Part shown: positions 1 to 64,000 of the stretch, one piece after another
How the letters are laid out: each line of letters opens with the position of its first letter
How positions within the stretch are numbered: position 1 is the first letter of the stretch
DNA from: Bacteroidota bacterium
GTDB taxonomy: Bacteria; Bacteroidota; Bacteroidia; Flavobacteriales; BACL11
Length of the DNA stretch: 64,000 bases
Direction of reading: 5' to 3'
Assembly: GCA_028408365.1 (NCBI GenBank)
Contig: JAOOLD010000002.1
Coordinates: 80,409-144,408 of the forward strand
Notes under the pieces: generated by a model
Seen by the model: only the letters and a program-made list of their open reading frames with translations
What the model was told of the DNA's origin: nothing
Databases searched by the model: none
Position numbers and translations under genes: made by a program

Positions 1-810
1 ATGATCATCTAAAAATTGGGCCCCTCTTTCAAAAACAAAAAACTCACCATATCCTATGTCATGTCCTATATTCCAAACTTTTTGTAAAATATTATCTGCA
101 TAGAATTTTGAAAAATCTTCCTCATAAAATTTAGCATTTGGACCACCAACCATATCTAAAAGAATGCCATATTTTGCGAAATAATTTTTTCTGTGTTTGT
201 TTTTAGACCAATATTGAGATCCTAAACACCACGAATCTTGCATTGTGGGAAATTTACTATTTTCTGGCTGCCCATAGTCTTCACCATCAAAAAGAATAAT
301 ATCGACACCTACTTTTGGTTTTTTAATTTTAATATTTCTTGCTATTTCAATTAACATTCCAACTCCGCTACCACCGTCATTTGCCCCAAGAATTGGTTTA
401 TTTTTTCTGACGCTATCATGATCGGCAATATGTCTTGTGTCCCAATGTGCCATAAGCAAGATGCGATTGTTTTTTTGGGGATGAAAAGAGGCGATTATAT
501 TTTTTATTTGGTGTCTTTTATTATCATAAGTAATAACATTAGCTTCTTGGACAATCAAAGTATCAGCAATTTTAGACAGTTTTTTTATTAGCCATCTAGA
601 ACAATTTTTCGCACCCTCACTACTCAAGTATCTAGGGCCAAATTCAACTTGTTTTTGAATATAACTATAGCATGAGTCTGCGTTAAATTCAGGAACATGT
701 ATTGTGTTATCTAATTCGGAAGCTACGTTTTTTCTAATATTAGTGTTTTGCGTGCACGATGATAAAATAAAAAAAATGCAAAGAAAATTTTGTATTAATA
801 ATTTACTCAT
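1..810 (-). CDS. M28-family lipoprotein, probable glutaminyl-peptide cyclotransferase/peptidase (3' end runs off the window)
   Basis: Not in the ORF track. Translated by hand from ATG at 810: [19 protein letters not shown] (lipobox)...FNADSCYSYIQKQVEFGPR...AHWDTR...GANDGGSG...FDGED...LDMVG, typical M28 zinc-site motifs. Confidence 0.8.
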   Translation of the reverse strand, partial: MSKLLIQNFLCIFFILSSCTQNTNIRKNVASELDNTIHVPEFNADSCYSYIQKQVEFGPRYLSSEGAKNCSRWLIKKLSKIADTLIVQEANVITYDNKRHQIKNIIASFHPQKNNRILLMAHWDTRHIADHDSVRKNKPILGANDGGSGVGMLIEIARNIKIKKPKVGVDIILFDGEDYGQPENSKFPTMQDSWCLGSQYWSKNKHRKNYFAKYGILLDMVGGPNAKFYEEDFSKFYADNILQKVWNIGHDIGYGEFFVFERGAQFLDDH

Positions 811-2278
811 TTAATTCCCAATTAGTCCCTTCTTTTGTATCTTTAATTTGAATATTTATTTCAAATAATTTATCTCTAATTATATCAGCTGTTTCCCAAT
901 CTTTATTCTTTTTAGAATTATCTCTTAAATCTATAATTAGCTTCATAAGCTCTTTACTCAAATCATTATTGATATTCTCAACTATTTTTTTAATGCCCAA
1001 TAACTCAAATAAAAAAATATCAAATATTTTTTTTACAAGTTCTTTTTGTAAAAAGGTCATTGTTATTTTTTCTTTTATTGAGGTATTTATAATTTTTGAT
1101 AATTCAAATAAATTAGCAATTACAATTGGCGTATTAAAGTCATCATTCAATGCTGAGTAACAATTAGTTTTAATTTTTTCTAAATCATCGTTAACAAATC
1201 CTTTTTTTTCACAGTTAATATTTTCAATATTTTCATACGATTTTAATAATTTATTGAGACCTTTTTCGCAAGAAACTAATGCATCATTAGAAAAGTCAAT
1301 AGTCCCTCTATAGTGAGCTTGTAAGATTAAAAATCTAATTACCATTGGGTGGTATGCCTTATCAAGTTTTGCATGAGAACCATTAAAAAACTCATTCAAG
1401 TTTATAAAATTTCCTAACGATTTCCCCATTTTCTGACCATCAATTGTTATCATATTATTATGTATCCAGTAGTTGGCTGGAGGACATAAATCTGCAGCGT
1501 AACTTTGGCATATTTCTGCTTCGTGGTGGGGAAAAATTAAGTCAAGACCACCACCATGAATATCAAAATTTTCACCCAAGTACTTTTTGCTCATTGCTGA
1601 ACATTCAATGTGCCATCCTGGAAAGCCAACGCCCCATGGTGAATTCCATTTCATTATATGACGATTTGAAGCTTTTTTCCAAAGTGCAAAATCTGCAGCA
1701 TGTTTTTTTTCTGACTGAGATTCTAATTCTCTTGTCCCCTCAATATTATCTTCAATCTTTCTGCCTGATAAAACTCCATAATTGTATGTCTCGCTGTATT
1801 TTTTAACATCCATGTAAACTGAACCGTTTTTAACATAAGCAAACCCATTTTTAATAATTTTTTCAATCATCTCTATTTGTTCAATTATGTGACCTGTTGC
1901 CCGAGGCTCAATCGAAGGAGATAGGCAATTTAGTTTTTTTAAGCATTCGTGATATTTTTCTGTATAAAATTGGGCTACCTCCATAGGTTCAAGCATTTCA
2001 CTTTTTGCTTTTTTTTCAATCTTGTCAATACCATCATCAGAATCATTTTCTAAATGACCAACATCAGTAATGTTTCTAACATACCTAGTTTTGTGTCCAA
2101 GATGTGTAAAATATCTAAAAATAACATCAAATACAATTGCTGGTCTGGCATGGCCAAGATGAGGTTCTCCATAAACTGTTGGGCCACATACATACATACC
2201 AATACAATTTTTATTAACTGGATTAAAAATATCTTTTGTTTTTGTGAGTGTATTATAAATTTTCAGTTGTTCTTTCAA
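803..2278 (-). CDS. cysS: Cysteine--tRNA ligase
   Basis: [35 protein letters not shown] motifs. Confidence 0.98.
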
Positions 2279-3216
2279 TTCGATAAATTTTTAAACATTT
2301 CAGAAGTTAGTTTTTCTAGACTAAATTTTGCTTTCCATCCCCAATCAACTTTTGCTTCTTGATCGTCTATGCTATCTGGCCAAGAGTCTGCAATTTTTTG
2401 TCTATAATCAGGTTTAAATTTAACATTAAAATTAGGGAAATAAATTTTTATTTGCTTTTCTAATTCTTTAGGCGTAAAACTTACTGCTGAAATATTATAA
2501 GAAGTCCTAATTTTAATATTTTCTTTTTTAGTTGTCATTATCTTCAAAATAGCTTCAATTGCATCATCCATGTACATCATTGGTAATATAGTCTCTTTAG
2601 ACAAGAAGCATGTGTAATCATTGTTTTTTAAAGCATAATAAAAGATTTCTACTGCATAATCAGTAGTCCCTCCACCAGCCAAGGATCTCCAGCCAATTAG
2701 ACCTGGCAATCTGAGGCTTCGAACATCAACATCAAATTTATCATAGTAATATTTGCAAAGTTTTTCTCCAGCCAATTTTGTTATTCCATAAATGGAGCTC
2801 GGATTTAAAATAGTGTTTTGTGGTGTATTTAATTTTGGACTATCAGGTCCAAAAACAGCAATTGAGGATGGCCAAAAAACTTTTTTTATAATTTTCTTTC
2901 TAGCAAGCTCCAACACGTTTATGAGCGAATTCATATTTAATTCCCATGATATCAGTACATTTTTTTCTGCAAGTGCAGATAAAGAGGCAGCCAATAAATA
3001 TATTTCAGAAATATTTTCTTCTTTTACTTTTCTAGTCAATATTTTATTATCAAGAACATCTAGTTTTATAAAGTTTTTATGTTGATTTTTTTCTTTAGGA
3101 GGATTAAGATCAGAACAAATAATATTTTCAGCGCCGTAAATTCTCTCTAAACTAAGGCAAAGGTCAGTGCCTATTTGTCCAGAAGAACCTATAACTAAAA
3201 TTTTATTATTTTTCAT
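2275..3216 (-). CDS. NAD-dependent epimerase/dehydratase family, SDR-type L-threonine 3-dehydrogenase-like
   Basis: GSSGQIG Rossmann motif, PSSIAVFG, YGITK, GGGTTDYAV, RQKIADSWP. Confidence 0.85.
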   Translation of the reverse strand: MKNNKILVIGSSGQIGTDLCLSLERIYGAENIICSDLNPPKEKNQHKNFIKLDVLDNKILTRKVKEENISEIYLLAASLSALAEKNVLISWELNMNSLINVLELARKKIIKKVFWPSSIAVFGPDSPKLNTPQNTILNPSSIYGITKLAGEKLCKYYYDKFDVDVRSLRLPGLIGWRSLAGGGTTDYAVEIFYYALKNNDYTCFLSKETILPMMYMDDAIEAILKIMTTKKENIKIRTSYNISAVSFTPKELEKQIKIYFPNFNVKFKPDYRQKIADSWPDSIDDQEAKVDWGWKAKFSLEKLTSEMFKNLSN

Positions 3217-3223
3217 AGTTTTA

Positions 3224-3231
3224 CAAATATA
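3224..3231 (-). promoter_or_regulatory. Bacteroidota -7 promoter box (TATATTTG) for the tdh-like/cysS/M28 operon
   Basis: Matches TAnnTTTG, 7 nt upstream of the ATG at 3216. Confidence 0.6.
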
Positions 3232-3256
3232 GTACTATAATAAAATTAATATCAAT

Positions 3257-4288
3257 TTGGACCCAAACGGAAATAAGTATTTATTATTTAATAAGCTCAG
3301 CCCTCAAGATGCTAAGAAAAAATTAGCAAGTGAAACATTTAAAAGAACAACTTTATCTTTTTACAAGTATGTTAAATTAAACGATATATCTCATTATAGA
3401 GACTATCTTTACAAAAAATGGGATAAATTAAAAATTCTTGGTCGTGTATATATTGCCACTGAGGGAATTAATGCTCAGATTAGTATTCCGAATCATAATA
3501 TTGAAAAATTCAAAGAGCAACTTTATGATGACAGATGCTTAAAAAATATTTCTTTAAAAGAAGCAATTGAAGAAAAAGAATCTTCATTTTTTAAGTTGAT
3601 AATTAAAATTAAAAAAAGAATAGTTGCTGATGGATTAACTGAAGTTGATTTTGACTCAAGCAATGTTGGAAATCATTTAAATGCAGATCAATGGAATGAT
3701 GCTATTGATAAAGGGGCTGTGATTGTTGATATGAGAAATCATTACGAAAGTGAAATAGGACATTTTAAAAATGCAATTCTTCCTCAATCAGAAACTTTTA
3801 AACAAGAACTGCCAATGGTAAAAGAATTGTTATCTGAGAATAAAAATGATAAAATTTTACTTTATTGCACCGGAGGAATTAGATGTGAAAAAGCTTCTGC
3901 TTACTTAAAACATAGTGGATTCATAGATGTTAATCAATTACACGGAGGCATAATAGATTATAAAAAACAGTTAATGGATAATCCAAAGCTTGAGAATAAA
4001 TTTATTGGTAAAAATTTTGTATTTGATGAAAGATTATCTGAAAAAATCTCTGAAGAAGTTATAAGTTTTTGTCATCAGTGCGGAAGTAAATGTGACACGC
4101 ATATAAATTGTAAAAATATGAGTTGTAACCTTTTATTTATTCAATGTAAAAAATGTAAAGAAAAGTTTAGTTCCTGTTGTTCAACTGAGTGTAAGAAGAT
4201 TATAGATCTGCCAGAAAATGAGCAAAAAAATCTCAGGCAAGGATTAATAAATAAAAAGAGATTTAATTCTCACAGACTCATAAACTAA
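3257..4288 (+). CDS. trhO: Rhodanese-domain tRNA uridine(34) hydroxylase (TrhO/YceA, UPF0176)
   Basis: SFYKY, GRVYIATEGINAQ, DMRNHYESEIGHF, YCTGGIRCEK, GKNFVFDER and a Cys-rich C-terminus. The TTG start is uncertain. Confidence 0.9.
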   Translation: MDPNGNKYLLFNKLSPQDAKKKLASETFKRTTLSFYKYVKLNDISHYRDYLYKKWDKLKILGRVYIATEGINAQISIPNHNIEKFKEQLYDDRCLKNISLKEAIEEKESSFFKLIIKIKKRIVADGLTEVDFDSSNVGNHLNADQWNDAIDKGAVIVDMRNHYESEIGHFKNAILPQSETFKQELPMVKELLSENKNDKILLYCTGGIRCEKASAYLKHSGFIDVNQLHGGIIDYKKQLMDNPKLENKFIGKNFVFDERLSEKISEEVISFCHQCGSKCDTHINCKNMSCNLLFIQCKKCKEKFSSCCSTECKKIIDLPENEQKNLRQGLINKKRFNSHRLIN

Positions 4289-6020
4289 TATCCAAATTCA
4301 AATCTTCAAGGATGTTTTTATCAATTATTGACGGAGATTCAATCATAATATCTTTTCCGCTGTTGTTCTTCGGAAATGCAATGTAATCTCTAATACTTTC
4401 ATCACCGTTTATTACAGCGCATAATCTATCAAGTCCAAATGCAATTCCACCGTGAGGGGGAGCACCATATTCAAACGCATTCATTAAAAAACCAAATTGT
4501 TCTGATGCTTCTTTTTCAGTGAATCCAAGAAAAGAAAAAATTTGGTTCTGAAGTTCTTTATTATGTATTCTTATACTTCCACCTCCGATTTCACTACCAT
4601 TTAGTACAAGATCGTATGCGTTAGCTTTCACTTGTAGAGGATTTGAGCTTAATTTTTTAATGTCATCTTCTTTGGGTGCTGTAAATGGATGATGCATAGC
4701 AGAGTATCTTTTATTTTCATCGTCCCACTCAAATAATGGAAAGTCAATAACCCAAAGTGGCACAAACTTATTTTTATTAATTAAGTCTAAACTTTTGGCT
4801 AAAAAAATCCTTAATTTACCTAAGACACTTAGTATATTTTCTCTTTTTCCTGACATGAAAAAAGCTATGTCACCTTTATTAAGGTTTAAGTCAGAAGCAA
4901 GAGAACACTTGTCTTTTTCAGATAAAAATTTATCTACTGTTGACTTTATAACACCATCTTCATTAATTTTAATGTTAAATAGTTTGTCACCCCCAACTTC
5001 TTGTTGCTTTATATAATTACTAAAATTATCTATTTGTTTTCTTGAAATCGATGATCCTGATTCAATTTTGATTCCGGCAGTAAATTCATATTTGAAAAAA
5101 TCAAAAAATTTTGTATCTACAATAGTTTCAGATAAATTGATAATCTCTAAATCGTATCTTAAATCAGGCTTATCTGTTCCATATTTTGAAATTGATTCTT
5201 CATAGGTAATTTGTTTAAAATCTTTAACGTTTATATTTTTAATTTTAAAAATTAAATCTTTGATTAGTCCTTCAAAAGTTTCTAAAACTTGATTTTGATT
5301 AACAAAGGACATTTCGCAATCAATTTGAGTAAATTCAGGCTGCCTATCTGCTCTTAGATCTTCATCTCTAAAGCACTTGACTATTTGATAATATTTATCG
5401 ATTCCAGCAACCATTAAAAGTTGTTTAAAAGTTTGTGGTGATTGAGGTAGAGCATAAAATTTACCTGAGTTCATTCTAGAGGGGACAATGAAATCTCTCG
5501 CCCCCTCAGGAGTTGATTTAATTAAATATGGTGTTTCTACGTCTATAAATCCTATGCTGTTCAAGTAGCTTCTAGCCTCTGAACTGATTTTGTGTCTTAA
5601 AATTAAGTTTTCCCTGATTTTATTTCTTCTAATATCTAAGTATCTATATTTCATTCTTAGCTCCTCTCCACCATCAGTTTTATCTTCAATTGTAAAAGGT
5701 GGTGTTTTTGAGGGGTTTAGAATATTGAGCTCATCAACTAAAACCTCAATCTCTCCAGTTTTTATGTTTTTGTTTTTACTTTCTCTTTCCACAACTTTTC
5801 CAACAATTTTAAGTACATATTCTCTTCCAAGACTTTGCGCTTTATCAAAAAGTTGGATATTATCTTGTTCAAATTTTAGTTGAGTAATCCCATACCTATC
5901 TCTGAGATCTATGAACAATACGTTACCAAGATTTCTTGATTTTTGAACCCATCCGCTTAAAATCACAGTGGTTCCAACTTTTTCAAGATTTAATTCTCCA
6001 CAATTAAAGTTTCTAAACAC
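4278..6020 (-). CDS. aspS: Aspartate--tRNA ligase
   Basis: FIDLRDRYG, TPEGARDF, LPQSPQ, FRDEDLRADRQPEFTQID, APPHGGIAFGLDR. Start reassigned to GTG at 6020 (VFRNFNCGEL); the ORF-track extension overlaps tadA. Confidence 0.97.
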   Translation of the reverse strand: MFRNFNCGELNLEKVGTTVILSGWVQKSRNLGNVLFIDLRDRYGITQLKFEQDNIQLFDKAQSLGREYVLKIVGKVVERESKNKNIKTGEIEVLVDELNILNPSKTPPFTIEDKTDGGEELRMKYRYLDIRRNKIRENLILRHKISSEARSYLNSIGFIDVETPYLIKSTPEGARDFIVPSRMNSGKFYALPQSPQTFKQLLMVAGIDKYYQIVKCFRDEDLRADRQPEFTQIDCEMSFVNQNQVLETFEGLIKDLIFKIKNINVKDFKQITYEESISKYGTDKPDLRYDLEIINLSETIVDTKFFDFFKYEFTAGIKIESGSSISRKQIDNFSNYIKQQEVGGDKLFNIKINEDGVIKSTVDKFLSEKDKCSLASDLNLNKGDIAFFMSGKRENILSVLGKLRIFLAKSLDLINKNKFVPLWVIDFPLFEWDDENKRYSAMHHPFTAPKEDDIKKLSSNPLQVKANAYDLVLNGSEIGGGSIRIHNKELQNQIFSFLGFTEKEASEQFGFLMNAFEYGAPPHGGIAFGLDRLCAVINGDESIRDYIAFPKNNSGKDIMIESPSIIDKNILEDLNLDISL

Positions 6021-6053
6021 TTTTTTTTTAACAAACTTAATAAAATCATAGCG

Positions 6054-6061
6054 TATATTTG
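6054..6061 (+). promoter_or_regulatory. -7 box TATATTTG, 4 nt before the tadA ATG
   Basis: TATATTTG-taaa-ATG. Confidence 0.65.
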
Positions 6062-6065
6062 TAAA

Positions 6066-6512
6066 ATGGATTTTAATGTTTTTAGTGATGAATTCTTCAT
6101 GAGACAAGCAATTGAAGAAGCAAAAAAAGCAATGAAAAAAGATGAAGTTCCAATTGGAGCTGTAATTGTATGTCAAAATCAAATTATAGCTAGAGCTCAT
6201 AATTTGTGCGAGTCATTAAATGATGCCACTGCTCACGCAGAAATGCAAGCTTTTACAAGTGCAAGTAATTATCTTTCTAATAAATACTTAAACGATTGCA
6301 GACTATTTGTTACTTTGGAACCATGTGTAATGTGTGCTGGAGCGTCTTATTGGGTCAGAATAAGTGAAATTATTTTTGGTGCGTCCGACAAAAAAAAAGG
6401 GTTTTTAACTTTAAACCCTCACATTCTTCACCCTAGCACTAAAATAAAAAAAGGCATTTATGAAAATGAGTGTAGTCAAATGTTAAAAGATTTTTTTAAA
6501 ACTAAACGATAA
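6066..6512 (+). CDS. tadA: tRNA-specific adenosine deaminase
   Basis: EVPIGAVIV, DATAHAE, TLEPCVMC. Confidence 0.93.
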   Translation: MDFNVFSDEFFMRQAIEEAKKAMKKDEVPIGAVIVCQNQIIARAHNLCESLNDATAHAEMQAFTSASNYLSNKYLNDCRLFVTLEPCVMCAGASYWVRISEIIFGASDKKKGFLTLNPHILHPSTKIKKGIYENECSQMLKDFFKTKR

Positions 6513-6538
6513 TAAGTTTATTTTTGCGAAAAAAAAAT

Positions 6539-6949
6539 ATGTATCCTGAACAATTATGTACACCAATGAGGTTAGAGCTAACTTCTGCTGGTTATAAAGA
6601 ACTAAAAACCTCAGAAGAGGTAACAAATTTAATGAGCCAAGAGGGGACAGTTTTATTGATGGTAAATTCCGTCTGTGGTTGTGCTGCTGGAAATGCAAGG
6701 CCAGCAGCGATAATGGCAACTAAATTTAATCCAAAGCCTGACAATTTTGCAACAGTATTTGCTGGTCAAGACTCTGAAGCAACTGCAAAAGCCAGAGATT
6801 TTATGCTTCCTTATCCAGCTTCATCACCGTCAATAGCATTGCTCAAGGATGGTAAAGTTGTCCATATGATTGAAAGACATCATATTGAGGGTAGAGATGC
6901 TAAATTAATAAGTGAAAATCTAAAATCTGCTTTCGAGTCTCATTGTTAA
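6539..6949 (+). CDS. BrxA/BrxB-family bacilliredoxin (YphP/YqiW)
   Basis: NSVCGCAAGNARP, TVFAGQD, SSPSIAL, ERHHIEG. Start set at ATG 6539 (MYPEQL); TATTTTTG box at 6519-6526. Confidence 0.9.
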   Translation: MYPEQLCTPMRLELTSAGYKELKTSEEVTNLMSQEGTVLLMVNSVCGCAAGNARPAAIMATKFNPKPDNFATVFAGQDSEATAKARDFMLPYPASSPSIALLKDGKVVHMIERHHIEGRDAKLISENLKSAFESHC

Positions 6950-7813
6950 ATGAGTTTCAAAATTTTTAAAGAACTTACTAAGTTCAGATTATCACTTACT
7001 GTTCTATTTTCAGCAATCACTGGATACTTTTTGGCTATAGAATCTGTAAACTATTTCAACTTATTACTTTTGTTTTTTGGCGGATTTTTTGTCACAGCGG
7101 GAGCAAACTCTTTTAATCAGATTATTGAAAGAGAATATGATTCTTTAATGATAAGAACCAACAAAAGACCTATACCAGCAAAGAAAATTTCTTTAAATAA
7201 TGCAATTTTATTTTCAACAATAATCTCAATTTTAGGCTTTATCATGCTAAATTCTATTAGCTTTAAATGTTTCTATCTGGGTCTATTATCTTTCTTATTT
7301 TACATTTATATTTATACTCCTTTAAAAAGAAAGTCATCAGTTGCAATTTTTTTTGGGGCAATTCCTGGAGCTATGCCGTGCTTGTTAGGCTGGGTAGCTG
7401 CTGTAAATGATTTCAGCTTAGCCTCTGGAGTTCTTTTTGCGGTACAATTTTTTTGGCAATTTCCTCACTTTATTGCAATTTCGTGGATAAGAGATGAAGA
7501 GTATAAAAATGCAAAATTTAAAATGATGCCTGGTAAAAATAAAAGTAATTTTGCTCCATCACTTTCAGTTATATTTACAATTTTGATGATTATCACTTCT
7601 ATTATTCCTTTCTTCTACAAGATAATGTACTTTGAAATAAGTAAATATGCTTGTTTGGTGATAATTTTTTTGGGTTTATTTTTTCTCTTGAAATCTTTGA
7701 AATTTTTAAATAGTCAGAATGATTATTCAGCTAGAAAAATGCTATTATTTTCTTATATTTATCTACCGATAGTTCAAGTTTTGTATGTTGTCGACAAATT
7801 TTTATTACAATGA
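6950..7813 (+). CDS. ctaB: Protoheme IX farnesyltransferase (heme o synthase)
   Basis: NQIIEREYDSLMIRTNKRPIP, YTPLKR, GAIPGA, FFWQFPHF; multi-pass membrane protein. Confidence 0.92.
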   Translation: MSFKIFKELTKFRLSLTVLFSAITGYFLAIESVNYFNLLLLFFGGFFVTAGANSFNQIIEREYDSLMIRTNKRPIPAKKISLNNAILFSTIISILGFIMLNSISFKCFYLGLLSFLFYIYIYTPLKRKSSVAIFFGAIPGAMPCLLGWVAAVNDFSLASGVLFAVQFFWQFPHFIAISWIRDEEYKNAKFKMMPGKNKSNFAPSLSVIFTILMIITSIIPFFYKIMYFEISKYACLVIIFLGLFFLLKSLKFLNSQNDYSARKMLLFSYIYLPIVQVLYVVDKFLLQ

Positions 7814-8391
7814 ATCAAAAAAAATATAATAAATTAATAACTGCTGTTTCAGTATTAATACCTTTAGTAGTAGCACTTTTACTTTTCCTCAAATGGGATG
7901 CAGATAAATTAGTATTTGACTTAAGAGCGCCAAATTCTGAACCAATAATATTAATCGAAAATTTACCTGTTGCCAAACCACTTAAAAGTTTGCCTCCAGT
8001 TTACTCTAGTACCAATGCAGTCACCGCATTACTTCTAGTTTTTGCTTACATTGCTATAAGGAGAAAGAAAGTTAAATTGCATGAAAGTTTAATGAAAGCA
8101 TCCATAGCATTATCTTTATCTTTTCTTGTAATGTATATTGCTTATCACATAACAACTGACCCAACTCCATTTGGAGGATCAGGTTTGATAAAATATTCTT
8201 ATTATTTTATTTTAATATCACATATATTACTTTCGATTATATTAATTCCTCTCGTCTTGATTAGTTATGTAAGAGCCTTTCAAAAAGCATTTCCTTCACA
8301 CAAAAAGATAGCTAGAATCACATTTCCAATATGGCTATATGTTACAGTAACAGGAGTTATTGTTTACTTAATGATCGCTCCTTATTATTAA
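7810..8391 (+). CDS. DUF420-family membrane protein (cytochrome oxidase-associated)
   Basis: FLVMYIAYH, YYFILISHILLS, HKKIARITFPIWLYVTVTGVIVYLMIAPYY. Confidence 0.85.
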   Translation: MNQKKYNKLITAVSVLIPLVVALLLFLKWDADKLVFDLRAPNSEPIILIENLPVAKPLKSLPPVYSSTNAVTALLLVFAYIAIRRKKVKLHESLMKASIALSLSFLVMYIAYHITTDPTPFGGSGLIKYSYYFILISHILLSIILIPLVLISYVRAFQKAFPSHKKIARITFPIWLYVTVTGVIVYLMIAPYY

Positions 8392-8521
8392 TAATCAGAG
8401 CTGAAGAATAAAATATATCCAATTTTAATGGTCCAACAATCAAGGATTTAGGATATTCATTACATTAAAAACTACAAATATTTGTATCTTGCAATCATAT
8501 TTAAGATAATCAAGCATCAAT

Positions 8522-11500
8522 ATGAAGAAGTTTATAATTTTTTTATCCATTTTATTCACTGTATTTTTCTCGTATAATTCCAAATCACAAACAATTGATT
8601 CCGTTTCAACAACAGTCCCAATTTCATGCTATGGTGATTTAGCAACCGTAAATGTTTACATTACTCAAACCTCTCCAGCATCTCCTATCAAATTAATGAA
8701 TTACAGGTTTGCAACACCAACTTTTTTAGTTTCATACGGATCTTCTGCTGTTACAACAGGAACCACACAGCCATTTTCAGGTATGATAGCAACAAACTAT
8801 AGAATGCTTATGGTTGATTCAGCCTCTTTCTGGAGTGCGTTTCCTCCGCTACCTGGCTCAACAAATCCTTTTGTGCCAAATTCACAGCTTGTTAATCCTT
8901 CAAACCCAGCAATTATTGGATATCAAGATTATACTGTTTTAGGTGTTCCATTGCTTTCGACCACCACTTTACAAACAGCTTTTAACGGATGTTTTGGAGA
9001 TTGCAATGCTGCTCAAAATATAAGTATCTTAGGTGGGACGCCTCCTTATAATATCACAATAACTGGTCCTGGGCTGGTAAATCAGTACAGCTTATTAGAT
9101 GCTTTTTCAATTGACACGACATACCAAAGTTTATGTGCTGGTACATATACCTATTCTGTTTCAGACGTAAATGGTTGTTTAACTACACCATCAGCTAGCT
9201 CTTTTAGTATAGGTCAGCCGACTCAATTATCAGTTTCTGCGGTAATTTCATCAAATTATAATGGAAGAAATGTGAGTTGTTATGGAGCGAGTGATGGAGA
9301 AATAACGGCAGTGGCTAGCGGTGGTACTGCTCCATATCAATATTCTTTAGATGGATCTTCATATACTTCAGATCCTGTTTTTTCTGCTTTAAGTTCTGGT
9401 GTCTACACTGTATATTACAAAGATGCGAATAACTGTTTAGCCTCTGAAAATATAACAATCAATGATCCACCAACTTTATCTGGAGCAATTTCTATAAACC
9501 AATCTGTGACATGCTACAGTGCCTGTGACGGATCACTTCAATTTATTGTCGATAATATTCAATCAGGAACAGCTCCGTATACTTATTCAATTGATGGAGG
9601 CTTAAGTTTTCAAAACTCCAATACTTTCTCGTCATTGTGCGGTGGAACTAATTATAGCATAATTGTTAAAGATGTCAATGGATGTACATTTACTTCCAAT
9701 ATTTTTCTTTCTGAGCCAACTGAAATTTTATTTAATGTCACATCATCTGATTTTAATGGATTTGGAGTCTCATGCTTTGGGGCTGATGATGGAGAGATTA
9801 TTATTTTCGCTCCTTCTGGCGGCACACCCAACTATGATTACTCAATTAATGGTGGAGCATCATATTCAAATTCTCTAATTTACAACAACCTAATCTCAGG
9901 AAATTATGTAGTAACAGTTAGAGATATTATTGGATGTACATCTGATACAACTGTTGTAATCACAGAACCCAATCAGTTTGATGTTCAATACACCTTAACT
10001 TCAAACTATAATGGAGTAAATGTTTCATGCTATGGCTCTTGTGATGGATCAATATCAATAGCTCAATCTAATGGCGTTGGAGTGGTGAGTTATTCACTTT
10101 CTGGATCTGTCACTCAAACTGCTCCAATTTTCTCTGGTCTTTGTGGTCAGATATCCAATGCTTCATACAATTTAATAGCTATTGATGATAATGGTTGTGT
10201 TGACAGCGTGGATGTAAATTTAACTGAACCGCAGCAATGGGTTTACTCTGTTGATTCAATAGGTGAGACATGTAACTTATCTAACGGACAAGCTTCAATT
10301 AATATTACTCAGGGAGGTACTGGTTCTTTAGCATATTTATGGGACGACCCAAATACACAAATTACATCTTCTGCCATTAACTTAGAAACGGGGACTTACA
10401 ATGTTACTGTTACAGATATTAATGGATGTAACTTTACAGAAGATGTATTTGTTGCTGAGGCAGATATTACACTGTCTTTTGATAGCGTTCCACCATGTAA
10501 CGGATTAAATAATGGTTCAGCAACTGTTATTCCAGATGGAACCCCACCTTATCAAGTAATTTGGTTTAACGGATCAACCTCAAATACAATATCAGGCTTG
10601 TCACCAGGGTATTATTCTGTATCTGTCATCGATGGATCAGGCTGTCTAGTTACGGATTCTGTTTTAATTACTAGTAGTGTTTATGTTGATTTACAACTAG
10701 ATTCTTTAAGTTCAGCACTAAGTGTTAATTGCTATGGCGATCAGTCTAGTGGAATAACTTTAAATGCGACAGGTGGTACAGGTTCTAATACTTACCTGTA
10801 TTATATCCCAAATACATTCCCTACACCGCAAGCATCCAATGTTTTTAGTGGACTTTATGCTGGCAACTATATTATATTTGCTGAAGATGCTAATGGTTGT
10901 GCAGACAGCTTAAATGTTACAATCAATCAGCCTGATGAAGTAAAATTTTATGCCTCAGTTTTTGATGTAAGTTGTTTTGCAGGTAATGATGGATCATTGA
11001 GTATTGATTCTGTTACAGGCGGGACGTCTCCATTTAACTATTTTTGGAACAACGGTTCAACAACTTCTTCAGTAAATGGATTAACCGCGGGAGATTATAT
11101 TATTTCTATAACTGACGCTAATGGTTGTATATCATCTCCAGTATCTGATACTCTTACAGTGTCTGAACCAACAATTTTACAAAGCTCAATAAGTATTACT
11201 AGTCATGCCACCTGCACTGGAGCTCAGACTTTGGCAACAGGTGAGCTAAATGTCACTATTTCTGGAGGAACTCCAGGTTACAGCTATTCATGGAGCAATG
11301 GTGAAACGTCCAATCAATTATCTTTTTTAATGCCAGATTTATATGTGCTTAATGTTACTGATAATAATGGATGTTTACTAACAGATTCAGCTGAAATTCT
11401 TACTGGTCAAAATCCTCAACTTGATGTATTAGTTCAAAATGTTTCTTGCTTTGGAGCAAATGACGGGATGATTTATACTTCTGCTTATGGTGGAACATTA

Positions 11501-14500
11501 CCATATCAATATAGCTCAGATGGGGGTAATACTTTTGTCCCCTCAGGTACACCTTTTGGTCCATCTGGTCAAGCATCTTATTTCATAACTGTTGTTGATG
11601 CACAAGGTTGTACTGATAGTGACTCAATTTATGTAAATGAGCCAGATTTACTAGCTATCAATAATATCATCGAGGAAAATGTTTCGTGTTATGATAGTGC
11701 AAACGGAAAATTAACTGTATTTCATACTGGAGGGACTTCTCCGTATACATATGCATGGAGTGATCCTCTAAGTCAAAGCACTATTACTGCGAACAATCTT
11801 TCACCAGGTAATTACAATGTTATCGTTACTGACACAAACGGATGCTCAGATACATCTTTTTCTGCATTGATAACACAACCAGACAGTCTGTATCTTTCAA
11901 CAAGTTCAAGCCTTGTAAGTTGCTACGGTGGAGCTGATGGAAGCGCTAGTGTAACTGCCTTCGGTGGTACACCAAATTACAGTTACATTTGGAGCAACGG
12001 GTCAAATACGTCAAGTATAAACAATGTGCCCTCATTAAATTACACGGTAACCGTAACCGATGACAATGGTTGTACAAGAGTAGGTTTGGTGAATGTCACG
12101 CAACCTCAACCAATAAGTAATATTTTTATAAGAGATTCAGTAACATGTGTTGGAGGAAATGACGGTTTTGCTAATGCTCTTACTTCGGGTGGTACTCCTC
12201 CTTTTAGTTATGTTTGGAGCAATAGTCAAACTACTAATCCTGTGAATAACTTATTTGCTGGCTTAAATTATCTCCAAATAACAGATACTAATGGATGTAT
12301 TTTTAATGATACAGTTAACATACTAGAACCATCTCAATCAGTAGAAATAGACTCTGCAATTACATCGTCAATTACTTGCTATGGAGCAAACAATGGTACT
12401 ATAGCCATAATTGCATCAGGAGGAGATGCTCCTTACTTATATTCTATTGACAATGGTTTTAGTTCTCAATCAAACATAGGCTTCATAAATGTTGGTAGTG
12501 GACATCATATATTATATGTTGAAGATCAAAGGGGGTGTGTGGATAGAGATACAGTAAATATAGATGAGCCAGACTCATTATATATTGACTCTACAATCTA
12601 CACTAACATTCAATGTTATTCTTTCTGCAATGGTTCAATTCAGTCTATAAATGCGATTGGTGGAACACAACCATATACTTATTCTGTTAACGGAGGCCTT
12701 CAACAATCGTCAATGGCATATTTCAATAATTATTGTGCTGGCACCTATACAGTTGAGGTCTTTGATGAAAATAACTGTGTAGCACAAGATTTAATTATCA
12801 TAAATGAACCCACTGAGCTTAATGTTCAAATTGCAACTTCTGATTGGAATAATTATCAAATTAGATGTAATGGAGAGAATTCAGGTTATGCAGACTTTAC
12901 AATTTCCGGTGGAGTATCTCCTTATATTAAAACTTGTATTGAAGTTGCAACAGGAGATACTATTCAATCTTCATCAAGCTCTCACATTGACTCTATTTCT
13001 GCAGGACTGTACAGATTCATAGTTGAGGATTCAAGAGGTTGTGTGTTTAGCACTGACATAGTTTACTACGAGCCAGACCCAATTGTTCATTCATTTGTGC
13101 CAACTCATGTTAGTTGCAATGGTTGGAATAATGGAGCTTTAATTGATATTGTTAGCGGTGGTGTAGGAACAGCTACATCTTATATTTATTCTTGGAACAC
13201 AGGAGATAGTACATATTCAATTTCCAACCTATCTTTAGGAACATACACCATTACAGTAGTTGATGAAAATAACTGTACCTCGGTTGATTCTTATAATATT
13301 AATAATAGTTTAGCATTATCGGCATCAATTAACAGTTCACTAACTAGCAATGTTTCCTGCTTTGACTTTTGTGATGGAATCATTTCTTTAAATGTAAGTG
13401 GAGGTATTCCAAATATTGATGCTAATGGTAATCCAATTTATACATATAGCTGGGATGACGTATTATCGCAAAACACAAAAACTGCGATTGGATTGTGTGT
13501 AGACAACAGTACAAATAACTCAACATATTCATGTATTGTATCTGACTCACAAGGATGTAACGATACAGTTTCGTATATATTAAATCAGCCAGAGGAGCTT
13601 GTTGTAACAGCATCAATTTTAACGGATATATTATGCTTTGGAGATAGTAATGGTAGGCTAACTGCAAGTGCAACAGGTGGTAATGGAGGAAAACAGTACT
13701 TGTGGAATAATGCGAACAACTGGAACAATAACCCAATTAATAACAACTTAAGTTCTGCTAGCTATGTTGTTGTGGTAAGAGATAACAAAGGCTGTATGGA
13801 CACCACTGAAATATTTTTACCTCAACCAAGTCAATTAGTTGTGTCAACAACTCAAAAGAATGTAAGTTGTTTCGGCGATGCTAATGGAGAGATTTCAGCA
13901 ATTGTAACTGGAGGAACTCCTACACCAGGTATTCCCCCAACGTATAATTATAATTGGTCTCCAAGCAATCAAACAACTCAAACTGCTATTAATTTAGGTC
14001 CAGATATTTACATTGTTACAGTGACAGACAATAATAACTGTAGTGTAGTGTCCAATTCAATATTCATAACTCAGCCGTCAAATCCATTGTCATTAAATGT
14101 AGATTCAACTGACGAAACATGCTTGTTAGATAATGGAACTGCAACAGCATTTGTTAATGGGGGGACCCTACCTTTTGACTTTAGCTGGACAAACTCTAGT
14201 GGAGGTTCAATAACACAAGGTGCAGGTATTAGCTCAATAAATAATTTACCCCCTGGGTTATACAATGTTGAAATTTCTGATAAGAACGGATGTATAATCA
14301 GTGGTAGTACTTTTGTTAATGGAGTTAAAAATATATTTCTTCCTGGCAATTTAGATAGGATTGATACTGTTTTATGCTTAGGTAAAAGTCTTTATGTTGA
14401 TGTAGAGGAAAAGCCTGGTTTTATATACGATTGGACTCCTGGCCCAAACACTTCTGATGTTAACTTACAACCAACAACAACTGGAGTACACAATTATATA

Positions 14501-15118
14501 TTGAGTGTAACTGAACCTGGATGTAATCCCTATGAATTAGAAGTAAATATTAATGTTGAGCAAATAAAATCTGAAATTTCTATCAGAAATAGTGAGATTT
14601 ATTTTAGAGCAGACGATGTAATTTCACCGGATAAAGCTGTAAATATTTTATCAGTTGTAAGCGATGAAAGTATAACTGTTTCCTCAAACTCCAACTTAGG
14701 AATATCTCATGAATGGGTATGGGACCAAGGAACTAGCACTGAATCTGATATCCAAATTCCTAATATTGATAAAAATAAATGGATATATCTTAAACTTGAT
14801 TCAAGTGGTTGTTTAGGATATGACTCAGTATATGTTGCGCTTTCAGTTATACCGTTTGATGCAATAAGTCCGAATGGAGACATGAAAAATGATAAATGGA
14901 ACATTTTGGGAATTACTGCAAATAGATATGATCAGGCGGTAATAACAATTTATAACAGGTGGGGAGAGGAAGTATATAAAACTTATGGAGGTAGTCAGTT
15001 TACGCCTTGGGATGGAACAAAAGACGGTAATGAATTACCTGTTGGTACTTATTATTACATAATAGATTTGGCTAATGAAGATGAACCCATTACCGGCCCA
15101 GTAACAATTATTAGATAA
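8522..15118 (+). CDS. Large SprB-repeat surface adhesin with type B T9SS C-terminal domain
   Basis: Signal peptide, about 22 repeats of the form VSCxGxxDG..GGTxPYxY..LxxGxY..DxNGC, and C-terminal SPNGDMKND..IYNRWG..WDGT..GTYYYII..VTIIR. Confidence 0.93.
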   Translation: MKKFIIFLSILFTVFFSYNSKSQTIDSVSTTVPISCYGDLATVNVYITQTSPASPIKLMNYRFATPTFLVSYGSSAVTTGTTQPFSGMIATNYRMLMVDSASFWSAFPPLPGSTNPFVPNSQLVNPSNPAIIGYQDYTVLGVPLLSTTTLQTAFNGCFGDCNAAQNISILGGTPPYNITITGPGLVNQYSLLDAFSIDTTYQSLCAGTYTYSVSDVNGCLTTPSASSFSIGQPTQLSVSAVISSNYNGRNVSCYGASDGEITAVASGGTAPYQYSLDGSSYTSDPVFSALSSGVYTVYYKDANNCLASENITINDPPTLSGAISINQSVTCYSACDGSLQFIVDNIQSGTAPYTYSIDGGLSFQNSNTFSSLCGGTNYSIIVKDVNGCTFTSNIFLSEPTEILFNVTSSDFNGFGVSCFGADDGEIIIFAPSGGTPNYDYSINGGASYSNSLIYNNLISGNYVVTVRDIIGCTSDTTVVITEPNQFDVQYTLTSNYNGVNVSCYGSCDGSISIAQSNGVGVVSYSLSGSVTQTAPIFSGLCGQISNASYNLIAIDDNGCVDSVDVNLTEPQQWVYSVDSIGETCNLSNGQASINITQGGTGSLAYLWDDPNTQITSSAINLETGTYNVTVTDINGCNFTEDVFVAEADITLSFDSVPPCNGLNNGSATVIPDGTPPYQVIWFNGSTSNTISGLSPGYYSVSVIDGSGCLVTDSVLITSSVYVDLQLDSLSSALSVNCYGDQSSGITLNATGGTGSNTYLYYIPNTFPTPQASNVFSGLYAGNYIIFAEDANGCADSLNVTINQPDEVKFYASVFDVSCFAGNDGSLSIDSVTGGTSPFNYFWNNGSTTSSVNGLTAGDYIISITDANGCISSPVSDTLTVSEPTILQSSISITSHATCTGAQTLATGELNVTISGGTPGYSYSWSNGETSNQLSFLMPDLYVLNVTDNNGCLLTDSAEILTGQNPQLDVLVQNVSCFGANDGMIYTSAYGGTLPYQYSSDGGNTFVPSGTPFGPSGQASYFITVVDAQGCTDSDSIYVNEPDLLAINNIIEENVSCYDSANGKLTVFHTGGTSPYTYAWSDPLSQSTITANNLSPGNYNVIVTDTNGCSDTSFSALITQPDSLYLSTSSSLVSCYGGADGSASVTAFGGTPNYSYIWSNGSNTSSINNVPSLNYTVTVTDDNGCTRVGLVNVTQPQPISNIFIRDSVTCVGGNDGFANALTSGGTPPFSYVWSNSQTTNPVNNLFAGLNYLQITDTNGCIFNDTVNILEPSQSVEIDSAITSSITCYGANNGTIAIIASGGDAPYLYSIDNGFSSQSNIGFINVGSGHHILYVEDQRGCVDRDTVNIDEPDSLYIDSTIYTNIQCYSFCNGSIQSINAIGGTQPYTYSVNGGLQQSSMAYFNNYCAGTYTVEVFDENNCVAQDLIIINEPTELNVQIATSDWNNYQIRCNGENSGYADFTISGGVSPYIKTCIEVATGDTIQSSSSSHIDSISAGLYRFIVEDSRGCVFSTDIVYYEPDPIVHSFVPTHVSCNGWNNGALIDIVSGGVGTATSYIYSWNTGDSTYSISNLSLGTYTITVVDENNCTSVDSYNINNSLALSASINSSLTSNVSCFDFCDGIISLNVSGGIPNIDANGNPIYTYSWDDVLSQNTKTAIGLCVDNSTNNSTYSCIVSDSQGCNDTVSYILNQPEELVVTASILTDILCFGDSNGRLTASATGGNGGKQYLWNNANNWNNNPINNNLSSASYVVVVRDNKGCMDTTEIFLPQPSQLVVSTTQKNVSCFGDANGEISAIVTGGTPTPGIPPTYNYNWSPSNQTTQTAINLGPDIYIVTVTDNNNCSVVSNSIFITQPSNPLSLNVDSTDETCLLDNGTATAFVNGGTLPFDFSWTNSSGGSITQGAGISSINNLPPGLYNVEISDKNGCIISGSTFVNGVKNIFLPGNLDRIDTVLCLGKSLYVDVEEKPGFIYDWTPGPNTSDVNLQPTTTGVHNYILSVTEPGCNPYELEVNINVEQIKSEISIRNSEIYFRADDVISPDKAVNILSVVSDESITVSSNSNLGISHEWVWDQGTSTESDIQIPNIDKNKWIYLKLDSSGCLGYDSVYVALSVIPFDAISPNGDMKNDKWNILGITANRYDQAVITIYNRWGEEVYKTYGGSQFTPWDGTKDGNELPVGTYYYIIDLANEDEPITGPVTIIR
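8990..14300 (+). repeat. Protein-level tandem SprB-type repeats (about 80 aa unit, about 22 copies)
   Basis: 22 DxxG/NC repeat ends counted by hand in the translation. Copies are highly diverged at DNA level and the boundaries are approximate. Confidence 0.8.
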
Positions 15119-15129
15119 AAAATTTGATT

Positions 15130-16065
15130 ATGACATTTAAGAAAAGTTTATACCTATTATTTTTAATCGCAATATTCCCAATTTATGGAAAGGGTCAGCA
15201 GTTGCCACAGTTGACACAGTATATGATGAACAATTATGCTATAAATCCAGCTGTTGCAGGCATGCAAGACTATTACCAAATTAGAACTACAATTAGAAAT
15301 CAGTGGGTAGGTATTGAAGATGCGCCAACAACAAATATATTAAGTGTTTATGGAAAAAGAGGAGATAATGTAGGTTTAGGAGGAGTTGTGTTTAATGATC
15401 AAGTTGGACCGACAAGTAGAATAGGAGCTAATATGTCTTATACATATCATTTTAATTTGAGTAAAAAGACAATGCTAGCATTGTCTTTATCAGGTGGATT
15501 CACCCAATTTAAAATTGACAAAATAGGGTGGAATGTTCAACACCCTGATGATCCAGTTACTCAAGGTGATGTAATTGTTGACGCAATTCCTGATGCAACA
15601 TTTGGATTTAATTTCTATGGAAAAAATTGGTACTTAGGAGGTTCTATTCCTCAACTAGTAAGTTCTAATTTAGAATTATTAGACACTGATTTTGCAAGAG
15701 ATTTTAATACTGAAATGACAGGTAGTTTAAGTCCACACGTTTACATCTTAGGAGCATATCAACATACAATCAATGACTTTTGGAGTGTAGAGCCGAGTGT
15801 TCTTGTTAAATATATGGATCCTGCTCCAACGCAGTTTGATATTGGACTAAAAACAGAATATAATGATAGATTATGGGCAGGAATAAATTATAGAAGCAAT
15901 GGAGATATGGCCGCTTTATTTGGTTATAATATTGGTGAGAGATTTATTGTTGGTTATTCTTATGATATAGTAAATGCTGACATAAATGATTATTCCTCCT
16001 CCTCTCATGAGTTTATGGTTGGAATCAATTTCGTTCCTGTAAAAGAGCAACAACTTATTGATTAA
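15130..16065 (+). CDS. PorP/SprF-family T9SS outer-membrane protein
   Basis: QQLPQLTQYMMN, INPAVAG, RNQWVGIEDAP, VGYSYD, SHEFMVG; lies directly after a type B CTD cargo gene. ATG at 15130 chosen over TTG at 15124. Confidence 0.92.
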   Translation: MTFKKSLYLLFLIAIFPIYGKGQQLPQLTQYMMNNYAINPAVAGMQDYYQIRTTIRNQWVGIEDAPTTNILSVYGKRGDNVGLGGVVFNDQVGPTSRIGANMSYTYHFNLSKKTMLALSLSGGFTQFKIDKIGWNVQHPDDPVTQGDVIVDAIPDATFGFNFYGKNWYLGGSIPQLVSSNLELLDTDFARDFNTEMTGSLSPHVYILGAYQHTINDFWSVEPSVLVKYMDPAPTQFDIGLKTEYNDRLWAGINYRSNGDMAALFGYNIGERFIVGYSYDIVNADINDYSSSSHEFMVGINFVPVKEQQLID

Positions 16066-16071
16066 ATATAT

Positions 16072-16101
16072 AAAAAAAAGCCTCAAAAATTTGAGGCTTT
16101 T
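16072..16101. terminator. Bidirectional intrinsic terminator
   Basis: A8-GCCTCAA-aaat-TTGAGGC-TTTT. The U-tract is 8 nt on the minus strand and 4 nt on the plus strand. Confidence 0.85.
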
Positions 16102-16185
16102 AATTGTTGTACTTTAATATAGGGAAAGAATTGTACAACCCAAAACAAGTATTACGACTTGCCCCAAATTTAGGTTGATTTAAAT
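16072..16185 (-). ncRNA. Candidate structured small RNA (unassigned)
   Basis: Several complementary segments, a strong minus-strand terminator and an imperfect -7 box TCCCTTTG at 16195-16188. No family recognised. Confidence 0.35.
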
Positions 16186-16269
16186 GGCAAAGGGATCAAG
16201 TTGATAATTTTTGTTAACATAAAATTGTTGAATAACTTTTAGGTTAAAAAACTATTCAAAAAATCAGCT

Positions 16270-17364
16270 ATGAAATTAGCAATTCTAGGAACAAGAGGAA
16301 TACCAAATAATTACGGAGGATTTGAGCAGTGTGCAGAGGTTTTAGCTGCAGGGTTACAAAAAAAAGGGCATGAAGTGACTGTCTATAATCCTTCTTTTCA
16401 TAACTACAACAAGAAAGTATTTGATGGTGTTACAATAAAAAAAATATACTCACCAAATAAATTAATTGGTAATTCTGCATCAAATTTTGTGTTTGATTAT
16501 TTATGTTTTAAAGATGCTGTAAAATCTGATTATGATATTATTCTGGAGCTTGGACTAATAACATCCTCTCCGTCTATAATTTTTGTAAGACACAGAGGCA
16601 AAATTATTGTTACTAACATTGACGGAATAGAATGGAGAAGAAAAAAATGGAACTTTATAATAAGATTCATAACAAGAAATATGGAAAAATTAGGTATAAG
16701 GTCTTCTGATTATCTAATTGCTGACAATTTAGGCATTCAAGATTATTTAAAAAAAACATATGATATAAGCGCAAAATATATTGCTTATGGAGCTGATATT
16801 TTAGACACTCCAGATCCCAAAATATTAGATGATTATAATTTGAAAGCTGGAAAATTCATATTATGTATAGGAAGAATTGAACCTGAAAACAATTATGAAA
16901 TGATTTTTACATCATATGCAAAAGCTAAATTAAATATTCCATTGATTATAATAGGAAACCATCTAACAAAATTTGGTGATTACTTAAAGGATAAATTTAA
17001 AAATGAAAACATTTATTTCTTTGGATCAATTTATGAAAAAAAGATTTTAGATAATCTAAGATATTATTCAAAATTGTATATTCATGGTCACTCAGTTGGA
17101 GGCACAAATCCATCGCTAATCGAAGCTATGTCTGCTAGCGCATTAGTTCTTATACATAGAAATAAATTTAACCTATCTGTTTTAACAAATAATGAGCTAG
17201 CTTTTTCAAACTCCTATGAACTAAAAGAACTTTTGTTAGACAGTAAAATTATTTCAGAAAAAAAGAAACATATTAGTGAAAATCTCAAAATTATAAAAGA
17301 GAAGTTTTCTTGGGAAAAAATTATTGATGATTATGAAACTTTTTTTCTTAGTATTTTAAATTAA
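16270..17364 (+). CDS. GT4 glycosyltransferase with DUF1972-type N-terminus
   Basis: ILGTRGIPNNYGGFE, NIDGIEWRRKKW, GRIEPENN, HGHSVGGTNPSLIEAM. Confidence 0.9.
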   Translation: MKLAILGTRGIPNNYGGFEQCAEVLAAGLQKKGHEVTVYNPSFHNYNKKVFDGVTIKKIYSPNKLIGNSASNFVFDYLCFKDAVKSDYDIILELGLITSSPSIIFVRHRGKIIVTNIDGIEWRRKKWNFIIRFITRNMEKLGIRSSDYLIADNLGIQDYLKKTYDISAKYIAYGADILDTPDPKILDDYNLKAGKFILCIGRIEPENNYEMIFTSYAKAKLNIPLIIIGNHLTKFGDYLKDKFKNENIYFFGSIYEKKILDNLRYYSKLYIHGHSVGGTNPSLIEAMSASALVLIHRNKFNLSVLTNNELAFSNSYELKELLLDSKIISEKKKHISENLKIIKEKFSWEKIIDDYETFFLSILN

Positions 17365-18474
17365 AAAAAGACTTTCTGTTATTTTGTCACATATAATTTT
17401 CCCTTTTCTCTCTAAAAAATAATTATTTTTTTTATTTGATACATATCCTTCTTTTTGCCAATGTTGAATATTTCTTAGAAAGAAAACTTTGTGAGACTTT
17501 TGCTTAATTTCTTTAATATTAATTCCTTTTTTAGTGCGTAGTCTTCTAATTATATATTCATTATAAATATCTTTCTTACTTAAAGTTTCACTTTCATAAT
17601 ATTTTGTGTTAGTTTTCAAGTATTTCATATAAAGAAAATTGTTTTTTACATTCCACCTTCTTGATAATCCGTTAAATGAGTGAGCAGAAGGACCAACGCC
17701 TAAATATTCGCTGCCAAACCAGTAGTTTTTATTATGATTAGACTCATAATTTTTTTTGCAAAAATTGGATATTTCGTAATTAACGAATCCTTTTTTTTCA
17801 CTTAAATCAGCTATATGGTTATATTGATTTATAAATATTTCATCAGATGGTTTACTAATTTCCTTTTGTAAAATTCTTTTGTGTAAAACTGTATTAGGTT
17901 CGATAGTAAGACCATAAATAGATAAATGATTAATATCATAACCAAAAAAGATATTTAAAGACTCATCCAGTTTTTTTAAGCCTTGATTGGGCAAATTAAA
18001 CATAATGTCAACAGAGATATTTTTGATTCGAGAATTAATTGCAATCTCAACAGAATTCTTTGCTTGCATTGAGTTATGGGATCTATTTAATGATTTTAAT
18101 ATTTCGTCATCAAAAGATTGAACGCCAATACTTAATCTGTTAATACCTATATTAAAATAATCATCTAATTTTTTTTTATTAATATCATCGGGGTTAGTTT
18201 CAATTGTAATTTCAGTATTGTCAGTAATAATAAATACTTCACTTATGTTTTTTAATATTTTCTTTATCAAGTGAGTGGAGATAATTGATGGGGTTCCTCC
18301 TCCAAAGTAAATAGAGCTTAACTTTTTATCTTTTAAATAATCTTTTCTTGTCCGAATTTCTTTAATAATAGAGTTTATTAATTCTTCTTCTTTTTTTTTA
18401 GAAATTACAAAGTGAAAGTCACAGTATATGCACCTTTGTTTGCAGAAGGGAATATGTATATAAATGCTGCTCAC
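17356..18474 (-). CDS. hemW: Radical SAM heme chaperone HemW (HemN-like)
   Basis: IYIHIPFCKQRCIYCDF, YFGGGTPS, RLSIGVQSF, YEISNF, HNKNYW, YLGVGPSAHS. Confidence 0.92.
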   Translation of the reverse strand: MSSIYIHIPFCKQRCIYCDFHFVISKKKEEELINSIIKEIRTRKDYLKDKKLSSIYFGGGTPSIISTHLIKKILKNISEVFIITDNTEITIETNPDDINKKKLDDYFNIGINRLSIGVQSFDDEILKSLNRSHNSMQAKNSVEIAINSRIKNISVDIMFNLPNQGLKKLDESLNIFFGYDINHLSIYGLTIEPNTVLHKRILQKEISKPSDEIFINQYNHIADLSEKKGFVNYEISNFCKKNYESNHNKNYWFGSEYLGVGPSAHSFNGLSRRWNVKNNFLYMKYLKTNTKYYESETLSKKDIYNEYIIRRLRTKKGINIKEIKQKSHKVFFLRNIQHWQKEGYVSNKKNNYFLERKGKIICDKITESLFLI

Positions 18475-18498
18475 TGAAATAGATTAAAAAATCATCAT

Positions 18499-18506
18499 TA
18501 AATTTG
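18499..18506 (+). promoter_or_regulatory. -7 box TAAATTTG, 4 nt before the msrB ATG
   Basis: TAAATTTG-tgat-ATG. Confidence 0.65.
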
Positions 18507-18510
18507 TGAT

Positions 18511-18894
18511 ATGAAACAAAATAAAAATTATTTCTCAACTTTAACAAAGGAAGAACATGAAATAATAGTAAATAAAGGTACTGAAAAACCATTCTCAGGA
18601 AAATACAATAACTTTTACCTTCAAGGAATTTTTGTTTGTAAAGCCTGTGAAACACCTCTTTACAAATCAAGTAACAAGTTTGATTCAGGATGTGGTTGGC
18701 CTTCATTCGATGATGAAATAGAAGGTGCAATCTCAAGATTTCCTGACTATTCAGGAGGTAGAGTAAGAACTGAGATTTGTTGCTCTAACTGTGGTGGGCA
18801 TTTAGGTCATGTTTTTGAAGGTGAGAGATTTACGAAGAAAAATACTCGACATTGTGTTAACTCTTTAAGTATAAAGTTTGTTAAACAAAGCTGA
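18511..18894 (+). CDS. msrB: Peptide-methionine (R)-S-oxide reductase
   Basis: GTEKPFSG, CKAC, SGCGWPSF, GHLGHVF, RHCVNS. Confidence 0.95.
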   Translation: MKQNKNYFSTLTKEEHEIIVNKGTEKPFSGKYNNFYLQGIFVCKACETPLYKSSNKFDSGCGWPSFDDEIEGAISRFPDYSGGRVRTEICCSNCGGHLGHVFEGERFTKKNTRHCVNSLSIKFVKQS

Positions 18895-18898
18895 TTAA

Positions 18899-20095
18899 CT
18901 ATACTTTTTTAAGTTTTATACAAAAAATAGTTCCATAATTTTCTTCAGAACTTGACACAAAAATTTTCCCATTATGATACTCTTCAATTATTCTTTTTGT
19001 TAATGAAAGACCTAATCCCCAGCCACTTTTCTTACTAGTGTAACCGGGTAAAAATATTTGATTAATTTTATTTTTAGCAATACCCTGTCCATAATCTTTT
19101 ATGAAAATATCAACTTCATAATCATTACTTGTGACATCAAACTCTATTTTACCATTACCCTTCATAGCATCTGTTGCATTTTTACATAAATTCTCGATGG
19201 CCCATTCAAACAATGTTTTATTAGCACTTACAATTATGGGATCCTCAGGAAATTTTTTAATTATTTCTATTTTTTGAGGCAGCCTTTTTTCCAAGTATTC
19301 TAAAAAATTGCCTAATAGTTCATGAATCTGATAATTTTTCAGTGCAGGTACAGACCCAATTTTTGAAAACCTATCAGTGATTGTCTCAAGTCTTTGTAAG
19401 TCTTTATTAATCTCATTTAGTGTATCAGTATTAATCTCACTATCCTTTAATAATTCACTCCACGCAATTAGTGATGATAATGGTGTAGCTAATTGATGAG
19501 CAGTTTCTTTTGCCATACCAGCCCATACTTTATTCTGTTCAGATTTTTTAGCCGCACTAAAAATAATATATGCGATAATAAAGAATATTAATATAAAGCC
19601 TAATTGATAAAAAGGATAGTAACGAAGCATACTCAAAATGTTAGAATCCTTATAGTATATAAATTGTTTATCTCCAATAAAATTTATCTCAATTGGAGTA
19701 CTATTTTCCTCTTTCATTACTTTAAGTTGATGCTTTAAAAAATTATTTGTAATTTTTTTTTCTTCAAATAATTTAACTTTAAAAGTTAATAAACTATCTA
19801 ATTTACTGTATGTTATTAAATTTCTGTACTCTAAAATACTATCACATTCATCAACTAAAATTAAAGGTATTTTCTTATTCTCTGTGATTACATTAATTGC
19901 TAATGAAAAGTCACCGTCAGATGATATATTAACTAAATTTTTGGTTGCCTGAGCCCATAACTCTATCTTCTTTCTCTCCTCCTTTTTCAGCTCTTTTACT
20001 AAGTTATTTGTAAAAATAATTGAAAATGCAGCTATTAATATTGCAAATAATAATAGCCATTTTTTCCATTTTTGCTCTTTATTATATACTGTCAT
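18899..20095 (-). CDS. Sensor histidine kinase (no adjacent response regulator)
   Basis: Two TM segments, ETAHQLATP H-box, ENLCKNA, DYGQG, GWGLGL. Confidence 0.92.
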   Translation of the reverse strand: MTVYNKEQKWKKWLLLFAILIAAFSIIFTNNLVKELKKEERKKIELWAQATKNLVNISSDGDFSLAINVITENKKIPLILVDECDSILEYRNLITYSKLDSLLTFKVKLFEEKKITNNFLKHQLKVMKEENSTPIEINFIGDKQFIYYKDSNILSMLRYYPFYQLGFILIFFIIAYIIFSAAKKSEQNKVWAGMAKETAHQLATPLSSLIAWSELLKDSEINTDTLNEINKDLQRLETITDRFSKIGSVPALKNYQIHELLGNFLEYLEKRLPQKIEIIKKFPEDPIIVSANKTLFEWAIENLCKNATDAMKGNGKIEFDVTSNDYEVDIFIKDYGQGIAKNKINQIFLPGYTSKKSGWGLGLSLTKRIIEEYHNGKIFVSSSEENYGTIFCIKLKKV

Positions 20096-22556
20096 CCTCC
20101 CATTCTATTTCTGGAGCAATATCTTTTTTTTCATCTACAGTATCATTAATATTTTTTATAATCTCATTAATAATTTTTTTTTCTTTTTCAATTTTGTTAT
20201 TGATTTTTGCTCTAAATTTTATGTTATCGAATTCAATTTTTGTGTCATCAGTAGTTCCTATCATTTTAAGATAAATTGCACTGAGACCTTCATTGTTTGA
20301 TTTAATCTCACCAATTTCTTTATTTATTTTAGTATTCTTTTTTCTGAATTCGTTTGACATGAGCTCGGATAGAAGAAGAGTAATATCATAGTTGATCTCA
20401 TTGTTTAAAGAGTGAGTGCCTGAAACAATTAAACTTAAGGCTGATGATATAATTTGCATTTCAGGTATTGTTATAAGATTATCTTTAATTTCTATCTTAT
20501 TTTCAAGCTTGGAAAATTTAACATCTTTTAAGTCTTCAACATTAACGAAATTAGATAAATTTCTTAAAGGTTTAAAGTTAATTAATTCTCCCCTTTCTAT
20601 AGTCAGATTAGAATTCATTGTTAATCTTTCTTTTATGAAATTCATTCTATTATCCCAAACAGCTGATAAATTAATATTTGCAGTACCAATTCCTTTAATA
20701 TGTTTTGATTCTATGAAGCTTTGATTGAAGTTATTAAAAGAATTAAATGCTTGTCTAATATTTATTGAACTGAAGTTAAAACTTGTGGATAGCTTCAATT
20801 CATCCTCTATAGTTTTGTATAGCTGCATATCTCCTTCAAACTGACCATTTAGTGCAGAGGTTTTTGTGTTTCTTAAATTCAAAACTTGGTTGTCAATTAA
20901 AAAGTCTGTTGTTAAATTTAATGCGTCAAAACTATTGTATGTAAAGTTTTTGCTTGTCATGTTTATTTGAAGATTAACCCATTTAGGTATGACAAACTCA
21001 TCCTCGTTTAATTCTATAGTTTTATTTTTTTTAAATAAATCATCTAAGTTAACATATGTGGAATTTGTAGATCCTTGAAGAAAAAAATTTGTTTTCTTCC
21101 CCAAAATGTACTCTGGTATATTTAAAATCTTACCACTGAATTCAAAGTCTGATTCTCCGCTTGTAATATAACTTTTATAAACATCAAATTTTTTATTATT
21201 TAAATTAGCATCTAAAAACTCAAAGTTAAATGTGTTTTTGAAATTATTTAATTTATAGGAAAAGTTTTTAGCATCTAATTTGAAGTTGTATTTTGATGCT
21301 AAAAATTTATTTTTAAACTCATTGTTGAATGAAAATTTTCCAGAATAATTACAAGCTACAAATAAATTACCAGTAATAGTTTCCACATTATCTTTTTTAA
21401 GTAACATTTCCAAATCACTTCCTCCAATTTTTGTTTTCATATCAAGATTTATAAAAAAATCCTGTAGATTTTCTATAAAAAAATCTCCACTAAACTCGCT
21501 GTATTTTGTTTTGGCAAAGAAATTATCAAAAGTAAACTTTGTTGAACTTAAATTAGCATATTCACCATTCGAAACTTTTCCGCTAAATTTCATGTCTTGG
21601 AGATTTAATTTTGATTTGTTAAATTTTAAACTTCCGTCCTGAACAAAATATTTAATATTAACTCTGGGGTTCTTTAAAGATTCATCTTCTTTAATGATAC
21701 TTCCATTAAAAGATATTAAAGAGTTCAAGCTTGTACTCTCAAATAAGTAATCAAGATACTCAGGGCAATTCTTTCTAACATTAACAATTTTCTGGTTCTT
21801 AAAATCAAATTCTATGTTAAATGACCTCCACTCATTTATATTTCCAGAGACTGATTCTGATTCTAAATCATCAATTTTAAGTTTTTCAAATTTATAATCA
21901 ATTTGATTTTTTTTAATGTTAACATTTCCATTCAAATAAAGCTGTTTATTATCCAAGTGATTTTTACTAAAAATTAAATCATCACAATACAAATTACCAT
22001 TTAAATAAAAATTATTGCTTGATTTGCTTGTAATATCAAGATCTTTGATATTGAAGAAAATTTTATTGTTTTTTTGTAATTCAGAGTATCTGAAATCAGA
22101 ATTAAAAATTTTAATTCTGTTAAAGATTTTTTTATTTACATCAACATCGGAGCTAGAACTTTTGAATATATTAAAGTTTGTATGTTGGTCTGATTTGTAA
22201 AGGTTAATCATGCCATCATTTATTTCAATAGTTGAGAAATAAATATTATTAGTCAAAAGCTTGATTAATGGTAAATGTAATTGGCATTCTTTTGCAAAAA
22301 ACAAGGTGTCGTTTTCAAAATTAGATTCTTCTTTAACATAAATGTTTTTTATCGAAATTGAAATATTTGTTAAATTTTTAAAAGCAGATAAATCAATGTC
22401 TTCAAAAGAGCAGTCTGCTGAGATAACCTCATTAATACTATTAGTGATACTTTCTTTTATGAAATCGGATTTGTATTTAGTAAAAAAAAATACCACTGCT
22501 ACAAAAAGAAATAATAAGATAGATATTAGTAAGAATATTTTTTTTACTACTCCCAT
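20082..22556 (-). CDS. AsmA-like family protein
   Basis: N-terminal TM anchor, long beta-rich body and AsmA-like C-terminus (FSKLENKIEIKDNLITIPEMQI..SGTHSLNNEINY). Confidence 0.75.
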   Translation of the reverse strand: MGVVKKIFLLISILLFLFVAVVFFFTKYKSDFIKESITNSINEVISADCSFEDIDLSAFKNLTNISISIKNIYVKEESNFENDTLFFAKECQLHLPLIKLLTNNIYFSTIEINDGMINLYKSDQHTNFNIFKSSSSDVDVNKKIFNRIKIFNSDFRYSELQKNNKIFFNIKDLDITSKSSNNFYLNGNLYCDDLIFSKNHLDNKQLYLNGNVNIKKNQIDYKFEKLKIDDLESESVSGNINEWRSFNIEFDFKNQKIVNVRKNCPEYLDYLFESTSLNSLISFNGSIIKEDESLKNPRVNIKYFVQDGSLKFNKSKLNLQDMKFSGKVSNGEYANLSSTKFTFDNFFAKTKYSEFSGDFFIENLQDFFINLDMKTKIGGSDLEMLLKKDNVETITGNLFVACNYSGKFSFNNEFKNKFLASKYNFKLDAKNFSYKLNNFKNTFNFEFLDANLNNKKFDVYKSYITSGESDFEFSGKILNIPEYILGKKTNFFLQGSTNSTYVNLDDLFKKNKTIELNEDEFVIPKWVNLQINMTSKNFTYNSFDALNLTTDFLIDNQVLNLRNTKTSALNGQFEGDMQLYKTIEDELKLSTSFNFSSINIRQAFNSFNNFNQSFIESKHIKGIGTANINLSAVWDNRMNFIKERLTMNSNLTIERGELINFKPLRNLSNFVNVEDLKDVKFSKLENKIEIKDNLITIPEMQIISSALSLIVSGTHSLNNEINYDITLLLSELMSNEFRKKNTKINKEIGEIKSNNEGLSAIYLKMIGTTDDTKIEFDNIKFRAKINNKIEKEKKIINEIIKNINDTVDEKKDIAPEIEWEDDSI

Positions 22557-23279
22557 TTATAATCTTTTGAGAATACTCACTTCTTTTTCAGTCAAGAATC
22601 GATACTTACCCCTGACAGTATTTTTTTTTGTTAAACCAGCAAAAGAAGTTCTATCTAATTTAGTTACTATGTACCCAAGATGCTCGAAAATTCTTCTTAC
22701 AATTCTATTCTTCCCAATATGAATTTCAATTCCTATATTTTTTTTTGTTTCTAGAAAAGATATTTTGTCGACTTTGACAGGGCCATCTTCTAAAATGAGA
22801 TTCTTTCTGATTTTTTCAAAATCACTTGATTTCAAATTTTTATTTAATTCAACTCGATAGATTTTACTTATTTTGTTGCTAGGATGACAAAGTTTTTTTG
22901 ACAAATCACCATCATTTGTAAACATTAGGACCCCAGTTGTATTTCTGTCAAGCCTTCCGACAGGATATAACCTCTCTCTGCAAGCACCACTAATTAAATC
23001 TAAAACTGTATTTCTTTTTTGAGGATCTTTCATTGTTGTGATAAAGTTTTTTGGTTTGTTTAGCACCAGATATTTTTGCTTTTCGGCTTTAATTACGGAA
23101 TCATTAAATTTTACAATATCATTAATATCTACTTTATAGCCCATTGAAGTTATGATTTTGTTATTCACTTTAACTAAGCCCAAAGAAATAAATTTATCAG
23201 CCTCTCTTCTTGAACAAATGCCAGAATTAGAAATGAATTTATTTAATCTAATTTTTTTAATTTCTCCTCTCAAAATCAA
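22557..23279 (-). CDS. rRNA pseudouridine synthase, RsuA/RluB family
   Basis: S4 domain RLNKFISNSGICSRREAD, LNKPK, YPVGRLD, GKNRIVRR. Confidence 0.92.
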   Translation of the reverse strand: MILRGEIKKIRLNKFISNSGICSRREADKFISLGLVKVNNKIITSMGYKVDINDIVKFNDSVIKAEKQKYLVLNKPKNFITTMKDPQKRNTVLDLISGACRERLYPVGRLDRNTTGVLMFTNDGDLSKKLCHPSNKISKIYRVELNKNLKSSDFEKIRKNLILEDGPVKVDKISFLETKKNIGIEIHIGKNRIVRRIFEHLGYIVTKLDRTSFAGLTKKNTVRGKYRFLTEKEVSILKRL

Positions 23280-24478
23280 TACTTTATAAACTTAGCTCCT
23301 TTGCTACCTATTGATATTATGTACATTCCAGAAGCAAGCTTATTTAATTTAATATTTTTCGAATTTGAGTTTTCAGACAGAGTTATCTTCTGAACATAGT
23401 TTCCGCTGACATCATATATAAAAGCTGGCTCACCATTAAAAGAACTACTAATATTTATTTTAAGTTCTTGCACATTATTATCATAACTTATAACGAATAT
23501 ATCTTTAAAATTATTATCAGTGCCTAGTGATTGGTTGCAGGGTAGTAGATTGTAAATGAAATCTCTTGAAAATTCAAGACCTTGAATAAATTTAGGATTT
23601 ACAACACCAAACTGTGCCCATTCGTGATTTGTAAAATTAAGTTCGAGCAATTGATTATTTAGACCTTGATTATTTGCCTTCATATGAATTTCGTTTGAAC
23701 CACACAAGTTTAATAAGGCAGGATTGTTTAGAGCTGGGCTACAGTTGTAATTAACCACAAGATCTAAATCCCCATGAACACTAACTATTGGTTCTTCAGC
23801 AGAATTGATCCAACCTAAATCATGTATACCACCTGCAAAGTTAATTACGCCGTTGATTTTAGATGAGAACCCAAAATTACCTGCATCTCCTTCTAGCGTA
23901 CCTCCAATTGAAGATAATCTGGATAATATATTTTGAGGTAATTCTTGCTCGTTGTCTATGTAGGCGTGGTGAATAGCAATAACTCCTCCAGCAGAGTAGC
24001 CTCCAATAAAAATTGCACTCGTATCTATACCATATGGGTTACCATTAATATAACTCTCTTTGAAAAATCTGATTGCTGCTCTGGCATCAGCTAGAGATTT
24101 TAGCACTGCATCTATCTGAGCATTTGTTGATAAGAAAAAAGTTAATATGTTGGATAGTCTATAGTTGACTGATGCAGTGACATACCCTCTTTTTGAAAAA
24201 TATTCACAAAAATCAACACAGTCAATTGTTGATTTATCTCCGGCGGTAAACGATCCTCCATGAAAATAAAGTATAAGTGGTCTATTTTGCAAACTGTCTC
24301 CAACAGGCGTGTACACATCCATCTCATGCTCGCTATCAAAAAAAATATCGGAGTAACTAGTAGTGGACACATCAACATTTGAGAAAATTTCATTCATGTA
24401 TCTCCCGTTACATTGACTAGCTGCATTATTTAGAAAAAACAGAAAGCAAATAATTAACAAATATTTATTTTTTTTCAT
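23276..24478 (-). CDS. Secreted alpha/beta hydrolase (esterase/lipase) with type A T9SS CTD
   Basis: Signal peptide, FHGGSF oxyanion motif, GYSAG nucleophile motif, HGDLD, and C-terminal IYDVSG..LASGMYII..KFIK. Confidence 0.85.
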   Translation of the reverse strand: MKKNKYLLIICFLFFLNNAASQCNGRYMNEIFSNVDVSTTSYSDIFFDSEHEMDVYTPVGDSLQNRPLILYFHGGSFTAGDKSTIDCVDFCEYFSKRGYVTASVNYRLSNILTFFLSTNAQIDAVLKSLADARAAIRFFKESYINGNPYGIDTSAIFIGGYSAGGVIAIHHAYIDNEQELPQNILSRLSSIGGTLEGDAGNFGFSSKINGVINFAGGIHDLGWINSAEEPIVSVHGDLDLVVNYNCSPALNNPALLNLCGSNEIHMKANNQGLNNQLLELNFTNHEWAQFGVVNPKFIQGLEFSRDFIYNLLPCNQSLGTDNNFKDIFVISYDNNVQELKINISSSFNGEPAFIYDVSGNYVQKITLSENSNSKNIKLNKLASGMYIISIGSKGAKFIKY

Positions 24479-26168
24479 CTTCCATTTTCATTATGACTTT
24501 ATCAATTTCCTCATCATTAATTCTACTGAAAAGGTGTTTTGGCGTACCAATTTTATGTCCTTCATTAATTATTTTAGATATATTAAAATCCCAAGAACAA
24601 TTATTTTTCATGTCAATTATTTCTCTTAGTTGAAAAGAGCTAAAAGGTAAAAAAGGCTCTGAAATTACTGATAAAGCAGCAACTACTTTGATTGAAATAT
24701 TCATTATTGTTTTTACTCTTGTTTCATCATTTTTAATCAACTTCCAAGGTTCAGTTTCGGTTAAGTATTTGTTGCCAAGTCTTGAAATGTTCATAAAACT
24801 CGTCAGACTCTTTTTAAACTCAAACTTTTCAATGTAATAACCGACTAATTCAATTGATTTTTCAGTCTCTTTTAAAATATCTTTATCAATACTCTGTAAA
24901 TCACTTATTTTTGGTACGATTCCATCATAATATTTATTTGTCAAAACAATAACACGGTTAATAAAATTTGCGTAGATATCAACAAGTTCATTATTATTTC
25001 TATTTTGAAAATCCTTCCATGTAAAGTCAGAATCTTTTTTTTCGGGACTTATAGCACATAAATAGTATCTTAACGAATCTTGCTTGTCCTTAAAATCTTT
25101 CTGAAACTCATGTAACCATATAGCCCAGTTTTTAGAAGTAGAAATTTTTCTTCCCTCTAAATTTAAAAACTCATTTGAAGGAACATTTTTAGGTAATATA
25201 TAATTCCCATGAATTTTTAGTAGAATAGGAAAAATTATGCAATGAAAAACAATGTTATCCTTACCTATAAAATGAATGAGCTCAGTTTCATCATTCATCC
25301 AATAATCTTTCCAGTTTTTATTATTCTCTTTTGCCCAAGCTTTAGTTGAGGAAATATATCCTATGGGAGCATCAAGCCATACATAGAGAACTTTTCCATC
25401 AGTGTTTTTAATTGGTAATTTTACTCCCCAGTCTAGATCTCTAGTCATTGCACGTTCATTCAACCCATTGTCAATCCATGAATTACATTGACTAATTACC
25501 TGCGATTTCCAGTCTTTTGAGTTATGTTTTTTCTTTTCATTAATAACACCTTCATTAATCCATTCTTTTAACCACTTCTCATGCTTTTGCATGTCTAAAA
25601 ACCAATGTGTTGTATCTCTTAGCACAGGACTATTTCCACTAATTTTTGATTTTGGATTTATGAGTTCGTTTGGACTAAGTGCGGTCCCACAATTCTCACA
25701 TTGATCGCCATATGCATGTTCATATCCACATTTTGGACAGGTTCCTTCAATATATCTATCAGCTAAAAATTGATTTTCTTGTTTGTCAAAATACTGTTTG
25801 GTAGTTAAGATTTTGAAAGCATTATTTTCATTAAGTTTTAAAAAAAAATCCTGAGCAGTCTTGTGGTGAGATTCTTCAGAAGTTCTATGAAAAAAATCAA
25901 AATCTATTCCAAAGTCTGAAAAAGTCTTTTTGTTAAGATTGTGAAATTTATCAATAATTTTTTTCGGAGTAGTTTTATTTTTTTTTGCTTGCAAAGTTAT
26001 CGCCGCTCCGTGCTCGTCAGAACCACAAATAAAAGCCACATCATTTCCTTTATTTTTTTGATATCGCACAAAAATATCGGCAGGTAAATAAGCCCCTGCC
26101 AAATGCCCAATATGAAGTGGTCCATTTGCATATGGTAGCGCAGATGTAACAGTAAACCTTTTTTTCAT
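24465..26168 (-). CDS. metG: Methionine--tRNA ligase (short form)
   Basis: ALPYANGPLHIGH, CPKC and CENC zinc knuckle, YVWLDAPIGY, FIGKDNIVFH, KISTS. Confidence 0.97.
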   Translation of the reverse strand: MKKRFTVTSALPYANGPLHIGHLAGAYLPADIFVRYQKNKGNDVAFICGSDEHGAAITLQAKKNKTTPKKIIDKFHNLNKKTFSDFGIDFDFFHRTSEESHHKTAQDFFLKLNENNAFKILTTKQYFDKQENQFLADRYIEGTCPKCGYEHAYGDQCENCGTALSPNELINPKSKISGNSPVLRDTTHWFLDMQKHEKWLKEWINEGVINEKKKHNSKDWKSQVISQCNSWIDNGLNERAMTRDLDWGVKLPIKNTDGKVLYVWLDAPIGYISSTKAWAKENNKNWKDYWMNDETELIHFIGKDNIVFHCIIFPILLKIHGNYILPKNVPSNEFLNLEGRKISTSKNWAIWLHEFQKDFKDKQDSLRYYLCAISPEKKDSDFTWKDFQNRNNNELVDIYANFINRVIVLTNKYYDGIVPKISDLQSIDKDILKETEKSIELVGYYIEKFEFKKSLTSFMNISRLGNKYLTETEPWKLIKNDETRVKTIMNISIKVVAALSVISEPFLPFSSFQLREIIDMKNNCSWDFNISKIINEGHKIGTPKHLFSRINDEEIDKVIMKMEDEKK

Positions 26169-26225
26169 TTATTAATTCAGAAAAAATTATATTAGCAAAT
26201 ATAACTTTTAGTTTTAGTTTATAAG

Positions 26226-27122
26226 ATGAACAAAGAACCTTCTTTATTAAAAAAAGGAGATGTTGTTTCAATCATTTCCACTGCAAGAAAAGTAGTTCAA
26301 AAGGATATCCAAAAAAGTATTGATATCTTATCAGGCTGGGGATTGAAAGTTGTATTAGCCAAAAATATATACGAATCTCACCATCAGTTTTCAGGTGACG
26401 ATACAATTAGAAAAGATTCATTTCAAGAATTATTAGATTCCAAAGAAATTAAAGCAATCTTTTGTGCTAGAGGAGGTTATGGAACAATAAGATTGATTGA
26501 TGAGCTTGATTTCCAATCATTTATTAAGCATCCAAAATGGATTATTGGATTTAGCGATATTACAATTTTGCATTCAAGCTTAAATATTATGAAATATTGT
26601 TCAATACATTCTTTTATGCCAATTAATTATGAATCAATTTCAAAAAAAAATCTTAAAAATTTATATCAAATTTTATTTAGGGGAAAAAATAATATAGAAT
26701 GCTCCCCAAATTCTTTAAACAAAACTGGATTTGTTAAATCTGAAATAGTAGGAGGTAACCTATCTATATTATACAGTTTGCTAGGTTCAAAATCAGATAT
26801 TAAAACAGATAATAAAATTCTTTTCATAGAAGATCTCGACGAATATTTATACCACGTTGACAGAATGATAATTTCACTAAAAAGAGCTGGAAAATTTAAT
26901 AATGTAAAGGCAATGATAGTTGGTAGTATGACAAAAATGCATGACAACAAAATTAAATTTGGAATGAATGCTAAAGAGATAATTAAATATCACACAAGAG
27001 AATTTAACTTTCCAGTATGCTTTAATTTTCCTGCTGGACATCAAAAAAATAATAGACCTATAGTTCTTGGAAAAGTTTCAAAATTAGAAATTAACTCCAA
27101 TTTAGTATGTTTGTCACAATGA
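26226..27122 (+). CDS. ldcA: LD-carboxypeptidase (S66 family)
   Basis: ARGGYG, GFSDIT, GGNLS, FIEDLDE, PAGH. Confidence 0.88.
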   Translation: MNKEPSLLKKGDVVSIISTARKVVQKDIQKSIDILSGWGLKVVLAKNIYESHHQFSGDDTIRKDSFQELLDSKEIKAIFCARGGYGTIRLIDELDFQSFIKHPKWIIGFSDITILHSSLNIMKYCSIHSFMPINYESISKKNLKNLYQILFRGKNNIECSPNSLNKTGFVKSEIVGGNLSILYSLLGSKSDIKTDNKILFIEDLDEYLYHVDRMIISLKRAGKFNNVKAMIVGSMTKMHDNKIKFGMNAKEIIKYHTREFNFPVCFNFPAGHQKNNRPIVLGKVSKLEINSNLVCLSQ

Positions 27123-27433
27123 ATGATTTAGAAAAGCATTTTGATCAGTTCAGAAAAAATATTAACGAGGGTAATTTAAGCATAAAGCCTGGATGGATTA
27201 GGCTATCATTGCATCCAACAATGTTGAATAAAGAAGTGGTGTATGTGATGAATAGTATTTCGGAACTTGCTCAGAATTTTAAAGAGTGGTCAAAAGATTA
27301 TAAATATGTATCTAAAACAAATGAACTTGAGTTTATAGCTGAGAACCATTCTTGCAAGAACAAAATAGATCAGAAAGCTGGTTTGAACTATCTCTTATCT
27401 AATTTTTTAATTACTTTTTTTACTTTGAAATAA
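27119..27433 (+). pseudogene. Internally deleted remnant of a class V PLP aminotransferase-fold gene
   Basis: MNDLEKHFDQFRKNI (N-terminus-like) is joined directly to NEGNLSIKPGWIRLSLHPT..ELAQNFKEWSKDY (C-terminus-like) with no PLP core. The ATG overlaps the ldcA stop. Confidence 0.65.
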
Positions 27434-27690
27434 TCCGAATCTTTTACAGGAGAGTTTCTCATTGCAGATTTTTTGCATTTATAATCAATTATTAAATCTT
27501 CTCTCAAAACATTTATTTCCGTACTAATGTGAGAAAGAGGCTCAACGTCACTGACATCAAGCTTATCAAGTACCTTAATAAAGTTTAAGATTTTTTTTAA
27601 ATCTTTTTTTATTGCAAAAAAATCTCCCTCTTTAAATTCAAGTTTTGCAAGTGTGCTAAGCTGACTTATTAGTTTGTTAGATATTTTCAT
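27388..27690 (-). CDS. gatC: Asp-tRNA(Asn)/Glu-tRNA(Gln) amidotransferase subunit C
   Basis: LAKLEF, ILNFIKVL, DVSDVEPL, VLRED, NSP..YFKVKKVI. Confidence 0.85.
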   Translation of the reverse strand: MKISNKLISQLSTLAKLEFKEGDFFAIKKDLKKILNFIKVLDKLDVSDVEPLSHISTEINVLREDLIIDYKCKKSAMRNSPVKDSDYFKVKKVIKKLDKR

Positions 27691-28417
27691 TTACTTTTAG
27701 TTCTTGATCTATCTTATCAAAGACAAAATTATTTAATTTTTTTAAATCATTTTTGTCAAAATTTCTGATTTGTATTGGATCAAGATATTTAATTCTAGAA
27801 ATTCCGGGAGAACCTTTGAAATAAGACCACGGAAATCTTTTTTTATTGTCATATATGACAACTGGAAGTATATCAGTACCACTTTCTAATGCTATTTTAA
27901 AGGCTCCATTTTTAAATCTTCTCAATCTAACTTCTGGGTTCGGAATTCCTCCTTCAGTAAAAACACAAACACTTATTTCCTCATTAACTACTTGCTTGGC
28001 TCTGACATAAGCATTATATGAATCTCTTAAATTCTGTCTATCAACGCTTATTGAATTTTTTTTGAAATAATATCCGAAAATTGGAAACTTAGTAATTTCT
28101 GATTTTCCAATAAAAATTAGAGGAATATTAGCTGTGGAGTAAATTAAAGCTATGTCCAAGCTAGAAACATGATTTGAACAAATAATGTATGTTTTATTTT
28201 TCTCAATTTTTTTCGATAGTTCTCCTCTAACTAAAATACCTGAGAAAAAAAGTAAACATTTCGACCATAATTTTGATATCTTAAAAATCTGTTTTTTGTT
28301 TGGTAATAAGTTCGTGAATAAGAAAAGGGCAGGTAAAAACAATATTTGAGTAAATACAAAAAACAAAAAAACCCAACTTCTCCATAAGAGTGAGAGAAGA
28401 TACTTTCCAAATCTCAT
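27677..28417 (-). CDS. plsC: 1-acyl-sn-glycerol-3-phosphate acyltransferase family
   Basis: NHVSSLD (NHx4D), FTEGG, FKNGAF. Confidence 0.85.
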   Translation of the reverse strand: MRFGKYLLSLLWRSWVFLFFVFTQILFLPALFLFTNLLPNKKQIFKISKLWSKCLLFFSGILVRGELSKKIEKNKTYIICSNHVSSLDIALIYSTANIPLIFIGKSEITKFPIFGYYFKKNSISVDRQNLRDSYNAYVRAKQVVNEEISVCVFTEGGIPNPEVRLRRFKNGAFKIALESGTDILPVVIYDNKKRFPWSYFKGSPGISRIKYLDPIQIRNFDKNDLKKLNNFVFDKIDQELKVNENI

Positions 28418-28421
28418 AGTA

Positions 28422-28429
28422 CAAATATA
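28422..28429 (-). promoter_or_regulatory. -7 box TATATTTG, 4 nt before the plsC ATG
   Basis: TATATTTG-tact-ATG on the minus strand. Confidence 0.65.
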
Positions 28430-28456
28430 AAAATCTACTATTTTTGAAGAAAGTCT

Positions 28457-29425
28457 ATGGCAAGAATTTTAACAGGTATACAAAGCACAGGAACACCACA
28501 CTTAGGAAATATATTAGGTGCAATAATACCTGCTATTGAACTTTCTACCGATCCAAAAAATCAAAGTTTATTTTTCATTGCAGATTTACATTCTTTTACA
28601 ACAATAAAAGACAAGCAGTTGTTAAGAAAAAATACATACAATACAGCTGCTTGCTGGCTTGCTTTTGGTTTTGATACTGATAAAAATATTTTTTATAGGC
28701 AATCAGACGTAACCAGAGTATGTGAACTTACTTGGTATTTAAGTTGTTTTACACCATATCCAATGTTGGCAAATTCTCATTCTTTTAAAGATAAGTCTGA
28801 TAAACTTTCAGAGGTTAATACAGGACTATTTACTTATCCTGTTCTAATGGCTGCAGATATATTATTGTATGATGCGAATATTGTGCCAGTTGGAAAAGAT
28901 CAAAAGCAACATCTAGAAATAACCAGAGATATTGCTAGCTCATTTAATCATAAATTTCCAAATTCTCTTACTGTACCGCAAGAAAAAATTGATAAAAAAG
29001 TAATGATAATACCTGGAACTGATGGTCAAAAGATGAGTAAGTCATATAACAATTTTATTGATATTTTTTTACCAGAAAAAAAATTAAAGAAGCAAATTAT
29101 GTCAATTAAAACTGATAGTATTTCTGTTGATGATCCGAAGAATCCAGATAATTGCACAGTTTTTAAACTGTATGAAATAATAGCTGATAAAAGTGATGTT
29201 TTGGATCTAGAGAAAAAATATAGAAAAGGTGGATATGGATATGGTCATGCAAAGAAAGACCTTTTTGAGGTTATACTTGAAAAGTATAAATCACAAAGAG
29301 AATTATACAATCATTATATCAACAATCAGAGTTTAATTGAGCAGAAGCTAATCAAGGGCGCTGAAAAAGCAAATGAAATAGCTATAACAGTTATAGACAG
29401 AGTTAGAAAAAATATTGGATATTAA
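28457..29425 (+). CDS. trpS: Tryptophan--tRNA ligase
   Basis: GIQSTGTPHLGN, YPVLMAADIL, VPVGKDQKQH, KMSKS. Confidence 0.98.
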   Translation: MARILTGIQSTGTPHLGNILGAIIPAIELSTDPKNQSLFFIADLHSFTTIKDKQLLRKNTYNTAACWLAFGFDTDKNIFYRQSDVTRVCELTWYLSCFTPYPMLANSHSFKDKSDKLSEVNTGLFTYPVLMAADILLYDANIVPVGKDQKQHLEITRDIASSFNHKFPNSLTVPQEKIDKKVMIIPGTDGQKMSKSYNNFIDIFLPEKKLKKQIMSIKTDSISVDDPKNPDNCTVFKLYEIIADKSDVLDLEKKYRKGGYGYGHAKKDLFEVILEKYKSQRELYNHYINNQSLIEQKLIKGAEKANEIAITVIDRVRKNIGY

Positions 29426-29426
29426 T

Positions 29427-30686
29427 CTATTTAAACTTTTCATAAAGTTCAGTTTGATGGTTGGTTAGCTTAATAGTCTCTCCTTTAATAAATGCGAGGA
29501 ACAAATTGTTAGACATTATGTCTAATGCATCACCATCAGAGATAAAAAATGTCGCTTCTTTGCCAGCTTCCAAAGAGCCTAACTCATTATCAATTCCTAA
29601 TATTTTTGCAGCATTCAGAGTTAGTGATTTTACTGCGATGTTATAGTCTAGACCATATGCAACAGATGTACCTGCAGTAAAAGGAAGATTTCTCGAACCC
29701 ATTACTTCCATATCTCCCTCATAGCTAAAACAAAATAAAATTTCATTTTCATGCAAAAGTTTTGCTTGAGTATATGGTTCATAAATGGATGAGCCAGCTT
29801 TACTGGGAAGCCGATGTACACGATTTAAAATTACATTTATATTATTATTTTTTATAGTTTTCTTAGCCATCAAAGCCTCTTCACCTCCAACCAAAACTAT
29901 TTTTTTGATTTTTTTCTTTTTAAGTAAATCAATAGCATCAATAATTTCTGTATAGTAGTCAGCGTGTACATAAAGGGTTTTATTACCATCAAAAAGACCT
30001 TTCATACTTTCCATCTTTATATCAATTTTTTCTCCGTTGTTGTTAAAGTATGATGATGCTTTATCTAAATAATGCTCAATTTTTAGAACTTTTTGTTGGT
30101 ATTCTTTATTTCTTTTACTTTCTCCAGGTTCAGCCCACCAACCACTTTTATTATATGATCTTGGCCAGTTCAAATGAATACCATCATCAGACTTGCATAC
30201 TGCATTCTCCCAATTATTTCCGTCAAGATAAAAAACAGATGATTGTCCAGAAAATAGCCCACCAATAGGAGCCACTTGACTGACTAGAATACCATTAGTT
30301 CTAAGAGTTCCTATAATTTTAGAATCAGTGTTGTATGCAATTTTAGTTCTAACGTGAGGGTTAAATGAACCAACTTCTCTGAAGTCATGAGTTGCACGAA
30401 CAGCATCAATCTCAGTAATCCCAAGCCTAGAGTTTGGTAAAATAAATGATGGATATATAAATTTACCATGAAGTCTGATGATTGTATCAAATGCTGTCGG
30501 ATCAATTTTAATTTCGGAACTATTGGCAATAAAATCAATTTTTTCACCCTCAATGCAAATAACAGAGTTTTCTATTTTGTCACCATTTCCCACATAAGCT
30601 GTTCCTCCAATTAAAAGTGTCCTTTTTTGACTTAGTGTAATCAAAGGTAAAAATATAAGTATGGAAAAAAATAAATTTTTATTCAT
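29427..30686 (-). CDS. Secreted amidohydrolase-fold protein (lacks the HxH motif)
   Basis: Signal peptide, IYPSFI..LGITEIDAVRAT, LTLNAAKILG, GSLEAGKEA. Confidence 0.85.
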   Translation of the reverse strand: MNKNLFFSILIFLPLITLSQKRTLLIGGTAYVGNGDKIENSVICIEGEKIDFIANSSEIKIDPTAFDTIIRLHGKFIYPSFILPNSRLGITEIDAVRATHDFREVGSFNPHVRTKIAYNTDSKIIGTLRTNGILVSQVAPIGGLFSGQSSVFYLDGNNWENAVCKSDDGIHLNWPRSYNKSGWWAEPGESKRNKEYQQKVLKIEHYLDKASSYFNNNGEKIDIKMESMKGLFDGNKTLYVHADYYTEIIDAIDLLKKKKIKKIVLVGGEEALMAKKTIKNNNINVILNRVHRLPSKAGSSIYEPYTQAKLLHENEILFCFSYEGDMEVMGSRNLPFTAGTSVAYGLDYNIAVKSLTLNAAKILGIDNELGSLEAGKEATFFISDGDALDIMSNNLFLAFIKGETIKLTNHQTELYEKFK

Positions 30687-33678
30687 AATAGTTTATTGCT
30701 CTATGCTTACAACAATGATATAGATCCTCTTTTTCAAATTTAATTTTTTGTTTTTCTCCTCTTGAAGTAGCCATTTTGGAAATTATTCTTGCTTTTTCTT
30801 TTTGGTCTCTGCTCATTAATTTCTCATTATAATTATGATCAAATAAAAGTCTTCCATCTACAAATGTGCTCTCAACCTTTGCATAAATTGATAATGGCTC
30901 ATCGGACCATATAACTATATCTGCATCTTTTCCAACTTTTAGACTCCCCATTTTTTTATCAAGTTGCAAAAGTTTTGCTGGATTAAGAGTTATCATCTTC
31001 CAAGCGTCTTCTTTACTTACACCGCCATATTTGATAGCTTTAGCAGCTTCATGATTTAATCTTCTTCCCATTTCTGCATCATCAGAATTTATTGCTGTGA
31101 TAACTCCGGCACTGTTTAATAGTGCAGCATTGTGAGGAATAGCATCATTAACTTCAAACTTGTATGCCCACCAATCAGAAAAAGTTGACCCTCCTGCGCC
31201 ATGTTTTTTCATTTTATCGGCTACTTTGTAGCCTTCTAATATATGAGTAAAAGTATTAACAGTAAAGCCCATTGAATCTCCAACATGCATCAGCATGTTA
31301 ATTTCAGATTGCACATATGAATGACATGTTATAAATCTTTTCTTATCTAATATTTCAGATAGAATATTTAGTTCTAGATCTTCTCTTGGAGGAGTGGTAT
31401 TCCTTTTTTTTCTCAATGAAAGTTTGTTGTACTCTTCCCACTCCTTTTTATAGTTTTTAGCTCTAAAAAATGCGTCATAGAAAACTTGTTCAACACCCAT
31501 TCTAGTTTGAGGAAATCTAAATTTATTAAATGCTCCCCAATTACTTTGCTTCACGTTTTCTCCCAAAGCAAATTTTATAAAACCCACATCTGATTTTATC
31601 TTCATCTCTTCAGCTAAGCTTCCCCATTTCATTTTAACAAGTGCAGACTGACCACCTATAGGATTTGCTGACCCGTGTAACAACTGTGCTGCTGTTACCC
31701 CACCTGCTAATTGTCTATATATATTAACATCATTTGAATTTATCACATCTCCGATACTAACCTCTGCTGTCACAGCTTGGCTACTTTCGTTTACACCTCT
31801 CGAGATAGCAATATGTGAGTGTTCATCAATAATTCCAGATGTTATATGCTTTTCTGTAGCATCAATTATTTGAACGGAAGTAGTGTCGCTAAAAACATCT
31901 GAAAGAATAATGTTTTTACCAACAAAAACAATTTTACCATTGCTGAATGCAATATCTGCGCGATTTAAAACACCTGATTTTTCGTTTGTCCAAATTGTCC
32001 CATTTGTTAAAACTACATCATTCTTTTTTGGAAGTTTTTCAAAGCCGTAAGATACATTTGGTTTTAGTTGTTTGGGAGGAACGGTATCTATATTTGAATT
32101 ATTTGTCTTTTTACTTTTGATAACTATAGATGAGTCTTTAGTGAGCACAAAATCTATTGTTGTTCCTTCTTTTGTCTGAGCTCTTCCTTCGCCTAAGCCA
32201 TTATAAATCTTACATACAGCTCTGAACGAAATTTGCTTACTAAAAAAAGTAAGTTTGTTGTATTTAAGATGAGAGCTCATCCATGAAGAGTCAAGTGATG
32301 GTATCTTAATTTTCGGCTTGTCAATGTCACCATTAATTTCAACAAACAAATCCTTAAGGCTTGTTGAATTAAATGTGTAGTATCCTCTTATATCTTCATT
32401 GTTCTTTTCTTTTATCACATTTCTTTCTCCATCAACCCAATTTTCATAAATATCTCCTTCAATAAAAATATCATCAGAACAGATAATAAAGTTGGCTTTT
32501 TTACCTGCTTCAATGGATCCAATTAAGTGGTACTTATTAATTAATTTTGCTGGAGTTTCAGTTAATGCTTTAAGTGCATCTTCTCTCTTCAAGCCATGAT
32601 TTACAGCAATACGAAGATTTTTTAAAAAATCTTTCTTGTTTTTTAAGTCCGATGATGTAATCGCAAATGGAATTTTATTTTTTGCTATTATATTTAAATT
32701 ATATGGAGCTAGCTCCCATTCTTTAAGCTTTTTCAAGCTCAACCAGTCAGTATAAACAGGATTTGAAATATCATATGCATTTGGAAAGTTAAGTGGAATA
32801 ACTAATGGAAAATTAAATTTTTTTAATTGGTCACTGACAGCAAATTCCTTACCATTTCCTTTAACAATAAAATCTATTTCAAATTCATCAGCAATTGAAA
32901 AAAGTCTATAATAATCTGTCTCATCATTTAGAATAAAAATCTTAGGCAAAAATTTATTTTGATTATAACTCTCTAGAGAAAGATTTAATTCTTTTTTGTT
33001 TGTTTGTTCGTACCATTGAGCATCCAGTAAAGTTTGTTTAAACAATGCAATGCTTCCCATAAGAGAAGTGGGATACCTTTGACGAGAAACTCCTTTTGAA
33101 AAAGAGTAGAATGTAGCTGCTTTATCTTCAATTATTGTTTGGTTTTGTCTTTTGTCAGAAATAATTATTAAAGTCCCGTTTCCTCTAAAAATACCATCAT
33201 TTTGATGAGAAAGGACCATTCCAAATCCATTGTTTATATATTTTGTAGCATCATCTCCGTCGTATTTATATATGCTTGACGCATTTACTTCTGGCTTTAT
33301 ACTTTGATTCCAATGATATGGACCAGTTTTTTTACTTTCGTATTGAGGGGTATAACTAAATTCAGTTTTTGTTGGAGCTTCAATGCCAAAATCTGAAATT
33401 AGTTCAATAAAAGAGGGATAAATAAAATCTCCATTTAAATCTTTAATGATAGCATTTTTTGGTATTGTGATACTATCTCCAACACTCAATATTTTATCAT
33501 CTTGAACTAGCATCATTCCATGCTCAATAACTTTAGATGAACTTTGGTGGATTTTTGCATTAACAAATGCTATTGGAGATTTATAATTATTTTCAACTCC
33601 ATTTGTTGGAAAAGTTTCTTGACATAAGCAAATTGATGTGCTTAATATAAAAATAAGAAGTGAAGAGATTTTTTTCAT
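30679..33678 (-). CDS. Secreted two-domain amidohydrolase
   Basis: Signal peptide and two amidohydrolase folds. The C-terminal fold has IIDEHSH, KFALGEN, CHSY, FTH, INSD. Confidence 0.88.
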   Translation of the reverse strand: MKKISSLLIFILSTSICLCQETFPTNGVENNYKSPIAFVNAKIHQSSSKVIEHGMMLVQDDKILSVGDSITIPKNAIIKDLNGDFIYPSFIELISDFGIEAPTKTEFSYTPQYESKKTGPYHWNQSIKPEVNASSIYKYDGDDATKYINNGFGMVLSHQNDGIFRGNGTLIIISDKRQNQTIIEDKAATFYSFSKGVSRQRYPTSLMGSIALFKQTLLDAQWYEQTNKKELNLSLESYNQNKFLPKIFILNDETDYYRLFSIADEFEIDFIVKGNGKEFAVSDQLKKFNFPLVIPLNFPNAYDISNPVYTDWLSLKKLKEWELAPYNLNIIAKNKIPFAITSSDLKNKKDFLKNLRIAVNHGLKREDALKALTETPAKLINKYHLIGSIEAGKKANFIICSDDIFIEGDIYENWVDGERNVIKEKNNEDIRGYYTFNSTSLKDLFVEINGDIDKPKIKIPSLDSSWMSSHLKYNKLTFFSKQISFRAVCKIYNGLGEGRAQTKEGTTIDFVLTKDSSIVIKSKKTNNSNIDTVPPKQLKPNVSYGFEKLPKKNDVVLTNGTIWTNEKSGVLNRADIAFSNGKIVFVGKNIILSDVFSDTTSVQIIDATEKHITSGIIDEHSHIAISRGVNESSQAVTAEVSIGDVINSNDVNIYRQLAGGVTAAQLLHGSANPIGGQSALVKMKWGSLAEEMKIKSDVGFIKFALGENVKQSNWGAFNKFRFPQTRMGVEQVFYDAFFRAKNYKKEWEEYNKLSLRKKRNTTPPREDLELNILSEILDKKRFITCHSYVQSEINMLMHVGDSMGFTVNTFTHILEGYKVADKMKKHGAGGSTFSDWWAYKFEVNDAIPHNAALLNSAGVITAINSDDAEMGRRLNHEAAKAIKYGGVSKEDAWKMITLNPAKLLQLDKKMGSLKVGKDADIVIWSDEPLSIYAKVESTFVDGRLLFDHNYNEKLMSRDQKEKARIISKMATSRGEKQKIKFEKEDLYHCCKHRAINYYE

Positions 33679-33748
33679 AAATAAACAGTTGTGAAATTAC
33701 CAAATTTTTATTGTTTTTTATTTGTTTCTTTGCACTATAAAAAATAAT

Positions 33749-34114
33749 ATGAAAACACATCAAGCTAACTTACTAAACAGTATTACTTTAATAATTATGC
33801 CAATTTGGGCATTTCTAGCTTTTGAAGCAACAATAGATAAGCCTAGTCAATCACTTACTGCATTTATCCCACTAATTTTTGGTGTGATTTTGCTTTTGTG
33901 CAATGGAGGATTAAAAAAAGAAAATAAGACAATTGCTCACATCGCTGTCTTAATTACTTTGATAGCATTACTAGGTCTTTCTATGCCTTTAAAAGCAGCA
34001 ATTGCTGATGATAGAGGTGTATCTGTTATCAGAATATTATTAATGATTATTACAGGCATAATAGCTATGATTACATTTGTAAAAAGCTTTATACAGGCAA
34101 GAAAAAATAAGTAA
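33749..34114 (+). CDS. Small four-TM membrane protein
   Basis: Hydrophobic ORF (TAFIPLIFG, KENKTIAHIAV). ATG at 33749 follows an A-rich initiation region. Confidence 0.75.
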   Translation: MKTHQANLLNSITLIIMPIWAFLAFEATIDKPSQSLTAFIPLIFGVILLLCNGGLKKENKTIAHIAVLITLIALLGLSMPLKAAIADDRGVSVIRILLMIITGIIAMITFVKSFIQARKNK

Positions 34115-34120
34115 TTAAAA

Positions 34121-35287
34121 ATGACAGAGAATGCAGTTATTATTGGACTAGTCTTATCCAATGATGATACTGATACTGTAGACCAAAATCTGTCAGAACT
34201 TGAGTTTCTAGCAAAGACTTGTGGCGCAAATGTTGTTAAGCAATTTACTCAAAAACTTCATTCACCTAACCCAAGCACTTTTTTAGGCAAGGGAAAACTT
34301 AAGATTATCTTAGATTATGTTAATTCAAATGAGATCGATTTATTAATATTCGATGACGATTTATCAGCCACTCAGCTGAGAAATATTGAAAATTATTTTA
34401 AAATTAAAATTTTAGATCGGAGCAATTTAATTCTTGACATTTTTGCAAAGAGAGCACAAACAGCTACCGCAAAAACACAAGTAGAACTTGCTCAATATGA
34501 GTATTTATTACCCAGGCTTACTAGAATGTGGACACATTTAGAGCGTCAGAAAGGAGGTATTGGAATGAGAGGACCAGGAGAAACTCAAATTGAAACAGAC
34601 AGAAGAATTATAAAAGATAAAATTTCTTTGCTAAAAAAAAGATTGATTAAAATTGATAAACAAAAAAATACACAGAGGAAGAGAAGAGCTAGATTAGTCA
34701 GAGTATCATTAGTTGGTTACACAAATGCTGGTAAATCAACAATAATGAATAAGTTAAGCAAGTCAGATGTTCTTGCTGAGAACATGCTATTTGCTACTCT
34801 AGATACAACAGTTAGAAAGGTTGTTGTAAAAAACCTGCCATTTTTACTTTCAGATACTGTAGGCTTTATTAGAAAACTACCTCATCAACTCATCGAATCA
34901 TTTAAGTCAACATTAGATGAGGTGAAAGAATCAGACTTTCTAATACATGTTGTGGATATTTCTAATAAAAATTTTGAGGAGCATATGAACACTGTTAATC
35001 AAACCTTGGATGAACTTGGAGTAGTAGAAAAGCCTATAATGTTAATATATAACAAAGTTGATCAATACAGTTTTATTGAAAAAGATATTGATGATTTGAC
35101 ACCTCTAACAAAAGACAATTTATCAATTGACGATTTAAGACAAACATGGATAAGTAAGCTAAACAAAAATGTTTTTTTTATCTCAGCTCTAAACAAAAAT
35201 GACATCACAGAGCTCAGAAACTTTTTATATTCTTACATAAAGAGTATACATGCAAAGCGTTGGCCTTATGATAATTTACTTTACTGA
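34121..35287 (+). CDS. hflX: GTPase HflX
   Basis: GPGETQIETDRR, GYTNAGKST, FATLD, DTVGF, NKVD. Confidence 0.97.
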   Translation: MTENAVIIGLVLSNDDTDTVDQNLSELEFLAKTCGANVVKQFTQKLHSPNPSTFLGKGKLKIILDYVNSNEIDLLIFDDDLSATQLRNIENYFKIKILDRSNLILDIFAKRAQTATAKTQVELAQYEYLLPRLTRMWTHLERQKGGIGMRGPGETQIETDRRIIKDKISLLKKRLIKIDKQKNTQRKRRARLVRVSLVGYTNAGKSTIMNKLSKSDVLAENMLFATLDTTVRKVVVKNLPFLLSDTVGFIRKLPHQLIESFKSTLDEVKESDFLIHVVDISNKNFEEHMNTVNQTLDELGVVEKPIMLIYNKVDQYSFIEKDIDDLTPLTKDNLSIDDLRQTWISKLNKNVFFISALNKNDITELRNFLYSYIKSIHAKRWPYDNLLY

Positions 35288-37101
35288 TGTTTAGTAAACT
35301 TTTCAAATAAGTTACTATAAATTTCACTGTTTTTCAAAAGTTTATTATGAGTACCTGAATCAATTATTCTTCCTTTGTCGAGAATCAAAATTTTATCACA
35401 ATTTTGGATTGTATTTAAATTATGGGTTATTATTAAGCACGTTCTATCTTTCATAATATTTTGAATAGCCATGTTAACGTATTCTGCGGAATCAGCATCA
35501 AGGGATGAAGTTGCTTCGTCAAGTATTAAAAATTCAGGATTTTGAATCAAATTTCTAGCTATACATATTCTTTGCTTTTCTCCTTGAGACAAATTGTTTC
35601 CTTTATCACCCACATTAAAATTAAATTTTTTAGGTAGTTTTTCAATGAAATTATATGAGTAAGAATCCTTTGCAGCTTTAATTATATCACTATTTTTTGC
35701 ATTTAGATTACCAAGAAAAATATTGTTAAATATTGTGTCGTTGAACAAGAATGGGACTTGATCTACACTTCCAAAAAATTCCCTAATGGAACTGATGTCA
35801 TATTTACTTAATTTTTCATTATTAATGTAAATTTCCCCACTATCAAAATTATATAATCTGTTAATTAAGTCGCAAATAGTTGTTTTGCCTGAACCTGAGT
35901 GTCCAACTATAGCAATATTTTCACCTTTATTAATTCTGAAAGAAGTACCGCTTAAAACCTTATTGTTATCATGGCTGAAATGAACATCCTTAAACTCCAA
36001 ATAATCAAAATTTTTAATTTTCTTCTTCGAGTTTTTGATGTTATCTTCATCTTTTAAATTGATGATTTCAAATACTCTTTTTGAAGCCGCATTACCTTTT
36101 TTTATGCTGTAAAATGAAGATGTGAGAGATTTTGCTGGAGGAATTAGTTGAGAAAAAATCAGAACAAAGCCAATAAATTCTTGAGCTAGAATTTCAGATT
36201 TAGTGTTTAAAACCATAGTTCCGCCAATAAGCAAAACAATTACCAATACAATAGTACTTAAGAACTCACTCATTGGAGAGGATAAGTCTTTTTTTCTCAG
36301 TAAAGAGTTCATAAGCTGACTATATTTTTTACTTTCAATTGAAAAAATCGAATGTATATGTTTACTTATGTTTAATGATTTAATGGTTCTAATTCCTGAC
36401 AAGGTTTCGTCCACCTTACTCATAATTTTACCCATTTGACTTTGAACTTTGTCTGAATCTTTTTGCAATTGTTTGCCAATGTATCCAATTATAAATCCTA
36501 CAATTGGAAACATTATTATTACAAGCAATGTTAATTTAAAACTTAATGTTAATAACGCAATTAAAAAAATAATGATTGTGATGGGGTCTTTAAATAACAT
36601 TTCCAAAGTGCTCATGATTGACCATTCTATTTCAATTAAATCATTAGAAATTCTTGAAAGAAGATCTCCCTTTTTTCTTTTTTCAATCGATTTTATGGGA
36701 ATTGAAAGTAATTTTTTATTAATTACAACCCGAATATCATTTATAACTCCATTTCTTATTGGAACCATAAAATATAGTGCTAAATATCTAAAAAGGTTAC
36801 GAAACAAAAAGCTTATTAAAATTAATGAGCAAATTAAAATTAGTGCTTTAGCACTTCCACTGGATTCAATGGTATGACTTATTTGATAATAAAAAAGGTT
36901 TTTGACGCTTTCAATGCTATTTATAATTTCAGGCGGGTTAACTACTCTTTCTTGTGTCCCAAATAAAACACCTAAAAATGGTATAATCATTGTTAATGAT
37001 ACCAAAGAGAAGATTGATGATAGTGCATTAAAAAACACATTCAACATACAATAAGCTTTGTAAACTTTTAGATAGCTTAGAAATTTCAATAAACTTTTCA
37101 C
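35281..37101 (-). CDS. ABC transporter permease/ATPase fusion, MsbA-like
   Basis: N-terminal TMD, GHSGSGKT, LSQGEKQR, ILDEATSSLD. Confidence 0.9.
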   Translation of the reverse strand: MKSLLKFLSYLKVYKAYCMLNVFFNALSSIFSLVSLTMIIPFLGVLFGTQERVVNPPEIINSIESVKNLFYYQISHTIESSGSAKALILICSLILISFLFRNLFRYLALYFMVPIRNGVINDIRVVINKKLLSIPIKSIEKRKKGDLLSRISNDLIEIEWSIMSTLEMLFKDPITIIIFLIALLTLSFKLTLLVIIMFPIVGFIIGYIGKQLQKDSDKVQSQMGKIMSKVDETLSGIRTIKSLNISKHIHSIFSIESKKYSQLMNSLLRKKDLSSPMSEFLSTIVLVIVLLIGGTMVLNTKSEILAQEFIGFVLIFSQLIPPAKSLTSSFYSIKKGNAASKRVFEIINLKDEDNIKNSKKKIKNFDYLEFKDVHFSHDNNKVLSGTSFRINKGENIAIVGHSGSGKTTICDLINRLYNFDSGEIYINNEKLSKYDISSIREFFGSVDQVPFLFNDTIFNNIFLGNLNAKNSDIIKAAKDSYSYNFIEKLPKKFNFNVGDKGNNLSQGEKQRICIARNLIQNPEFLILDEATSSLDADSAEYVNMAIQNIMKDRTCLIITHNLNTIQNCDKILILDKGRIIDSGTHNKLLKNSEIYSNLFEKFTKHQ

Positions 37102-37105
37102 TCTA

Positions 37106-37113
37106 CAAAGATA
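37106..37113 (-). promoter_or_regulatory. -7 box TATCTTTG, 4 nt before the GTG of the ABC transporter
   Basis: TATCTTTG-taga-GTG on the minus strand. Confidence 0.65.
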
Positions 37114-37156
37114 ATTAATGGTAGGAATAACGTAAACAAATTATTATTATTGCAAA

Positions 37157-37498
37157 ATGCAATCAAACAACAGAGTGAGTAAAGTATCCAGATTAATCCA
37201 AAAGGAATTATCAAATGTTTTTAACATTGATTTAATTAATCAATTTTCTGGAATCATAATTAGTGTAACAACTGTAAGAATCACACCAGACTTCTCTGAA
37301 GCAAGAGTTTTTTTAAGTGTTTTTCCATTGGAGAAACCCAATGAGTTTATTAAACGAATAAATGATAATAAACAATTTATAAGAGGTAAATTAGGAAGTA
37401 GAATTAAAAATCAATTTAGAAAAGTTCCAAAATTGATATTCTTTTTGGATGATTCAGCTGAATTTTCAGATGAAATAGAAGAGCTCATCAAAAAATAA
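37157..37498 (+). CDS. rbfA: Ribosome-binding factor A
   Basis: RVSKVSRLIQKEL, SVTTVRITPD, RKVPKLIFFLDDS. Confidence 0.95.
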   Translation: MQSNNRVSKVSRLIQKELSNVFNIDLINQFSGIIISVTTVRITPDFSEARVFLSVFPLEKPNEFIKRINDNKQFIRGKLGSRIKNQFRKVPKLIFFLDDSAEFSDEIEELIKK

Positions 37499-37499
37499 A

Positions 37500-38711
37500 A
37501 TGAAACAAGCTTTTTATTTATCAAAATTTTTTTTTAGCTCCAAAAATAAAAGTTCAAGTTCTTATTTTATTTCTAAAGTTTCAAGCATTTCAATAGCAGC
37601 TAGTTCATTTTCGTTAATTGTAATAATGTCAATTTTTACTGGCTTTGAAAATTTACTTTCTCAAATGTATAGTGATTTTGACCCGGATATTAAAGTAACA
37701 TCTAAAAATCAAACCTTTTTCTCAAAAAGTGATTTTAATTTCGGAGAGCTTGATTCAAGTCAAATTGATTATGCACTAACAATAGAGAACAAAATCTTAG
37801 CTAAATATGAGGATAAACAGTTTCTTGCTAATCTAAAAGGAGTTTCAAAAAACTATGAGAATGTAACCAAAATAAATGGTTTTGTAAAAGAAATTTTTTC
37901 CGAAAAAAACAATTCATATAATAATGTTTATTTAGGATTAGGATTAGCAAATAATATTGGAATACAAAATGAAAGCTTTAATAAAACTTTAAGTTTTTTT
38001 TATCCAAATTTTAAAACAAATACAGCTTTTGGAGTTAAACCATACAATACTGATAAAGCTATTGTTAATAAAATATTTTCATTTGCATCAGATGTTGACA
38101 ATGAGTTTGTTATTTCTGAAATTGAATTTGCACAGAACTTATTTTCAAACAATGGATTAATTTCTGCAATAGAAATAAACTTAAAAAACAAGAAAGATTT
38201 AAATACAGTCATAAAATATTTGAATAAGAAAAATGAAAATTCTTTTTTTGTTAAAGATAAGTTTCAGCAAAGAGATTTTTTGTTTAAAATTCTTAACTCA
38301 GAAAAGCTAGCTGTTTTTTTTATTTTAGTGTTGATTATTTTACTTTCGAGTTTTACTCACATTGGTTTTTTAAATATGTTTTTTATAGAAAAAAAATCAG
38401 AACTTCTTACATTAAATAAAATTGGCTTTTCTAATAAGTTAATTCAATATGTACTTTTTTTTGTTAGCATTAAAAAATTTCTAAGAGGACTCATAATTGG
38501 TGTTGGTTTGGCCCATTTATTTATCTTCTTACAATTGAAATTTTCATTAATTAAAATGAAAGATAATTTAGTAGTAGATTCTTATCCAGTCAGTTACGAG
38601 CCGTTAATGGTATTGCAATTAATTGTTGTACTTATTTTAATCTCTATTTTATACTCTTGGTTACCAAGCAAAACTCTATCATCAAATTTTTTAAGAAAAG
38701 CTGAATTCTGA
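37500..38711 (+). CDS. LolC/E- or FtsX-like ABC permease
   Basis: SIFTGFE..FDPDIKV periplasmic domain, EKLAVF, three C-terminal TMs, YPV. Confidence 0.8.
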   Translation: MKQAFYLSKFFFSSKNKSSSSYFISKVSSISIAASSFSLIVIMSIFTGFENLLSQMYSDFDPDIKVTSKNQTFFSKSDFNFGELDSSQIDYALTIENKILAKYEDKQFLANLKGVSKNYENVTKINGFVKEIFSEKNNSYNNVYLGLGLANNIGIQNESFNKTLSFFYPNFKTNTAFGVKPYNTDKAIVNKIFSFASDVDNEFVISEIEFAQNLFSNNGLISAIEINLKNKKDLNTVIKYLNKKNENSFFVKDKFQQRDFLFKILNSEKLAVFFILVLIILLSSFTHIGFLNMFFIEKKSELLTLNKIGFSNKLIQYVLFFVSIKKFLRGLIIGVGLAHLFIFLQLKFSLIKMKDNLVVDSYPVSYEPLMVLQLIVVLILISILYSWLPSKTLSSNFLRKAEF

Positions 38712-39686
38712 GAATTTATCTTTTATGCTTTCTAATATTTCTATTATTTCACTTGCATTCTCAGATGAAACTAATTTAATTCTATGATCTTTAAAATGAG
38801 GTATGCCTCTGAAATAGTTTGTGTAGTGCCTTCTTGTTTCGAAAATTCCGAGTCTTTCGCCCTTCCATGCAATTGAATGTTTCAAATGTCTTTTACATAC
38901 CCTTACTCTATCTTCAATAGTTGGCTTAGAAATGGTTTCTTTGTTTTTTAAATAGCTTTTGATTTCATTAAAAATCCATGGATATCCAATTGCTGCTCTT
39001 CCAATCATTACTCCATCAATCCCATATTTTTTTTTCATCTCAAGGGCTTTTTCGCCAGAATTTATATCACCGTTACCAAATACAGGAATATGCATGCGTG
39101 GGTTTTTTTTTACCTCACCAATTAATGTCCAATCGGCTTCACCTTTATACATCTGTTTTCTAGTTCTTCCGTGTATAGATATTGCTTTAATTCCAACATC
39201 TTGTAATCTTTCAGCTACTTCAACAATATATTTACTATTTTCATCCCAGCCTAATCGGGTTTTTACAGTTACTGGCAATGAGGTTGATTTAACAATTTCT
39301 TTTGTCATTTTAACCATTTTTGGAATGTCTTGTAAAATACCTGCTCCAGCTCCTTTACACGCAACTTTTTTCACTGGGCATCCGTAATTTATATCAATTA
39401 TATCAGGATTAGCTTGTTCACAGATTGCAGTGGCTAATTTCATAGATTCTATGTTTCCCCCAAAAATTTGGATTCCAATTGGTCTTTCTTCGTCATATAT
39501 ATCCAGCTTCATAGTGCTTTTTTCTGCGTCCCTAATCAATCCCTCTGAGGAAATAAATTCAGTGTACATAATGTCAGCACCATTTTCTTTACAAATTGCT
39601 CTGAACGGAGGGTCACTAACATCCTCCATTGGAGCTAACATTAAAGGGAAGCTGCCTAAATTAATATTTTCTATTTTTACACTCAC
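38691..39686 (-). CDS. dusB: tRNA-dihydrouridine synthase B
   Basis: LAPMEDV, DINYGCP, VKTRLGW, IHGRT, GNGDI, MIGRAAIGYPW. Confidence 0.95.
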   Translation of the reverse strand: MSVKIENINLGSFPLMLAPMEDVSDPPFRAICKENGADIMYTEFISSEGLIRDAEKSTMKLDIYDEERPIGIQIFGGNIESMKLATAICEQANPDIIDINYGCPVKKVACKGAGAGILQDIPKMVKMTKEIVKSTSLPVTVKTRLGWDENSKYIVEVAERLQDVGIKAISIHGRTRKQMYKGEADWTLIGEVKKNPRMHIPVFGNGDINSGEKALEMKKKYGIDGVMIGRAAIGYPWIFNEIKSYLKNKETISKPTIEDRVRVCKRHLKHSIAWKGERLGIFETRRHYTNYFRGIPHFKDHRIKLVSSENASEIIEILESIKDKFSEFSFS

Positions 39687-39690
39687 CTTG

Positions 39691-39698
39691 CAAAATTA
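39691..39698 (-). promoter_or_regulatory. -7 box TAATTTTG, 4 nt before the dusB GTG
   Basis: TAATTTTG-caag-GTG on the minus strand. Confidence 0.65.
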
Positions 39699-39713
39699 AT
39701 TTAAATAGAATAA

Positions 39714-40592
39714 ATGTATATGTTCCAGTCTGGATCAATTTTTTTTAAACTGCTTTCATTGCTTATTCTTATGCTAATATCAACGTCTTTTTGTTTACTA
39801 GTTTCAAATTTTTTTATTACCTCGTACTTTGACGTAAGTATGCAGAATTTGGATTTTTTTTTATCTGATTACAGCTCAAAAAAATCTATTCTAGCACTTA
39901 AAATTATACAAATAGCATCTGCATTTGGAATTTTTATACTTCCTGTTTTAATTTTTTTTAAAATTTATAAAATGAAGCTAATTTATGATTTGCCAAATTT
40001 AAAATTAATTTTTCTAAGCATTTTAATTATTTTTCTTGGAAATGGAATGGTTGATTTGCTATTTAAAATTAATCAGCTTTTTCCTTTGTCCGACTGGATG
40101 ATCTCATATGAGGAAAATGCTAAAATAATTACTCAGAAGTTCTTAATAATGAGTTCATTTAATGATTTATTACTTAACATTTTTGTTATTGCAATATTGC
40201 CAGCAGTTGGTGAGGAAATACTATTTAGAGGTCTCATACAAAATAGTTTAATAGAAAATAAGATTAATTATTCGTACTCAATAGTGATTACGGCAATTAT
40301 TTTTTCTGCTATACATATGCAATTTGCTGGATTTTTACCAAGACTTGGTTTAGGCATATTACTTGGCTATATTTATTTTGTAACAAAGAATATTTGGTAT
40401 CCTATTATATGTCATTTTTTTAATAATTTTTTAATTGTTTTTATAAGCTATTTATCACAGAACAATTTTTTACAAGTTCAACTTGATATTGACAACTATC
40501 AGCTAAATAATTTTACAGCTGTATTGTTTTTAGCATCTATGATTTATTTAATTTTTTATTTCAAGAAAGAAATTCAAAAAAAGGCTATTTAG
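39714..40592 (+). CDS. CPBP (CAAX protease-like) intramembrane metalloprotease
   Basis: GEEILFRG, FSAIH, HFFNN. Confidence 0.9.
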   Translation: MYMFQSGSIFFKLLSLLILMLISTSFCLLVSNFFITSYFDVSMQNLDFFLSDYSSKKSILALKIIQIASAFGIFILPVLIFFKIYKMKLIYDLPNLKLIFLSILIIFLGNGMVDLLFKINQLFPLSDWMISYEENAKIITQKFLIMSSFNDLLLNIFVIAILPAVGEEILFRGLIQNSLIENKINYSYSIVITAIIFSAIHMQFAGFLPRLGLGILLGYIYFVTKNIWYPIICHFFNNFLIVFISYLSQNNFLQVQLDIDNYQLNNFTAVLFLASMIYLIFYFKKEIQKKAI

Positions 40593-41056
40593 TAAGTACC
40601 CTTTCTTGTCGAATAATTTATTTTCAAAGAATTAGCTTTACGCAGCTCTTGCTTAATGTCAGTTATAATACCCATTTTGACACTTTCATCAGATTTGATT
40701 GAAGTAGTCATGTAAGGAATTTCTTTTTCGTCTTTTGCTTCTCTTTCGGATGCAATGAATTCTTGAATTTCATTTAATGTTGCAAAAGAATCATTAAGCT
40801 GAATTCTTGGTTTTGATCCAAATGACGCCTGCATTCTTTTTACTGGTGGTCCAACGTATATATAACTTACTAAAGATTTTTTCTCCATTTTCTTTATTTC
40901 AGTTGCTTTTGGAATCATTACTTCAACAAAAAGAGTTGTTTCTCTCATCACAGTAGTTACCATAAAGAAAAAAAGCAACATAAAAACTATGTCCGGTAAT
41001 GCTGCAGTTGAAATAGCTGGGGTTCCTTTATTATCTTTGTTTCTAAACTTTGACAT
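40589..41056 (-). CDS. exbD: ExbD/TolR-family protein
   Basis: TAALPDIVFMLLFFFMV. Confidence 0.88.
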   Translation of the reverse strand: MSKFRNKDNKGTPAISTAALPDIVFMLLFFFMVTTVMRETTLFVEVMIPKATEIKKMEKKSLVSYIYVGPPVKRMQASFGSKPRIQLNDSFATLNEIQEFIASEREAKDEKEIPYMTTSIKSDESVKMGIITDIKQELRKANSLKINYSTRKGTY

Positions 41057-41057
41057 A

Positions 41058-41600
41058 TCAGCTTCCTATATTTTTTGGTTCTGCTTCAGAAATTTTTTGA
41101 GGATATTCTTTTCTTATTTCTTTTTGTTTTGATTTGTTTAAATCAATGTATCTATCTCCAAATCTTTCCAAAGCGACTTCATTTCTAATTTCATTGTAAG
41201 CTGCTGCTAATTCATTCTGAACTCTTACATACATTTTGTAAGAGGTCCCTCTGTCATTTTGAAGTGAGATTATGGCTTTTTCTGGATTGTCTGATAGAGT
41301 AGGATTTGCACCGTTATTATTGATAAATTTTTTAGCTCCTTCTTTAAGTTGATTTATATTCATGGGCTCTCCTTCAACTAAAAGATTATCTCCAGCATTT
41401 ACCAACACAACATATATATTTCTTGCATGAATTTCAGGCGGAGTTTCTTGTTCTTCTTCAGGAATTGGAGGTAGTTTTCTAGCTATTCCAGTGTCAACAT
41501 CCATTGTGGTTGTTACAAGAAAAAATATTAGTAGTAAAAAAGCAATATCCGCCATTGAACCAGCATTGATTTCCTGTAATCCTCTTTTTTTTCTAGCCAT
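41058..41600 (-). CDS. exbD: ExbD/TolR-family protein
   Basis: INAGSMADIAFLLLIFFLVTT. Confidence 0.88.
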   Translation of the reverse strand: MARKKRGLQEINAGSMADIAFLLLIFFLVTTTMDVDTGIARKLPPIPEEEQETPPEIHARNIYVVLVNAGDNLLVEGEPMNINQLKEGAKKFINNNGANPTLSDNPEKAIISLQNDRGTSYKMYVRVQNELAAAYNEIRNEVALERFGDRYIDLNKSKQKEIRKEYPQKISEAEPKNIGS

Positions 41601-41930
41601 TTATTTTTTAAATGCTTTGGTAAATTCTGAGTAGATTACTCCAATTATTGCGATAGTAGTTAAAATATAAAATGTGTATAAGCCCATTCCAACTCTTTTT
41701 GATGATGAAGAGCTTATTTCATATTTTTCATATGATGGTAAAACAGTATCAGAGGCTAGCACAAATGATAAAATGACAACAGTAATAAATGCACTTATTC
41801 CGATGAGGGTTTTTTTAGAGTTACCGCTTCTGGAAAAAAGTTTTAGAAAACCAAAAGATATAGCAATAAGTGCACCAATAGCAATTAGAGCGTAAGTTAA
41901 AAGAATACCAATATTTACTATGCTGACCAT
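41601..41930 (-). CDS. Small three-TM membrane protein within the exbB-exbD operon
   Basis: Hydrophobic 109-aa ORF abutting exbB and exbD. Confidence 0.8.
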   Translation of the reverse strand: MVSIVNIGILLTYALIAIGALIAISFGFLKLFSRSGNSKKTLIGISAFITVVILSFVLASDTVLPSYEKYEISSSSSKRVGMGLYTFYILTTIAIIGVIYSEFTKAFKK

Positions 41931-41934
41931 TACT

Positions 41935-42735
41935 TTATTTTTTTGACAATAAATCTACTAACTTGATTGAGGCATCTTCCATGTCATTTACTAGATTGTC
42001 AATCTTGGATACTAAATAGTTGTAGAAAATCTGCAAAATGATTGCTACTATAAGTCCAAATACAGTTGTTAAAAGAGCAACTTTTATTCCTCCAGCAACA
42101 AGTGATGGAGAAATATCTCCAGCAGCCTCAATGGCATCAAATGCACCAATCATACCAATAACCGTACCCATAAATCCAAGCATAGGTGCAAGTGCAATGA
42201 ATAAAGAAATCCAAGATAAACCTCTTTCTAATAACCCCATCTGAACAGACCCGTATGAAACAACAGATTTTTCAACCATTTCAATACCTTCGTTAGATCT
42301 TTCAAGACCTTGATAGAATATTGAGGCTACAGGCCCTTTGGTATTTCTACAAATCGTCTTAGCATCTTCAACACCGCCGCTTGATAATGCTGATTCAACA
42401 TCATTAACAAGTTTTTCAGTATTCTGCGATGCGAGATTTAAATATATAATTCTCTCTATTGATAGCGCTAAGCCTAAGATTAAACACAATAAGACAATCC
42501 CCATAAAACCAGGACCCCCTTCTATAAATTTTTCTTTTATAACTTGATGGAAACTTTTACTTTCATCAACTTCTGGTTCTTGCATAACCTCAACAACTTC
42601 TTCTGTTGCTGAATCAGCAGACATTATAGTATCTGTGTTTGCCATATTAGAGTCATAGCTATCTTGAGCAAACATGATGCTAGAGAAACATAAAACTGCA
42701 AATAGTATTGAAATTAATTTAAATCTTTTTTTCAT
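41935..42735 (-). CDS. exbB: MotA/TolQ/ExbB proton channel protein
   Basis: APMLGFMGTVIGM, GIKVALLTTVFGL; signal peptide followed by an acidic extension. Confidence 0.9.
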   Translation of the reverse strand: MKKRFKLISILFAVLCFSSIMFAQDSYDSNMANTDTIMSADSATEEVVEVMQEPEVDESKSFHQVIKEKFIEGGPGFMGIVLLCLILGLALSIERIIYLNLASQNTEKLVNDVESALSSGGVEDAKTICRNTKGPVASIFYQGLERSNEGIEMVEKSVVSYGSVQMGLLERGLSWISLFIALAPMLGFMGTVIGMIGAFDAIEAAGDISPSLVAGGIKVALLTTVFGLIVAIILQIFYNYLVSKIDNLVNDMEDASIKLVDLLSKK

Positions 42736-42775
42736 TGTGTTGTATTTTTATAGGTGGAACAAATTTAAAAAAATA

Positions 42776-43468
42776 TTATAATGACACTAAGTATCTTCTA
42801 TTGACTTCGTCCCAGTTTATAATATTAAAAAATGCGTTTATATAATCAGGTCGTCTGTTTTGATAATTTAAATAATATGCATGCTCCCAGACATCGATTC
42901 CTAAAATCGGAGTCCCTCCGCAACCATTTTCCATTATAGGATTATCTTGATTTGCAGTAGAGCAGGTATTTAATTTACCGTTGTTCACACAAAGCCATGC
43001 CCAGCCAGAACCAAATTGAGTTGCTGCAGCTTTCGAAAAAGTATCCTTAAAATTATCGAAACTTCCGAAACTTTCAACTATTGCATTTCCTACTTCATTA
43101 TTTGGTATTCCACCTCCATTAGGGGTTATAATTTCCCAAAACAAACAGTGATTGTAAAATCCTCCTCCATTATTTCTAACAGCACTTGACAGGTTTTTTG
43201 ATTTCAGTATTTCTTCAATAGACTTACCTGCAAGTTCAGTGCCTTCTATTGCTGCATTTAGCTTCGTAGTATAACCATTGTGATGTTTACTATGGTGAAT
43301 CTCCATTGTTTTAGCATCAATATGAGGCTCTAATTCGTTGTATGAGTATTTTAGTTGTGGTAATTCAAATGCCATATTTTTTCTTTTAAAATTAAACAAT
43401 CTTGGAACAAAAGCTAAAGTTGCAATACCCAAAGTAAAATATGCTAGAAACTTTCTTCTTGTGCTCAC
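42776..43468 (-). CDS. sodA: Fe/Mn superoxide dismutase with a possible Tat-type N-terminal extension (alternative start ATG 43375)
   Basis: [28 protein letters not shown]; upstream extension MSTRRKFL. The metal type is not established. Confidence 0.9.
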
Positions 43469-43472
43469 TAGG

Positions 43473-43480
43473 CAAAAGTA
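43473..43480 (-). promoter_or_regulatory. -7 box TACTTTTG, 4 nt before the SOD GTG
   Basis: TACTTTTG-ccta-GTG on the minus strand. Confidence 0.65.
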
Positions 43481-43484
43481 ATAA

Positions 43485-44285
43485 TTATTTTTCTTGAAAG
43501 AAGCCTTCGCTTACTAAAAATTCTTTTTGATTATTCTGTATATTATTCTTTATGTTTTCTTTATTTCTAAGATTTTTGTAAACTAACTTACAGCAATTTA
43601 TTAAGGCTTCTTTGTTATATTTTATTTCTAAAAAATTAAAAGCTTCTGCTAATATTTCTTTTGGGTTAAGAGTAAGGTTAGAGTAATTTATTAAAAAAAA
43701 ATCTTTATTGGATTCATTAAAAAATTTATTAATTGCGATATAAGATAATCTCCATTCAAGAAGTCCTTTATTAAAATCAGTTTTTAAAAAATCTTTAGTT
43801 TCAATGTTATTTCTCTTTGCATATTCAATTAACAACCTTAGCTTGTTGTCATTGATGCCATACCAATTCCCCTTTCCAATTTTTTCTTCAATTGATGCTG
43901 CAACTTCAAGGGGATTTCTTTTAATGACAATAAATTTTGCTTCAGGAAAGGCTTTACTAATAAAATTTAATCTAAAACAGTTTACAGGAAGTTTTTCAAG
44001 AATATTATTTTTCTTGTTTCTTTCAGCTTCCTTAAAAAAAACACTTCTAATCTTTTCATTTTTTTTTGTGTTGTATTCACTATTCTTGAAATCAAGAACA
44101 GAGTTGATATTGTCCCAAATGTTCAATTCAGGAAAGACCTTATGCCAAAGATCGCGCCTTTCGTTTAAAACATGTGTATTGGAGCATGAGCCAATAAGCC
44201 TGGAAAGTAGTGTTGTTCCAGATCTACCACATCCAACAAGAAAAACAATATTTTCTGGTTTTTTTCTGCTAAATAAATTAATCAT
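43485..44285 (-). CDS. PAPS-dependent sulfotransferase family protein
   Basis: [10 protein letters not shown] (5'-PSB loop), [15 protein letters not shown] (3'-PB motif). Confidence 0.85.
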
Positions 44286-45123
44286 GAATTAAGTATTGCC
44301 ACGCTAAATCAACTTGATTCATATTTATTAATTTCTTAGCTTTTTCATGCACTAGAAGTGGTGTTTGATTACAAACAAAATCAGGATCTTTTTTTGGAAT
44401 ATCTTCATAGCTTGCTAAAATTGCTAATTCATTTCCTGAAAGGACAGAGCTAGTTCTTATTTTTTTTGGAAGTTTATCAAACCCCATCCCAATTTTTGCT
44501 TTCGGCTTTGGGATTTCAAAAATTGAATCTTCAGTTGTCTTGCCATAAAAATTACCACCATGTCTTGAAACAGCATCTAATTTTTTTGGATCAATTTCGA
44601 AATTGTGATTCACAATTTTCTCATTAACATGAAATTTTAAAACTTCACACAACACAAGATTACCTGAACTGGATTTTTCCCCTAGGGGAATTACTTTAAC
44701 TAATCTACATTCCATATTGATATTGGATTCTCCAATAAGACTAGCATTTACTAAGTCAGCTTTAACCTCGGTTAAGCCTGCTTTTTCAAATTCATTAACA
44801 CCACTTGGATATTCACAGCTAGCTAAGGAAATTTGTTGTACTATTTTTGTATTAACAATTCCAATAACACATTCTTTTGTTTCAATGATATTGCTAAGAG
44901 TATCTTTTTGATCTTTGCTTTTTGGCTTTCCCGTTGGAGAGAAAACAACTACTGGGGGATCAACACTAAATGCGTTAAAAAAACTGTATGGACTCAAGTT
45001 TGATATACCCATTCTATTCTTTGTACTCACAAAAGCAATGGGTCTTGGAGTAATTGCAGCTGCTAAAATTTTATATATGTCAACATTTTGATTCTTTTTA
45101 ATGTCTATACTTACTCTTTTCAT
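44278..45123 (-). CDS. Flavin reductase-like FMN-binding protein
   Basis: ITPRPIAFVST, NLSPYSFFN, KDTLSNI, MECRL. Confidence 0.88.
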   Translation of the reverse strand: MKRVSIDIKKNQNVDIYKILAAAITPRPIAFVSTKNRMGISNLSPYSFFNAFSVDPPVVVFSPTGKPKSKDQKDTLSNIIETKECVIGIVNTKIVQQISLASCEYPSGVNEFEKAGLTEVKADLVNASLIGESNINMECRLVKVIPLGEKSSSGNLVLCEVLKFHVNEKIVNHNFEIDPKKLDAVSRHGGNFYGKTTEDSIFEIPKPKAKIGMGFDKLPKKIRTSSVLSGNELAILASYEDIPKKDPDFVCNQTPLLVHEKAKKLINMNQVDLAWQYLIHD

Positions 45124-46034
45124 TTGTGAAGCACAATTTTGTTAGTTAATGTTCCAATTTTTTCAATACTCATTTCAACAATATCATTTTCTTTGAGCCA
45201 AGTCTCTTTATATTCTGTGTTTTTTCTTTTTTCAGTTCCATTGATTTCTAGCAAACATCCCTTACCTACTGTACCTGATCCAATTACATCACCAGGAAAT
45301 ATTTTAGTTCCATATGAAACTCGCTCAATAATTTCTTCAAAGGACCAGTGCATAGTCTTAAGATTTCCAATTGAATAAAGCTTATTATTAATTTTACATT
45401 TCATTTCTAAGTCAATTTTACCATTAGAAATTTCATTTTCATAAATTTCATCTCTTGTTACAACAAAAGGACCAAAAATATTAGCAAAGTCTTTTCCCTT
45501 AGCAGGACCTAAGTTAAGCTTCATTTCACTTGATTGGATTTTTCTAGCGCTCATATCATTGTAGATTGTAAATCCACCAATAAACTCTCTTGCTTTTTCA
45601 GCCTTAATATTTTTACCCTCTTTGCATATTATAATTGCAATTTCAAGTTCATAATCAAGTTTATTTAAATGTTCTGGCATACACTCAACTTCATCTAAGT
45701 GACCTAAAATTGAATTGTGATTTGAGAAGTAAAAAACAGGAAATTCATCAAACTCCTTTATCATTTCAGCATCCCTGTTTCTTCTACAAGTTTCAACATG
45801 TTCTTTGAAAGCATAGGCATCTCTTAAGCTATTTATTTTTGAAAATGGAGCTAATATTTTAACATCTTCTAATTTTATAATTTCTTTCTTTTTTTTATCC
45901 TCTAAATTATGAGTGTGGCTCTTTTGTAAAAAAGAAATGATATTATCGGATTCGTCACTCAAGTCATAAATTCCATCATTAATAACCTGACCAAAAGATA
46001 TTTGGTTTTTATATAAATAACGTGCAAGCTTCAC
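45120..46034 (-). CDS. Fumarylacetoacetate hydrolase family protein
   Basis: LRDAYAFKEH, FYFSNH, LDYELE, NDMSAR, GPAKGKDF, PGDVIGSGT; divergent from hmgA-hppD. Confidence 0.88.
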   Translation of the reverse strand: MKLARYLYKNQISFGQVINDGIYDLSDESDNIISFLQKSHTHNLEDKKKKEIIKLEDVKILAPFSKINSLRDAYAFKEHVETCRRNRDAEMIKEFDEFPVFYFSNHNSILGHLDEVECMPEHLNKLDYELEIAIIICKEGKNIKAEKAREFIGGFTIYNDMSARKIQSSEMKLNLGPAKGKDFANIFGPFVVTRDEIYENEISNGKIDLEMKCKINNKLYSIGNLKTMHWSFEEIIERVSYGTKIFPGDVIGSGTVGKGCLLEINGTEKRKNTEYKETWLKENDIVEMSIEKIGTLTNKIVLHK

Positions 46035-46039
46035 TCTTA

Positions 46040-46047
46040 CAAAAGTA
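46040..46047 (-). promoter_or_regulatory. -7 box TACTTTTG, 5 nt before the FAH GTG
   Basis: TACTTTTG-taaga-GTG on the minus strand. Confidence 0.6.
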
Positions 46048-46115
46048 TTAAAACTAGGTTAATAATGACTTTCATACTATTAAAAAAAATAGTAATTTGC
46101 ATAAAATATTTTGTA

Positions 46116-47273
46116 ATGCCAAGATATCATAAATTAGGAAAGATTCCTCATAAAAGACATACTACATTTAAAAAAGAAAGCGGAGGATACCATTACGAAG
46201 AGCTTTTTGGAACAATTGGCTTTGATGGTATGTCTACGCTTTTATATCATTTACACAGACCAACACAGGTCAAAGATATAATTAAGTCTTATTCAGTTAA
46301 GCCTAAAGTTGCTATTGAGAAGAATATGAAAGCATATTTGCTCGATGCATTTAAAGCTCCCAAAATTGCAGATTTAATTGAAAGTCGACTTTCAATTTTA
46401 GTAAATAACGATCTTAATATCATGCTATCTGCGCCCACAAATAAATCAGAAGATTATTTTTATAAAAACACAGATGGAGATGAAATCATTTTCGTACACA
46501 AAGGAACAGGAACATTAAGAACTTTTATTGGAAACATTCATTTTAAGGAAGGAGATTATTTAGTAATACCTAGAGGAACAATTTACAAGATAAATTTTGA
46601 TACAAATGAAAATAGACACTTTATTGTTGAGTCTTATAATCCCGTTTACACCCCAAAAAGATATAGAAATTATTTTGGCCAATTGTTAGAGCATTCTCCG
46701 TATTGTGAAAGAGACTTAAGATTTCCAGAGGAATTAGAAACACATGATAAAATTGGTGATCATTTAATTAAACTAAAGAAAGAGCACATGATTCATGAAT
46801 ATGTTTATGCAGCTCATCCATTTGGTGTTGTTGGATGTGATGGATACAATTTTCCATATGCCTTCTCTATACATGATTTTGAGCCCATTACTGGAAGAGT
46901 ACATCAGCCGCCACCAGTTCATCAAACTTTTGAGACTAGTAGATTTGTCTTGTGTTCCTTTTGCCCTAGACTCTATGACTACCATCCCGAGGCTATACCT
47001 GCACCATATAATCACTCAAATATTGATTCTGATGAAGTGCTTTATTATGTTGATGGAGATTTTATGAGTAGAAATCATGTTAATCAAGGATACATTTCAC
47101 TTCATCCTGCAGGAATACCGCATGGTCCCCATCCAGGAGCAATGGAAAGGAGTATTGGAAAAAAGAAAACAGATGAGCTTGCTGTAATGGTAGATACTTT
47201 TGCCCCTTTACAACTAACACAGCTTGCCATTGATCTTTCAGATGGAAAATATCATAAGTCTTGGGTAGAATAA
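46116..47273 (+). CDS. hmgA: Homogentisate 1,2-dioxygenase
   Basis: Start at ATG 46116 (MPRYHKLGKIPHKRH), HQPPPVH, PYNHSNIDSDE, HGPHPG. Confidence 0.93.
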   Translation: MPRYHKLGKIPHKRHTTFKKESGGYHYEELFGTIGFDGMSTLLYHLHRPTQVKDIIKSYSVKPKVAIEKNMKAYLLDAFKAPKIADLIESRLSILVNNDLNIMLSAPTNKSEDYFYKNTDGDEIIFVHKGTGTLRTFIGNIHFKEGDYLVIPRGTIYKINFDTNENRHFIVESYNPVYTPKRYRNYFGQLLEHSPYCERDLRFPEELETHDKIGDHLIKLKKEHMIHEYVYAAHPFGVVGCDGYNFPYAFSIHDFEPITGRVHQPPPVHQTFETSRFVLCSFCPRLYDYHPEAIPAPYNHSNIDSDEVLYYVDGDFMSRNHVNQGYISLHPAGIPHGPHPGAMERSIGKKKTDELAVMVDTFAPLQLTQLAIDLSDGKYHKSWVE

Positions 47274-47283
47274 ATTAATATTT

Positions 47284-48417
47284 ATGAAACTAGAGAAAAT
47301 ATTTAAAGAAGCTAAAGATTTTCTTCCATTGCTTGGAACAGACTATGTTGAGTTTTATGTCGGTAATGCAAAGCAAGCAGCTCATTTTTATAAATCAGCA
47401 TTTGGTTTTCAATCTTACGCATATAAAGGGCTTGAGACAAACAGTACGGATTGTGTTTCATACGTTCTCGTACAAGATAAGATTAAGATTGTTCTTACAT
47501 CTCCGCTCAGCTCTAGTTCATCAATCAATGATCATATTGTGAAGCACGGTGATGGAATTAAGATTATTGCTCTTTGGGTTGAAGATGCTGAAAAATCATG
47601 GAAAGAAACAACTTCAAGAGGTGCAAAATCTTATATGCAACCAACATTGGAAAAAGATGAGCACGGCGAAGTTGTACGATCTGGAATTTATACATACGGC
47701 GAAACAGTTCATATTTTCGTTGAGAGAAAAAATTATAAAGGAGTTTTTCTACCTGGATTCCAAAAGTGGTCATCATCTTATGAAACTGAACCCACTGGTC
47801 TCAAGTACATTGATCACATGGTGGGAAATGTAGGGTGGAACGAAATGAATAAGTGGGTTAAGTTTTATGAAGATGTCATGGGGTTTGTAAACTTTTTATC
47901 TTTTGACGATAAACAAATAAATACCGAGTATTCAGCACTTATGAGCAAAGTAATGAGTAATGGAAACGGAAGAATTAAATTCCCAATAAATGAGCCTGCG
48001 GAAGGTAAGAAGAAGTCACAAATTGAGGAGTATTTAGATTTTTATGAAGGGCCTGGCGTCCAACATATTGCCGTAGCAACTGATGATATAATATCTACAG
48101 TGACTAAGCTAAGATCTCGAGGAATTGAGTTCCTATCTACACCACCAGATGAATACTATAAAGCTGTTCCATTCAGGCTTGAAGAGCACAATCATGAACT
48201 AAAAGAGGATATAGAAACTCTTAAAGGACTTGGAATACTAATTGATGCAGATGAAGAGGGGTACTTATTACAAATCTTCACAAAACCTCTTCAGGACCGC
48301 CCAACGTTATTTTTTGAAATAATCCAAAGAGTAGGTGCTAGAGGTTTTGGTGCTGGAAATTTCAAGGCTTTATTTGAATCAATTGAAAGAGAACAAGCAA
48401 AAAGAGGAACATTATAA
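47284..48417 (+). CDS. hppD: 4-hydroxyphenylpyruvate dioxygenase
   Basis: IDHMVGN, KFPINEP, GVQHIA, LLQIFTKP, FFEIIQR, GFGAGNFKALF. Confidence 0.97.
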   Translation: MKLEKIFKEAKDFLPLLGTDYVEFYVGNAKQAAHFYKSAFGFQSYAYKGLETNSTDCVSYVLVQDKIKIVLTSPLSSSSSINDHIVKHGDGIKIIALWVEDAEKSWKETTSRGAKSYMQPTLEKDEHGEVVRSGIYTYGETVHIFVERKNYKGVFLPGFQKWSSSYETEPTGLKYIDHMVGNVGWNEMNKWVKFYEDVMGFVNFLSFDDKQINTEYSALMSKVMSNGNGRIKFPINEPAEGKKKSQIEEYLDFYEGPGVQHIAVATDDIISTVTKLRSRGIEFLSTPPDEYYKAVPFRLEEHNHELKEDIETLKGLGILIDADEEGYLLQIFTKPLQDRPTLFFEIIQRVGARGFGAGNFKALFESIEREQAKRGTL

Positions 48418-48427
48418 ATAATAAATT

Positions 48428-48877
48428 ATGTCAAAATTAAAAATAGGAGATCAAGCTCCAAAAATAAAAGCTATTGATCAAAATGGGTCTACGATCACAC
48501 TAGATCAATATAGAGGTAAAAAGGTAGTTTTATATTTTTATCCAAAAGATATGACTTCGGGCTGCACTGCACAAGCATGTAATTTGTCTGATAATTATTC
48601 TGATTTAATTAGCAAAGGATATGATGTTATAGGAGTTTCATGCGATAGCGTGAAAAGACATCAAAAGTTTATTGAAAAATATAATCTTCCATTTAATCTT
48701 ATTTCTGATGAAGATAAGAAAGTAGTAAATGATTATGGAGTATGGCAATTAAAAAAGTTCATGGGCAGAGAGTATATGGGGATAGTGAGGACAACATTTA
48801 TAATTGATGAAAACGGTAAAATCGAAGATGTTATTTCTAAAGTAAATACGAAAGAACATTATTCTCAAATTTCGTAA
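48428..48877 (+). CDS. bcp: Thioredoxin-dependent peroxiredoxin BCP
   Basis: LYFYPKDMTSGCTAQAC, RTTFIIDE. Confidence 0.93.
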   Translation: MSKLKIGDQAPKIKAIDQNGSTITLDQYRGKKVVLYFYPKDMTSGCTAQACNLSDNYSDLISKGYDVIGVSCDSVKRHQKFIEKYNLPFNLISDEDKKVVNDYGVWQLKKFMGREYMGIVRTTFIIDENGKIEDVISKVNTKEHYSQIS

Positions 48878-48886
48878 ATTTTAAAT

Positions 48887-49222
48887 ATGAGAAAATTTAA
48901 TCTATTTTTAATTTTTGTAAGTATCATCTCAATAGATGCGTTTTCAGCAGAAAAAGTAAAAGAAAAGTTCAAAATTTATGGCAATTGTGGGATGTGTAAT
49001 GAAGTCATAACAAAAGCAGCTAAATCAGTTGATGGTGTAATCTATTTAAAATGGAATAGTAAAACCAAAATTGCAAAAATCAAATATGATTCTGATAAGA
49101 CTAGCTTAGATGAGGTTCAGAAAAAAATAGCCTCTGTTGGATATGATACAGAGAAATACAAAGCTGATGATGAAGTATACAACAGCTTACATTACTGCTG
49201 TAAATATGATCGTGAAAACTAA
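48887..49222 (+). CDS. Exported heavy-metal-associated (HMA) domain protein
   Basis: Signal peptide, GNCGMC, VGYDTE, LHYCCKY. Confidence 0.88.
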   Translation: MRKFNLFLIFVSIISIDAFSAEKVKEKFKIYGNCGMCNEVITKAAKSVDGVIYLKWNSKTKIAKIKYDSDKTSLDEVQKKIASVGYDTEKYKADDEVYNSLHYCCKYDREN

Positions 49223-49234
49223 AAAAATTATTAC

Positions 49235-49780
49235 ATGAGAAAACTTTATTTTATTTTATTTCTACTGCCGTGTACTATCTTTAGTCAAACTCACTATATA
49301 GACAACACTAATCTTCAGGCATCAGGACTACCCACGGATTTTGATATTACTAAAAGCACTTTCTATAATGCTTATGATACTTGTGCAGTAAGCTGGGTAG
49401 TGATTAGTGATTCCATGCCGTCTCAATGGGATATTTCATTCTGTTTTCCAGCGTGCTACCCGATTGGAGTTACAAGTGCTCAAGATACATTTATGCCAAC
49501 AGCTAAGGTTTATCTTAATGGTCATTTTTACCCCAATTTAGTATCAGGTGAAGGCTACATGCAAATGCAAATTACTACAAACTCAAATATTGTTGATACC
49601 ATTACTTGGTATGTAGTAGCTTCAGAGATTTCTAATTTAGAAAGCATCTTCCTAAAAAATGATCAAGAATTTATTGATATATATGATATAAGTGGTAGAC
49701 GAGTTGAAAATTTTGAAAAAGGAAAAACTTTTGTCGTTAAAACAAAACAAAATACTTTCAAAACTATATATGTCTTGTAA
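49235..49780 (+). CDS. Small secreted protein with a shortened type A T9SS CTD-like tail
   Basis: Signal peptide ending FS|Q, WDISFCFPACY, and C-terminal IYDISGRRV. Confidence 0.7.
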   Translation: MRKLYFILFLLPCTIFSQTHYIDNTNLQASGLPTDFDITKSTFYNAYDTCAVSWVVISDSMPSQWDISFCFPACYPIGVTSAQDTFMPTAKVYLNGHFYPNLVSGEGYMQMQITTNSNIVDTITWYVVASEISNLESIFLKNDQEFIDIYDISGRRVENFEKGKTFVVKTKQNTFKTIYVL

Positions 49781-50360
49781 ATATAAATACTTAAAAATAT
49801 TTCTAATTACAACCATTTTTTTTGCTTGTGATAAAGACGACCTAAGTAATAATAATAGTACTACTAATAATGCTACATCACAAAATTGTGGAACAGTAAC
49901 AGTTAATGTTGATCATACAACCAATGAAACATTCAGCTCTAATGTTTATGAAGTAACTTGCTTAAGTTCCTTTAATACATTCACTAAATATAATGGAGTA
50001 GCTAATAACTTAATGTTAGACTTTGAATTTATATGTATGCCAAATTCAAGTTCAGCAAATCAAACATCTCCGATAATTGAAATCGGCATAAATTATCAAT
50101 ACTCAGATGGATGGGGTGCAGCAGATTATGACAAAAATCAATGTGGGGGTAATTCATTTTATGCAGTTGATTACTGGTTTTCAGATCCAAATGACAGTAT
50201 CATTATTAATTTGAGTGTAGATGAAATAAATTATACAATCTCTGGCGATTTTACACTTTTTGACCTACCAGGTTCAAAGCCTACAATAAATGTTACATTA
50301 GTTGATTTTCCAATAACTATTGAAGATTATAACCCAATAGCTGTGGAGCATAATAATTAA
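49770..50360 (+). CDS. Hypothetical lipoprotein
   Basis: ATG 49770 gives MSCKYKYLKIFLITTIFFACDKDD, a lipobox followed by an acidic export-type motif. Confidence 0.7.
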   Translation: MSCKYKYLKIFLITTIFFACDKDDLSNNNSTTNNATSQNCGTVTVNVDHTTNETFSSNVYEVTCLSSFNTFTKYNGVANNLMLDFEFICMPNSSSANQTSPIIEIGINYQYSDGWGAADYDKNQCGGNSFYAVDYWFSDPNDSIIINLSVDEINYTISGDFTLFDLPGSKPTINVTLVDFPITIEDYNPIAVEHNN

Positions 50361-50364
50361 AATT

Positions 50365-51729
50365 TTACCCAAAAAGAAGTCTAAAAACCTCTTCAATTTT
50401 ACCAAATTTTGAAATTTTAATTTTAAAATCTTTTGAGTTTAGATTGTTATACTTTGAGATGACAATTTGTTTGTATCCAAGCTTTTCAGCTTCAGCAATT
50501 CTTTGCTCAATTCTGTTCACAGCTCTTATTTCGCCAGAAAGTCCGATTTCTCCCGCAAAACATATTTGAGTGTCAAGTTCAATATTTTGATCTGAAGATA
50601 ATATAGAACAAATAACTGCCAAGTCTATCGCAGTATCATCAATTCTAATGCCTCCAGTTATGTTTAAAAAAACATCTTTAGCTCCAAGTCTAAAACCACA
50701 TCTTTTTTCAAGAACTGCTAGTAACATATTCATTCTTCTTGTATCAAATCCAGTTGCAGATCTTTGAGGAGTACCATATACAGCAGAGCTAACTAGAGAT
50801 TGAATTTCAACAAGTAGTGGTCTTGCTCCTTCAACTGTACCAGCAATTGCTACACCACTTGTTTTTTCATCTCTTTCAGAAATTAGAATTTCTGAGGGAT
50901 TAGCTACTTCTCTGAGGCCATAGCTATTCATCTCATAAACTCCAAGTTCAGATGCGGAACCGAAACGGTTTTTAACTGTTCTAAGTATACGATATATATA
51001 ATTTCTATCTCCCTCAAATTGAAGTACTGTGTCTACCATGTGTTCTAAAATTTTTGGACCTGCTATTGCCCCATCTTTGTTAATGTGACCTATTAAAAAC
51101 ACTGCTGTTCCACTTTCTTTCGCATATTTTAAAAGTTCTGAGGTGCAAGCTTTGACTTGAGAAACGCTTCCTGGAGATGATTCTATTTGAGATGAATGAA
51201 GTGTTTGAATTGAATCAATCACTAAAATTTCTGGCTCCAAGCTTTCAATTTGCTGAAAAATATTTTGTGTGTTCGTCTCTGTTAAAATGTAGCAGTTTTC
51301 AGAGCTTTTATTTATTCTTTCAGCACGCATTTTAATTTGTTTCTCGCTTTCTTCTCCAGAAACATATAAAATTCTTTTTGGTATTGAGCTCAATGCAAAC
51401 TGAAGTAATAATGTAGATTTCCCAATTCCTGGATCACCCCCAAGAAGAATTAGAGAACCAGGAACAATACCTCCACCTAAAACTCTGTTGAGTTCTGAAT
51501 CTTTAGTAACTATTCTCTCCTCTTGGCTATAGTCAATATCAGAAACTAATACAGGCTTGTTAACTCTTTTACTTTTAAAGGAACTGCTAACATTATTATC
51601 ATTGTTAATAATCTCTTCAACAAATGTATTCCACTCACCACATTGTGGACACTTTCCTAACCATTTTGGTGATTGATGACCACAGCTTTGACAGAAAAAT
51701 GCAGATCTAACTTTTCTTTTTATTACCAC
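50365..51729 (-). CDS. radA: DNA repair protein RadA/Sms
   Basis: C4 zinc finger, GDPGIGKST, KNRFG, GEIGLSGE. Confidence 0.97.
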   Translation of the reverse strand: MVIKRKVRSAFFCQSCGHQSPKWLGKCPQCGEWNTFVEEIINNDNNVSSSFKSKRVNKPVLVSDIDYSQEERIVTKDSELNRVLGGGIVPGSLILLGGDPGIGKSTLLLQFALSSIPKRILYVSGEESEKQIKMRAERINKSSENCYILTETNTQNIFQQIESLEPEILVIDSIQTLHSSQIESSPGSVSQVKACTSELLKYAKESGTAVFLIGHINKDGAIAGPKILEHMVDTVLQFEGDRNYIYRILRTVKNRFGSASELGVYEMNSYGLREVANPSEILISERDEKTSGVAIAGTVEGARPLLVEIQSLVSSAVYGTPQRSATGFDTRRMNMLLAVLEKRCGFRLGAKDVFLNITGGIRIDDTAIDLAVICSILSSDQNIELDTQICFAGEIGLSGEIRAVNRIEQRIAEAEKLGYKQIVISKYNNLNSKDFKIKISKFGKIEEVFRLLFG

Positions 51730-52226
51730 TATTTATTGAGCTTATTTATAGTATTTGTACTTGAAAGACCATCAACTAAGGGGATTATGATTGTTTCGCC
51801 ACCATATGAACTTACAATATCATTTCCCACAATATCCTTTTTTTGATAGTCACCACCTTTAATTAAAAAATTAGGCTTAATTTTTTGAATTAATTTTTTT
51901 GGAGTATCATCACTAAATTCTACCACATAATCAACAAAAGAGAAAGAAGCTAGCATATGAGATCTGGTTTGAAAATCATTTACAGGTCTTTCTTTTCCTT
52001 TAAGTTTTCTTACTGATTCATCAGAGTTGACAGCTACGATTAGCCTATCTCCAAATTCTTTGGATTTTGTGAGAATCTCTAGATGACCTAGATGTAGAAT
52101 ATCAAAGCATCCATTCGTAAAGGCTACTTTCATTTTATTTTTTTTCCACTGGCTAACTTTTAAAACTAAGTTATCAGTGGTAATTATTTTTTCTCTTACT
52201 TTACTGATTACTGGCATTCTTTGCAT
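51729..52226 (-). CDS. rfaE2: D-glycero-beta-D-manno-heptose 1-phosphate adenylyltransferase-like protein (RfaE domain II)
   Basis: FTNGCFDILHLGH, NSDESVRKLKG, KGGDY, LSSTN. The start may instead be ATG 52217. Confidence 0.88.
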   Translation of the reverse strand: MQRMPVISKVREKIITTDNLVLKVSQWKKNKMKVAFTNGCFDILHLGHLEILTKSKEFGDRLIVAVNSDESVRKLKGKERPVNDFQTRSHMLASFSFVDYVVEFSDDTPKKLIQKIKPNFLIKGGDYQKKDIVGNDIVSSYGGETIIIPLVDGLSSTNTINKLNK

Positions 52227-53196
52227 TGTTTTTTGAAATGAAAAGTAAAGCTAATGAAATTGCTCCAAAAACTAGAGCCATTAGAGTTTGTGCAGTGTGA
52301 ACAGCAAAAGCAAAAATAAGTGCTGAATCAGCACCAATACCTAAACTCATTAGTCCAAGTTTAGTAGCTAGGTGATATGAACCAATACCTCCTTGAGTTG
52401 GAACTACCATACCAATACCGCCTATTACCATTATGTATATTCCGTCAATAAAGTTTAAAGAGTTAGTTTCACTAACAGCAAAAAAACAGATGTATGTCAT
52501 TAAAGCATATAAACTCCAAATTAAAGTGGTATGAGTCCAAAATGCAGTTTTATTTTTAATTTTTTTTACACTGATAAATCCTTCTTTGATACCTTCAAAG
52601 AAATCTTTAATTTTTATTACAATGGTTGAAGATTGATTTTTCTTTGTGTATAAGAAAAAAATAGATGAAATTGCTAATAGGCTGAGAACAAAAATAAGTA
52701 TTGAATTAACAGGTAATTTTTGAGCTTTACTAAAAACAGAATTAAAAAAAATATTAATTTTTTCTAGATTGATAATAAACATTAATATTAGCAGAGAAAT
52801 AAGAGCTAATAAATCAATAGCCCTTTCGGCAATTATAGTACCAAATAATTTATCAACTGGTATATTTTCCTTTTTATTTAGTGCTGTGCATCTTGAAATT
52901 TCTCCAGCTCTTGGAATTGCTAAATTTGTTAAATAGCCAATCGCAACTGCATTAATACTATTTGAAATTTTACAATTATGCCCCAGTGGCTGTATCATGT
53001 GAATCCATCTGACACCTCTTAAAACAATAGCTAATGCTCCTAAAACAATCGAGAGATAAATCCAACTCATTTCCAAGTTAGCTAAACTTTGAAGTAGTTC
53101 TCTCGGATTTTGGTTTTTCAGAGCTAAAGCCAATAATAAAAAAGCTAAAAATCCAAAAAGCAGATATTTTATTGCGTTAATTAGTTTCTTCCGCAT
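52201..53196 (-). CDS. Lysylphosphatidylglycerol synthase-like TM (flippase-like, UPF0104) protein
   Basis: RGVRW, NLAIPRAGEISR, ERAID, PTQGGIGSYH. Confidence 0.85.
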   Translation of the reverse strand: MRKKLINAIKYLLFGFLAFLLLALALKNQNPRELLQSLANLEMSWIYLSIVLGALAIVLRGVRWIHMIQPLGHNCKISNSINAVAIGYLTNLAIPRAGEISRCTALNKKENIPVDKLFGTIIAERAIDLLALISLLILMFIINLEKINIFFNSVFSKAQKLPVNSILIFVLSLLAISSIFFLYTKKNQSSTIVIKIKDFFEGIKEGFISVKKIKNKTAFWTHTTLIWSLYALMTYICFFAVSETNSLNFIDGIYIMVIGGIGMVVPTQGGIGSYHLATKLGLMSLGIGADSALIFAFAVHTAQTLMALVFGAISLALLFISKNNAKNASNQ

Positions 53197-54016
53197 TTAT
53201 AATGATGTTATCAATTAATCTTATATTTTCAATTGTAGCTGCTATACAAATTGCTAAATTATCACAAATGACATCAACTGGGTGCATAGTTTTAATACTA
53301 ACAAATTCCAAATACTCTAAATTAAGTTTACTTCTTTCAAACAATTTTTTTACTTTATTTTTCAAAGTTACAATATCATATTTAGTGATATGATCTCTAC
53401 AATAGCAAAGAGATTCAAAAATTATTGTTGCTGATTTAAAGCTATCTTTTGTTAAATTCTTGTTTCTTGAGCTGAGAGCAATTCCATTTTTCTCTCTTAC
53501 TGTAGGAACAGAAACTATTTTTAAAGCTGACTTTTTTGAAATATATTTGATTATTGTAAGTTGCTGTAAATCTTTCTCTCCAAAAAATGCAATGTCAGGA
53601 CTTACTATTTTAAACAATTTAGTAACTACAGTTGCCACGCCTTGAAAATGGCCAGGTCTATATTCTCCTTCCATAAACTTGTCAAGATTATTTAAATCGA
53701 ACTCACTACTCTTCAAATTATTCTCATAAAGCTCAAAATCATTTGGTATAAAAAGTATGTCACAGTGATGTTTCTTCAGCAATTCAATATCATTCTCGCT
53801 GTTGGTAGGATAATTTCTTAAGTCTTTTTGAGAATTAAACTGAGTTGGATTTACATATATGCTACATATGGTTAAATCACATCTAGATTTTGATGCTTTA
53901 ATTAATGAAATATGGCCAGCGTGCAAGGCTCCCATAGTGGGAACAAATCCAATTTTTTGTTTTGACAAAGAATACAATAATTCTTTTAGCTTGGACTTTT
54001 TCTTTATTATTTTCAT
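53177..54016 (-). CDS. panC: Pantoate--beta-alanine ligase
   Basis: FVPTMGALHAGH, VNPTQF, RPGHFQGV, FGEKD, ALSSRN, RLIDN. Confidence 0.97.
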   Translation of the reverse strand: MKIIKKKSKLKELLYSLSKQKIGFVPTMGALHAGHISLIKASKSRCDLTICSIYVNPTQFNSQKDLRNYPTNSENDIELLKKHHCDILFIPNDFELYENNLKSSEFDLNNLDKFMEGEYRPGHFQGVATVVTKLFKIVSPDIAFFGEKDLQQLTIIKYISKKSALKIVSVPTVREKNGIALSSRNKNLTKDSFKSATIIFESLCYCRDHITKYDIVTLKNKVKKLFERSKLNLEYLEFVSIKTMHPVDVICDNLAICIAATIENIRLIDNIIINAEETN

Positions 54017-54100
54017 AACAATTACAAAACAAAACTACCTTAAATGCTTTATTTAAAGAATTTTTTTCTATATTTTTGCAAGGCGATTTAAATCTTAAAT

Positions 54101-54949
54101 ATGGGAAAGAAAAGAATTTTATACGTATCTCAAGAAATATCACCATACACTAAAGAAAACAAAAGATCAAATTTTTGTATGAGCTTACCTCAAGTTGTTC
54201 AAGAAAATGACAATGACATTAGAATTTTCATGCCTAAGTTTGGTACAATAAACGAAAGAAGACATCAGCTACACGAAGTCATTAGACTCTCAGGAATGAA
54301 TCTAATAATTGATGATTTTGATCATCAGTTAATTATTAAAGTAGCTTCTGTTCAACAATCAAGAATGCAAGTGTATTTTATTGATAATGAAGAGTATTTC
54401 CCCAAGAGACATTACCTTAACGATCCAGAAGGAAATTTCATGGAAAACAATGATGAAAGAATGATGTTTTTTTGTAAAGGTGTTATTGAAACAGTAAAAA
54501 AACTTGGTTGGGCTCCAGATATCATACATTGCAATGGATGGTTCTCAGCTCTTGTACCCATGTACATAAAAAAACTGTACAATAAAGACCCTATGTTCGC
54601 AAATACAAAAATTTATTATACAGTTTTTGATAATCCCTTTAAAGGGGATTTAAATAATTCACTTTCTGAAAAATTATTATTTGAAGACTTACAAGATAAA
54701 GATGTTGAAATGATTGGGAATCCTACATTTGATAATCTTAATAAATTCGCAATTAGCTACTCAGATGCTGTTGTTCAAGGGTCAAAAAAGTTAAGTAAAA
54801 ACTTACTTAATTTTACAAAAAACAATAACATCCCTGTATTGGTAAAAACAGATGATGATAATTTTGAAAAGCAGTGTCTTTCTTTTTATGACAGCACAAA
54901 AAAGGCAAAAAAAACAAAAAAAAATAAGCAGTTAGTTGAGGTTGTATAG
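54101..54949 (+). CDS. Stand-alone glycogen/starch synthase (GT5) N-terminal domain protein
   Basis: RILYVSQEI, RIFMPKFG, YFIDNEEYF, PDIIHCNGW; only 282 aa. Confidence 0.85.
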   Translation: MGKKRILYVSQEISPYTKENKRSNFCMSLPQVVQENDNDIRIFMPKFGTINERRHQLHEVIRLSGMNLIIDDFDHQLIIKVASVQQSRMQVYFIDNEEYFPKRHYLNDPEGNFMENNDERMMFFCKGVIETVKKLGWAPDIIHCNGWFSALVPMYIKKLYNKDPMFANTKIYYTVFDNPFKGDLNNSLSEKLLFEDLQDKDVEMIGNPTFDNLNKFAISYSDAVVQGSKKLSKNLLNFTKNNNIPVLVKTDDDNFEKQCLSFYDSTKKAKKTKKNKQLVEVV

Positions 54950-56192
54950 TTATAAATCTTTTATACTTTTTTGTGTTTTTTCATTTATACTCTTATCTTG
55001 CAAGGAACCCTCAGAAATAGGTCTTGACATACATCCTGAAAGTGATAGAATTCTGATAAAAAATAATTCGAATTTTTTTAATTTTTCAACGAATACTCTT
55101 TCTGAAGATTCTTTAAGGACTGATGAACCTGTTAGATTATTACTAGGTAACCTTACTAGTGATCCTATTTTCCCAAAATCTAATGCGCACTTTATTTCTA
55201 ATCTTCTACTTCCATCAAACAATATCAGCTTTGGAGACATAACAAATATTATTGTAGACAGTGTTATATTGCAATACGTTATTGATGACTATTACGGAAA
55301 TGAAATCCAAACTTTTCCTAATCTATACGTATCAAAATTAACAGATCCAATTTATAAAGATTCGTCTTACTATTCCAACTATCCTGTTGTTTATAGTCAA
55401 TCTGAATTAGTTTCAGTAAATAACATAGTGGTTCAGGACTCAAATTCTGTATCAATAATCAAAATTTCAATAGACAACTCCTTAGGACAAGAAATCATCG
55501 ATGGTGGAAATGCCTTAAGCTCTAATGAAGATTTTCTTCAGTATTTTTACGGTCTTAAAGTTGCCACTGTCAATCCATCAGATTTAAACTTAGCTAATGA
55601 CAATACAATATTGTATTTAAACGCTGATAATCAAAAGTCTAAATTTTCAATTTACTACAGAGATATTTCTGTAAATGATTCAGTAATGTCTTTCGATTTA
55701 ATGTTAGGAGGAGAAGCTGCTAGAATTAATCTTTTTAATCAAAAAAATATTCAACAACTTAACGCTTCTACCGATAGCTGTTACGTTCAGTCAATGTCAA
55801 GTTATTTAACATCTATTCAGTTTAATAACTTAGAAAGTATTAGGGATACTTTAAAGAATAAAGTCATAAATAAAGTTAATCTTAAATTCTCATGCAATGA
55901 GGATTTACAATTTGGAGCTCATGAAAAACTTTTCCTAGTCAGAAAAAATCCCATGGGAGTTAATGTTTTTTTAAGTGATTTTGTCATAGAGGGAGAATCA
56001 CATTTTGGTGGGCAGAATCAGAACAATAATTTTACTTTTAACATAACAAGGTATTTTAGCGATTTGATAAATGGAGCTTCAGGCTTCACAGGAGAACTTT
56101 TATTGTTACCATCAGGTGCTGTAATAAATGCAAACAGAACAATAATACCAAAATCAAGTTTTGTGATTGAAGTATTATATTCTGAATTATAA
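54936..56192 (+). CDS. DUF4270-like lipoprotein
   Basis: Lipobox LLSC, LLGN..DPIF, FLQYFYGL, FNITRY; lies between the GT5-like gene and glmS. Confidence 0.75.
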   Translation: MRLYSYKSFILFCVFSFILLSCKEPSEIGLDIHPESDRILIKNNSNFFNFSTNTLSEDSLRTDEPVRLLLGNLTSDPIFPKSNAHFISNLLLPSNNISFGDITNIIVDSVILQYVIDDYYGNEIQTFPNLYVSKLTDPIYKDSSYYSNYPVVYSQSELVSVNNIVVQDSNSVSIIKISIDNSLGQEIIDGGNALSSNEDFLQYFYGLKVATVNPSDLNLANDNTILYLNADNQKSKFSIYYRDISVNDSVMSFDLMLGGEAARINLFNQKNIQQLNASTDSCYVQSMSSYLTSIQFNNLESIRDTLKNKVINKVNLKFSCNEDLQFGAHEKLFLVRKNPMGVNVFLSDFVIEGESHFGGQNQNNNFTFNITRYFSDLINGASGFTGELLLLPSGAVINANRTIIPKSSFVIEVLYSEL

Positions 56193-56210
56193 TAACTTCG
56201 TTTTAATTGT

Positions 56211-56218
56211 TACTTTTG
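56211..56218 (+). promoter_or_regulatory. -7 box TACTTTTG, 4 nt before the glmS ATG
   Basis: TACTTTTG-aaaa-ATG. Confidence 0.6.
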
Positions 56219-56222
56219 AAAA

Positions 56223-58058
56223 ATGTGTGGAATTGTTTCTTACATCGGAAATAAAGATGCGTACCCAATAATAATAAAGGGACTTAAAAGATTAGAGTAC
56301 AGAGGTTATGATAGTGCAGGTATATGTTTGCTTAAAAACAGTTTAATATCATATAAATCCAAGGGAAAAGTCAAGGATTTAGAAAAAGAGTTTAATAAAA
56401 AACCCATTAGTTCATTTGTAGGAATAGGACATACAAGGTGGGCAACTCATGGTGAGCCAAACAAAACAAATGCTCACCCTCATTTGTCAAACTCTAAAAA
56501 TCTAGCTATAGTTCACAACGGAATAATTGAAAACTATGATTCAATAAGAAAACTATTGAAGAAAAAAGGTTATAAGTTTTATTCTGACACTGATACTGAA
56601 GTTTTAATTAACTTAATTGAATATGAACAAAAAAGTGAAAATCTTAGTTTATTTGAATCAGTAAGGTCGGCTCTTAAGCAGGTTATTGGAGCATATGCTA
56701 TTGTTGTAATGGAAAAAGATAATTTTAACGAAATTGTTGTTGCTAGAAAAGGTTCTCCATTAGTTATAGGAATTGAAAATGGAGAATATTATGTTGCTTC
56801 TGATGCTAGCCCAATAATTGAGTATACAAAAAATGTTGTTTATCTTAATGATGACGAAGTTGCAAGAATAAATATTAAATCAGGTTTACAAATTAAGACT
56901 GTAAGTAATAAGAAAGTTACTCCTTTTGTACAAGAGTTAGCATTATCAATTGAAGATATAGAAAAAGGAGGTTTTGATTATTTTATGTTAAAAGAAATTT
57001 ATGAGCAACCTAAGAGTATAAGATCCACTTTAAGAGGAAGAATCACAGCTCAAAATAAAATTAAATTAGCAGGTTTTAGAGACTTTGAGAAAAAAATTTT
57101 AAAAGCAAACAGATTTACAATCATTGCCTGTGGTACATCATGGCATGCTGGCTTAGTTGCATCATATTATTTTGAAAGCATAGCTAGAATTAATGTTGAT
57201 GTTCAGTATGCATCAGAGTTTAGGTATAGAAACCCAGTATTAAACGAAAATGATGTTGTGCTAAGTATTACTCAATCTGGTGAAACTGCAGATACTCTTG
57301 CCGCTCAAAAACTTGCAAAAAGTAGGGGAGCTATATCACTGGCTATATGCAATGTTGTTGGCTCAAGTATTGCCAGAGAAAATGATGGTGGAGCATATAC
57401 TCATGCTGGTCCTGAAATTGGAGTTGCCTCAACAAAAGCTTTCACTACTCAACTTACAATACTACTCTTAATCGCACTTAGATTAGGAAAAGAAAATTCT
57501 TCCATAAGAGATCGAGATTATCAAAGAATGTTGATTGAAATTCAGATGCTCCCATCAACATTAGAGGAATGTTTAAAAATTGATAAAAAAATAAAAAAAA
57601 TTTCTAAGGAGTTTATGAACTCAGAAAACTTCTTATATCTAGGAAGAGGTATGAACTTTCCAGTAGCTTTAGAAGGAGCTCTTAAGTTGAAAGAAATATC
57701 ATACATTCACGCTGAAGGGTATCCTGCAGCTGAAATGAAGCATGGCCCTATAGCTCTCATTGACGAAAAGATGCCAGTGGTAGTTATAGCAACAGAAGAA
57801 GAGCACTACACAAAAATTTTAAGCAATGCTCAAGAGGTGAAGTCAAGAGGAGGAAGAATTATTTCAATAGTTTTTGATGCTGATGAGTCAATATCTAGTA
57901 TTTCCGAGCATGTAATCAAAGTCCCTAAAGTAAACAAATACTTGTCTCCAATAATTTCTGTAATATCTCTTCAACTACTTTCTTATCACATTGCAGTTAT
58001 GAGAGGATGTGATGTTGATCAACCAAGGAACTTAGCTAAATCAGTTACGGTCGAATAG
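56223..58058 (+). CDS. glmS: Glutamine--fructose-6-phosphate aminotransferase
   Basis: MCGIV, LEYRGYDSAG, GHTRWATHG, QSGETAD, PRNLAKSVTVE. Confidence 0.98.
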   Translation: MCGIVSYIGNKDAYPIIIKGLKRLEYRGYDSAGICLLKNSLISYKSKGKVKDLEKEFNKKPISSFVGIGHTRWATHGEPNKTNAHPHLSNSKNLAIVHNGIIENYDSIRKLLKKKGYKFYSDTDTEVLINLIEYEQKSENLSLFESVRSALKQVIGAYAIVVMEKDNFNEIVVARKGSPLVIGIENGEYYVASDASPIIEYTKNVVYLNDDEVARINIKSGLQIKTVSNKKVTPFVQELALSIEDIEKGGFDYFMLKEIYEQPKSIRSTLRGRITAQNKIKLAGFRDFEKKILKANRFTIIACGTSWHAGLVASYYFESIARINVDVQYASEFRYRNPVLNENDVVLSITQSGETADTLAAQKLAKSRGAISLAICNVVGSSIARENDGGAYTHAGPEIGVASTKAFTTQLTILLLIALRLGKENSSIRDRDYQRMLIEIQMLPSTLEECLKIDKKIKKISKEFMNSENFLYLGRGMNFPVALEGALKLKEISYIHAEGYPAAEMKHGPIALIDEKMPVVVIATEEEHYTKILSNAQEVKSRGGRIISIVFDADESISSISEHVIKVPKVNKYLSPIISVISLQLLSYHIAVMRGCDVDQPRNLAKSVTVE

Positions 58059-58344
58059 AATTGAATCCGATTTTAGGATTAGAAAAATTCCTTAGTCAAG
58101 TTTTAAATTACTGTTATTGATTTTTAAGTGTTACAAGTCACTTTCAATTTTCCATCAAACACTATGAATTGGTTTCAATGTTGAATGTTAGAATACAACG
58201 ATTCCAACAAGTACTATCTATCTAATAGTACTACATTAATACATGTAATATTTCCATGAGTATATTCGATTTAATCGACTAAACCCAAACTTATGGGGGA
58301 GTTGTCGATTAGTAAATCAATACGTTTAAATCTAATTTTAGAAT

Positions 58345-58911
58345 TTAATTTTGAGTTTTTAAAAATTCGGAGTATTCATTGGAACCCATTGTCATACCTG
58401 AAATTAAACTTACACATTCAATTGTGATTTCAATTGATGAGATATTTTTTTTAAATATAAATTTTCTCCCATCATATGAGGTTAAACTGTTTTCATCTGA
58501 ATTAAAACATATATTACAAAATAAGTGATCACCCAATAGTTCTGAACAACTTATTCCAAATTTATCATAAGAAAAATCAAAATCAGATTTTGATAATGTA
58601 GTTTTTAATTCTCTACGATTTTCATGATAATTTTCTGGATGGATATTGTTTTTTGTCATATAATTTTCTTTTGTACAGTTACCTGTAACTTTATATTTGG
58701 TTTCTTCTAACCCATTATGACTACGATGTTTCTTTTTCTGAACATTTTCTATTCTACAATGTTTAACACAATATGTGTTAACAGACTCTTTATCTTTTAA
58801 ATAAAAAATTTTTTCATAGTCTTCTTTTTCATATTTGTGATGTTTAAGTTTTGTATCAACAATATTTCCTCCAAATATCGAAAATGTTATACCAAATAGA
58901 ATTTCTAACAT
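58345..58911 (-). CDS. Hypothetical alanine-free protein, possibly two fused small ORFs
   Basis: 188-aa ORF with no Ala; internal ATG at 58659 preceded by an A-rich sequence. Confidence 0.6.
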   Translation of the reverse strand: MLEILFGITFSIFGGNIVDTKLKHHKYEKEDYEKIFYLKDKESVNTYCVKHCRIENVQKKKHRSHNGLEETKYKVTGNCTKENYMTKNNIHPENYHENRRELKTTLSKSDFDFSYDKFGISCSELLGDHLFCNICFNSDENSLTSYDGRKFIFKKNISSIEITIECVSLISGMTMGSNEYSEFLKTQN

Positions 58912-58930
58912 ATATTAAAATCAAATATTT

Positions 58931-59140
58931 TTATTTAATCGTACATGTATCAACACCAAATAACTTGTAAATCATACAAGTACCAACAACAGAATTAAAT
59001 AATAGAATTCCACCAATTACACATAGGAAAATTGAATAGTTTGATTGACCTAAGAAAATTGGAGTTGGTAATAAAAATAGTGAAATGATAAAACGAACAA
59101 TTCGTTCTGATTTGTTTTGGTTTGTTGTAAAAATCTTCAT
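58931..59140 (-). CDS. DUF2892/YgaP-like small membrane protein (alanine-free)
   Basis: NQNKSERIVR, two TMs, GTCMIYKLFGVDTC; TATCTTTG box at 59167-59160. Confidence 0.8.
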   Translation of the reverse strand: MKIFTTNQNKSERIVRFIISLFLLPTPIFLGQSNYSIFLCVIGGILLFNSVVGTCMIYKLFGVDTCTIK

Positions 59141-59211
59141 TTTTAATGTTTTATAATATCAAAGATATGATATTATCATTGAGTTAGACCTTAACCGTGT
59201 TTTTGGTCTAT

Positions 59212-59509
59212 CTAATCTACCATTTTTATATAGAACGGATAGGTTCTATTTGTCCCACTTTCACCCATACTCCAATATATTATTACGTCTTCATTACTGA
59301 TAGAAGGTTTTGGTAATGGTTCTGTTCTTATTTCTGTATACTCCATTTCTCCAGTTACTTTATTAAATATTACCCCTCTTGTGTCACCTAAAGCATGAAA
59401 CTCAAATTTAGTTGTTGTTTCTGTTTTAGTTGATCCCATCATTTCTACTAATATTAGAATCCCACAGATTCCAGATAGTACTTCTGCTGTAAAGTTTTTT
59501 TAGAGACAT
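59212..59509 (-). pseudogene. Small exported/membrane hypothetical gene with a +1 frameshift in an A7 run
   Basis: ATG TCT CT-A7-CTTT. Removing one A gives MSLKNFTAEVLSGICGILILVEMMGSTK, continuous with ORF 59212-59442. Confidence 0.55.
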
Positions 59510-59571
59510 TTAATTTTAACTGAGATTATTTATATTAGATTTACATATCTTCAATTTCAAAATTTTATAAA

Positions 59572-60063
59572 ATGAACAAATATTTTTAATTTATTTTAAT
59601 TTTTGTGTTTTTATCGTGTGAGGAAGAAATTAATAATGAAGTTGGCACTAATTGTAACAACATATCTGAACCAATTATCGGAACTTGGCAATATTTTTAT
59701 GATGAATATTACAATCCAGACGATAATGAATGGTTTGGAGAGAGTGATGTACAATGTTGTATTATATTTAACTCAGACGGTACTTTTGAAGATTTGAATG
59801 GTGGTACTGGTGATGATAGTACTATTGAATCTTGGCAAAATTTAGGAAATGGAACATACAGACTAAATGTAACTTTTGGTGCTCTTAATGTTCCTTTTGA
59901 TGTAGAACATGACATAGAATTCTTTTGCTTTGACAATGTTGTGAGATATTCTACAATAGCTAGTCAAAGCTCTAATAATGCAGGGTTATCAGGATTTCAA
60001 TATTTACATAGAGAGAATTATAACTGGCAATCTTGTGATAATATCCCATTTAATTCTTTATAA
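59572..60063 (+). pseudogene. Lipocalin-like lipoprotein gene with an in-frame TAA in the signal peptide
   Basis: MNKYF*FILIFVFLSCEEE with TAA at 59587-59589; the mature part has IIGTWQY and FNSDGTF. Confidence 0.6.
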
Positions 60064-60092
60064 ATATTTGAGATAATTATATTTCAGAATAA

Positions 60093-60446
60093 TTAGTTTA
60101 CTACAATTCTTGCTTTCATATTTGGCAAATGGGGAGTGCAAACATAATAGTAAGTTTTCAATTCATTGGCTACAATATAGCCTGAACTACCAAAATCAAA
60201 TATAAATCCATTTTCAAGAGGTGTAGAGGAGCTTGAGTTATATGTTTCCTCGCTTACTTCAATAGCATTATGAGTACCACCGAGTTCAAAAAAAATTGTA
60301 TCACCTATATTGCAATTTAAAGTGCTAGGCACAAAATTTAATCCACTTGTTCTGATTATATTTTCAGTGTTTGAAGGCTCATTACTTTCCTTTGAACAAG
60401 AAAAAAACACTAACATTAGTGATGCAATTAGAATTTGATTTTTCAT
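60093..60446 (-). CDS. Plastocyanin/azurin-like type 1 copper lipoprotein
   Basis: Lipobox FFSC, FVPSTL, THNA, YYVCTPHLPNM (His/Cys/His/Met ligand set). Confidence 0.85.
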   Translation of the reverse strand: MKNQILIASLMLVFFSCSKESNEPSNTENIIRTSGLNFVPSTLNCNIGDTIFFELGGTHNAIEVSEETYNSSSSTPLENGFIFDFGSSGYIVANELKTYYYVCTPHLPNMKARIVVN

Positions 60447-60513
60447 TTTTTTATTTTAAGTTCAAATTTACGTTTAATTATTGTCTAATGTAATTATTTC
60501 ATATTTTTAGTTT

Positions 60514-62172
60514 ATGAGAAAAATAAAAAAGGTAGTATTTGAATACCGTTGGTTTTTATCATTTTGGTTTTTAATCAATCTCTTACAAGCTAAATTTACA
60601 AATTTGCATTACGATGAAGCCTATTATTGGCTTTATTCAAAAGTATTGTCATGGGGGTATTTTGATCATCCTCCAATGATAGCAATTTCTAGTAAAATAG
60701 GTGATATGCTTTCAAATACAACATTAGGACTTAGAATTATACCAGTTATAATTGGTGTTTTTGTAATCTCAGCTATTATCTTTCTAATTGATGATAATAA
60801 AAATAAAAGTAATGTCTTTTTGTATATCATTTCTTTTCCATTAATCACAACACATATTGCTGGGTTTTTAAGTTTGCCCGATGCGCTATTATGTTTCTTT
60901 TTTGTGTTTTTTCTTATTTTCTATAAAAAGTATTTAAGAGATGATAGTGTAACTGTAGTAATCGCTTTATCAATAACAATAGCATGTATGATATATAGTA
61001 AATATCATGCTTTTATTATTTTATTATTTGTTTTTTTGGCAAATTTTAAATTAGTTTTTAAAAAAAGTTTTTGGATTATTTTCTCACTAACAATTCTTTT
61101 ATTGACCCCTCATATTATCTGGCAAATAAAGAACGATTATCCAAGTTTTATCTATCACCTAGACACAAGAGCCTCTGGCTTTAATTTGAACAACTTGTTT
61201 GAGTTTATTTTTGGGCAGATTGCTCTAGCAGGACCATTAAGTGGTATAGTTGTTATATACTTGACTATAAAGTTTAGAGCAAAAGATACTTTTGAGAAAA
61301 CATTAAAATACATTGCCATTGGTTTTTACCTTTTTTTCATTTTTTACTGCATTAATGGAAGGGTAGAAGCGCATTGGACTTCTGTTTCTACTATTGCACT
61401 AATTATTATATCATATAAACAAGTAAAAAATATATCATTAATTGATAAATTTTTCAAGTATTTAATTTATCCTTCTATTTTTTTAATTTTTTGTGCAAGA
61501 ATTGTTTTGGTTGGAAATAATTTTAACGAAAAATTAAGTTTGAAAAGAAATTTTATGAATATGGATAATTGGTCTAACGAGCTTGATTCCATTGCAAAAG
61601 GTAATGACATATTATTTACTAATAAATATCAAAATGTTTCAATTTACTCATACAGCAAAAATAAATTATACCCGTCGGCTTCAAAAACTGGCACAAGATT
61701 TAGTCAGATTGATTTGTTTAAAATGGATTCAATTTATGATGGTAAAAAAGTATTTGCCTTAGATTTTGGGAATGATATTTTTTGGAAATCCAAAAATGGA
61801 TCGGAGCACTATGGTAGTTTTATTAACGATTATTACTCTTACACTGGAGTAGAAATAGAAAACTCTTCATTAAGCTACAGTAAATCAACTGTAGATTTGG
61901 AGTTTGATTTAGTAAATAAAAGTTCAAAGAGTAGATTTTTAAATTACGATGAAAATCAAAAATTAAAGTTAACTTGCTACTTAGGTTCTAAAAAAAATGA
62001 ATTTTATCTTTTTGAAATTTGTGATAAAAAAGAAATCTTGTCAAAAGAAAGTATAAATATAAATATTAAGTTAAAAGATTTTAATCCATCCGATAATGAT
62101 AGAATTAATCTTCAACTTTCATCAAATGGTCTCAGAGTGTTTAATCAAAAAGTTGGTTTTTTTATTGATTGA
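60514..62172 (+). CDS. GT-C fold (ArnT/GT39-like) membrane glycosyltransferase
   Basis: DEAYYW, WGYFDHPPMIA, LPDA, SKYH; many TMs. Confidence 0.88.
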   Translation: MRKIKKVVFEYRWFLSFWFLINLLQAKFTNLHYDEAYYWLYSKVLSWGYFDHPPMIAISSKIGDMLSNTTLGLRIIPVIIGVFVISAIIFLIDDNKNKSNVFLYIISFPLITTHIAGFLSLPDALLCFFFVFFLIFYKKYLRDDSVTVVIALSITIACMIYSKYHAFIILLFVFLANFKLVFKKSFWIIFSLTILLLTPHIIWQIKNDYPSFIYHLDTRASGFNLNNLFEFIFGQIALAGPLSGIVVIYLTIKFRAKDTFEKTLKYIAIGFYLFFIFYCINGRVEAHWTSVSTIALIIISYKQVKNISLIDKFFKYLIYPSIFLIFCARIVLVGNNFNEKLSLKRNFMNMDNWSNELDSIAKGNDILFTNKYQNVSIYSYSKNKLYPSASKTGTRFSQIDLFKMDSIYDGKKVFALDFGNDIFWKSKNGSEHYGSFINDYYSYTGVEIENSSLSYSKSTVDLEFDLVNKSSKSRFLNYDENQKLKLTCYLGSKKNEFYLFEICDKKEILSKESININIKLKDFNPSDNDRINLQLSSNGLRVFNQKVGFFID

Positions 62173-62194
62173 TACTATTCAATTTCAATGCAAT

Positions 62195-62641
62195 TTAGTT
62201 TAAAGAGTTTTTAATATTATTTCTAAAAATTAAATGTAGAACTATTCCAAGGGGCATTAGTATAACGCTGAAAAAAATAGAGATTCTTAGTAGTGTCAGA
62301 TTGTTATTCCTTTTAATACCATCTGCCCAAACCCACCTTGTTGCAAATATATCACCTGCAACCATGTGAGCCCAAGTTGCAGTAGCTCCTATTTTAGTTG
62401 CTAGACCTTTTGACATACCGTTTATTAAACCTTCTGGGTGTGAAACCATATTGAAAAATTCAATTAACCCTTGTGGGTTTAAAAGCATTAGTAAGAACCA
62501 TATTATAATCGGACCCGTAAAGAATAAGGGTTTCGACATTAACTCTCTAGTTTTATTTTTATTTGGATTTACTAACATAGCAATCCAAAATGGACCAATC
62601 CATAGAGTTGAGATCAGAAAGGATATAGTATAAATATCCAT
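62195..62641 (-). CDS. ABA4-like (DUF4281) membrane protein
   Basis: PFWIAM..P, WAHMVAGDIF..RW, MPLG pattern. Confidence 0.7.
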   Translation of the reverse strand: MDIYTISFLISTLWIGPFWIAMLVNPNKNKTRELMSKPLFFTGPIIIWFLLMLLNPQGLIEFFNMVSHPEGLINGMSKGLATKIGATATWAHMVAGDIFATRWVWADGIKRNNNLTLLRISIFFSVILMPLGIVLHLIFRNNIKNSLN

Positions 62642-62650
62642 TCTATATTT

Positions 62651-63283
62651 CTAAAGATTGTAGATAAGGTTAACTTCTAAATCAAATTCGTCATATATCA
62701 TTTTATCTCCAATATTCTTGATGAAGCTTTTTGATTTATATTTGATACCGTATTTAGTGCGATCAATTTTGAGTTTAGCATTAGCCTTTCCGTTTGTCAT
62801 AATTGATTTAAACTTGATTGGATTGGTAATACCTCTTATTGTCATATCACCTTCAATTTCATAACTATTAATACCAATTTTTTTTACATTTCCCATCACT
62901 AACTTGGATGTAGGATATTCCTCTGAAAAAAAGAAATCTTCGTCTTTCAAATGACCTTCAAGATTTTTCTTTGAATTTCCGCTAAGATCAGTGCAATTGA
63001 TTGAATTCATATCTATAATTATTTCACCACCTTCAAATACTTTATCATTGAAGTGTAAATGAGCGCTTAGTATATCGATTGTTCCTTCATGAGTTCCGGT
63101 CAACTTTGCACCTTTCCAGTAAACAGTGCTTTCTGTTAAGTCTACATTAGCATGAGATTGTGAGTCATTTTCATGTTTATGTTCACTTTCACTTTTTTTG
63201 TCTGCTCTGCAGCCACAGTTTTTACACGCATTCGTTGTTAATGAGGCAAACATAACTGTGAGTATTAAAATGTAATTTTTCAT
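62651..63283 (-). CDS. YceI-family lipid/polyisoprenoid-binding protein with Cys/His-rich N-terminus
   Basis: STVYWKGAK..HEG, HLKDEDFF..YP, GDMTIRGIT, IDRTKYGI. Confidence 0.88.
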   Translation of the reverse strand: MKNYILILTVMFASLTTNACKNCGCRADKKSESEHKHENDSQSHANVDLTESTVYWKGAKLTGTHEGTIDILSAHLHFNDKVFEGGEIIIDMNSINCTDLSGNSKKNLEGHLKDEDFFFSEEYPTSKLVMGNVKKIGINSYEIEGDMTIRGITNPIKFKSIMTNGKANAKLKIDRTKYGIKYKSKSFIKNIGDKMIYDEFDLEVNLIYNL

Positions 63284-63317
63284 CTGTATAATTATCTTAG
63301 TGCAAAGTTATACAAAA

Positions 63318-63530
63318 TTACTTAAATACTAAAAGATAGCAAAGAATTAAAAATCCAAATATTATTATAACACTAAAAAGAAAATGTAAAAATGATTTTT
63401 TTGATTTTGCGAAACTTGATTTTGCGTATTTAATTTCATCATCTATCTTCTTTCGTGAAAGATCAATCTTAGCAACGAAGAATACAGTAGAAAAAATAAA
63501 AACTAAAAGTATTAAAATTATATTTCCCAT
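63318..63530 (-). CDS. Small two-TM hypothetical protein
   Basis: 70-aa ORF overlapping the stop of the S41 peptidase gene. Confidence 0.5.
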   Translation of the reverse strand: MGNIILILLVFIFSTVFFVAKIDLSRKKIDDEIKYAKSSFAKSKKSFLHFLFSVIIIFGFLILCYLLVFK

Positions 63531-64000
63531 GAACTAAATTTTTTGAGCGCAGCGTCTATAAATTCATCATTAATTGATAAGGTTTTATGGTAAAAGTAAT
63601 CACCCATCAAATTTCTACCAATAGAAGCTGTAATTAATAAATCTAGGTATTCCGATTCTATTTTTCCAAGTTTTGTAATGTATTCTTGTAATTTGTATTT
63701 TTTTATAAATTCGTCTCTAGCTTCTTTTATATTAAATTGGGAATAAAAGTTTTCTTCACTTATTTCAACTCCCTTTGATCTAATTATTGAAGCATAATCA
63801 AAGCAAAAATCTCTCAAAGAACCATTTACAAGCGCTAAATTAATCATTGAAAAATTTAAACTTGAATCTACAGGCACTATAACATCTGGGGTTATTCCAC
63901 CGTTAGACAATACTCTTCTTCCTTTTGTAGTTAAAAATTCCTTTTCAGAGTTTAGTGAATCTAGACTCTTGTAAGGTTTTTGGATGAATCTGCCGGATGG
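63518..64000 (-). CDS. S41-family C-terminal processing peptidase (3' part; 5' end outside the window)
   Basis: Frame open from 64000: PSGRFIQKPY...TTKGRRVLSNGGITPDV. Confidence 0.85.
   Translation of the reverse strand, partial: PSGRFIQKPYKSLDSLNSEKEFLTTKGRRVLSNGGITPDVIVPVDSSLNFSMINLALVNGSLRDFCFDYASIIRSKGVEISEENFYSQFNIKEARDEFIKKYKLQEYITKLGKIESEYLDLLITASIGRNLMGDYFYHKTLSINDEFIDAALKKFSSWEI

Follow-up and report, generated by a model that had tools for sequence, protein, structure and literature searches.

A sizeable minority of mRNAs is probably leaderless in a small-genome marine Flavobacteriales bacterium, with promoter boxes placed four nucleotides before the start codon

Introduction

Nine genes in the window (the whole 64,000-nt stretch of DNA analysed here) begin only four or five nucleotides after a box that matches, or nearly matches, the -7 promoter element TAnnTTTG of Bacteroidota, which raises the question of whether their mRNAs have any 5' leader. 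Promoters of this type have been described from 5'-end RNA-seq in Flavobacterium psychrophilum, F. johnsoniae and Bacteroides thetaiotaomicron, with the box at -12 to -5; this is the position given by the F. psychrophilum map (PMC9723704), and the box is followed by +1 at a distance of 4-5 nt in the map reported for F. johnsoniae (PMC6847099). On this published geometry, mRNAs of genes with a box exactly four nucleotides before the start codon (hereafter N4) should therefore start on the A or G of that codon. Flavobacteriia are already known to have leaderless mRNAs, which the F. psychrophilum data attribute to 5.5% of 890 TSS-preceded CDSs (PMC9723704), and the figures reported for cultured Bacteroidota are 3.7% of 5' UTRs shorter than 10 nt and 87% of leaders longer than 10 nt (PMC9723704, PMC6847099, PMC7366714). 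None of the papers that we found, in a search thin on subscription journals, describes an elevated proportion of leaderless mRNAs in marine Flavobacteriales.

The nine sites in the window

Coordinates, strands, boxes, spacings and start codons of the nine sites listed in the original prediction all agree with the sequence (Table 1), and its list of exact TAnnTTTG-N4 sites in the window is complete (7/7). The gene names that it proposed are backed by Pfam matches (deaminase, SelR/MsrB, acyltransferase, ABC transporter, Dus, Fe/Mn SOD, GlmS-type GATase+SIS, RbfA and FAA hydrolase), the ORFs opened by these sites being 113-611 aa long. The variant box of rbfA differs by a T to A change at box position 5.

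Table 1. Boxes and start codons at the nine sites in the window
Gene	Interval	Strand	Box	Box position	Spacing	Start codon	CDS
tadA-like deaminase	6054..6068	+	TATATTTG	6054-6061	N4	ATG	6066-6512
msrB	18499..18513	+	TAAATTTG	18499-18506	N4	ATG	18511-18894
plsC-like acyltransferase	28415..28429	-	TATATTTG	28429-28422	N4	ATG 28417	27677-28417
ABC transporter	37099..37113	-	TATCTTTG	37113-37106	N4	GTG 37101	35281-37101
rbfA	37145..37159	+	TATTATTG (variant)	37145-37152	N4	ATG	37157-37498
dusB	39684..39698	-	TAATTTTG	39698-39691	N4	GTG 39686	38691-39686
SOD	43466..43480	-	TACTTTTG	43480-43473	N4	GTG 43468	frame 42776-43468
FAA hydrolase (FAH)	46032..46047	-	TACTTTTG	46047-46040	N5	GTG 46034	45120-46034
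glmS	56211..56225	+	TACTTTTG	56211-56218	N4	ATG	56223-58058

Several of these sites are tightly packed. The plsC-like box stands back to back, in a gap of 39 nt, with a + strand box (28439-28446) that lies 10 nt upstream of an ATG at 28457, and the promoters of rbfA and the ABC transporter gene diverge from a 55-nt gap. The SOD and glmS boxes lie within gaps of 16 nt (upstream stop at 43485-43487) and 30 nt, respectively, after an upstream gene.

A genome-wide peak at four nucleotides

The distance from the box to the first candidate start codon was counted for all 1308 ORFs of at least 100 aa in the genome. The sharp 4-nt peak by which the original prediction proposed to be judged is present: 68 ORFs have the box at N4, against none at N3, nine at N5 and two at N6, and six permuted control motifs gave 0-2 ORFs at N4. 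Choosing the first candidate start creates a bias towards spacings that keep the box in frame, since its TAA or TAG then acts as a stop codon, but the peak holds when any candidate start is allowed (73 at N4) and when raw sites are counted. Across the whole genome, 77 of the 117 raw TAnnTTTG-N4-[A/G]TG sites open an ORF of at least 100 codons, compared with 3/41 at N1, 7/100 at N3, 9/49 at N7 and 11/56 at N10; the N5 class to which the FAA hydrolase belongs is itself enriched (23/62). The rbfA-type variant box is likewise over-represented at N4 (five, versus an average of 0.69 over the other spacings). By contrast, the bare box is not enriched in the window (118 copies versus 117 expected, a count reached by 46 of 100 shuffles). 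The signal is thus the position of the box relative to the start codon rather than its abundance.

How large a share of the genes has this layout? The exact-box N4 class comprises ~77 genes in the genome. N4 genes with exact boxes make up ~10% of putative operon heads and 25% of those with an exact box, a share that is uncertain because 291 of the 505 putative heads have no exact box. Boxes with one and two mismatches show excesses at N4 of ~14 and ~26, respectively, so that the class may amount to ~100-110 genes once degenerate boxes are included. The claim that a large share of first-in-operon genes is leaderless thus survives as a sizeable minority, which is what we consider probable for the mRNAs of this bacterium, and not as a majority. 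Among 67 N4 genes, 53 are placed to head their own unit (divergent neighbour or an upstream gap of at least 25 nt) and the remaining 14 lie less than 25 nt behind a co-directional gene; 63 have an upstream neighbour, which is divergent in 38 cases and less than 40 nt away in 29. A further class of genes here has leaders of only 2-10 nt. No intergenic N4 ORF of 30-99 aa was found in the genome.

Promoter features of the box

Several lines of evidence suggest that the N4 boxes are ordinary promoters. An exact box lies 5-25 nt before the mature 5' end of 20 of the 29 tRNA genes, and none at 4 nt or less, which argues for the box being a promoter element rather than part of a translation signal. 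In leadered promoters of this genome, A reaches 0.61 at exactly the fifth nucleotide after the box. Both the leadered and the N4 sets, in which the boxes are exact TAnnTTTG by construction, have T at -4 and few G at the two n positions (0.02 at both in the N4 set; 0.10 and 0.04 in the leadered set). The same avoidance of G is described in F. johnsoniae, with the consensus TAHHTTTG (PMC6847099). A -33 TTTG element gave no clear signal (G at most 0.17 at every position from -40 to -25), and it is likewise not evident in the promoter analysis reported for F. johnsoniae (PMC6847099). The closest parallel comes from F. psychrophilum, in which the two CDS rows of Table S2 with a TSS distance of 0 that were compared, as a spot check and not a census, both consist of the box, four nucleotides and ATG, the TSS falling on the A (PMC9723704); here, the same geometry is read from DNA.

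Public RNA data were of a kind that cannot show transcription starts, since the 24 seawater or marine runs consist entirely of assembled contigs, each with at most 0.18 of the sampled words. The contigs of X1, X3, X4 and X8 aligned to positions 28000-47500 of the window at 90% likeness are fragmentary and come from related strains. One contig (X4, 39655-40051) spans the dusB promoter, and may represent a transcript of the neighbouring gene, read-through or DNA.

The proposal that these mRNAs are leaderless stands as far as sequence can carry it: the 4-nt peak is present, and the published geometry would place +1 on the start codon. In the model that we favour, these genes would have ordinary Bacteroidota primary-sigma promoters of the sigma-ABfr type, with the -7 box TAnnTTTG (-12 to -5) exactly 4 nt from the start codon. 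RNA polymerase would initiate at the first base of the start codon, whether A or G, leaving the mRNA with no 5' leader; the ribosome would presumably recognise the 5'-terminal AUG or GUG directly, as in other leaderless systems.

Start codons of the N4 genes

The 67 N4 genes start with ATG (56), GTG (10) or TTG (1), whereas those with the box at N6-30 have 133 ATG, 7 GTG and 18 TTG (18/158 for TTG), differences that are significant by Fisher's test (p = 0.026 and 0.016). GTG thus represents 10/66 leaderless starts versus 7/140 leadered ones in this genome of 30% GC. These counts fit a purine at +1 and the rule of mycobacterial leaderless mRNAs, in which ATG or GTG ('RTG') but no TTG is found at the 5' end (Shell et al. 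2015, PMC4633059). Within the genus, GTG is present at 14 of 78 N4 sites, versus none of 58 in five other genera, and it replaces the ATG of sister genera: all four GTG genes with an N4 ortholog (ABC, dusB and two more) have ATG there. Raw counts of the GTG pattern TANNTTTGNNNNGTG, compared in 21 genomes with those of the reversed control, proved too noisy (20 versus 15 in G000, 30 versus 15 in G010, where none of the sites in the 400 kb sampled is the start of a long ORF) and were set aside in favour of the ORF-based count.

Among the GTG starts put forward by the original prediction, those of the ABC transporter, dusB and FAH are real start positions, since they align with the residue 1 ATG of relatives. 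That of SOD is uncertain: all five relatives compared (5/5) begin 31 codons downstream, at the MAFELP position, which corresponds to residue 32 of the window frame, and the SOD domain begins at residue 32-34. The extension nevertheless remains open for 31 codons in DNA of 30% GC, and in the congeneric G003 the frame begins with ATG instead of GTG, after a 3-nt spacer. The extension contains S-T-R-R-K-F-L, reminiscent of the twin-arginine consensus, and then a hydrophobic stretch; a Tat-signal model found no match in it at E up to 10, and tatC is encoded in the genome. The glmS start codon is firm because the frame opens with M-C-G-I in all 15 genomes that have an ortholog.

Conservation and turnover

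Box, spacing and start codon are kept within the genus at 9/9 sites in G001 and 8/9 in G003, even though the letters of the spacer vary; the tadA-like site has the same layout in both, and dusB retains box, spacing and GTG with a different spacer. The N4 box of glmS is found in 4/4 genomes of the genus and 0/11 others. Further away, the ABC transporter orthologs of G010 and G006 open with ATG at residue 1 and have the box at N4, and those of G016 and G018 have it at N20. Orthologs of dusB have ATG at N4 in G010 and G018, N9 in G006, N15 in G015 and TTG at N16 in G016. The FAH ortholog of G010 likewise opens with ATG at residue 1, and its box is at N17.

When the N4 genes were compared with their orthologs in large-genome relatives, as the original prediction had suggested, the latter were found to be mostly leadered (1/21 at N4), typically with leaders of 11-24 nt. 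Conversely, of ten genes that are N4 in large genomes, only two have the box at N4 here. Leader status, as predicted from the box, is thus shifting both ways between genera. The N4 peak is also present in 5/5 other sampled Flavobacteriales genomes analysed by the same procedure, with N4 shares of ORFs of 5.2% here, 3.3-4.1% in two family members of 1.6-1.7 Mb and 1.6-2.0% in three genomes of 3.1-4.3 Mb; the putatively leaderless layout has roughly three times the frequency here that it has in the larger relatives. The N4 promoters, which we consider likely to give leaderless mRNAs, have a layout that is fixed in the genus and shared by part of the family, with leaders taking its place in most cases in large genomes. 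The lineage would thus stand out by a larger steady-state proportion of leaderless genes, produced by a mechanism that is already known.

Alternative explanations

The boxes might be silent as promoters, with transcription coming from further upstream and TTTG-N4-ATG acting as a translation context in leadered mRNAs without Shine-Dalgarno (SD) pairing. Bacteroidota are indeed reported to lack SD sites and to use sequence context near the start (PMC6847099, PMC6028130), read-through is possible for the 14 N4 genes close behind a co-directional gene, and one RNA-library contig spans the dusB box. We nevertheless regard this as very unlikely, because it is at odds with the tRNA genes, with the two F. 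psychrophilum TSSs on the A of ATG (PMC9723704), with the flanking features common to N4 and leadered boxes and with the flat counts of the permuted motifs, and does not predict the near-absence of TTG at N4. A second alternative, that genuine promoters precede several miscalled start codons, translation beginning downstream so that the apparent N-terminal codons are leader, seems more improbable still. SOD is the clearest candidate, in view of its relatives, its domain boundary and the unmatched Tat-signal model, and even there the open extension, the in-frame ATG of G003 and the presence of tatC point the other way. For the class as a whole, chance in-frame starts cannot yield 77/117 long ORFs at N4; the ABC, dusB, FAH and glmS starts align with residue 1-2 of orthologs, and the Dus, RbfA, MsrB and deaminase domains begin within 6-16 residues of the called start.

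If the N4 layout is leaderless, as we favour, why is it so frequent here? The original prediction saw a streamlining strategy that removes 5' UTRs; on this reading, leader loss would be adaptive and shorter intergenic DNA would select leaderless promoters. This is possible but somewhat unlikely. In its favour are the gradient of N4 shares with genome size and the leadered orthologs of large genomes described above, the higher frequency of very short leaders here (62/253 versus 18/215) and the peak frequency of N4 genes in co-directional gaps of 15-30 nt (8/47). However, the N4 share of divergent genes does not rise as the gap shrinks, and leaderless status is also lost between genera. Moreover, in 151 genomes from 16 families of the order, N4-ATG density behaved as a lineage trait of this family: it is 40 per Mb in its own family (f1), only 2.2 and 10 in families with small genomes (f10, 1.85 Mb; f17, 0.6 Mb) and an intermediate 17.8 in a family with 4 Mb genomes (f7). 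The correlation with size was not significant, either for family medians (Spearman -0.35, p = 0.18) or within f1 (-0.20, p = 0.37), and the proposed link is therefore weak.

Relation to known systems

Compared with cultured Bacteroidota, in which leaderless mRNAs are reported as a small minority, this genome differs in the putatively leaderless share of heads and of ORFs and in its GTG starts. Mycobacteria resemble it in codon choice, but they belong to another phylum and use a sigma-70-type -10 box instead of the Bacteroidota -7 box, their rule rests on reporters and ribosome profiling (PMC4633059) and not on a codon census as here, and no class of small leaderless ORFs was found in this genome. 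With the leaderless-rich genomes of GeneMarkS-2 group C, Actinobacteria and Deinococcus-Thermus among them, it shares a short and constant spacing between a promoter box and the first gene of operons, whereas that study places ~90% of Bacteroidetes/Chlorobi outside group C, in group B with non-SD ribosome-binding sites (PMC6028130).

A more speculative idea, which we think unlikely, is that +1, serving both as the initiating nucleotide of transcription and as the start codon's first base, has repeatedly changed from A to G in the leaderless genes of this genus, that Bacteroidota ribosomes read GUG at the 5' end and that the choice between A and G is a selected tuning knob. If true, it would act on weaker translation, on GTP-dependent transcription initiation or on both, and 5'-terminal GUG would be translated by Bacteroidota ribosomes as it is in mycobacteria; confirmation would extend the mycobacterial rule to a second phylum.

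Although reported to be rare in Bacteroidota, the leaderless share appears to vary several-fold among families of one order, with quick turnover between orthologs, which makes this order a natural system for studying what sets leader length without SD pairing. Most of what is known of such marine Flavobacteriales comes from single-cell and metagenome assemblies, in which gene starts are called by programs trained on leadered genes. A box-plus-4 rule would give exact start codons for ~80-110 genes in each genome, GTG starts and N-terminal extensions like that of SOD among them, and would pinpoint their promoters just as exactly.

Box position at window genes and across the genome

Nine genes in the window (G000:C12:80409-144408; the genome, G000, comprises 1.47 Mb in 54 contigs with 30.4% GC) had been proposed to start 4-5 nt behind a TAnnTTTG box, the primary-sigma -7 element of Bacteroidota, and all nine sites were found as proposed, with gene names backed by Pfam. 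Seven of them combine an exact box with a 4-nt spacer (N4) and an ATG or GTG start, the other two being rbfA and the FAA-hydrolase gene (see the table). By itself, TAnnTTTG is not commoner in the window than chance (118 occurrences vs 117 expected from shuffles), and any signal must therefore reside in the position of the box relative to start codons.

Selected sites and ORFs of the window, with box, spacer and start codon
Feature	Window position	Strand	Box and spacer	Start
rbfA			variant box TATTATTG, 4 nt	ATG
FAA-hydrolase gene			box, 5 nt	GTG
Fe/Mn superoxide dismutase (SOD) frame	42776-43468	-	N4	GTG
ORF next to tadA	4278-6200	-	box 6039-6032, 11 nt	in-frame GTG at 6020
ORF with two candidate starts	27107-27433	+	box 27106-27113, 5 nt	second ATG at 27119
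2198-aa ORF	8522-15118	+	exact box absent within 68 nt upstream	

This position was surveyed in all 1308 G000 ORFs of at least 100 aa, with the earliest ATG, GTG or TTG following a stop as the start and the gap being measured to the upstream TAnnTTTG. The original prediction had proposed such a genome-wide distance plot, which indeed displays a single sharp peak: 68 ORFs have a gap of 4 nt (vs none at 3 nt, nine at 5 nt and two at 6 nt), followed by a shoulder of 3-15 ORFs per bin at 7-25 nt and about 1-2 past 30 nt. The peak is absent with six permuted control motifs (0-2 ORFs at N4) and is independent of the start-calling rule, since 73 ORFs are found when any candidate start within 150 nt is allowed. 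Across the whole genome, 77/117 raw TAnnTTTG-N4-[A/G]TG sites open an ORF of at least 100 codons, compared with 3/41 at N1, 7/100 at N3, 9/49 at N7 and 11/56 at N10, while N5 constitutes a smaller but real class (23/62). Imperfect boxes at N4 are in modest excess (32 vs approximately 18 with one mismatch, 111 vs approximately 85 with two), and the rbfA-type variant occurs there five times vs 0.69. The N4 box is thus a real feature of this genome, far beyond chance.

After removal of shadow ORFs, 1188 genes are left, of which 67 have an exact N4 box. The upstream neighbour, where there is an ORF, is divergent for 38/63 and co-directional for 25/63, with a gap shorter than 40 nt in 29/63. Genes whose neighbour is divergent, or whose gap is at least 25 nt, were taken as putative transcription-unit heads, and these 505 heads divide into 53 with N4, 9 with N5, 47 with N6-14, 105 with N15-60 and 291 with no exact box. 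The 'large share of first-in-operon genes' originally expected to be leaderless therefore shrinks to approximately 10% of all putative heads, or 25% of those with an exact box. Of the 29 putative heads in the window, seven are N4 (SOD counted), with the variant box of rbfA and the hydrolase at N5 coming in addition. Promoters are tightly packed there: the ABC transporter and rbfA lie back to back 55 nt apart, plsC and dusB share back-to-back promoters with their neighbours across 39 and 27 nt, respectively, and the glmS box sits in a 30-nt gap behind the upstream gene, that of SOD in one of 16 nt. The minus-strand ORF next to tadA overlaps this gene if its first ATG is taken as the start; the in-frame GTG would instead place its promoter and that of tadA back to back within approximately 45 nt (region 6018-6068), with an A-run leader. 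The ORF at 27107-27433 may have an N5 leaderless start at its second ATG rather than at 27107.

Transcription start relative to the box

Why a box followed by 4 nt would leave no leader is best understood from mapped promoters. In Flavobacterium johnsoniae, transcription starts 4 or 5 nt past the -7 element, the G of which occupies -5 (PMC6847099), and the F. psychrophilum box is placed at -12 to -5 (PMC9723704). In Table S2 of the latter paper (one part of 276), both CDS rows with a distance of 0 between transcription start site (TSS) and start codon, panD and THC0290_0124, have TAnnTTTG, 4 nt and ATG, and their mapped 5' end is the A of the ATG. Leaderless mRNA is an already known class for this promoter type. 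In G000, the leadered promoters (n = 156, with 7-30 nt between box and start) show A with a frequency of 0.61 at exactly the fifth nucleotide past the box, and leadered and N4 boxes share their context, with G avoided at both n positions and T at -4. That the box is a transcription signal follows from the tRNA genes on all contigs: in 20/29, an exact box precedes the mature 5' end by 5-25 nt (by 5-15 nt in 18 of them). Taken together, a leaderless reading of the N4 genes is the best-supported mechanism. As a corollary of the box positions at tRNA genes, tRNA precursors should have 5' leaders of only approximately 1-11 nt.

Start codons and the GTG class

The 67 N4 genes start with 56 ATG, 10 GTG and 1 TTG, vs 133, 7 and 18, respectively, for boxes at 6-30 nt (Fisher p = 0.026 for GTG and 0.016 for TTG). 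This codon census matches the ATG/GTG-only rule shown by experiment for mycobacterial leaderless mRNAs (PMC4633059). When a gene starts with GTG and has a box close by, the arrangement is nearly always leaderless (10 at N4, 2 at N5 and none at N6-16). Among N4 sites opening long ORFs, GTG accounts for 14/78 in G000 and for 2/12 and 3/7 in two genus members, vs 0/58 in the five other genomes sampled. GTG leaderless starts are thus an addition of this genus, not found in the five other genera sampled. In the ABC transporter, dusB and hydrolase genes, the GTG lines up with an ATG that encodes residue 1 or 2 in relatives, and for the first two and two more GTG genes sister-genus orthologs carry ATG at the same N4 position. 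In genome G010, the raw whole-genome count of TANNTTTGNNNNGTG is 30 vs 15 for the reversed control, yet within the 400 kb sampled not one such site is the start of an ORF of at least 100 codons.

The doubtful case among the GTG genes of the window is SOD. The best hits of 5/5 relatives begin at MAFELP, residue 32 of the window frame, and thus do not have its 31-codon N-terminal extension, which contains S-T-R-R-K-F-L and a hydrophobic stretch. The extension resembles a twin-arginine signal; tatC is encoded in G000, and an HMM search of the frame for a Tat signal gave no hit. In the same-genus genome G003, SOD has ATG in place of GTG and a 3-nt spacer.

Conservation and turnover

Within the genus, the window sites are kept in 9/9 cases in G001 and 8/9 in G003 (the exception being SOD), the spacer letters varying while box, spacing and start are constant. 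In sampled DNA, orthologs of the 67 N4 genes are also N4 in 18/19 cases in the genus, 9/36 in the family and 1/21 in three large genomes, where the matching start mostly lies 15-28 nt behind a box. Such an ortholog comparison had been suggested in the original prediction. Conversely, N4 genes of large genomes are N4 in G000 in only 2/10 classified cases (9/20 for those of the family), pointing to loss as well. Low retention both ways implies that leader status is labile in both directions, and the G000 lineage simply keeps more genes in the leaderless state. A gain is exemplified by glmS, whose start codon is not in doubt because the frame opens M-C-G-I in 15/15 genomes with an ortholog. Its N4 box is found in 4/4 genus genomes vs 0/11 others, in which glmS directly follows the upstream gene.

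Comparison with relatives and genome size

Run on five other genomes (400 kb sampled from each), the same pipeline finds the N4 peak in 5/5, always smaller than in G000: N4 genes represent 5.2% of ORFs in G000, 4.1 and 3.3% in two family members of 1.6-1.7 Mb, and 2.0, 1.9 and 1.6% in three genomes of 3.1-4.3 Mb from other families (Fisher p = 5e-6 for G000 vs the pooled large genomes, p = 0.15 vs the family samples). According to PMC9723704, 5.5% of 890 TSS-preceded CDSs are leaderless in F. psychrophilum, which implies a share of the order of the 1.6-2.0% seen in large genomes. A search of the literature returned no description of a raised leaderless share in marine Flavobacteriales.

Density across the order was estimated in 151 genomes as the raw TANNTTTGNNNNATG count minus that of the reversed control. 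The genus of G000 ranks first and second, and its family is the highest of the order (median 40 per Mb). Overall, the family shows an approximately threefold enlargement of the leaderless class, which peaks in the genus of G000. That this would be a streamlining strategy, as originally put forward, finds weak support: the link of N4 density to genome size is weak (Spearman -0.35, p = 0.18 for family medians; -0.20, p = 0.37 within the family), with densities of 10, 2.2 and 17.8 per Mb in families of 0.6, 1.85 and 4 Mb, respectively.

In the large genomes, the spacing distribution also has a gap from 6 to 14 nt, followed by a hump that spans 15-32 nt. This gap is filled in G000 (62/253 boxes vs 18/215 in three large relatives), some cases of which may be a product of the first-candidate start rule. 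Very short leaders of approximately 2-10 nt, corresponding to boxes at 6-14 nt, are three times commoner in G000 than in its large relatives.

Follow-up and report, generated by a model that had tools for sequence, protein, structure and literature searches.

A GpC-free tract at the 3' end of glmS in a Flavobacteriales genome and its apparent source in small, largely alanine-free integrative elements

Integrative elements based on large serine recombinases (LSRs), among them phages and ICEs with integrases of this type and the SCCmec cassettes with their Ccr recombinases, are characterised by a Resolvase, Recombinase and Zn-ribbon domain architecture, and insert site-specifically at the 3' end of a conserved gene, the target being restored upon integration. 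The integrases of the SSV1 type, which occur in archaeal fuselloviruses, are tyrosine recombinases that target tRNA genes; attP lies within their ORF, and integration leaves N- and C-terminal fragments of the gene at the two ends. The transposon Tn7 uses glmS as a safe-harbour target (attTn7) and carries defence genes in its cargo. Word avoidance confined to mobile DNA is seen in the palindrome avoidance of phages and plasmids and in the CpG and TpC depletion of viruses, and the known cases are, to our knowledge, partial depletions or concern longer sites. Small phage satellites with a serine integrase and a replication initiator of their own (PLE-like) have been described (PMC9638900).

The window, by which is meant the whole 64-kb stretch of DNA under analysis, contains 1751 GpC dinucleotides, none of which fall between positions 58037 and 59392 (1356 bp; A458 C197 G160 T541), where 23.2 would be expected from the base composition and where 18 CpG are present. 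Occurrences of GC bound the tract at 58035-36 and 59393-94 and follow it at 59486-87 and 59645-46, exactly as given in the original prediction, and the next longest GpC-free gap in the window spans 257 bp. Across the host assembly (G000; 1,469,910 bp in 54 contigs, 86 % complete) 39,027 GpC were counted, with observed/expected (O/E) ratios of 1.15 for GpC and 0.45 for CpG, and the gaps between them average 37.6 bp with a 99.9th percentile of 292 bp. No other GpC-free run in the 1.47 Mb genome is as long as the tract (1358 bp), the next measuring 469 bp, and this genome-wide count upholds the earlier expectation that such runs are not common in the host. When the gaps are assumed to be exponentially distributed, our own arithmetic places the chance of such a run at 39,027 x exp(-1358/37.6), or ~1e-11. 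The absence of GpC is real and far beyond chance. As had also been claimed, both complete ORFs of the tract (188 and 69 aa, the latter a DUF2892 protein) are alanine-free, where ~12 alanines would be expected in their 257 residues on the basis of the host proteome (4.7 % Ala), and the absence of GpC extends to non-coding DNA.

The host gene glmS (56223..58058, forward strand; 611 aa), which shows 67-82 % identity across related genomes, keeps GpC up to 58035-36, and the boundary of the tract coincides with a short att core formed by the last glmS codons (..S V T V E stop; 58041..58058, forward strand), the predicted integration target (attB). This core, with the consensus GTNACNGTNGARTRR in an alignment of 16 copies (A1), is common to glmS ends and to the interiors of the LSR genes of putatively circular elements, and each copy of the repeat in arrays elsewhere begins with it. 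It was found on the element side in seven loci (L059, L061, L064, L065, L068, L139 and L140) and on the glmS side in four (L051-L054). The core opens a conserved non-coding repeat of ~300 bp, termed R (58041..58339, forward strand), in which it is followed by a variable hairpin (~58063-58081) and 240 bp with several short palindromes. Mean column identity is 84 % over the 16 aligned copies, which span genera; R is multicopy in the arrays of other genomes and was matched in 27/91 further loci. Its role may be that of an origin, a promoter or a recombination accessory site. RNAalifold analysis of the 16 copies gave -21.6 kcal/mol, with compensatory change in 4/52 predicted pairs. No Rfam family matched R, with a single sub-threshold hit to rhtB (23 bits; cut-off 55) across positions 57800-59800, and the exact R motif is absent from IMG/VR. 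An interpretation of R as an antisense coding remnant was rejected, given stops in all three antisense frames.

The 188-aa ORF (58345..58911, reverse strand) encodes a lipoprotein-like protein with an N-terminal hydrophobic segment, and its shorter relatives have a lipoprotein-type signal peptide. At E<=1e-3 the database holds 187 relatives, and alignment A4 shows conservation of the C-terminal domain (~110 aa), including four of its cysteines. No Pfam family matched it over the curated cut-off, a protein atlas search gave nothing usable (best score 0.85), and neither this nor the other two window ORFs searched had matches in PHROGs, PADLOC or NCBIfam. A zinc-deaminase-like H-x-E...C-x-x-C spacing was dropped as a candidate feature, the His being Asn in most relatives. 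R and the 188-aa ORF move jointly as a module (58037-58931), which is 77-92 % identical in other genera, compared with 68-77 % for glmS there. The 69-aa YgaP-like membrane protein (58931..59140, reverse strand; PF11127, the YgaP-like transmembrane family and former DUF2892, E 5.5e-12) is encoded in a second GpC-free piece, distinct from this module. No DNA match for positions 58932-60057 was found in the 12 related loci searched, same-genus genomes among them. The GpC-free run stops at 59393, inside a 76-aa ORF with one alanine (59212..59442, reverse strand; no family match), and is followed by the distal, GpC-poor part of the variable region (59393..60092; 11 GpC in 700 bp), which contains a 152-aa lipoprotein-like ORF with three alanines (59605-60063, forward strand) and is probably older or unrelated cassette DNA. 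The conserved flank restarts at 60058-60093 in same-genus genomes (94-96 % identity), with a plastocyanin/azurin-like host gene beyond the hotspot (60093..60446, reverse strand; PF00127, E 7.6e-7) whose GpC content is normal (13 in 354 bp). The sequence passes directly from 58336 to 60093 in one RNA-library contig and from 59210 to 60073 in one DNA contig, weak evidence in that a single contig underlies each junction; the public contigs over the window are short unitigs, and neither the uncovered parts nor these two junctions are taken as evidence of absence or expression.

GpC-free islands of 0.7-5.5 kb, with between zero and three GpC, adjoin the glmS stop codon in 12 loci of other genomes, for example L017 (5020 bp, 0 GpC) and L015 (5393 bp, 3 GpC), and occur at this same position in related genomes and marine metagenomes. 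The arrays also hold normal-GpC cassettes, including a DsrE-like gene (10 GpC) and an HhaI-like restriction-modification (R-M) pair (L013; 20 and 12 GpC), of which the methylase resembles M.HhaI over its full length (E 2e-112) and the endonuclease R.HhaI (E 1e-20). In this pair the glmS hotspot harbours a circulating R-M system whose cleavage site contains GC, a point in favour of restriction-type pressure. These comparisons show the tract to be the glmS-proximal part of a hypervariable insertion hotspot, made of decayed cassettes. No recombinase remnant was detected in the window by tblastn and G000 yielded no LSR match at E<=1e-10, and the window is linked to the elements described below because of the common att core, R and composition.

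The source elements are very probably small integrative elements (~6-12 kb) that belong to uncultured marine Flavobacteriales and to Bacteroidota related to them, a judgement which covers their identity and mode of integration jointly. Complete elements encode an LSR of ~720 aa, and the full-length LSRs (L061, L139 and P0001-P0027) comprise Resolvase, Recombinase and Zn-ribbon domains (PF00239, PF07508 and PF13408). The recombinases of the elements have diverged to 33-68 % identity and all are alanine-free, while LSR matches at E<=1e-10 occur in 20/68 genomes of the family. A small serine recombinase recurs in the elements, and a rolling-circle Rep (PF23343, REP_ORF2-G2P) was identified over the cut-off in six of them (E 4e-9 to 4e-7); no rolling-circle origin or nick site was identified in the elements or in G000. 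The terminal repeats of the assembled contigs L061 (6297 bp), L139 (7404 bp) and L068 (6834 bp) are consistent with a circular form. The cargo, which includes a type I R-M system, HNH nucleases and PD-(D/E)XK nucleases, looks like a set of defence genes. Element DNA had no match among 50,697 phage records, the LSR reached at most 28.5 % identity among 72,556 plasmid records, and a search of IMG/VR did not recover two further alanine-free LSR clades, P0114 and P0086. The P0048 LSR was matched in 1/401 sampled Bacteroidota genomes (32 % identity, normal GpC), and for P0114 only glmS-type copies were matched, in 4/401 Flavobacteriales genomes.

The attP site lies inside the LSR coding sequence, ~110-130 codons before the stop, and mimics the last glmS codons. 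Integration would restore the glmS end and split the recombinase gene, as is shown or strongly suggested by the integrated copies: an N-terminal part (~600 aa) would adjoin glmS and read antisense into it, with the C-terminal part at the far end of the element. In L051, L053 and L070 the LSR N-part ends in ..STVTD(F/L)AKFLG, the antisense of the glmS end, and in L070 the C-part is located at the opposite end, after an ITVE-stop mimic and before the host flank, such that both junctions are visible. Repeated insertion and decay would give rise to the cassette arrays.

Fourteen contigs picked by LSR homology, and not by composition (96.7 kb in total), contain 11 GpC, compared with ~2570 at host density. 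By codon phase, 3/2/0 GpC were observed against 955/348/359 expected, which amounts to two NGC codons instead of 348 and no GpC across codon junctions instead of 359. Where there is no GpC the GCN codons are impossible and proteins are thus without alanine: 107/112 ORFs of >=60 aa contain none, a 998-aa HsdR among these. Among the metagenome loci, 23/80 lack any GpC and 59/80 have a GpC-free run of >=1 kb, and whole contigs of 6-11 kb without GpC exist, three of them with terminal repeats. The G+C content of element DNA is 21-30 %, and the relative abundance of CpG (0.44-0.56) is host-like. In six distinct copies of the R and 188-aa module, C is among the bases of polymorphic sites after G in 1/11 cases, compared with 46/94 elsewhere, and G is among those before C in 0/9, compared with 44/96 elsewhere. 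The core genes, cargo and intergenic DNA of this element lineage are thereby shown to be essentially without GpC. The pattern recurs in protein collection sources (ENA, JGI/IMG, NCBI and Logan), differently named metagenome contigs, MAGs and isolate assemblies; no description of GpC-free or alanine-free elements was found in the titles and abstracts of the literature searched. The alanine-free state is scattered on the recombinase tree, with at least 12-16 changes among 117 sequences, and the sampled genomes of Flavobacteriales and Bacteroidota did not yield all of the alanine-free clades. The sequence evidence supports derivation of the tract from a gene pool that has long been GpC-free and is foreign to the host chromosome. 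This part of the original prediction, a donor long free of GpC, is borne out by the start at the att core, the homologous GpC-free cassettes, the GpC-free elements and their divergent alanine-free recombinases.

The full explanation, which joins identity, integration and cause, is given a probability of roughly 0.55. As regards the cause, our tentative choice is strong selection on DNA in an extrachromosomal or transfer phase, with a GpC-recognising, nuclease-type activity as the likeliest agent. This could be a restriction-like host defence, or a nuclease with which a competing phage or element destroys DNA that contains GpC, and a GpC-targeting defence is our preferred, if only possible, reading. 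It is in the mobile phase that the constraint operates, and probably at the level of DNA, as is suggested by the coincidence of the tract boundary with the att core, the tolerance of the arrays for normal-GpC cassettes, the GpC-free divergent-promoter regions and the scarcity of GpC-forming variants among the polymorphic sites of the module copies. As in restriction avoidance, short palindromes are under-represented in elements relative to the host, with O/E values of 0.37 vs 0.98 for CTAG, 0.34 vs 0.71 for GATC, 0.44 vs 0.79 for CATG and 0.52 vs 0.84 for CCGG in 197 kb of element DNA that was chosen as GpC-free runs and in which only words without GC are informative; GTAC is also lower in elements than in the host, and TCGA is not avoided (O/E 0.94). 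Known restriction sites of 4-6 bp cannot account for the loss of GpC in every context. Neither the window nor the minimal 6.3-kb element nor the host yielded a nuclease, methylase or deaminase specific for GpC. There is furthermore no cytosine methyltransferase family over the cut-off in the 86 % complete host assembly (PF00145 without a match, PF01555 below the cut-off), and classical methylation-protected GpC restriction in this host is therefore unsupported; PF00145 was matched at E<=0.001 in 10/24 other genomes of the family that were searched, although such matches do not disclose the specificity of the enzyme. On a broader view, for which the odds appear even, there is a marine mobilome with a vocabulary of 15 dinucleotides and a proteome of 19 amino acids, driven by a widespread activity that recognises bare GpC. 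Hosts, phages or rival elements would then supply the driver in the form of a nuclease, a deaminase or an RNase, and the alanine-free state, entered or left at least 12 times among serine-recombinase lineages, would reflect a pressure general to the habitat and not a quirk of one element.

A mutational origin, as the original prediction had proposed in the form of C5 methylation and deamination, is unlikely. GpC would be converted to GpT/ApC, either by C5-methylation and subsequent deamination or by a GpC deaminase acting on the single-stranded rolling-circle intermediate, at a rate above that at which GpC is regained, with the proteins adapting to the change. The Rep encoded by the elements makes a single-stranded phase plausible, GC-context deaminase toxins exist, and the scattered alanine-free state fits a pressure met repeatedly. 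The relative abundance of GT/AC does rise, from 0.79 in the flanks to 1.03 in the islands, but this excess is no larger than a proportional redistribution of the successors of G, with GA/TC (1.01 to 1.18) and GG/CC (1.19 to 1.42) rising as well. The alanine positions of normal recombinases are occupied in alanine-free sisters mostly by Ser (19.8 %) or Lys (12.5 %), followed by Thr (8.9 %), Gly (6.7 %) and Val (5.4 %), and comparison with control positions (Ser 16.2 %, Glu 10.1 %, Val 9.7 %, Lys 9.2 %, Thr 8.9 %) reveals no Val/Thr excess, at 32-45 % identity, a distance over which an old footprint may have been lost. Destructive hypermutation sits poorly with the long intact ORFs and the deep divergence, and the searches yielded no deaminase. 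Other GpC-free islands and contigs, for which the prediction had called, were found, and the complete elements among them encode an LSR.

Immunity at the level of RNA, whereby transcripts without GC would escape a GC-specific endoribonuclease (an mRNA-interferase toxin or a collateral defence RNase) that silences host or phage expression, is improbable. Since GC reads identically on both strands, its exclusion from transcripts of either strand would look the same in DNA; no codon phase is spared, which is what the action of an RNase would demand, and toxins specific for GCU are known. Against this, eight divergent-promoter intergenic regions (1536 bp), partly expected to be untranscribed, contain no GpC where 13-15 are expected, together with 10 CpG, although these regions make only a weak case for a constraint on DNA, as a small circle may be transcribed by read-through. 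No RNase candidate was found in the minimal element, and a search for the MqsR family, which gave no host match, is uninformative in that it was also silent in 14/14 control genomes.

A process specific to the locus downstream of glmS, such as a local mutator or repair bias that strips GpC, is very improbable: every chromosomal island found does sit at this one locus, but contigs that are free and terminally redundant, and in which the recombinase is intact, lack GpC off any chromosome, normal-GpC cassettes (the HhaI-like pair and the DsrE-like gene) lie within the arrays at the locus, and the boundary at the att core is sharp. Least probable of all are an artefact of assembly, a chance effect of AT-rich composition and selection against alanine itself (e.g. 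to dispense with tRNA-Ala or AlaRS), readings which the alanine-free proteins and low G+C content might suggest, but NGC codons, codon junctions and non-coding DNA are equally GpC-free, CpG persists at its host-like level and the pattern occurs in records of many sources.

Selection by a GpC-recognising activity would suggest a hitherto unrecognised, dinucleotide-specific selective agent in ocean bacteria and, if found, a new kind of immunity or counter-immunity, with the enzyme potentially of use as a tool in the way that the GpC methylase M.CviPI is used already. The elements also represent a natural experiment in reduced amino-acid alphabets, in that alanine is missing from recombinases, nucleases, methylase subunits and a 998-aa helicase-nuclease subunit, all of which appear intact. 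Filtering metagenomes for zero GpC extracts this mobilome trivially and with high specificity, and the recombinases combine a target that is defined and conserved (the glmS 3' end) with an unusual design in which integration splits the gene.

Among the systems outlined at the outset, the PLE-like satellites (PMC9638900) resemble the elements in that both are small, encode an LSR and a replication initiator of their own, and carry cargo of a defence-like kind. A PHROGs search of 35 ORFs recovered an integrase/invertase, a membrane-flanked-domain protein and two function-unassigned families, and detected no structural, packaging, capsid-redirecting or helper phage genes, and identity as a phage satellite is therefore not supported. 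Tn7 shares the glmS safe harbour and defence cargo, but here the crossover falls inside the last glmS codons, not downstream of the stop; a Tn7-like identity is not supported, with no Tns-type family among the Pfam hits of the island and element ORFs scanned. Nor do the arrays fit the description of integron cassette arrays, since the recombinases are of the serine type and the unit is the 300-bp R with a recombinase C-terminal fragment, not attC. Palindrome avoidance and the CpG/TpC depletion of viruses are alike in being confined to mobile DNA, whereas here a whole dinucleotide is near-absolutely excluded in all contexts and codon phases, with the loss of one amino acid. The SSV1-type integrases share the position of attP inside the integrase ORF and gene fragments that mark past insertions, but the present elements are bacterial, use a serine recombinase and target glmS. 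With the LSR integrative elements there are several features in common: the domain architecture, an attP/attB core in common and, in L070, both junctions were found in related elements, and integration is predicted to occur site-specifically at a conserved gene 3' end that is restored; the small recombinase of the elements also resembles the N-terminal part of SCCmec CcrB (E 6e-44, below the model cut-off). Unlike those systems, the whole element is essentially without GpC and alanine, a rolling-circle Rep takes the place of phage or conjugation modules, and attP lies within the recombinase gene, which would be split on integration.

GpC is wholly absent from 1356 bp of the window (58037-59392; 0 observed versus 23 expected from base composition), in which 18 CpG are retained. 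The original prediction of a GpC-free tract encoding alanine-free proteins is confirmed in full, with the GC dinucleotides placed at 58035-36, 59393-94, 59486-87 and 59645-46 being exact, and both complete ORFs within the tract (188 aa and 69 aa, the latter a YgaP-like/DUF2892 membrane protein) lacking alanine. The rest of the window contains 1751 GpC, with a next-longest GpC-free gap of 257 bp. Long GpC-free runs are not common in the host: across the whole assembly (1.47 Mb in 54 contigs; 30.4 % G+C; GpC O/E 1.15, CpG O/E 0.45) the second-longest run measures 469 bp, with 292 bp as the 99.9th percentile of gap length, and the tract is thus a unique outlier in this genome. The chance of such a run is estimated at ~1e-11, assuming exponentially distributed gaps. 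The tract boundary coincides with an att core, which heads a conserved non-coding repeat of ~300 bp (R; 58041-58339), followed by the 188-aa gene (58345-58911, reverse strand), the DUF2892 gene and other variable DNA up to 60092, with no recombinase remnant found in the window. The tract can be firmly considered as cassette debris from a GpC-free family of integrative elements targeting the 3' end of glmS.

When the region 57500-60500 was searched against 60 related genomes, glmS was only ~67-82 % identical to its relatives, and R (starting 17 nt before the glmS stop codon) together with the 188-aa gene was 80-94 % identical in other genera, with several R copies per genome. GpC-free tracts start at the glmS stop in all fetched loci, with islands of 5020 bp (L017; 0 GpC), 5393 bp (L015; 3 GpC) and 3633 bp (L013; 1 GpC), and of 0.7-1.5 kb in the other loci. 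The relative abundance of GpC is 0.02 in 24.8 kb of pooled island DNA versus 1.26 in 82 kb of flanks, that of CpG is unchanged (0.56 versus 0.51), and nearly all island ORFs contain no alanine. Among named records, chromosomal copies occur in uncultured marine Flavobacteriales, Cryomorphaceae, Crocinitomicaceae, Flavobacteriaceae and other Bacteroidota bins, with the host DNA of some copies reaching 41 % G+C. Contigs from four public marine runs of different studies match glmS until window position 58042-58058 and then part ways, the pattern that an insertion hotspot would produce at the population level; one public contig connects position 58336 to 60093. At locus L052 (G010:C13), the att core is found at 4255 (forward strand) and again at position 2428 of the reverse strand; the core and next 50 bp form two inverted copies flanking a GpC-poor, though not GpC-free, island, which may reflect inversion by a recombinase.

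Scanning of metagenome contigs yielded eighty loci, with three more from IMG/VR. GpC is wholly absent in 23/80 metagenome loci and a GpC-free run of at least 1 kb occurs in 59/80. Whole contigs without a single GpC include L060 (10,661 bp; 171 expected), L103 (9651 bp; 183 expected), L059 (8091 bp) and L139 (7404 bp). Terminal direct repeats in L139, L061 (6297 bp) and L068 (6834 bp; 4 GpC) are consistent with assemblies of circles. Recurrent element genes encode a large serine recombinase (LSR), a small serine recombinase, a rolling-circle Rep (PF23343), a protein of ~80 aa and a coiled-coil protein. The cargo includes a complete type I R-M system, with a 998-aa HsdR devoid of alanine, PD-(D/E)XK and HNH nucleases matching the candidate defence families PDC-S26 and PDC-S18, an ExoIII-like nuclease and numerous MORN-repeat lipoproteins. 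The type I operon at L103:4684-9650 (HsdR 998 aa, HsdS 435 aa and an HsdM fragment) contains neither alanine nor GpC. No phage structural genes were found among the element ORFs, nor any similar records among the phage or plasmid records searched. The 188-aa protein is part of a marine family of very high abundance (including P0202-P0321; 187 clusters at E≤1e-3, certain of which have hundreds of members), which shares a domain of ~110 aa with four conserved cysteines and consists mostly of lipoproteins of 122-139 aa; some members are encoded on Mb-size contigs.

Every R copy is headed by a mimic of the glmS terminus (last codons V T V E stop); a variable hairpin comes next, and then conserved non-coding DNA. 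Internal recombinase sites and glmS ends have the core GTNACNGTNGARTRR in common. ORFs leading antisense out of this mimic ("..NHSTVT..") represent C-terminal LSR fragments. The full-length LSRs (710-741 aa; Resolvase, Recombinase and Zn-ribbon domains) carry the "STVT" stretch ~110-130 residues from the C-terminus, and attP, the internal site, therefore lies inside the recombinase gene. Intact LSR genes with an internal attP are found in L059, L061 and L139. On integration the gene is split: an N-part of ~600 aa remains beside glmS, and the other ~110-130 aa, the C-part, come to lie at the far end. The attP position is confirmed by three integrated copies, where N-parts (L051:5048-6913, L053:7472-9325 and L070:9138-10958) adjoin glmS on the opposite strand, comprise about 600-620 aa and terminate in ..STVTD(F/L)AKFLG, the antisense translation of the glmS end. 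L070 is a complete integrated element of ~10.85 kb with one internal GpC; at its far end the C-part (L070:~100-510) is preceded by an I T V E stop mimic, and the mimic in turn by GpC-containing host flank. The C-part shows a weak second Recombinase-domain match and may act by itself. Recombinase matches occur in 20/68 genomes of the family, mostly as just C-terminal fragments at cassette ends, suggesting that the arrays downstream of glmS are what successive insertions and their decay left behind.

The glmS-type recombinases share 33-68 % identity, and alanine is absent from 12/12 examined. Searched exhaustively with HMMER, a set of 1.84 billion representative proteins contained 121 relatives (E≤1e-30). 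With shorter fragments left out, the hits that reached 480 aa and seven earlier sequences gave 117 rows, with three or fewer alanines in 47 and more than three in 70. On a FastTree phylogeny with alanine masked, all 15 rows of the glmS clade are alanine-free. The tree as a whole requires at least 16 changes of alanine state, at least 12 of them forced by well-supported branches (shuffled labels average 37); compositional attraction would, if anything, reduce this count. The alanine-free state has therefore arisen or disappeared on many occasions, and some recombinases are intermediate, with 4-10 alanines. Many remoter serine recombinases from metagenomes (P0038-P0145; 25-32 % identical, 518-639 aa) also lack alanine, with no hosts of these other alanine-free clades found among ~800 sampled Bacteroidota and Flavobacteriales genomes.

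Fourteen contigs (96.7 kb), selected by recombinase homology rather than composition, contain 11 GpC versus ~2570 at host density. In their seventy-one ORFs of at least 100 aa, GpC is almost absent at codon positions 1-2, which specify alanine (3 observed, 955 expected), at positions 2-3 (2 versus 348) and across codon junctions (0 versus 359). The rule therefore acts on nucleotides, with the lack of alanine as a consequence. Residual GpCs are scattered singletons with no common context. Among six distinct copies of the R and 188-aa module, a small sample of related copies, variable sites avoid creating GpC (1/11 versus 46/94, and 0/9 versus 44/96). The glmS arrays include cassettes with normal GpC, so the chromosomal locus itself does not remove the dinucleotide. 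One such cassette (L013:12192-14030; G018:C16) encodes an HhaI-like R-M pair, probably specific for GCGC given the matches to M.HhaI (E 2e-112, full length) and R.HhaI (E 1e-20). The rule appears to be enforced during the mobile phase, probably on the element DNA, and apparently strongly, since exclusion is near-absolute across deep divergence.

Avoidance of short palindromes is the usual mark of restriction pressure, and CTAG (O/E 0.37 versus 0.98 in the host), GATC (0.34 versus 0.71), CATG (0.44 versus 0.79) and CCGG (0.52 versus 0.84) are depleted in the elements. As known sites of 4-6 bp cannot explain GpC loss in every context, and TCGA is not avoided, a single agent recognising GpC itself is favoured, tentatively and with a probability of roughly one in three. 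Such an agent may be a nuclease, encoded either by the host for defence or by a phage or competing element, which would destroy GpC-containing DNA and leave the GpC-free element to survive. R-M systems predicted to cut GC-containing sites travel in the same glmS hotspot. In 197 kb of pooled GpC-free DNA, CNAG/CTNG words (CCAG, CAAG, CGAG, CTAG) are also scarce (O/E 0.37-0.56), as is the CAG/CTG trinucleotide (0.73 versus 1.13 in the host).

A GpC-context deaminase acting on rolling-circle single strands is a less likely cause. If GpC were lost by deamination, GpT/ApC should be in excess and alanine replaced by valine or threonine, as the original prediction had anticipated. GT/AC does rise from 0.79 to 1.03, but GA/TC and GG/CC rise too, approximately as expected from plain redistribution of G successors in more AT-rich DNA. 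Across 316 alanine positions in 18 recombinase pairs, each of an alanine-free and an alanine-containing member (32-45 % identical), alanine aligns mainly with serine (19.8 %), lysine (12.5 %), threonine (8.9 %), glycine (6.7 %) and valine (5.4 %), the values for valine and threonine in 18 control pairs being 9.7 % and 8.9 %. A footprint of deamination is thus missing, in that GT/AC does not rise specifically and valine and threonine are not in excess, though an old footprint could have been erased with time. As for the suggested cytosine methylation, no C5 or N4 cytosine methylase family scored above cut-off in the host assembly (86 % complete), whose methylases are of the N6-adenine type only. 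Clear DNA methylases there are limited to two adjoining N6-adenine methylase genes (G000:C13:13072-15470; PF02384, E 7e-106 and 4e-83). A GC-specific RNase is more doubtful still, with the intergenic regions between divergent genes (n=8, 1536 bp; 0 GpC versus 13-15 expected) mildly favouring a constraint on DNA over one on mRNA. Four further readings, namely a local mutator, selection on alanine itself, chance and artefact, conflict with the data.

At the level of abstracts, the literature searched describes neither GpC-free or alanine-free mobile elements nor glmS-targeting serine-recombinase elements of Flavobacteriia. LSR integrative elements are a familiar type, to which the present elements belong. 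The splitting of the recombinase gene on integration resembles that of the SSV1-type archaeal integrases, whose gene is likewise split. That a varied natural gene pool should exclude one dinucleotide almost totally, and with it one common amino acid, has no evident place among the known categories.
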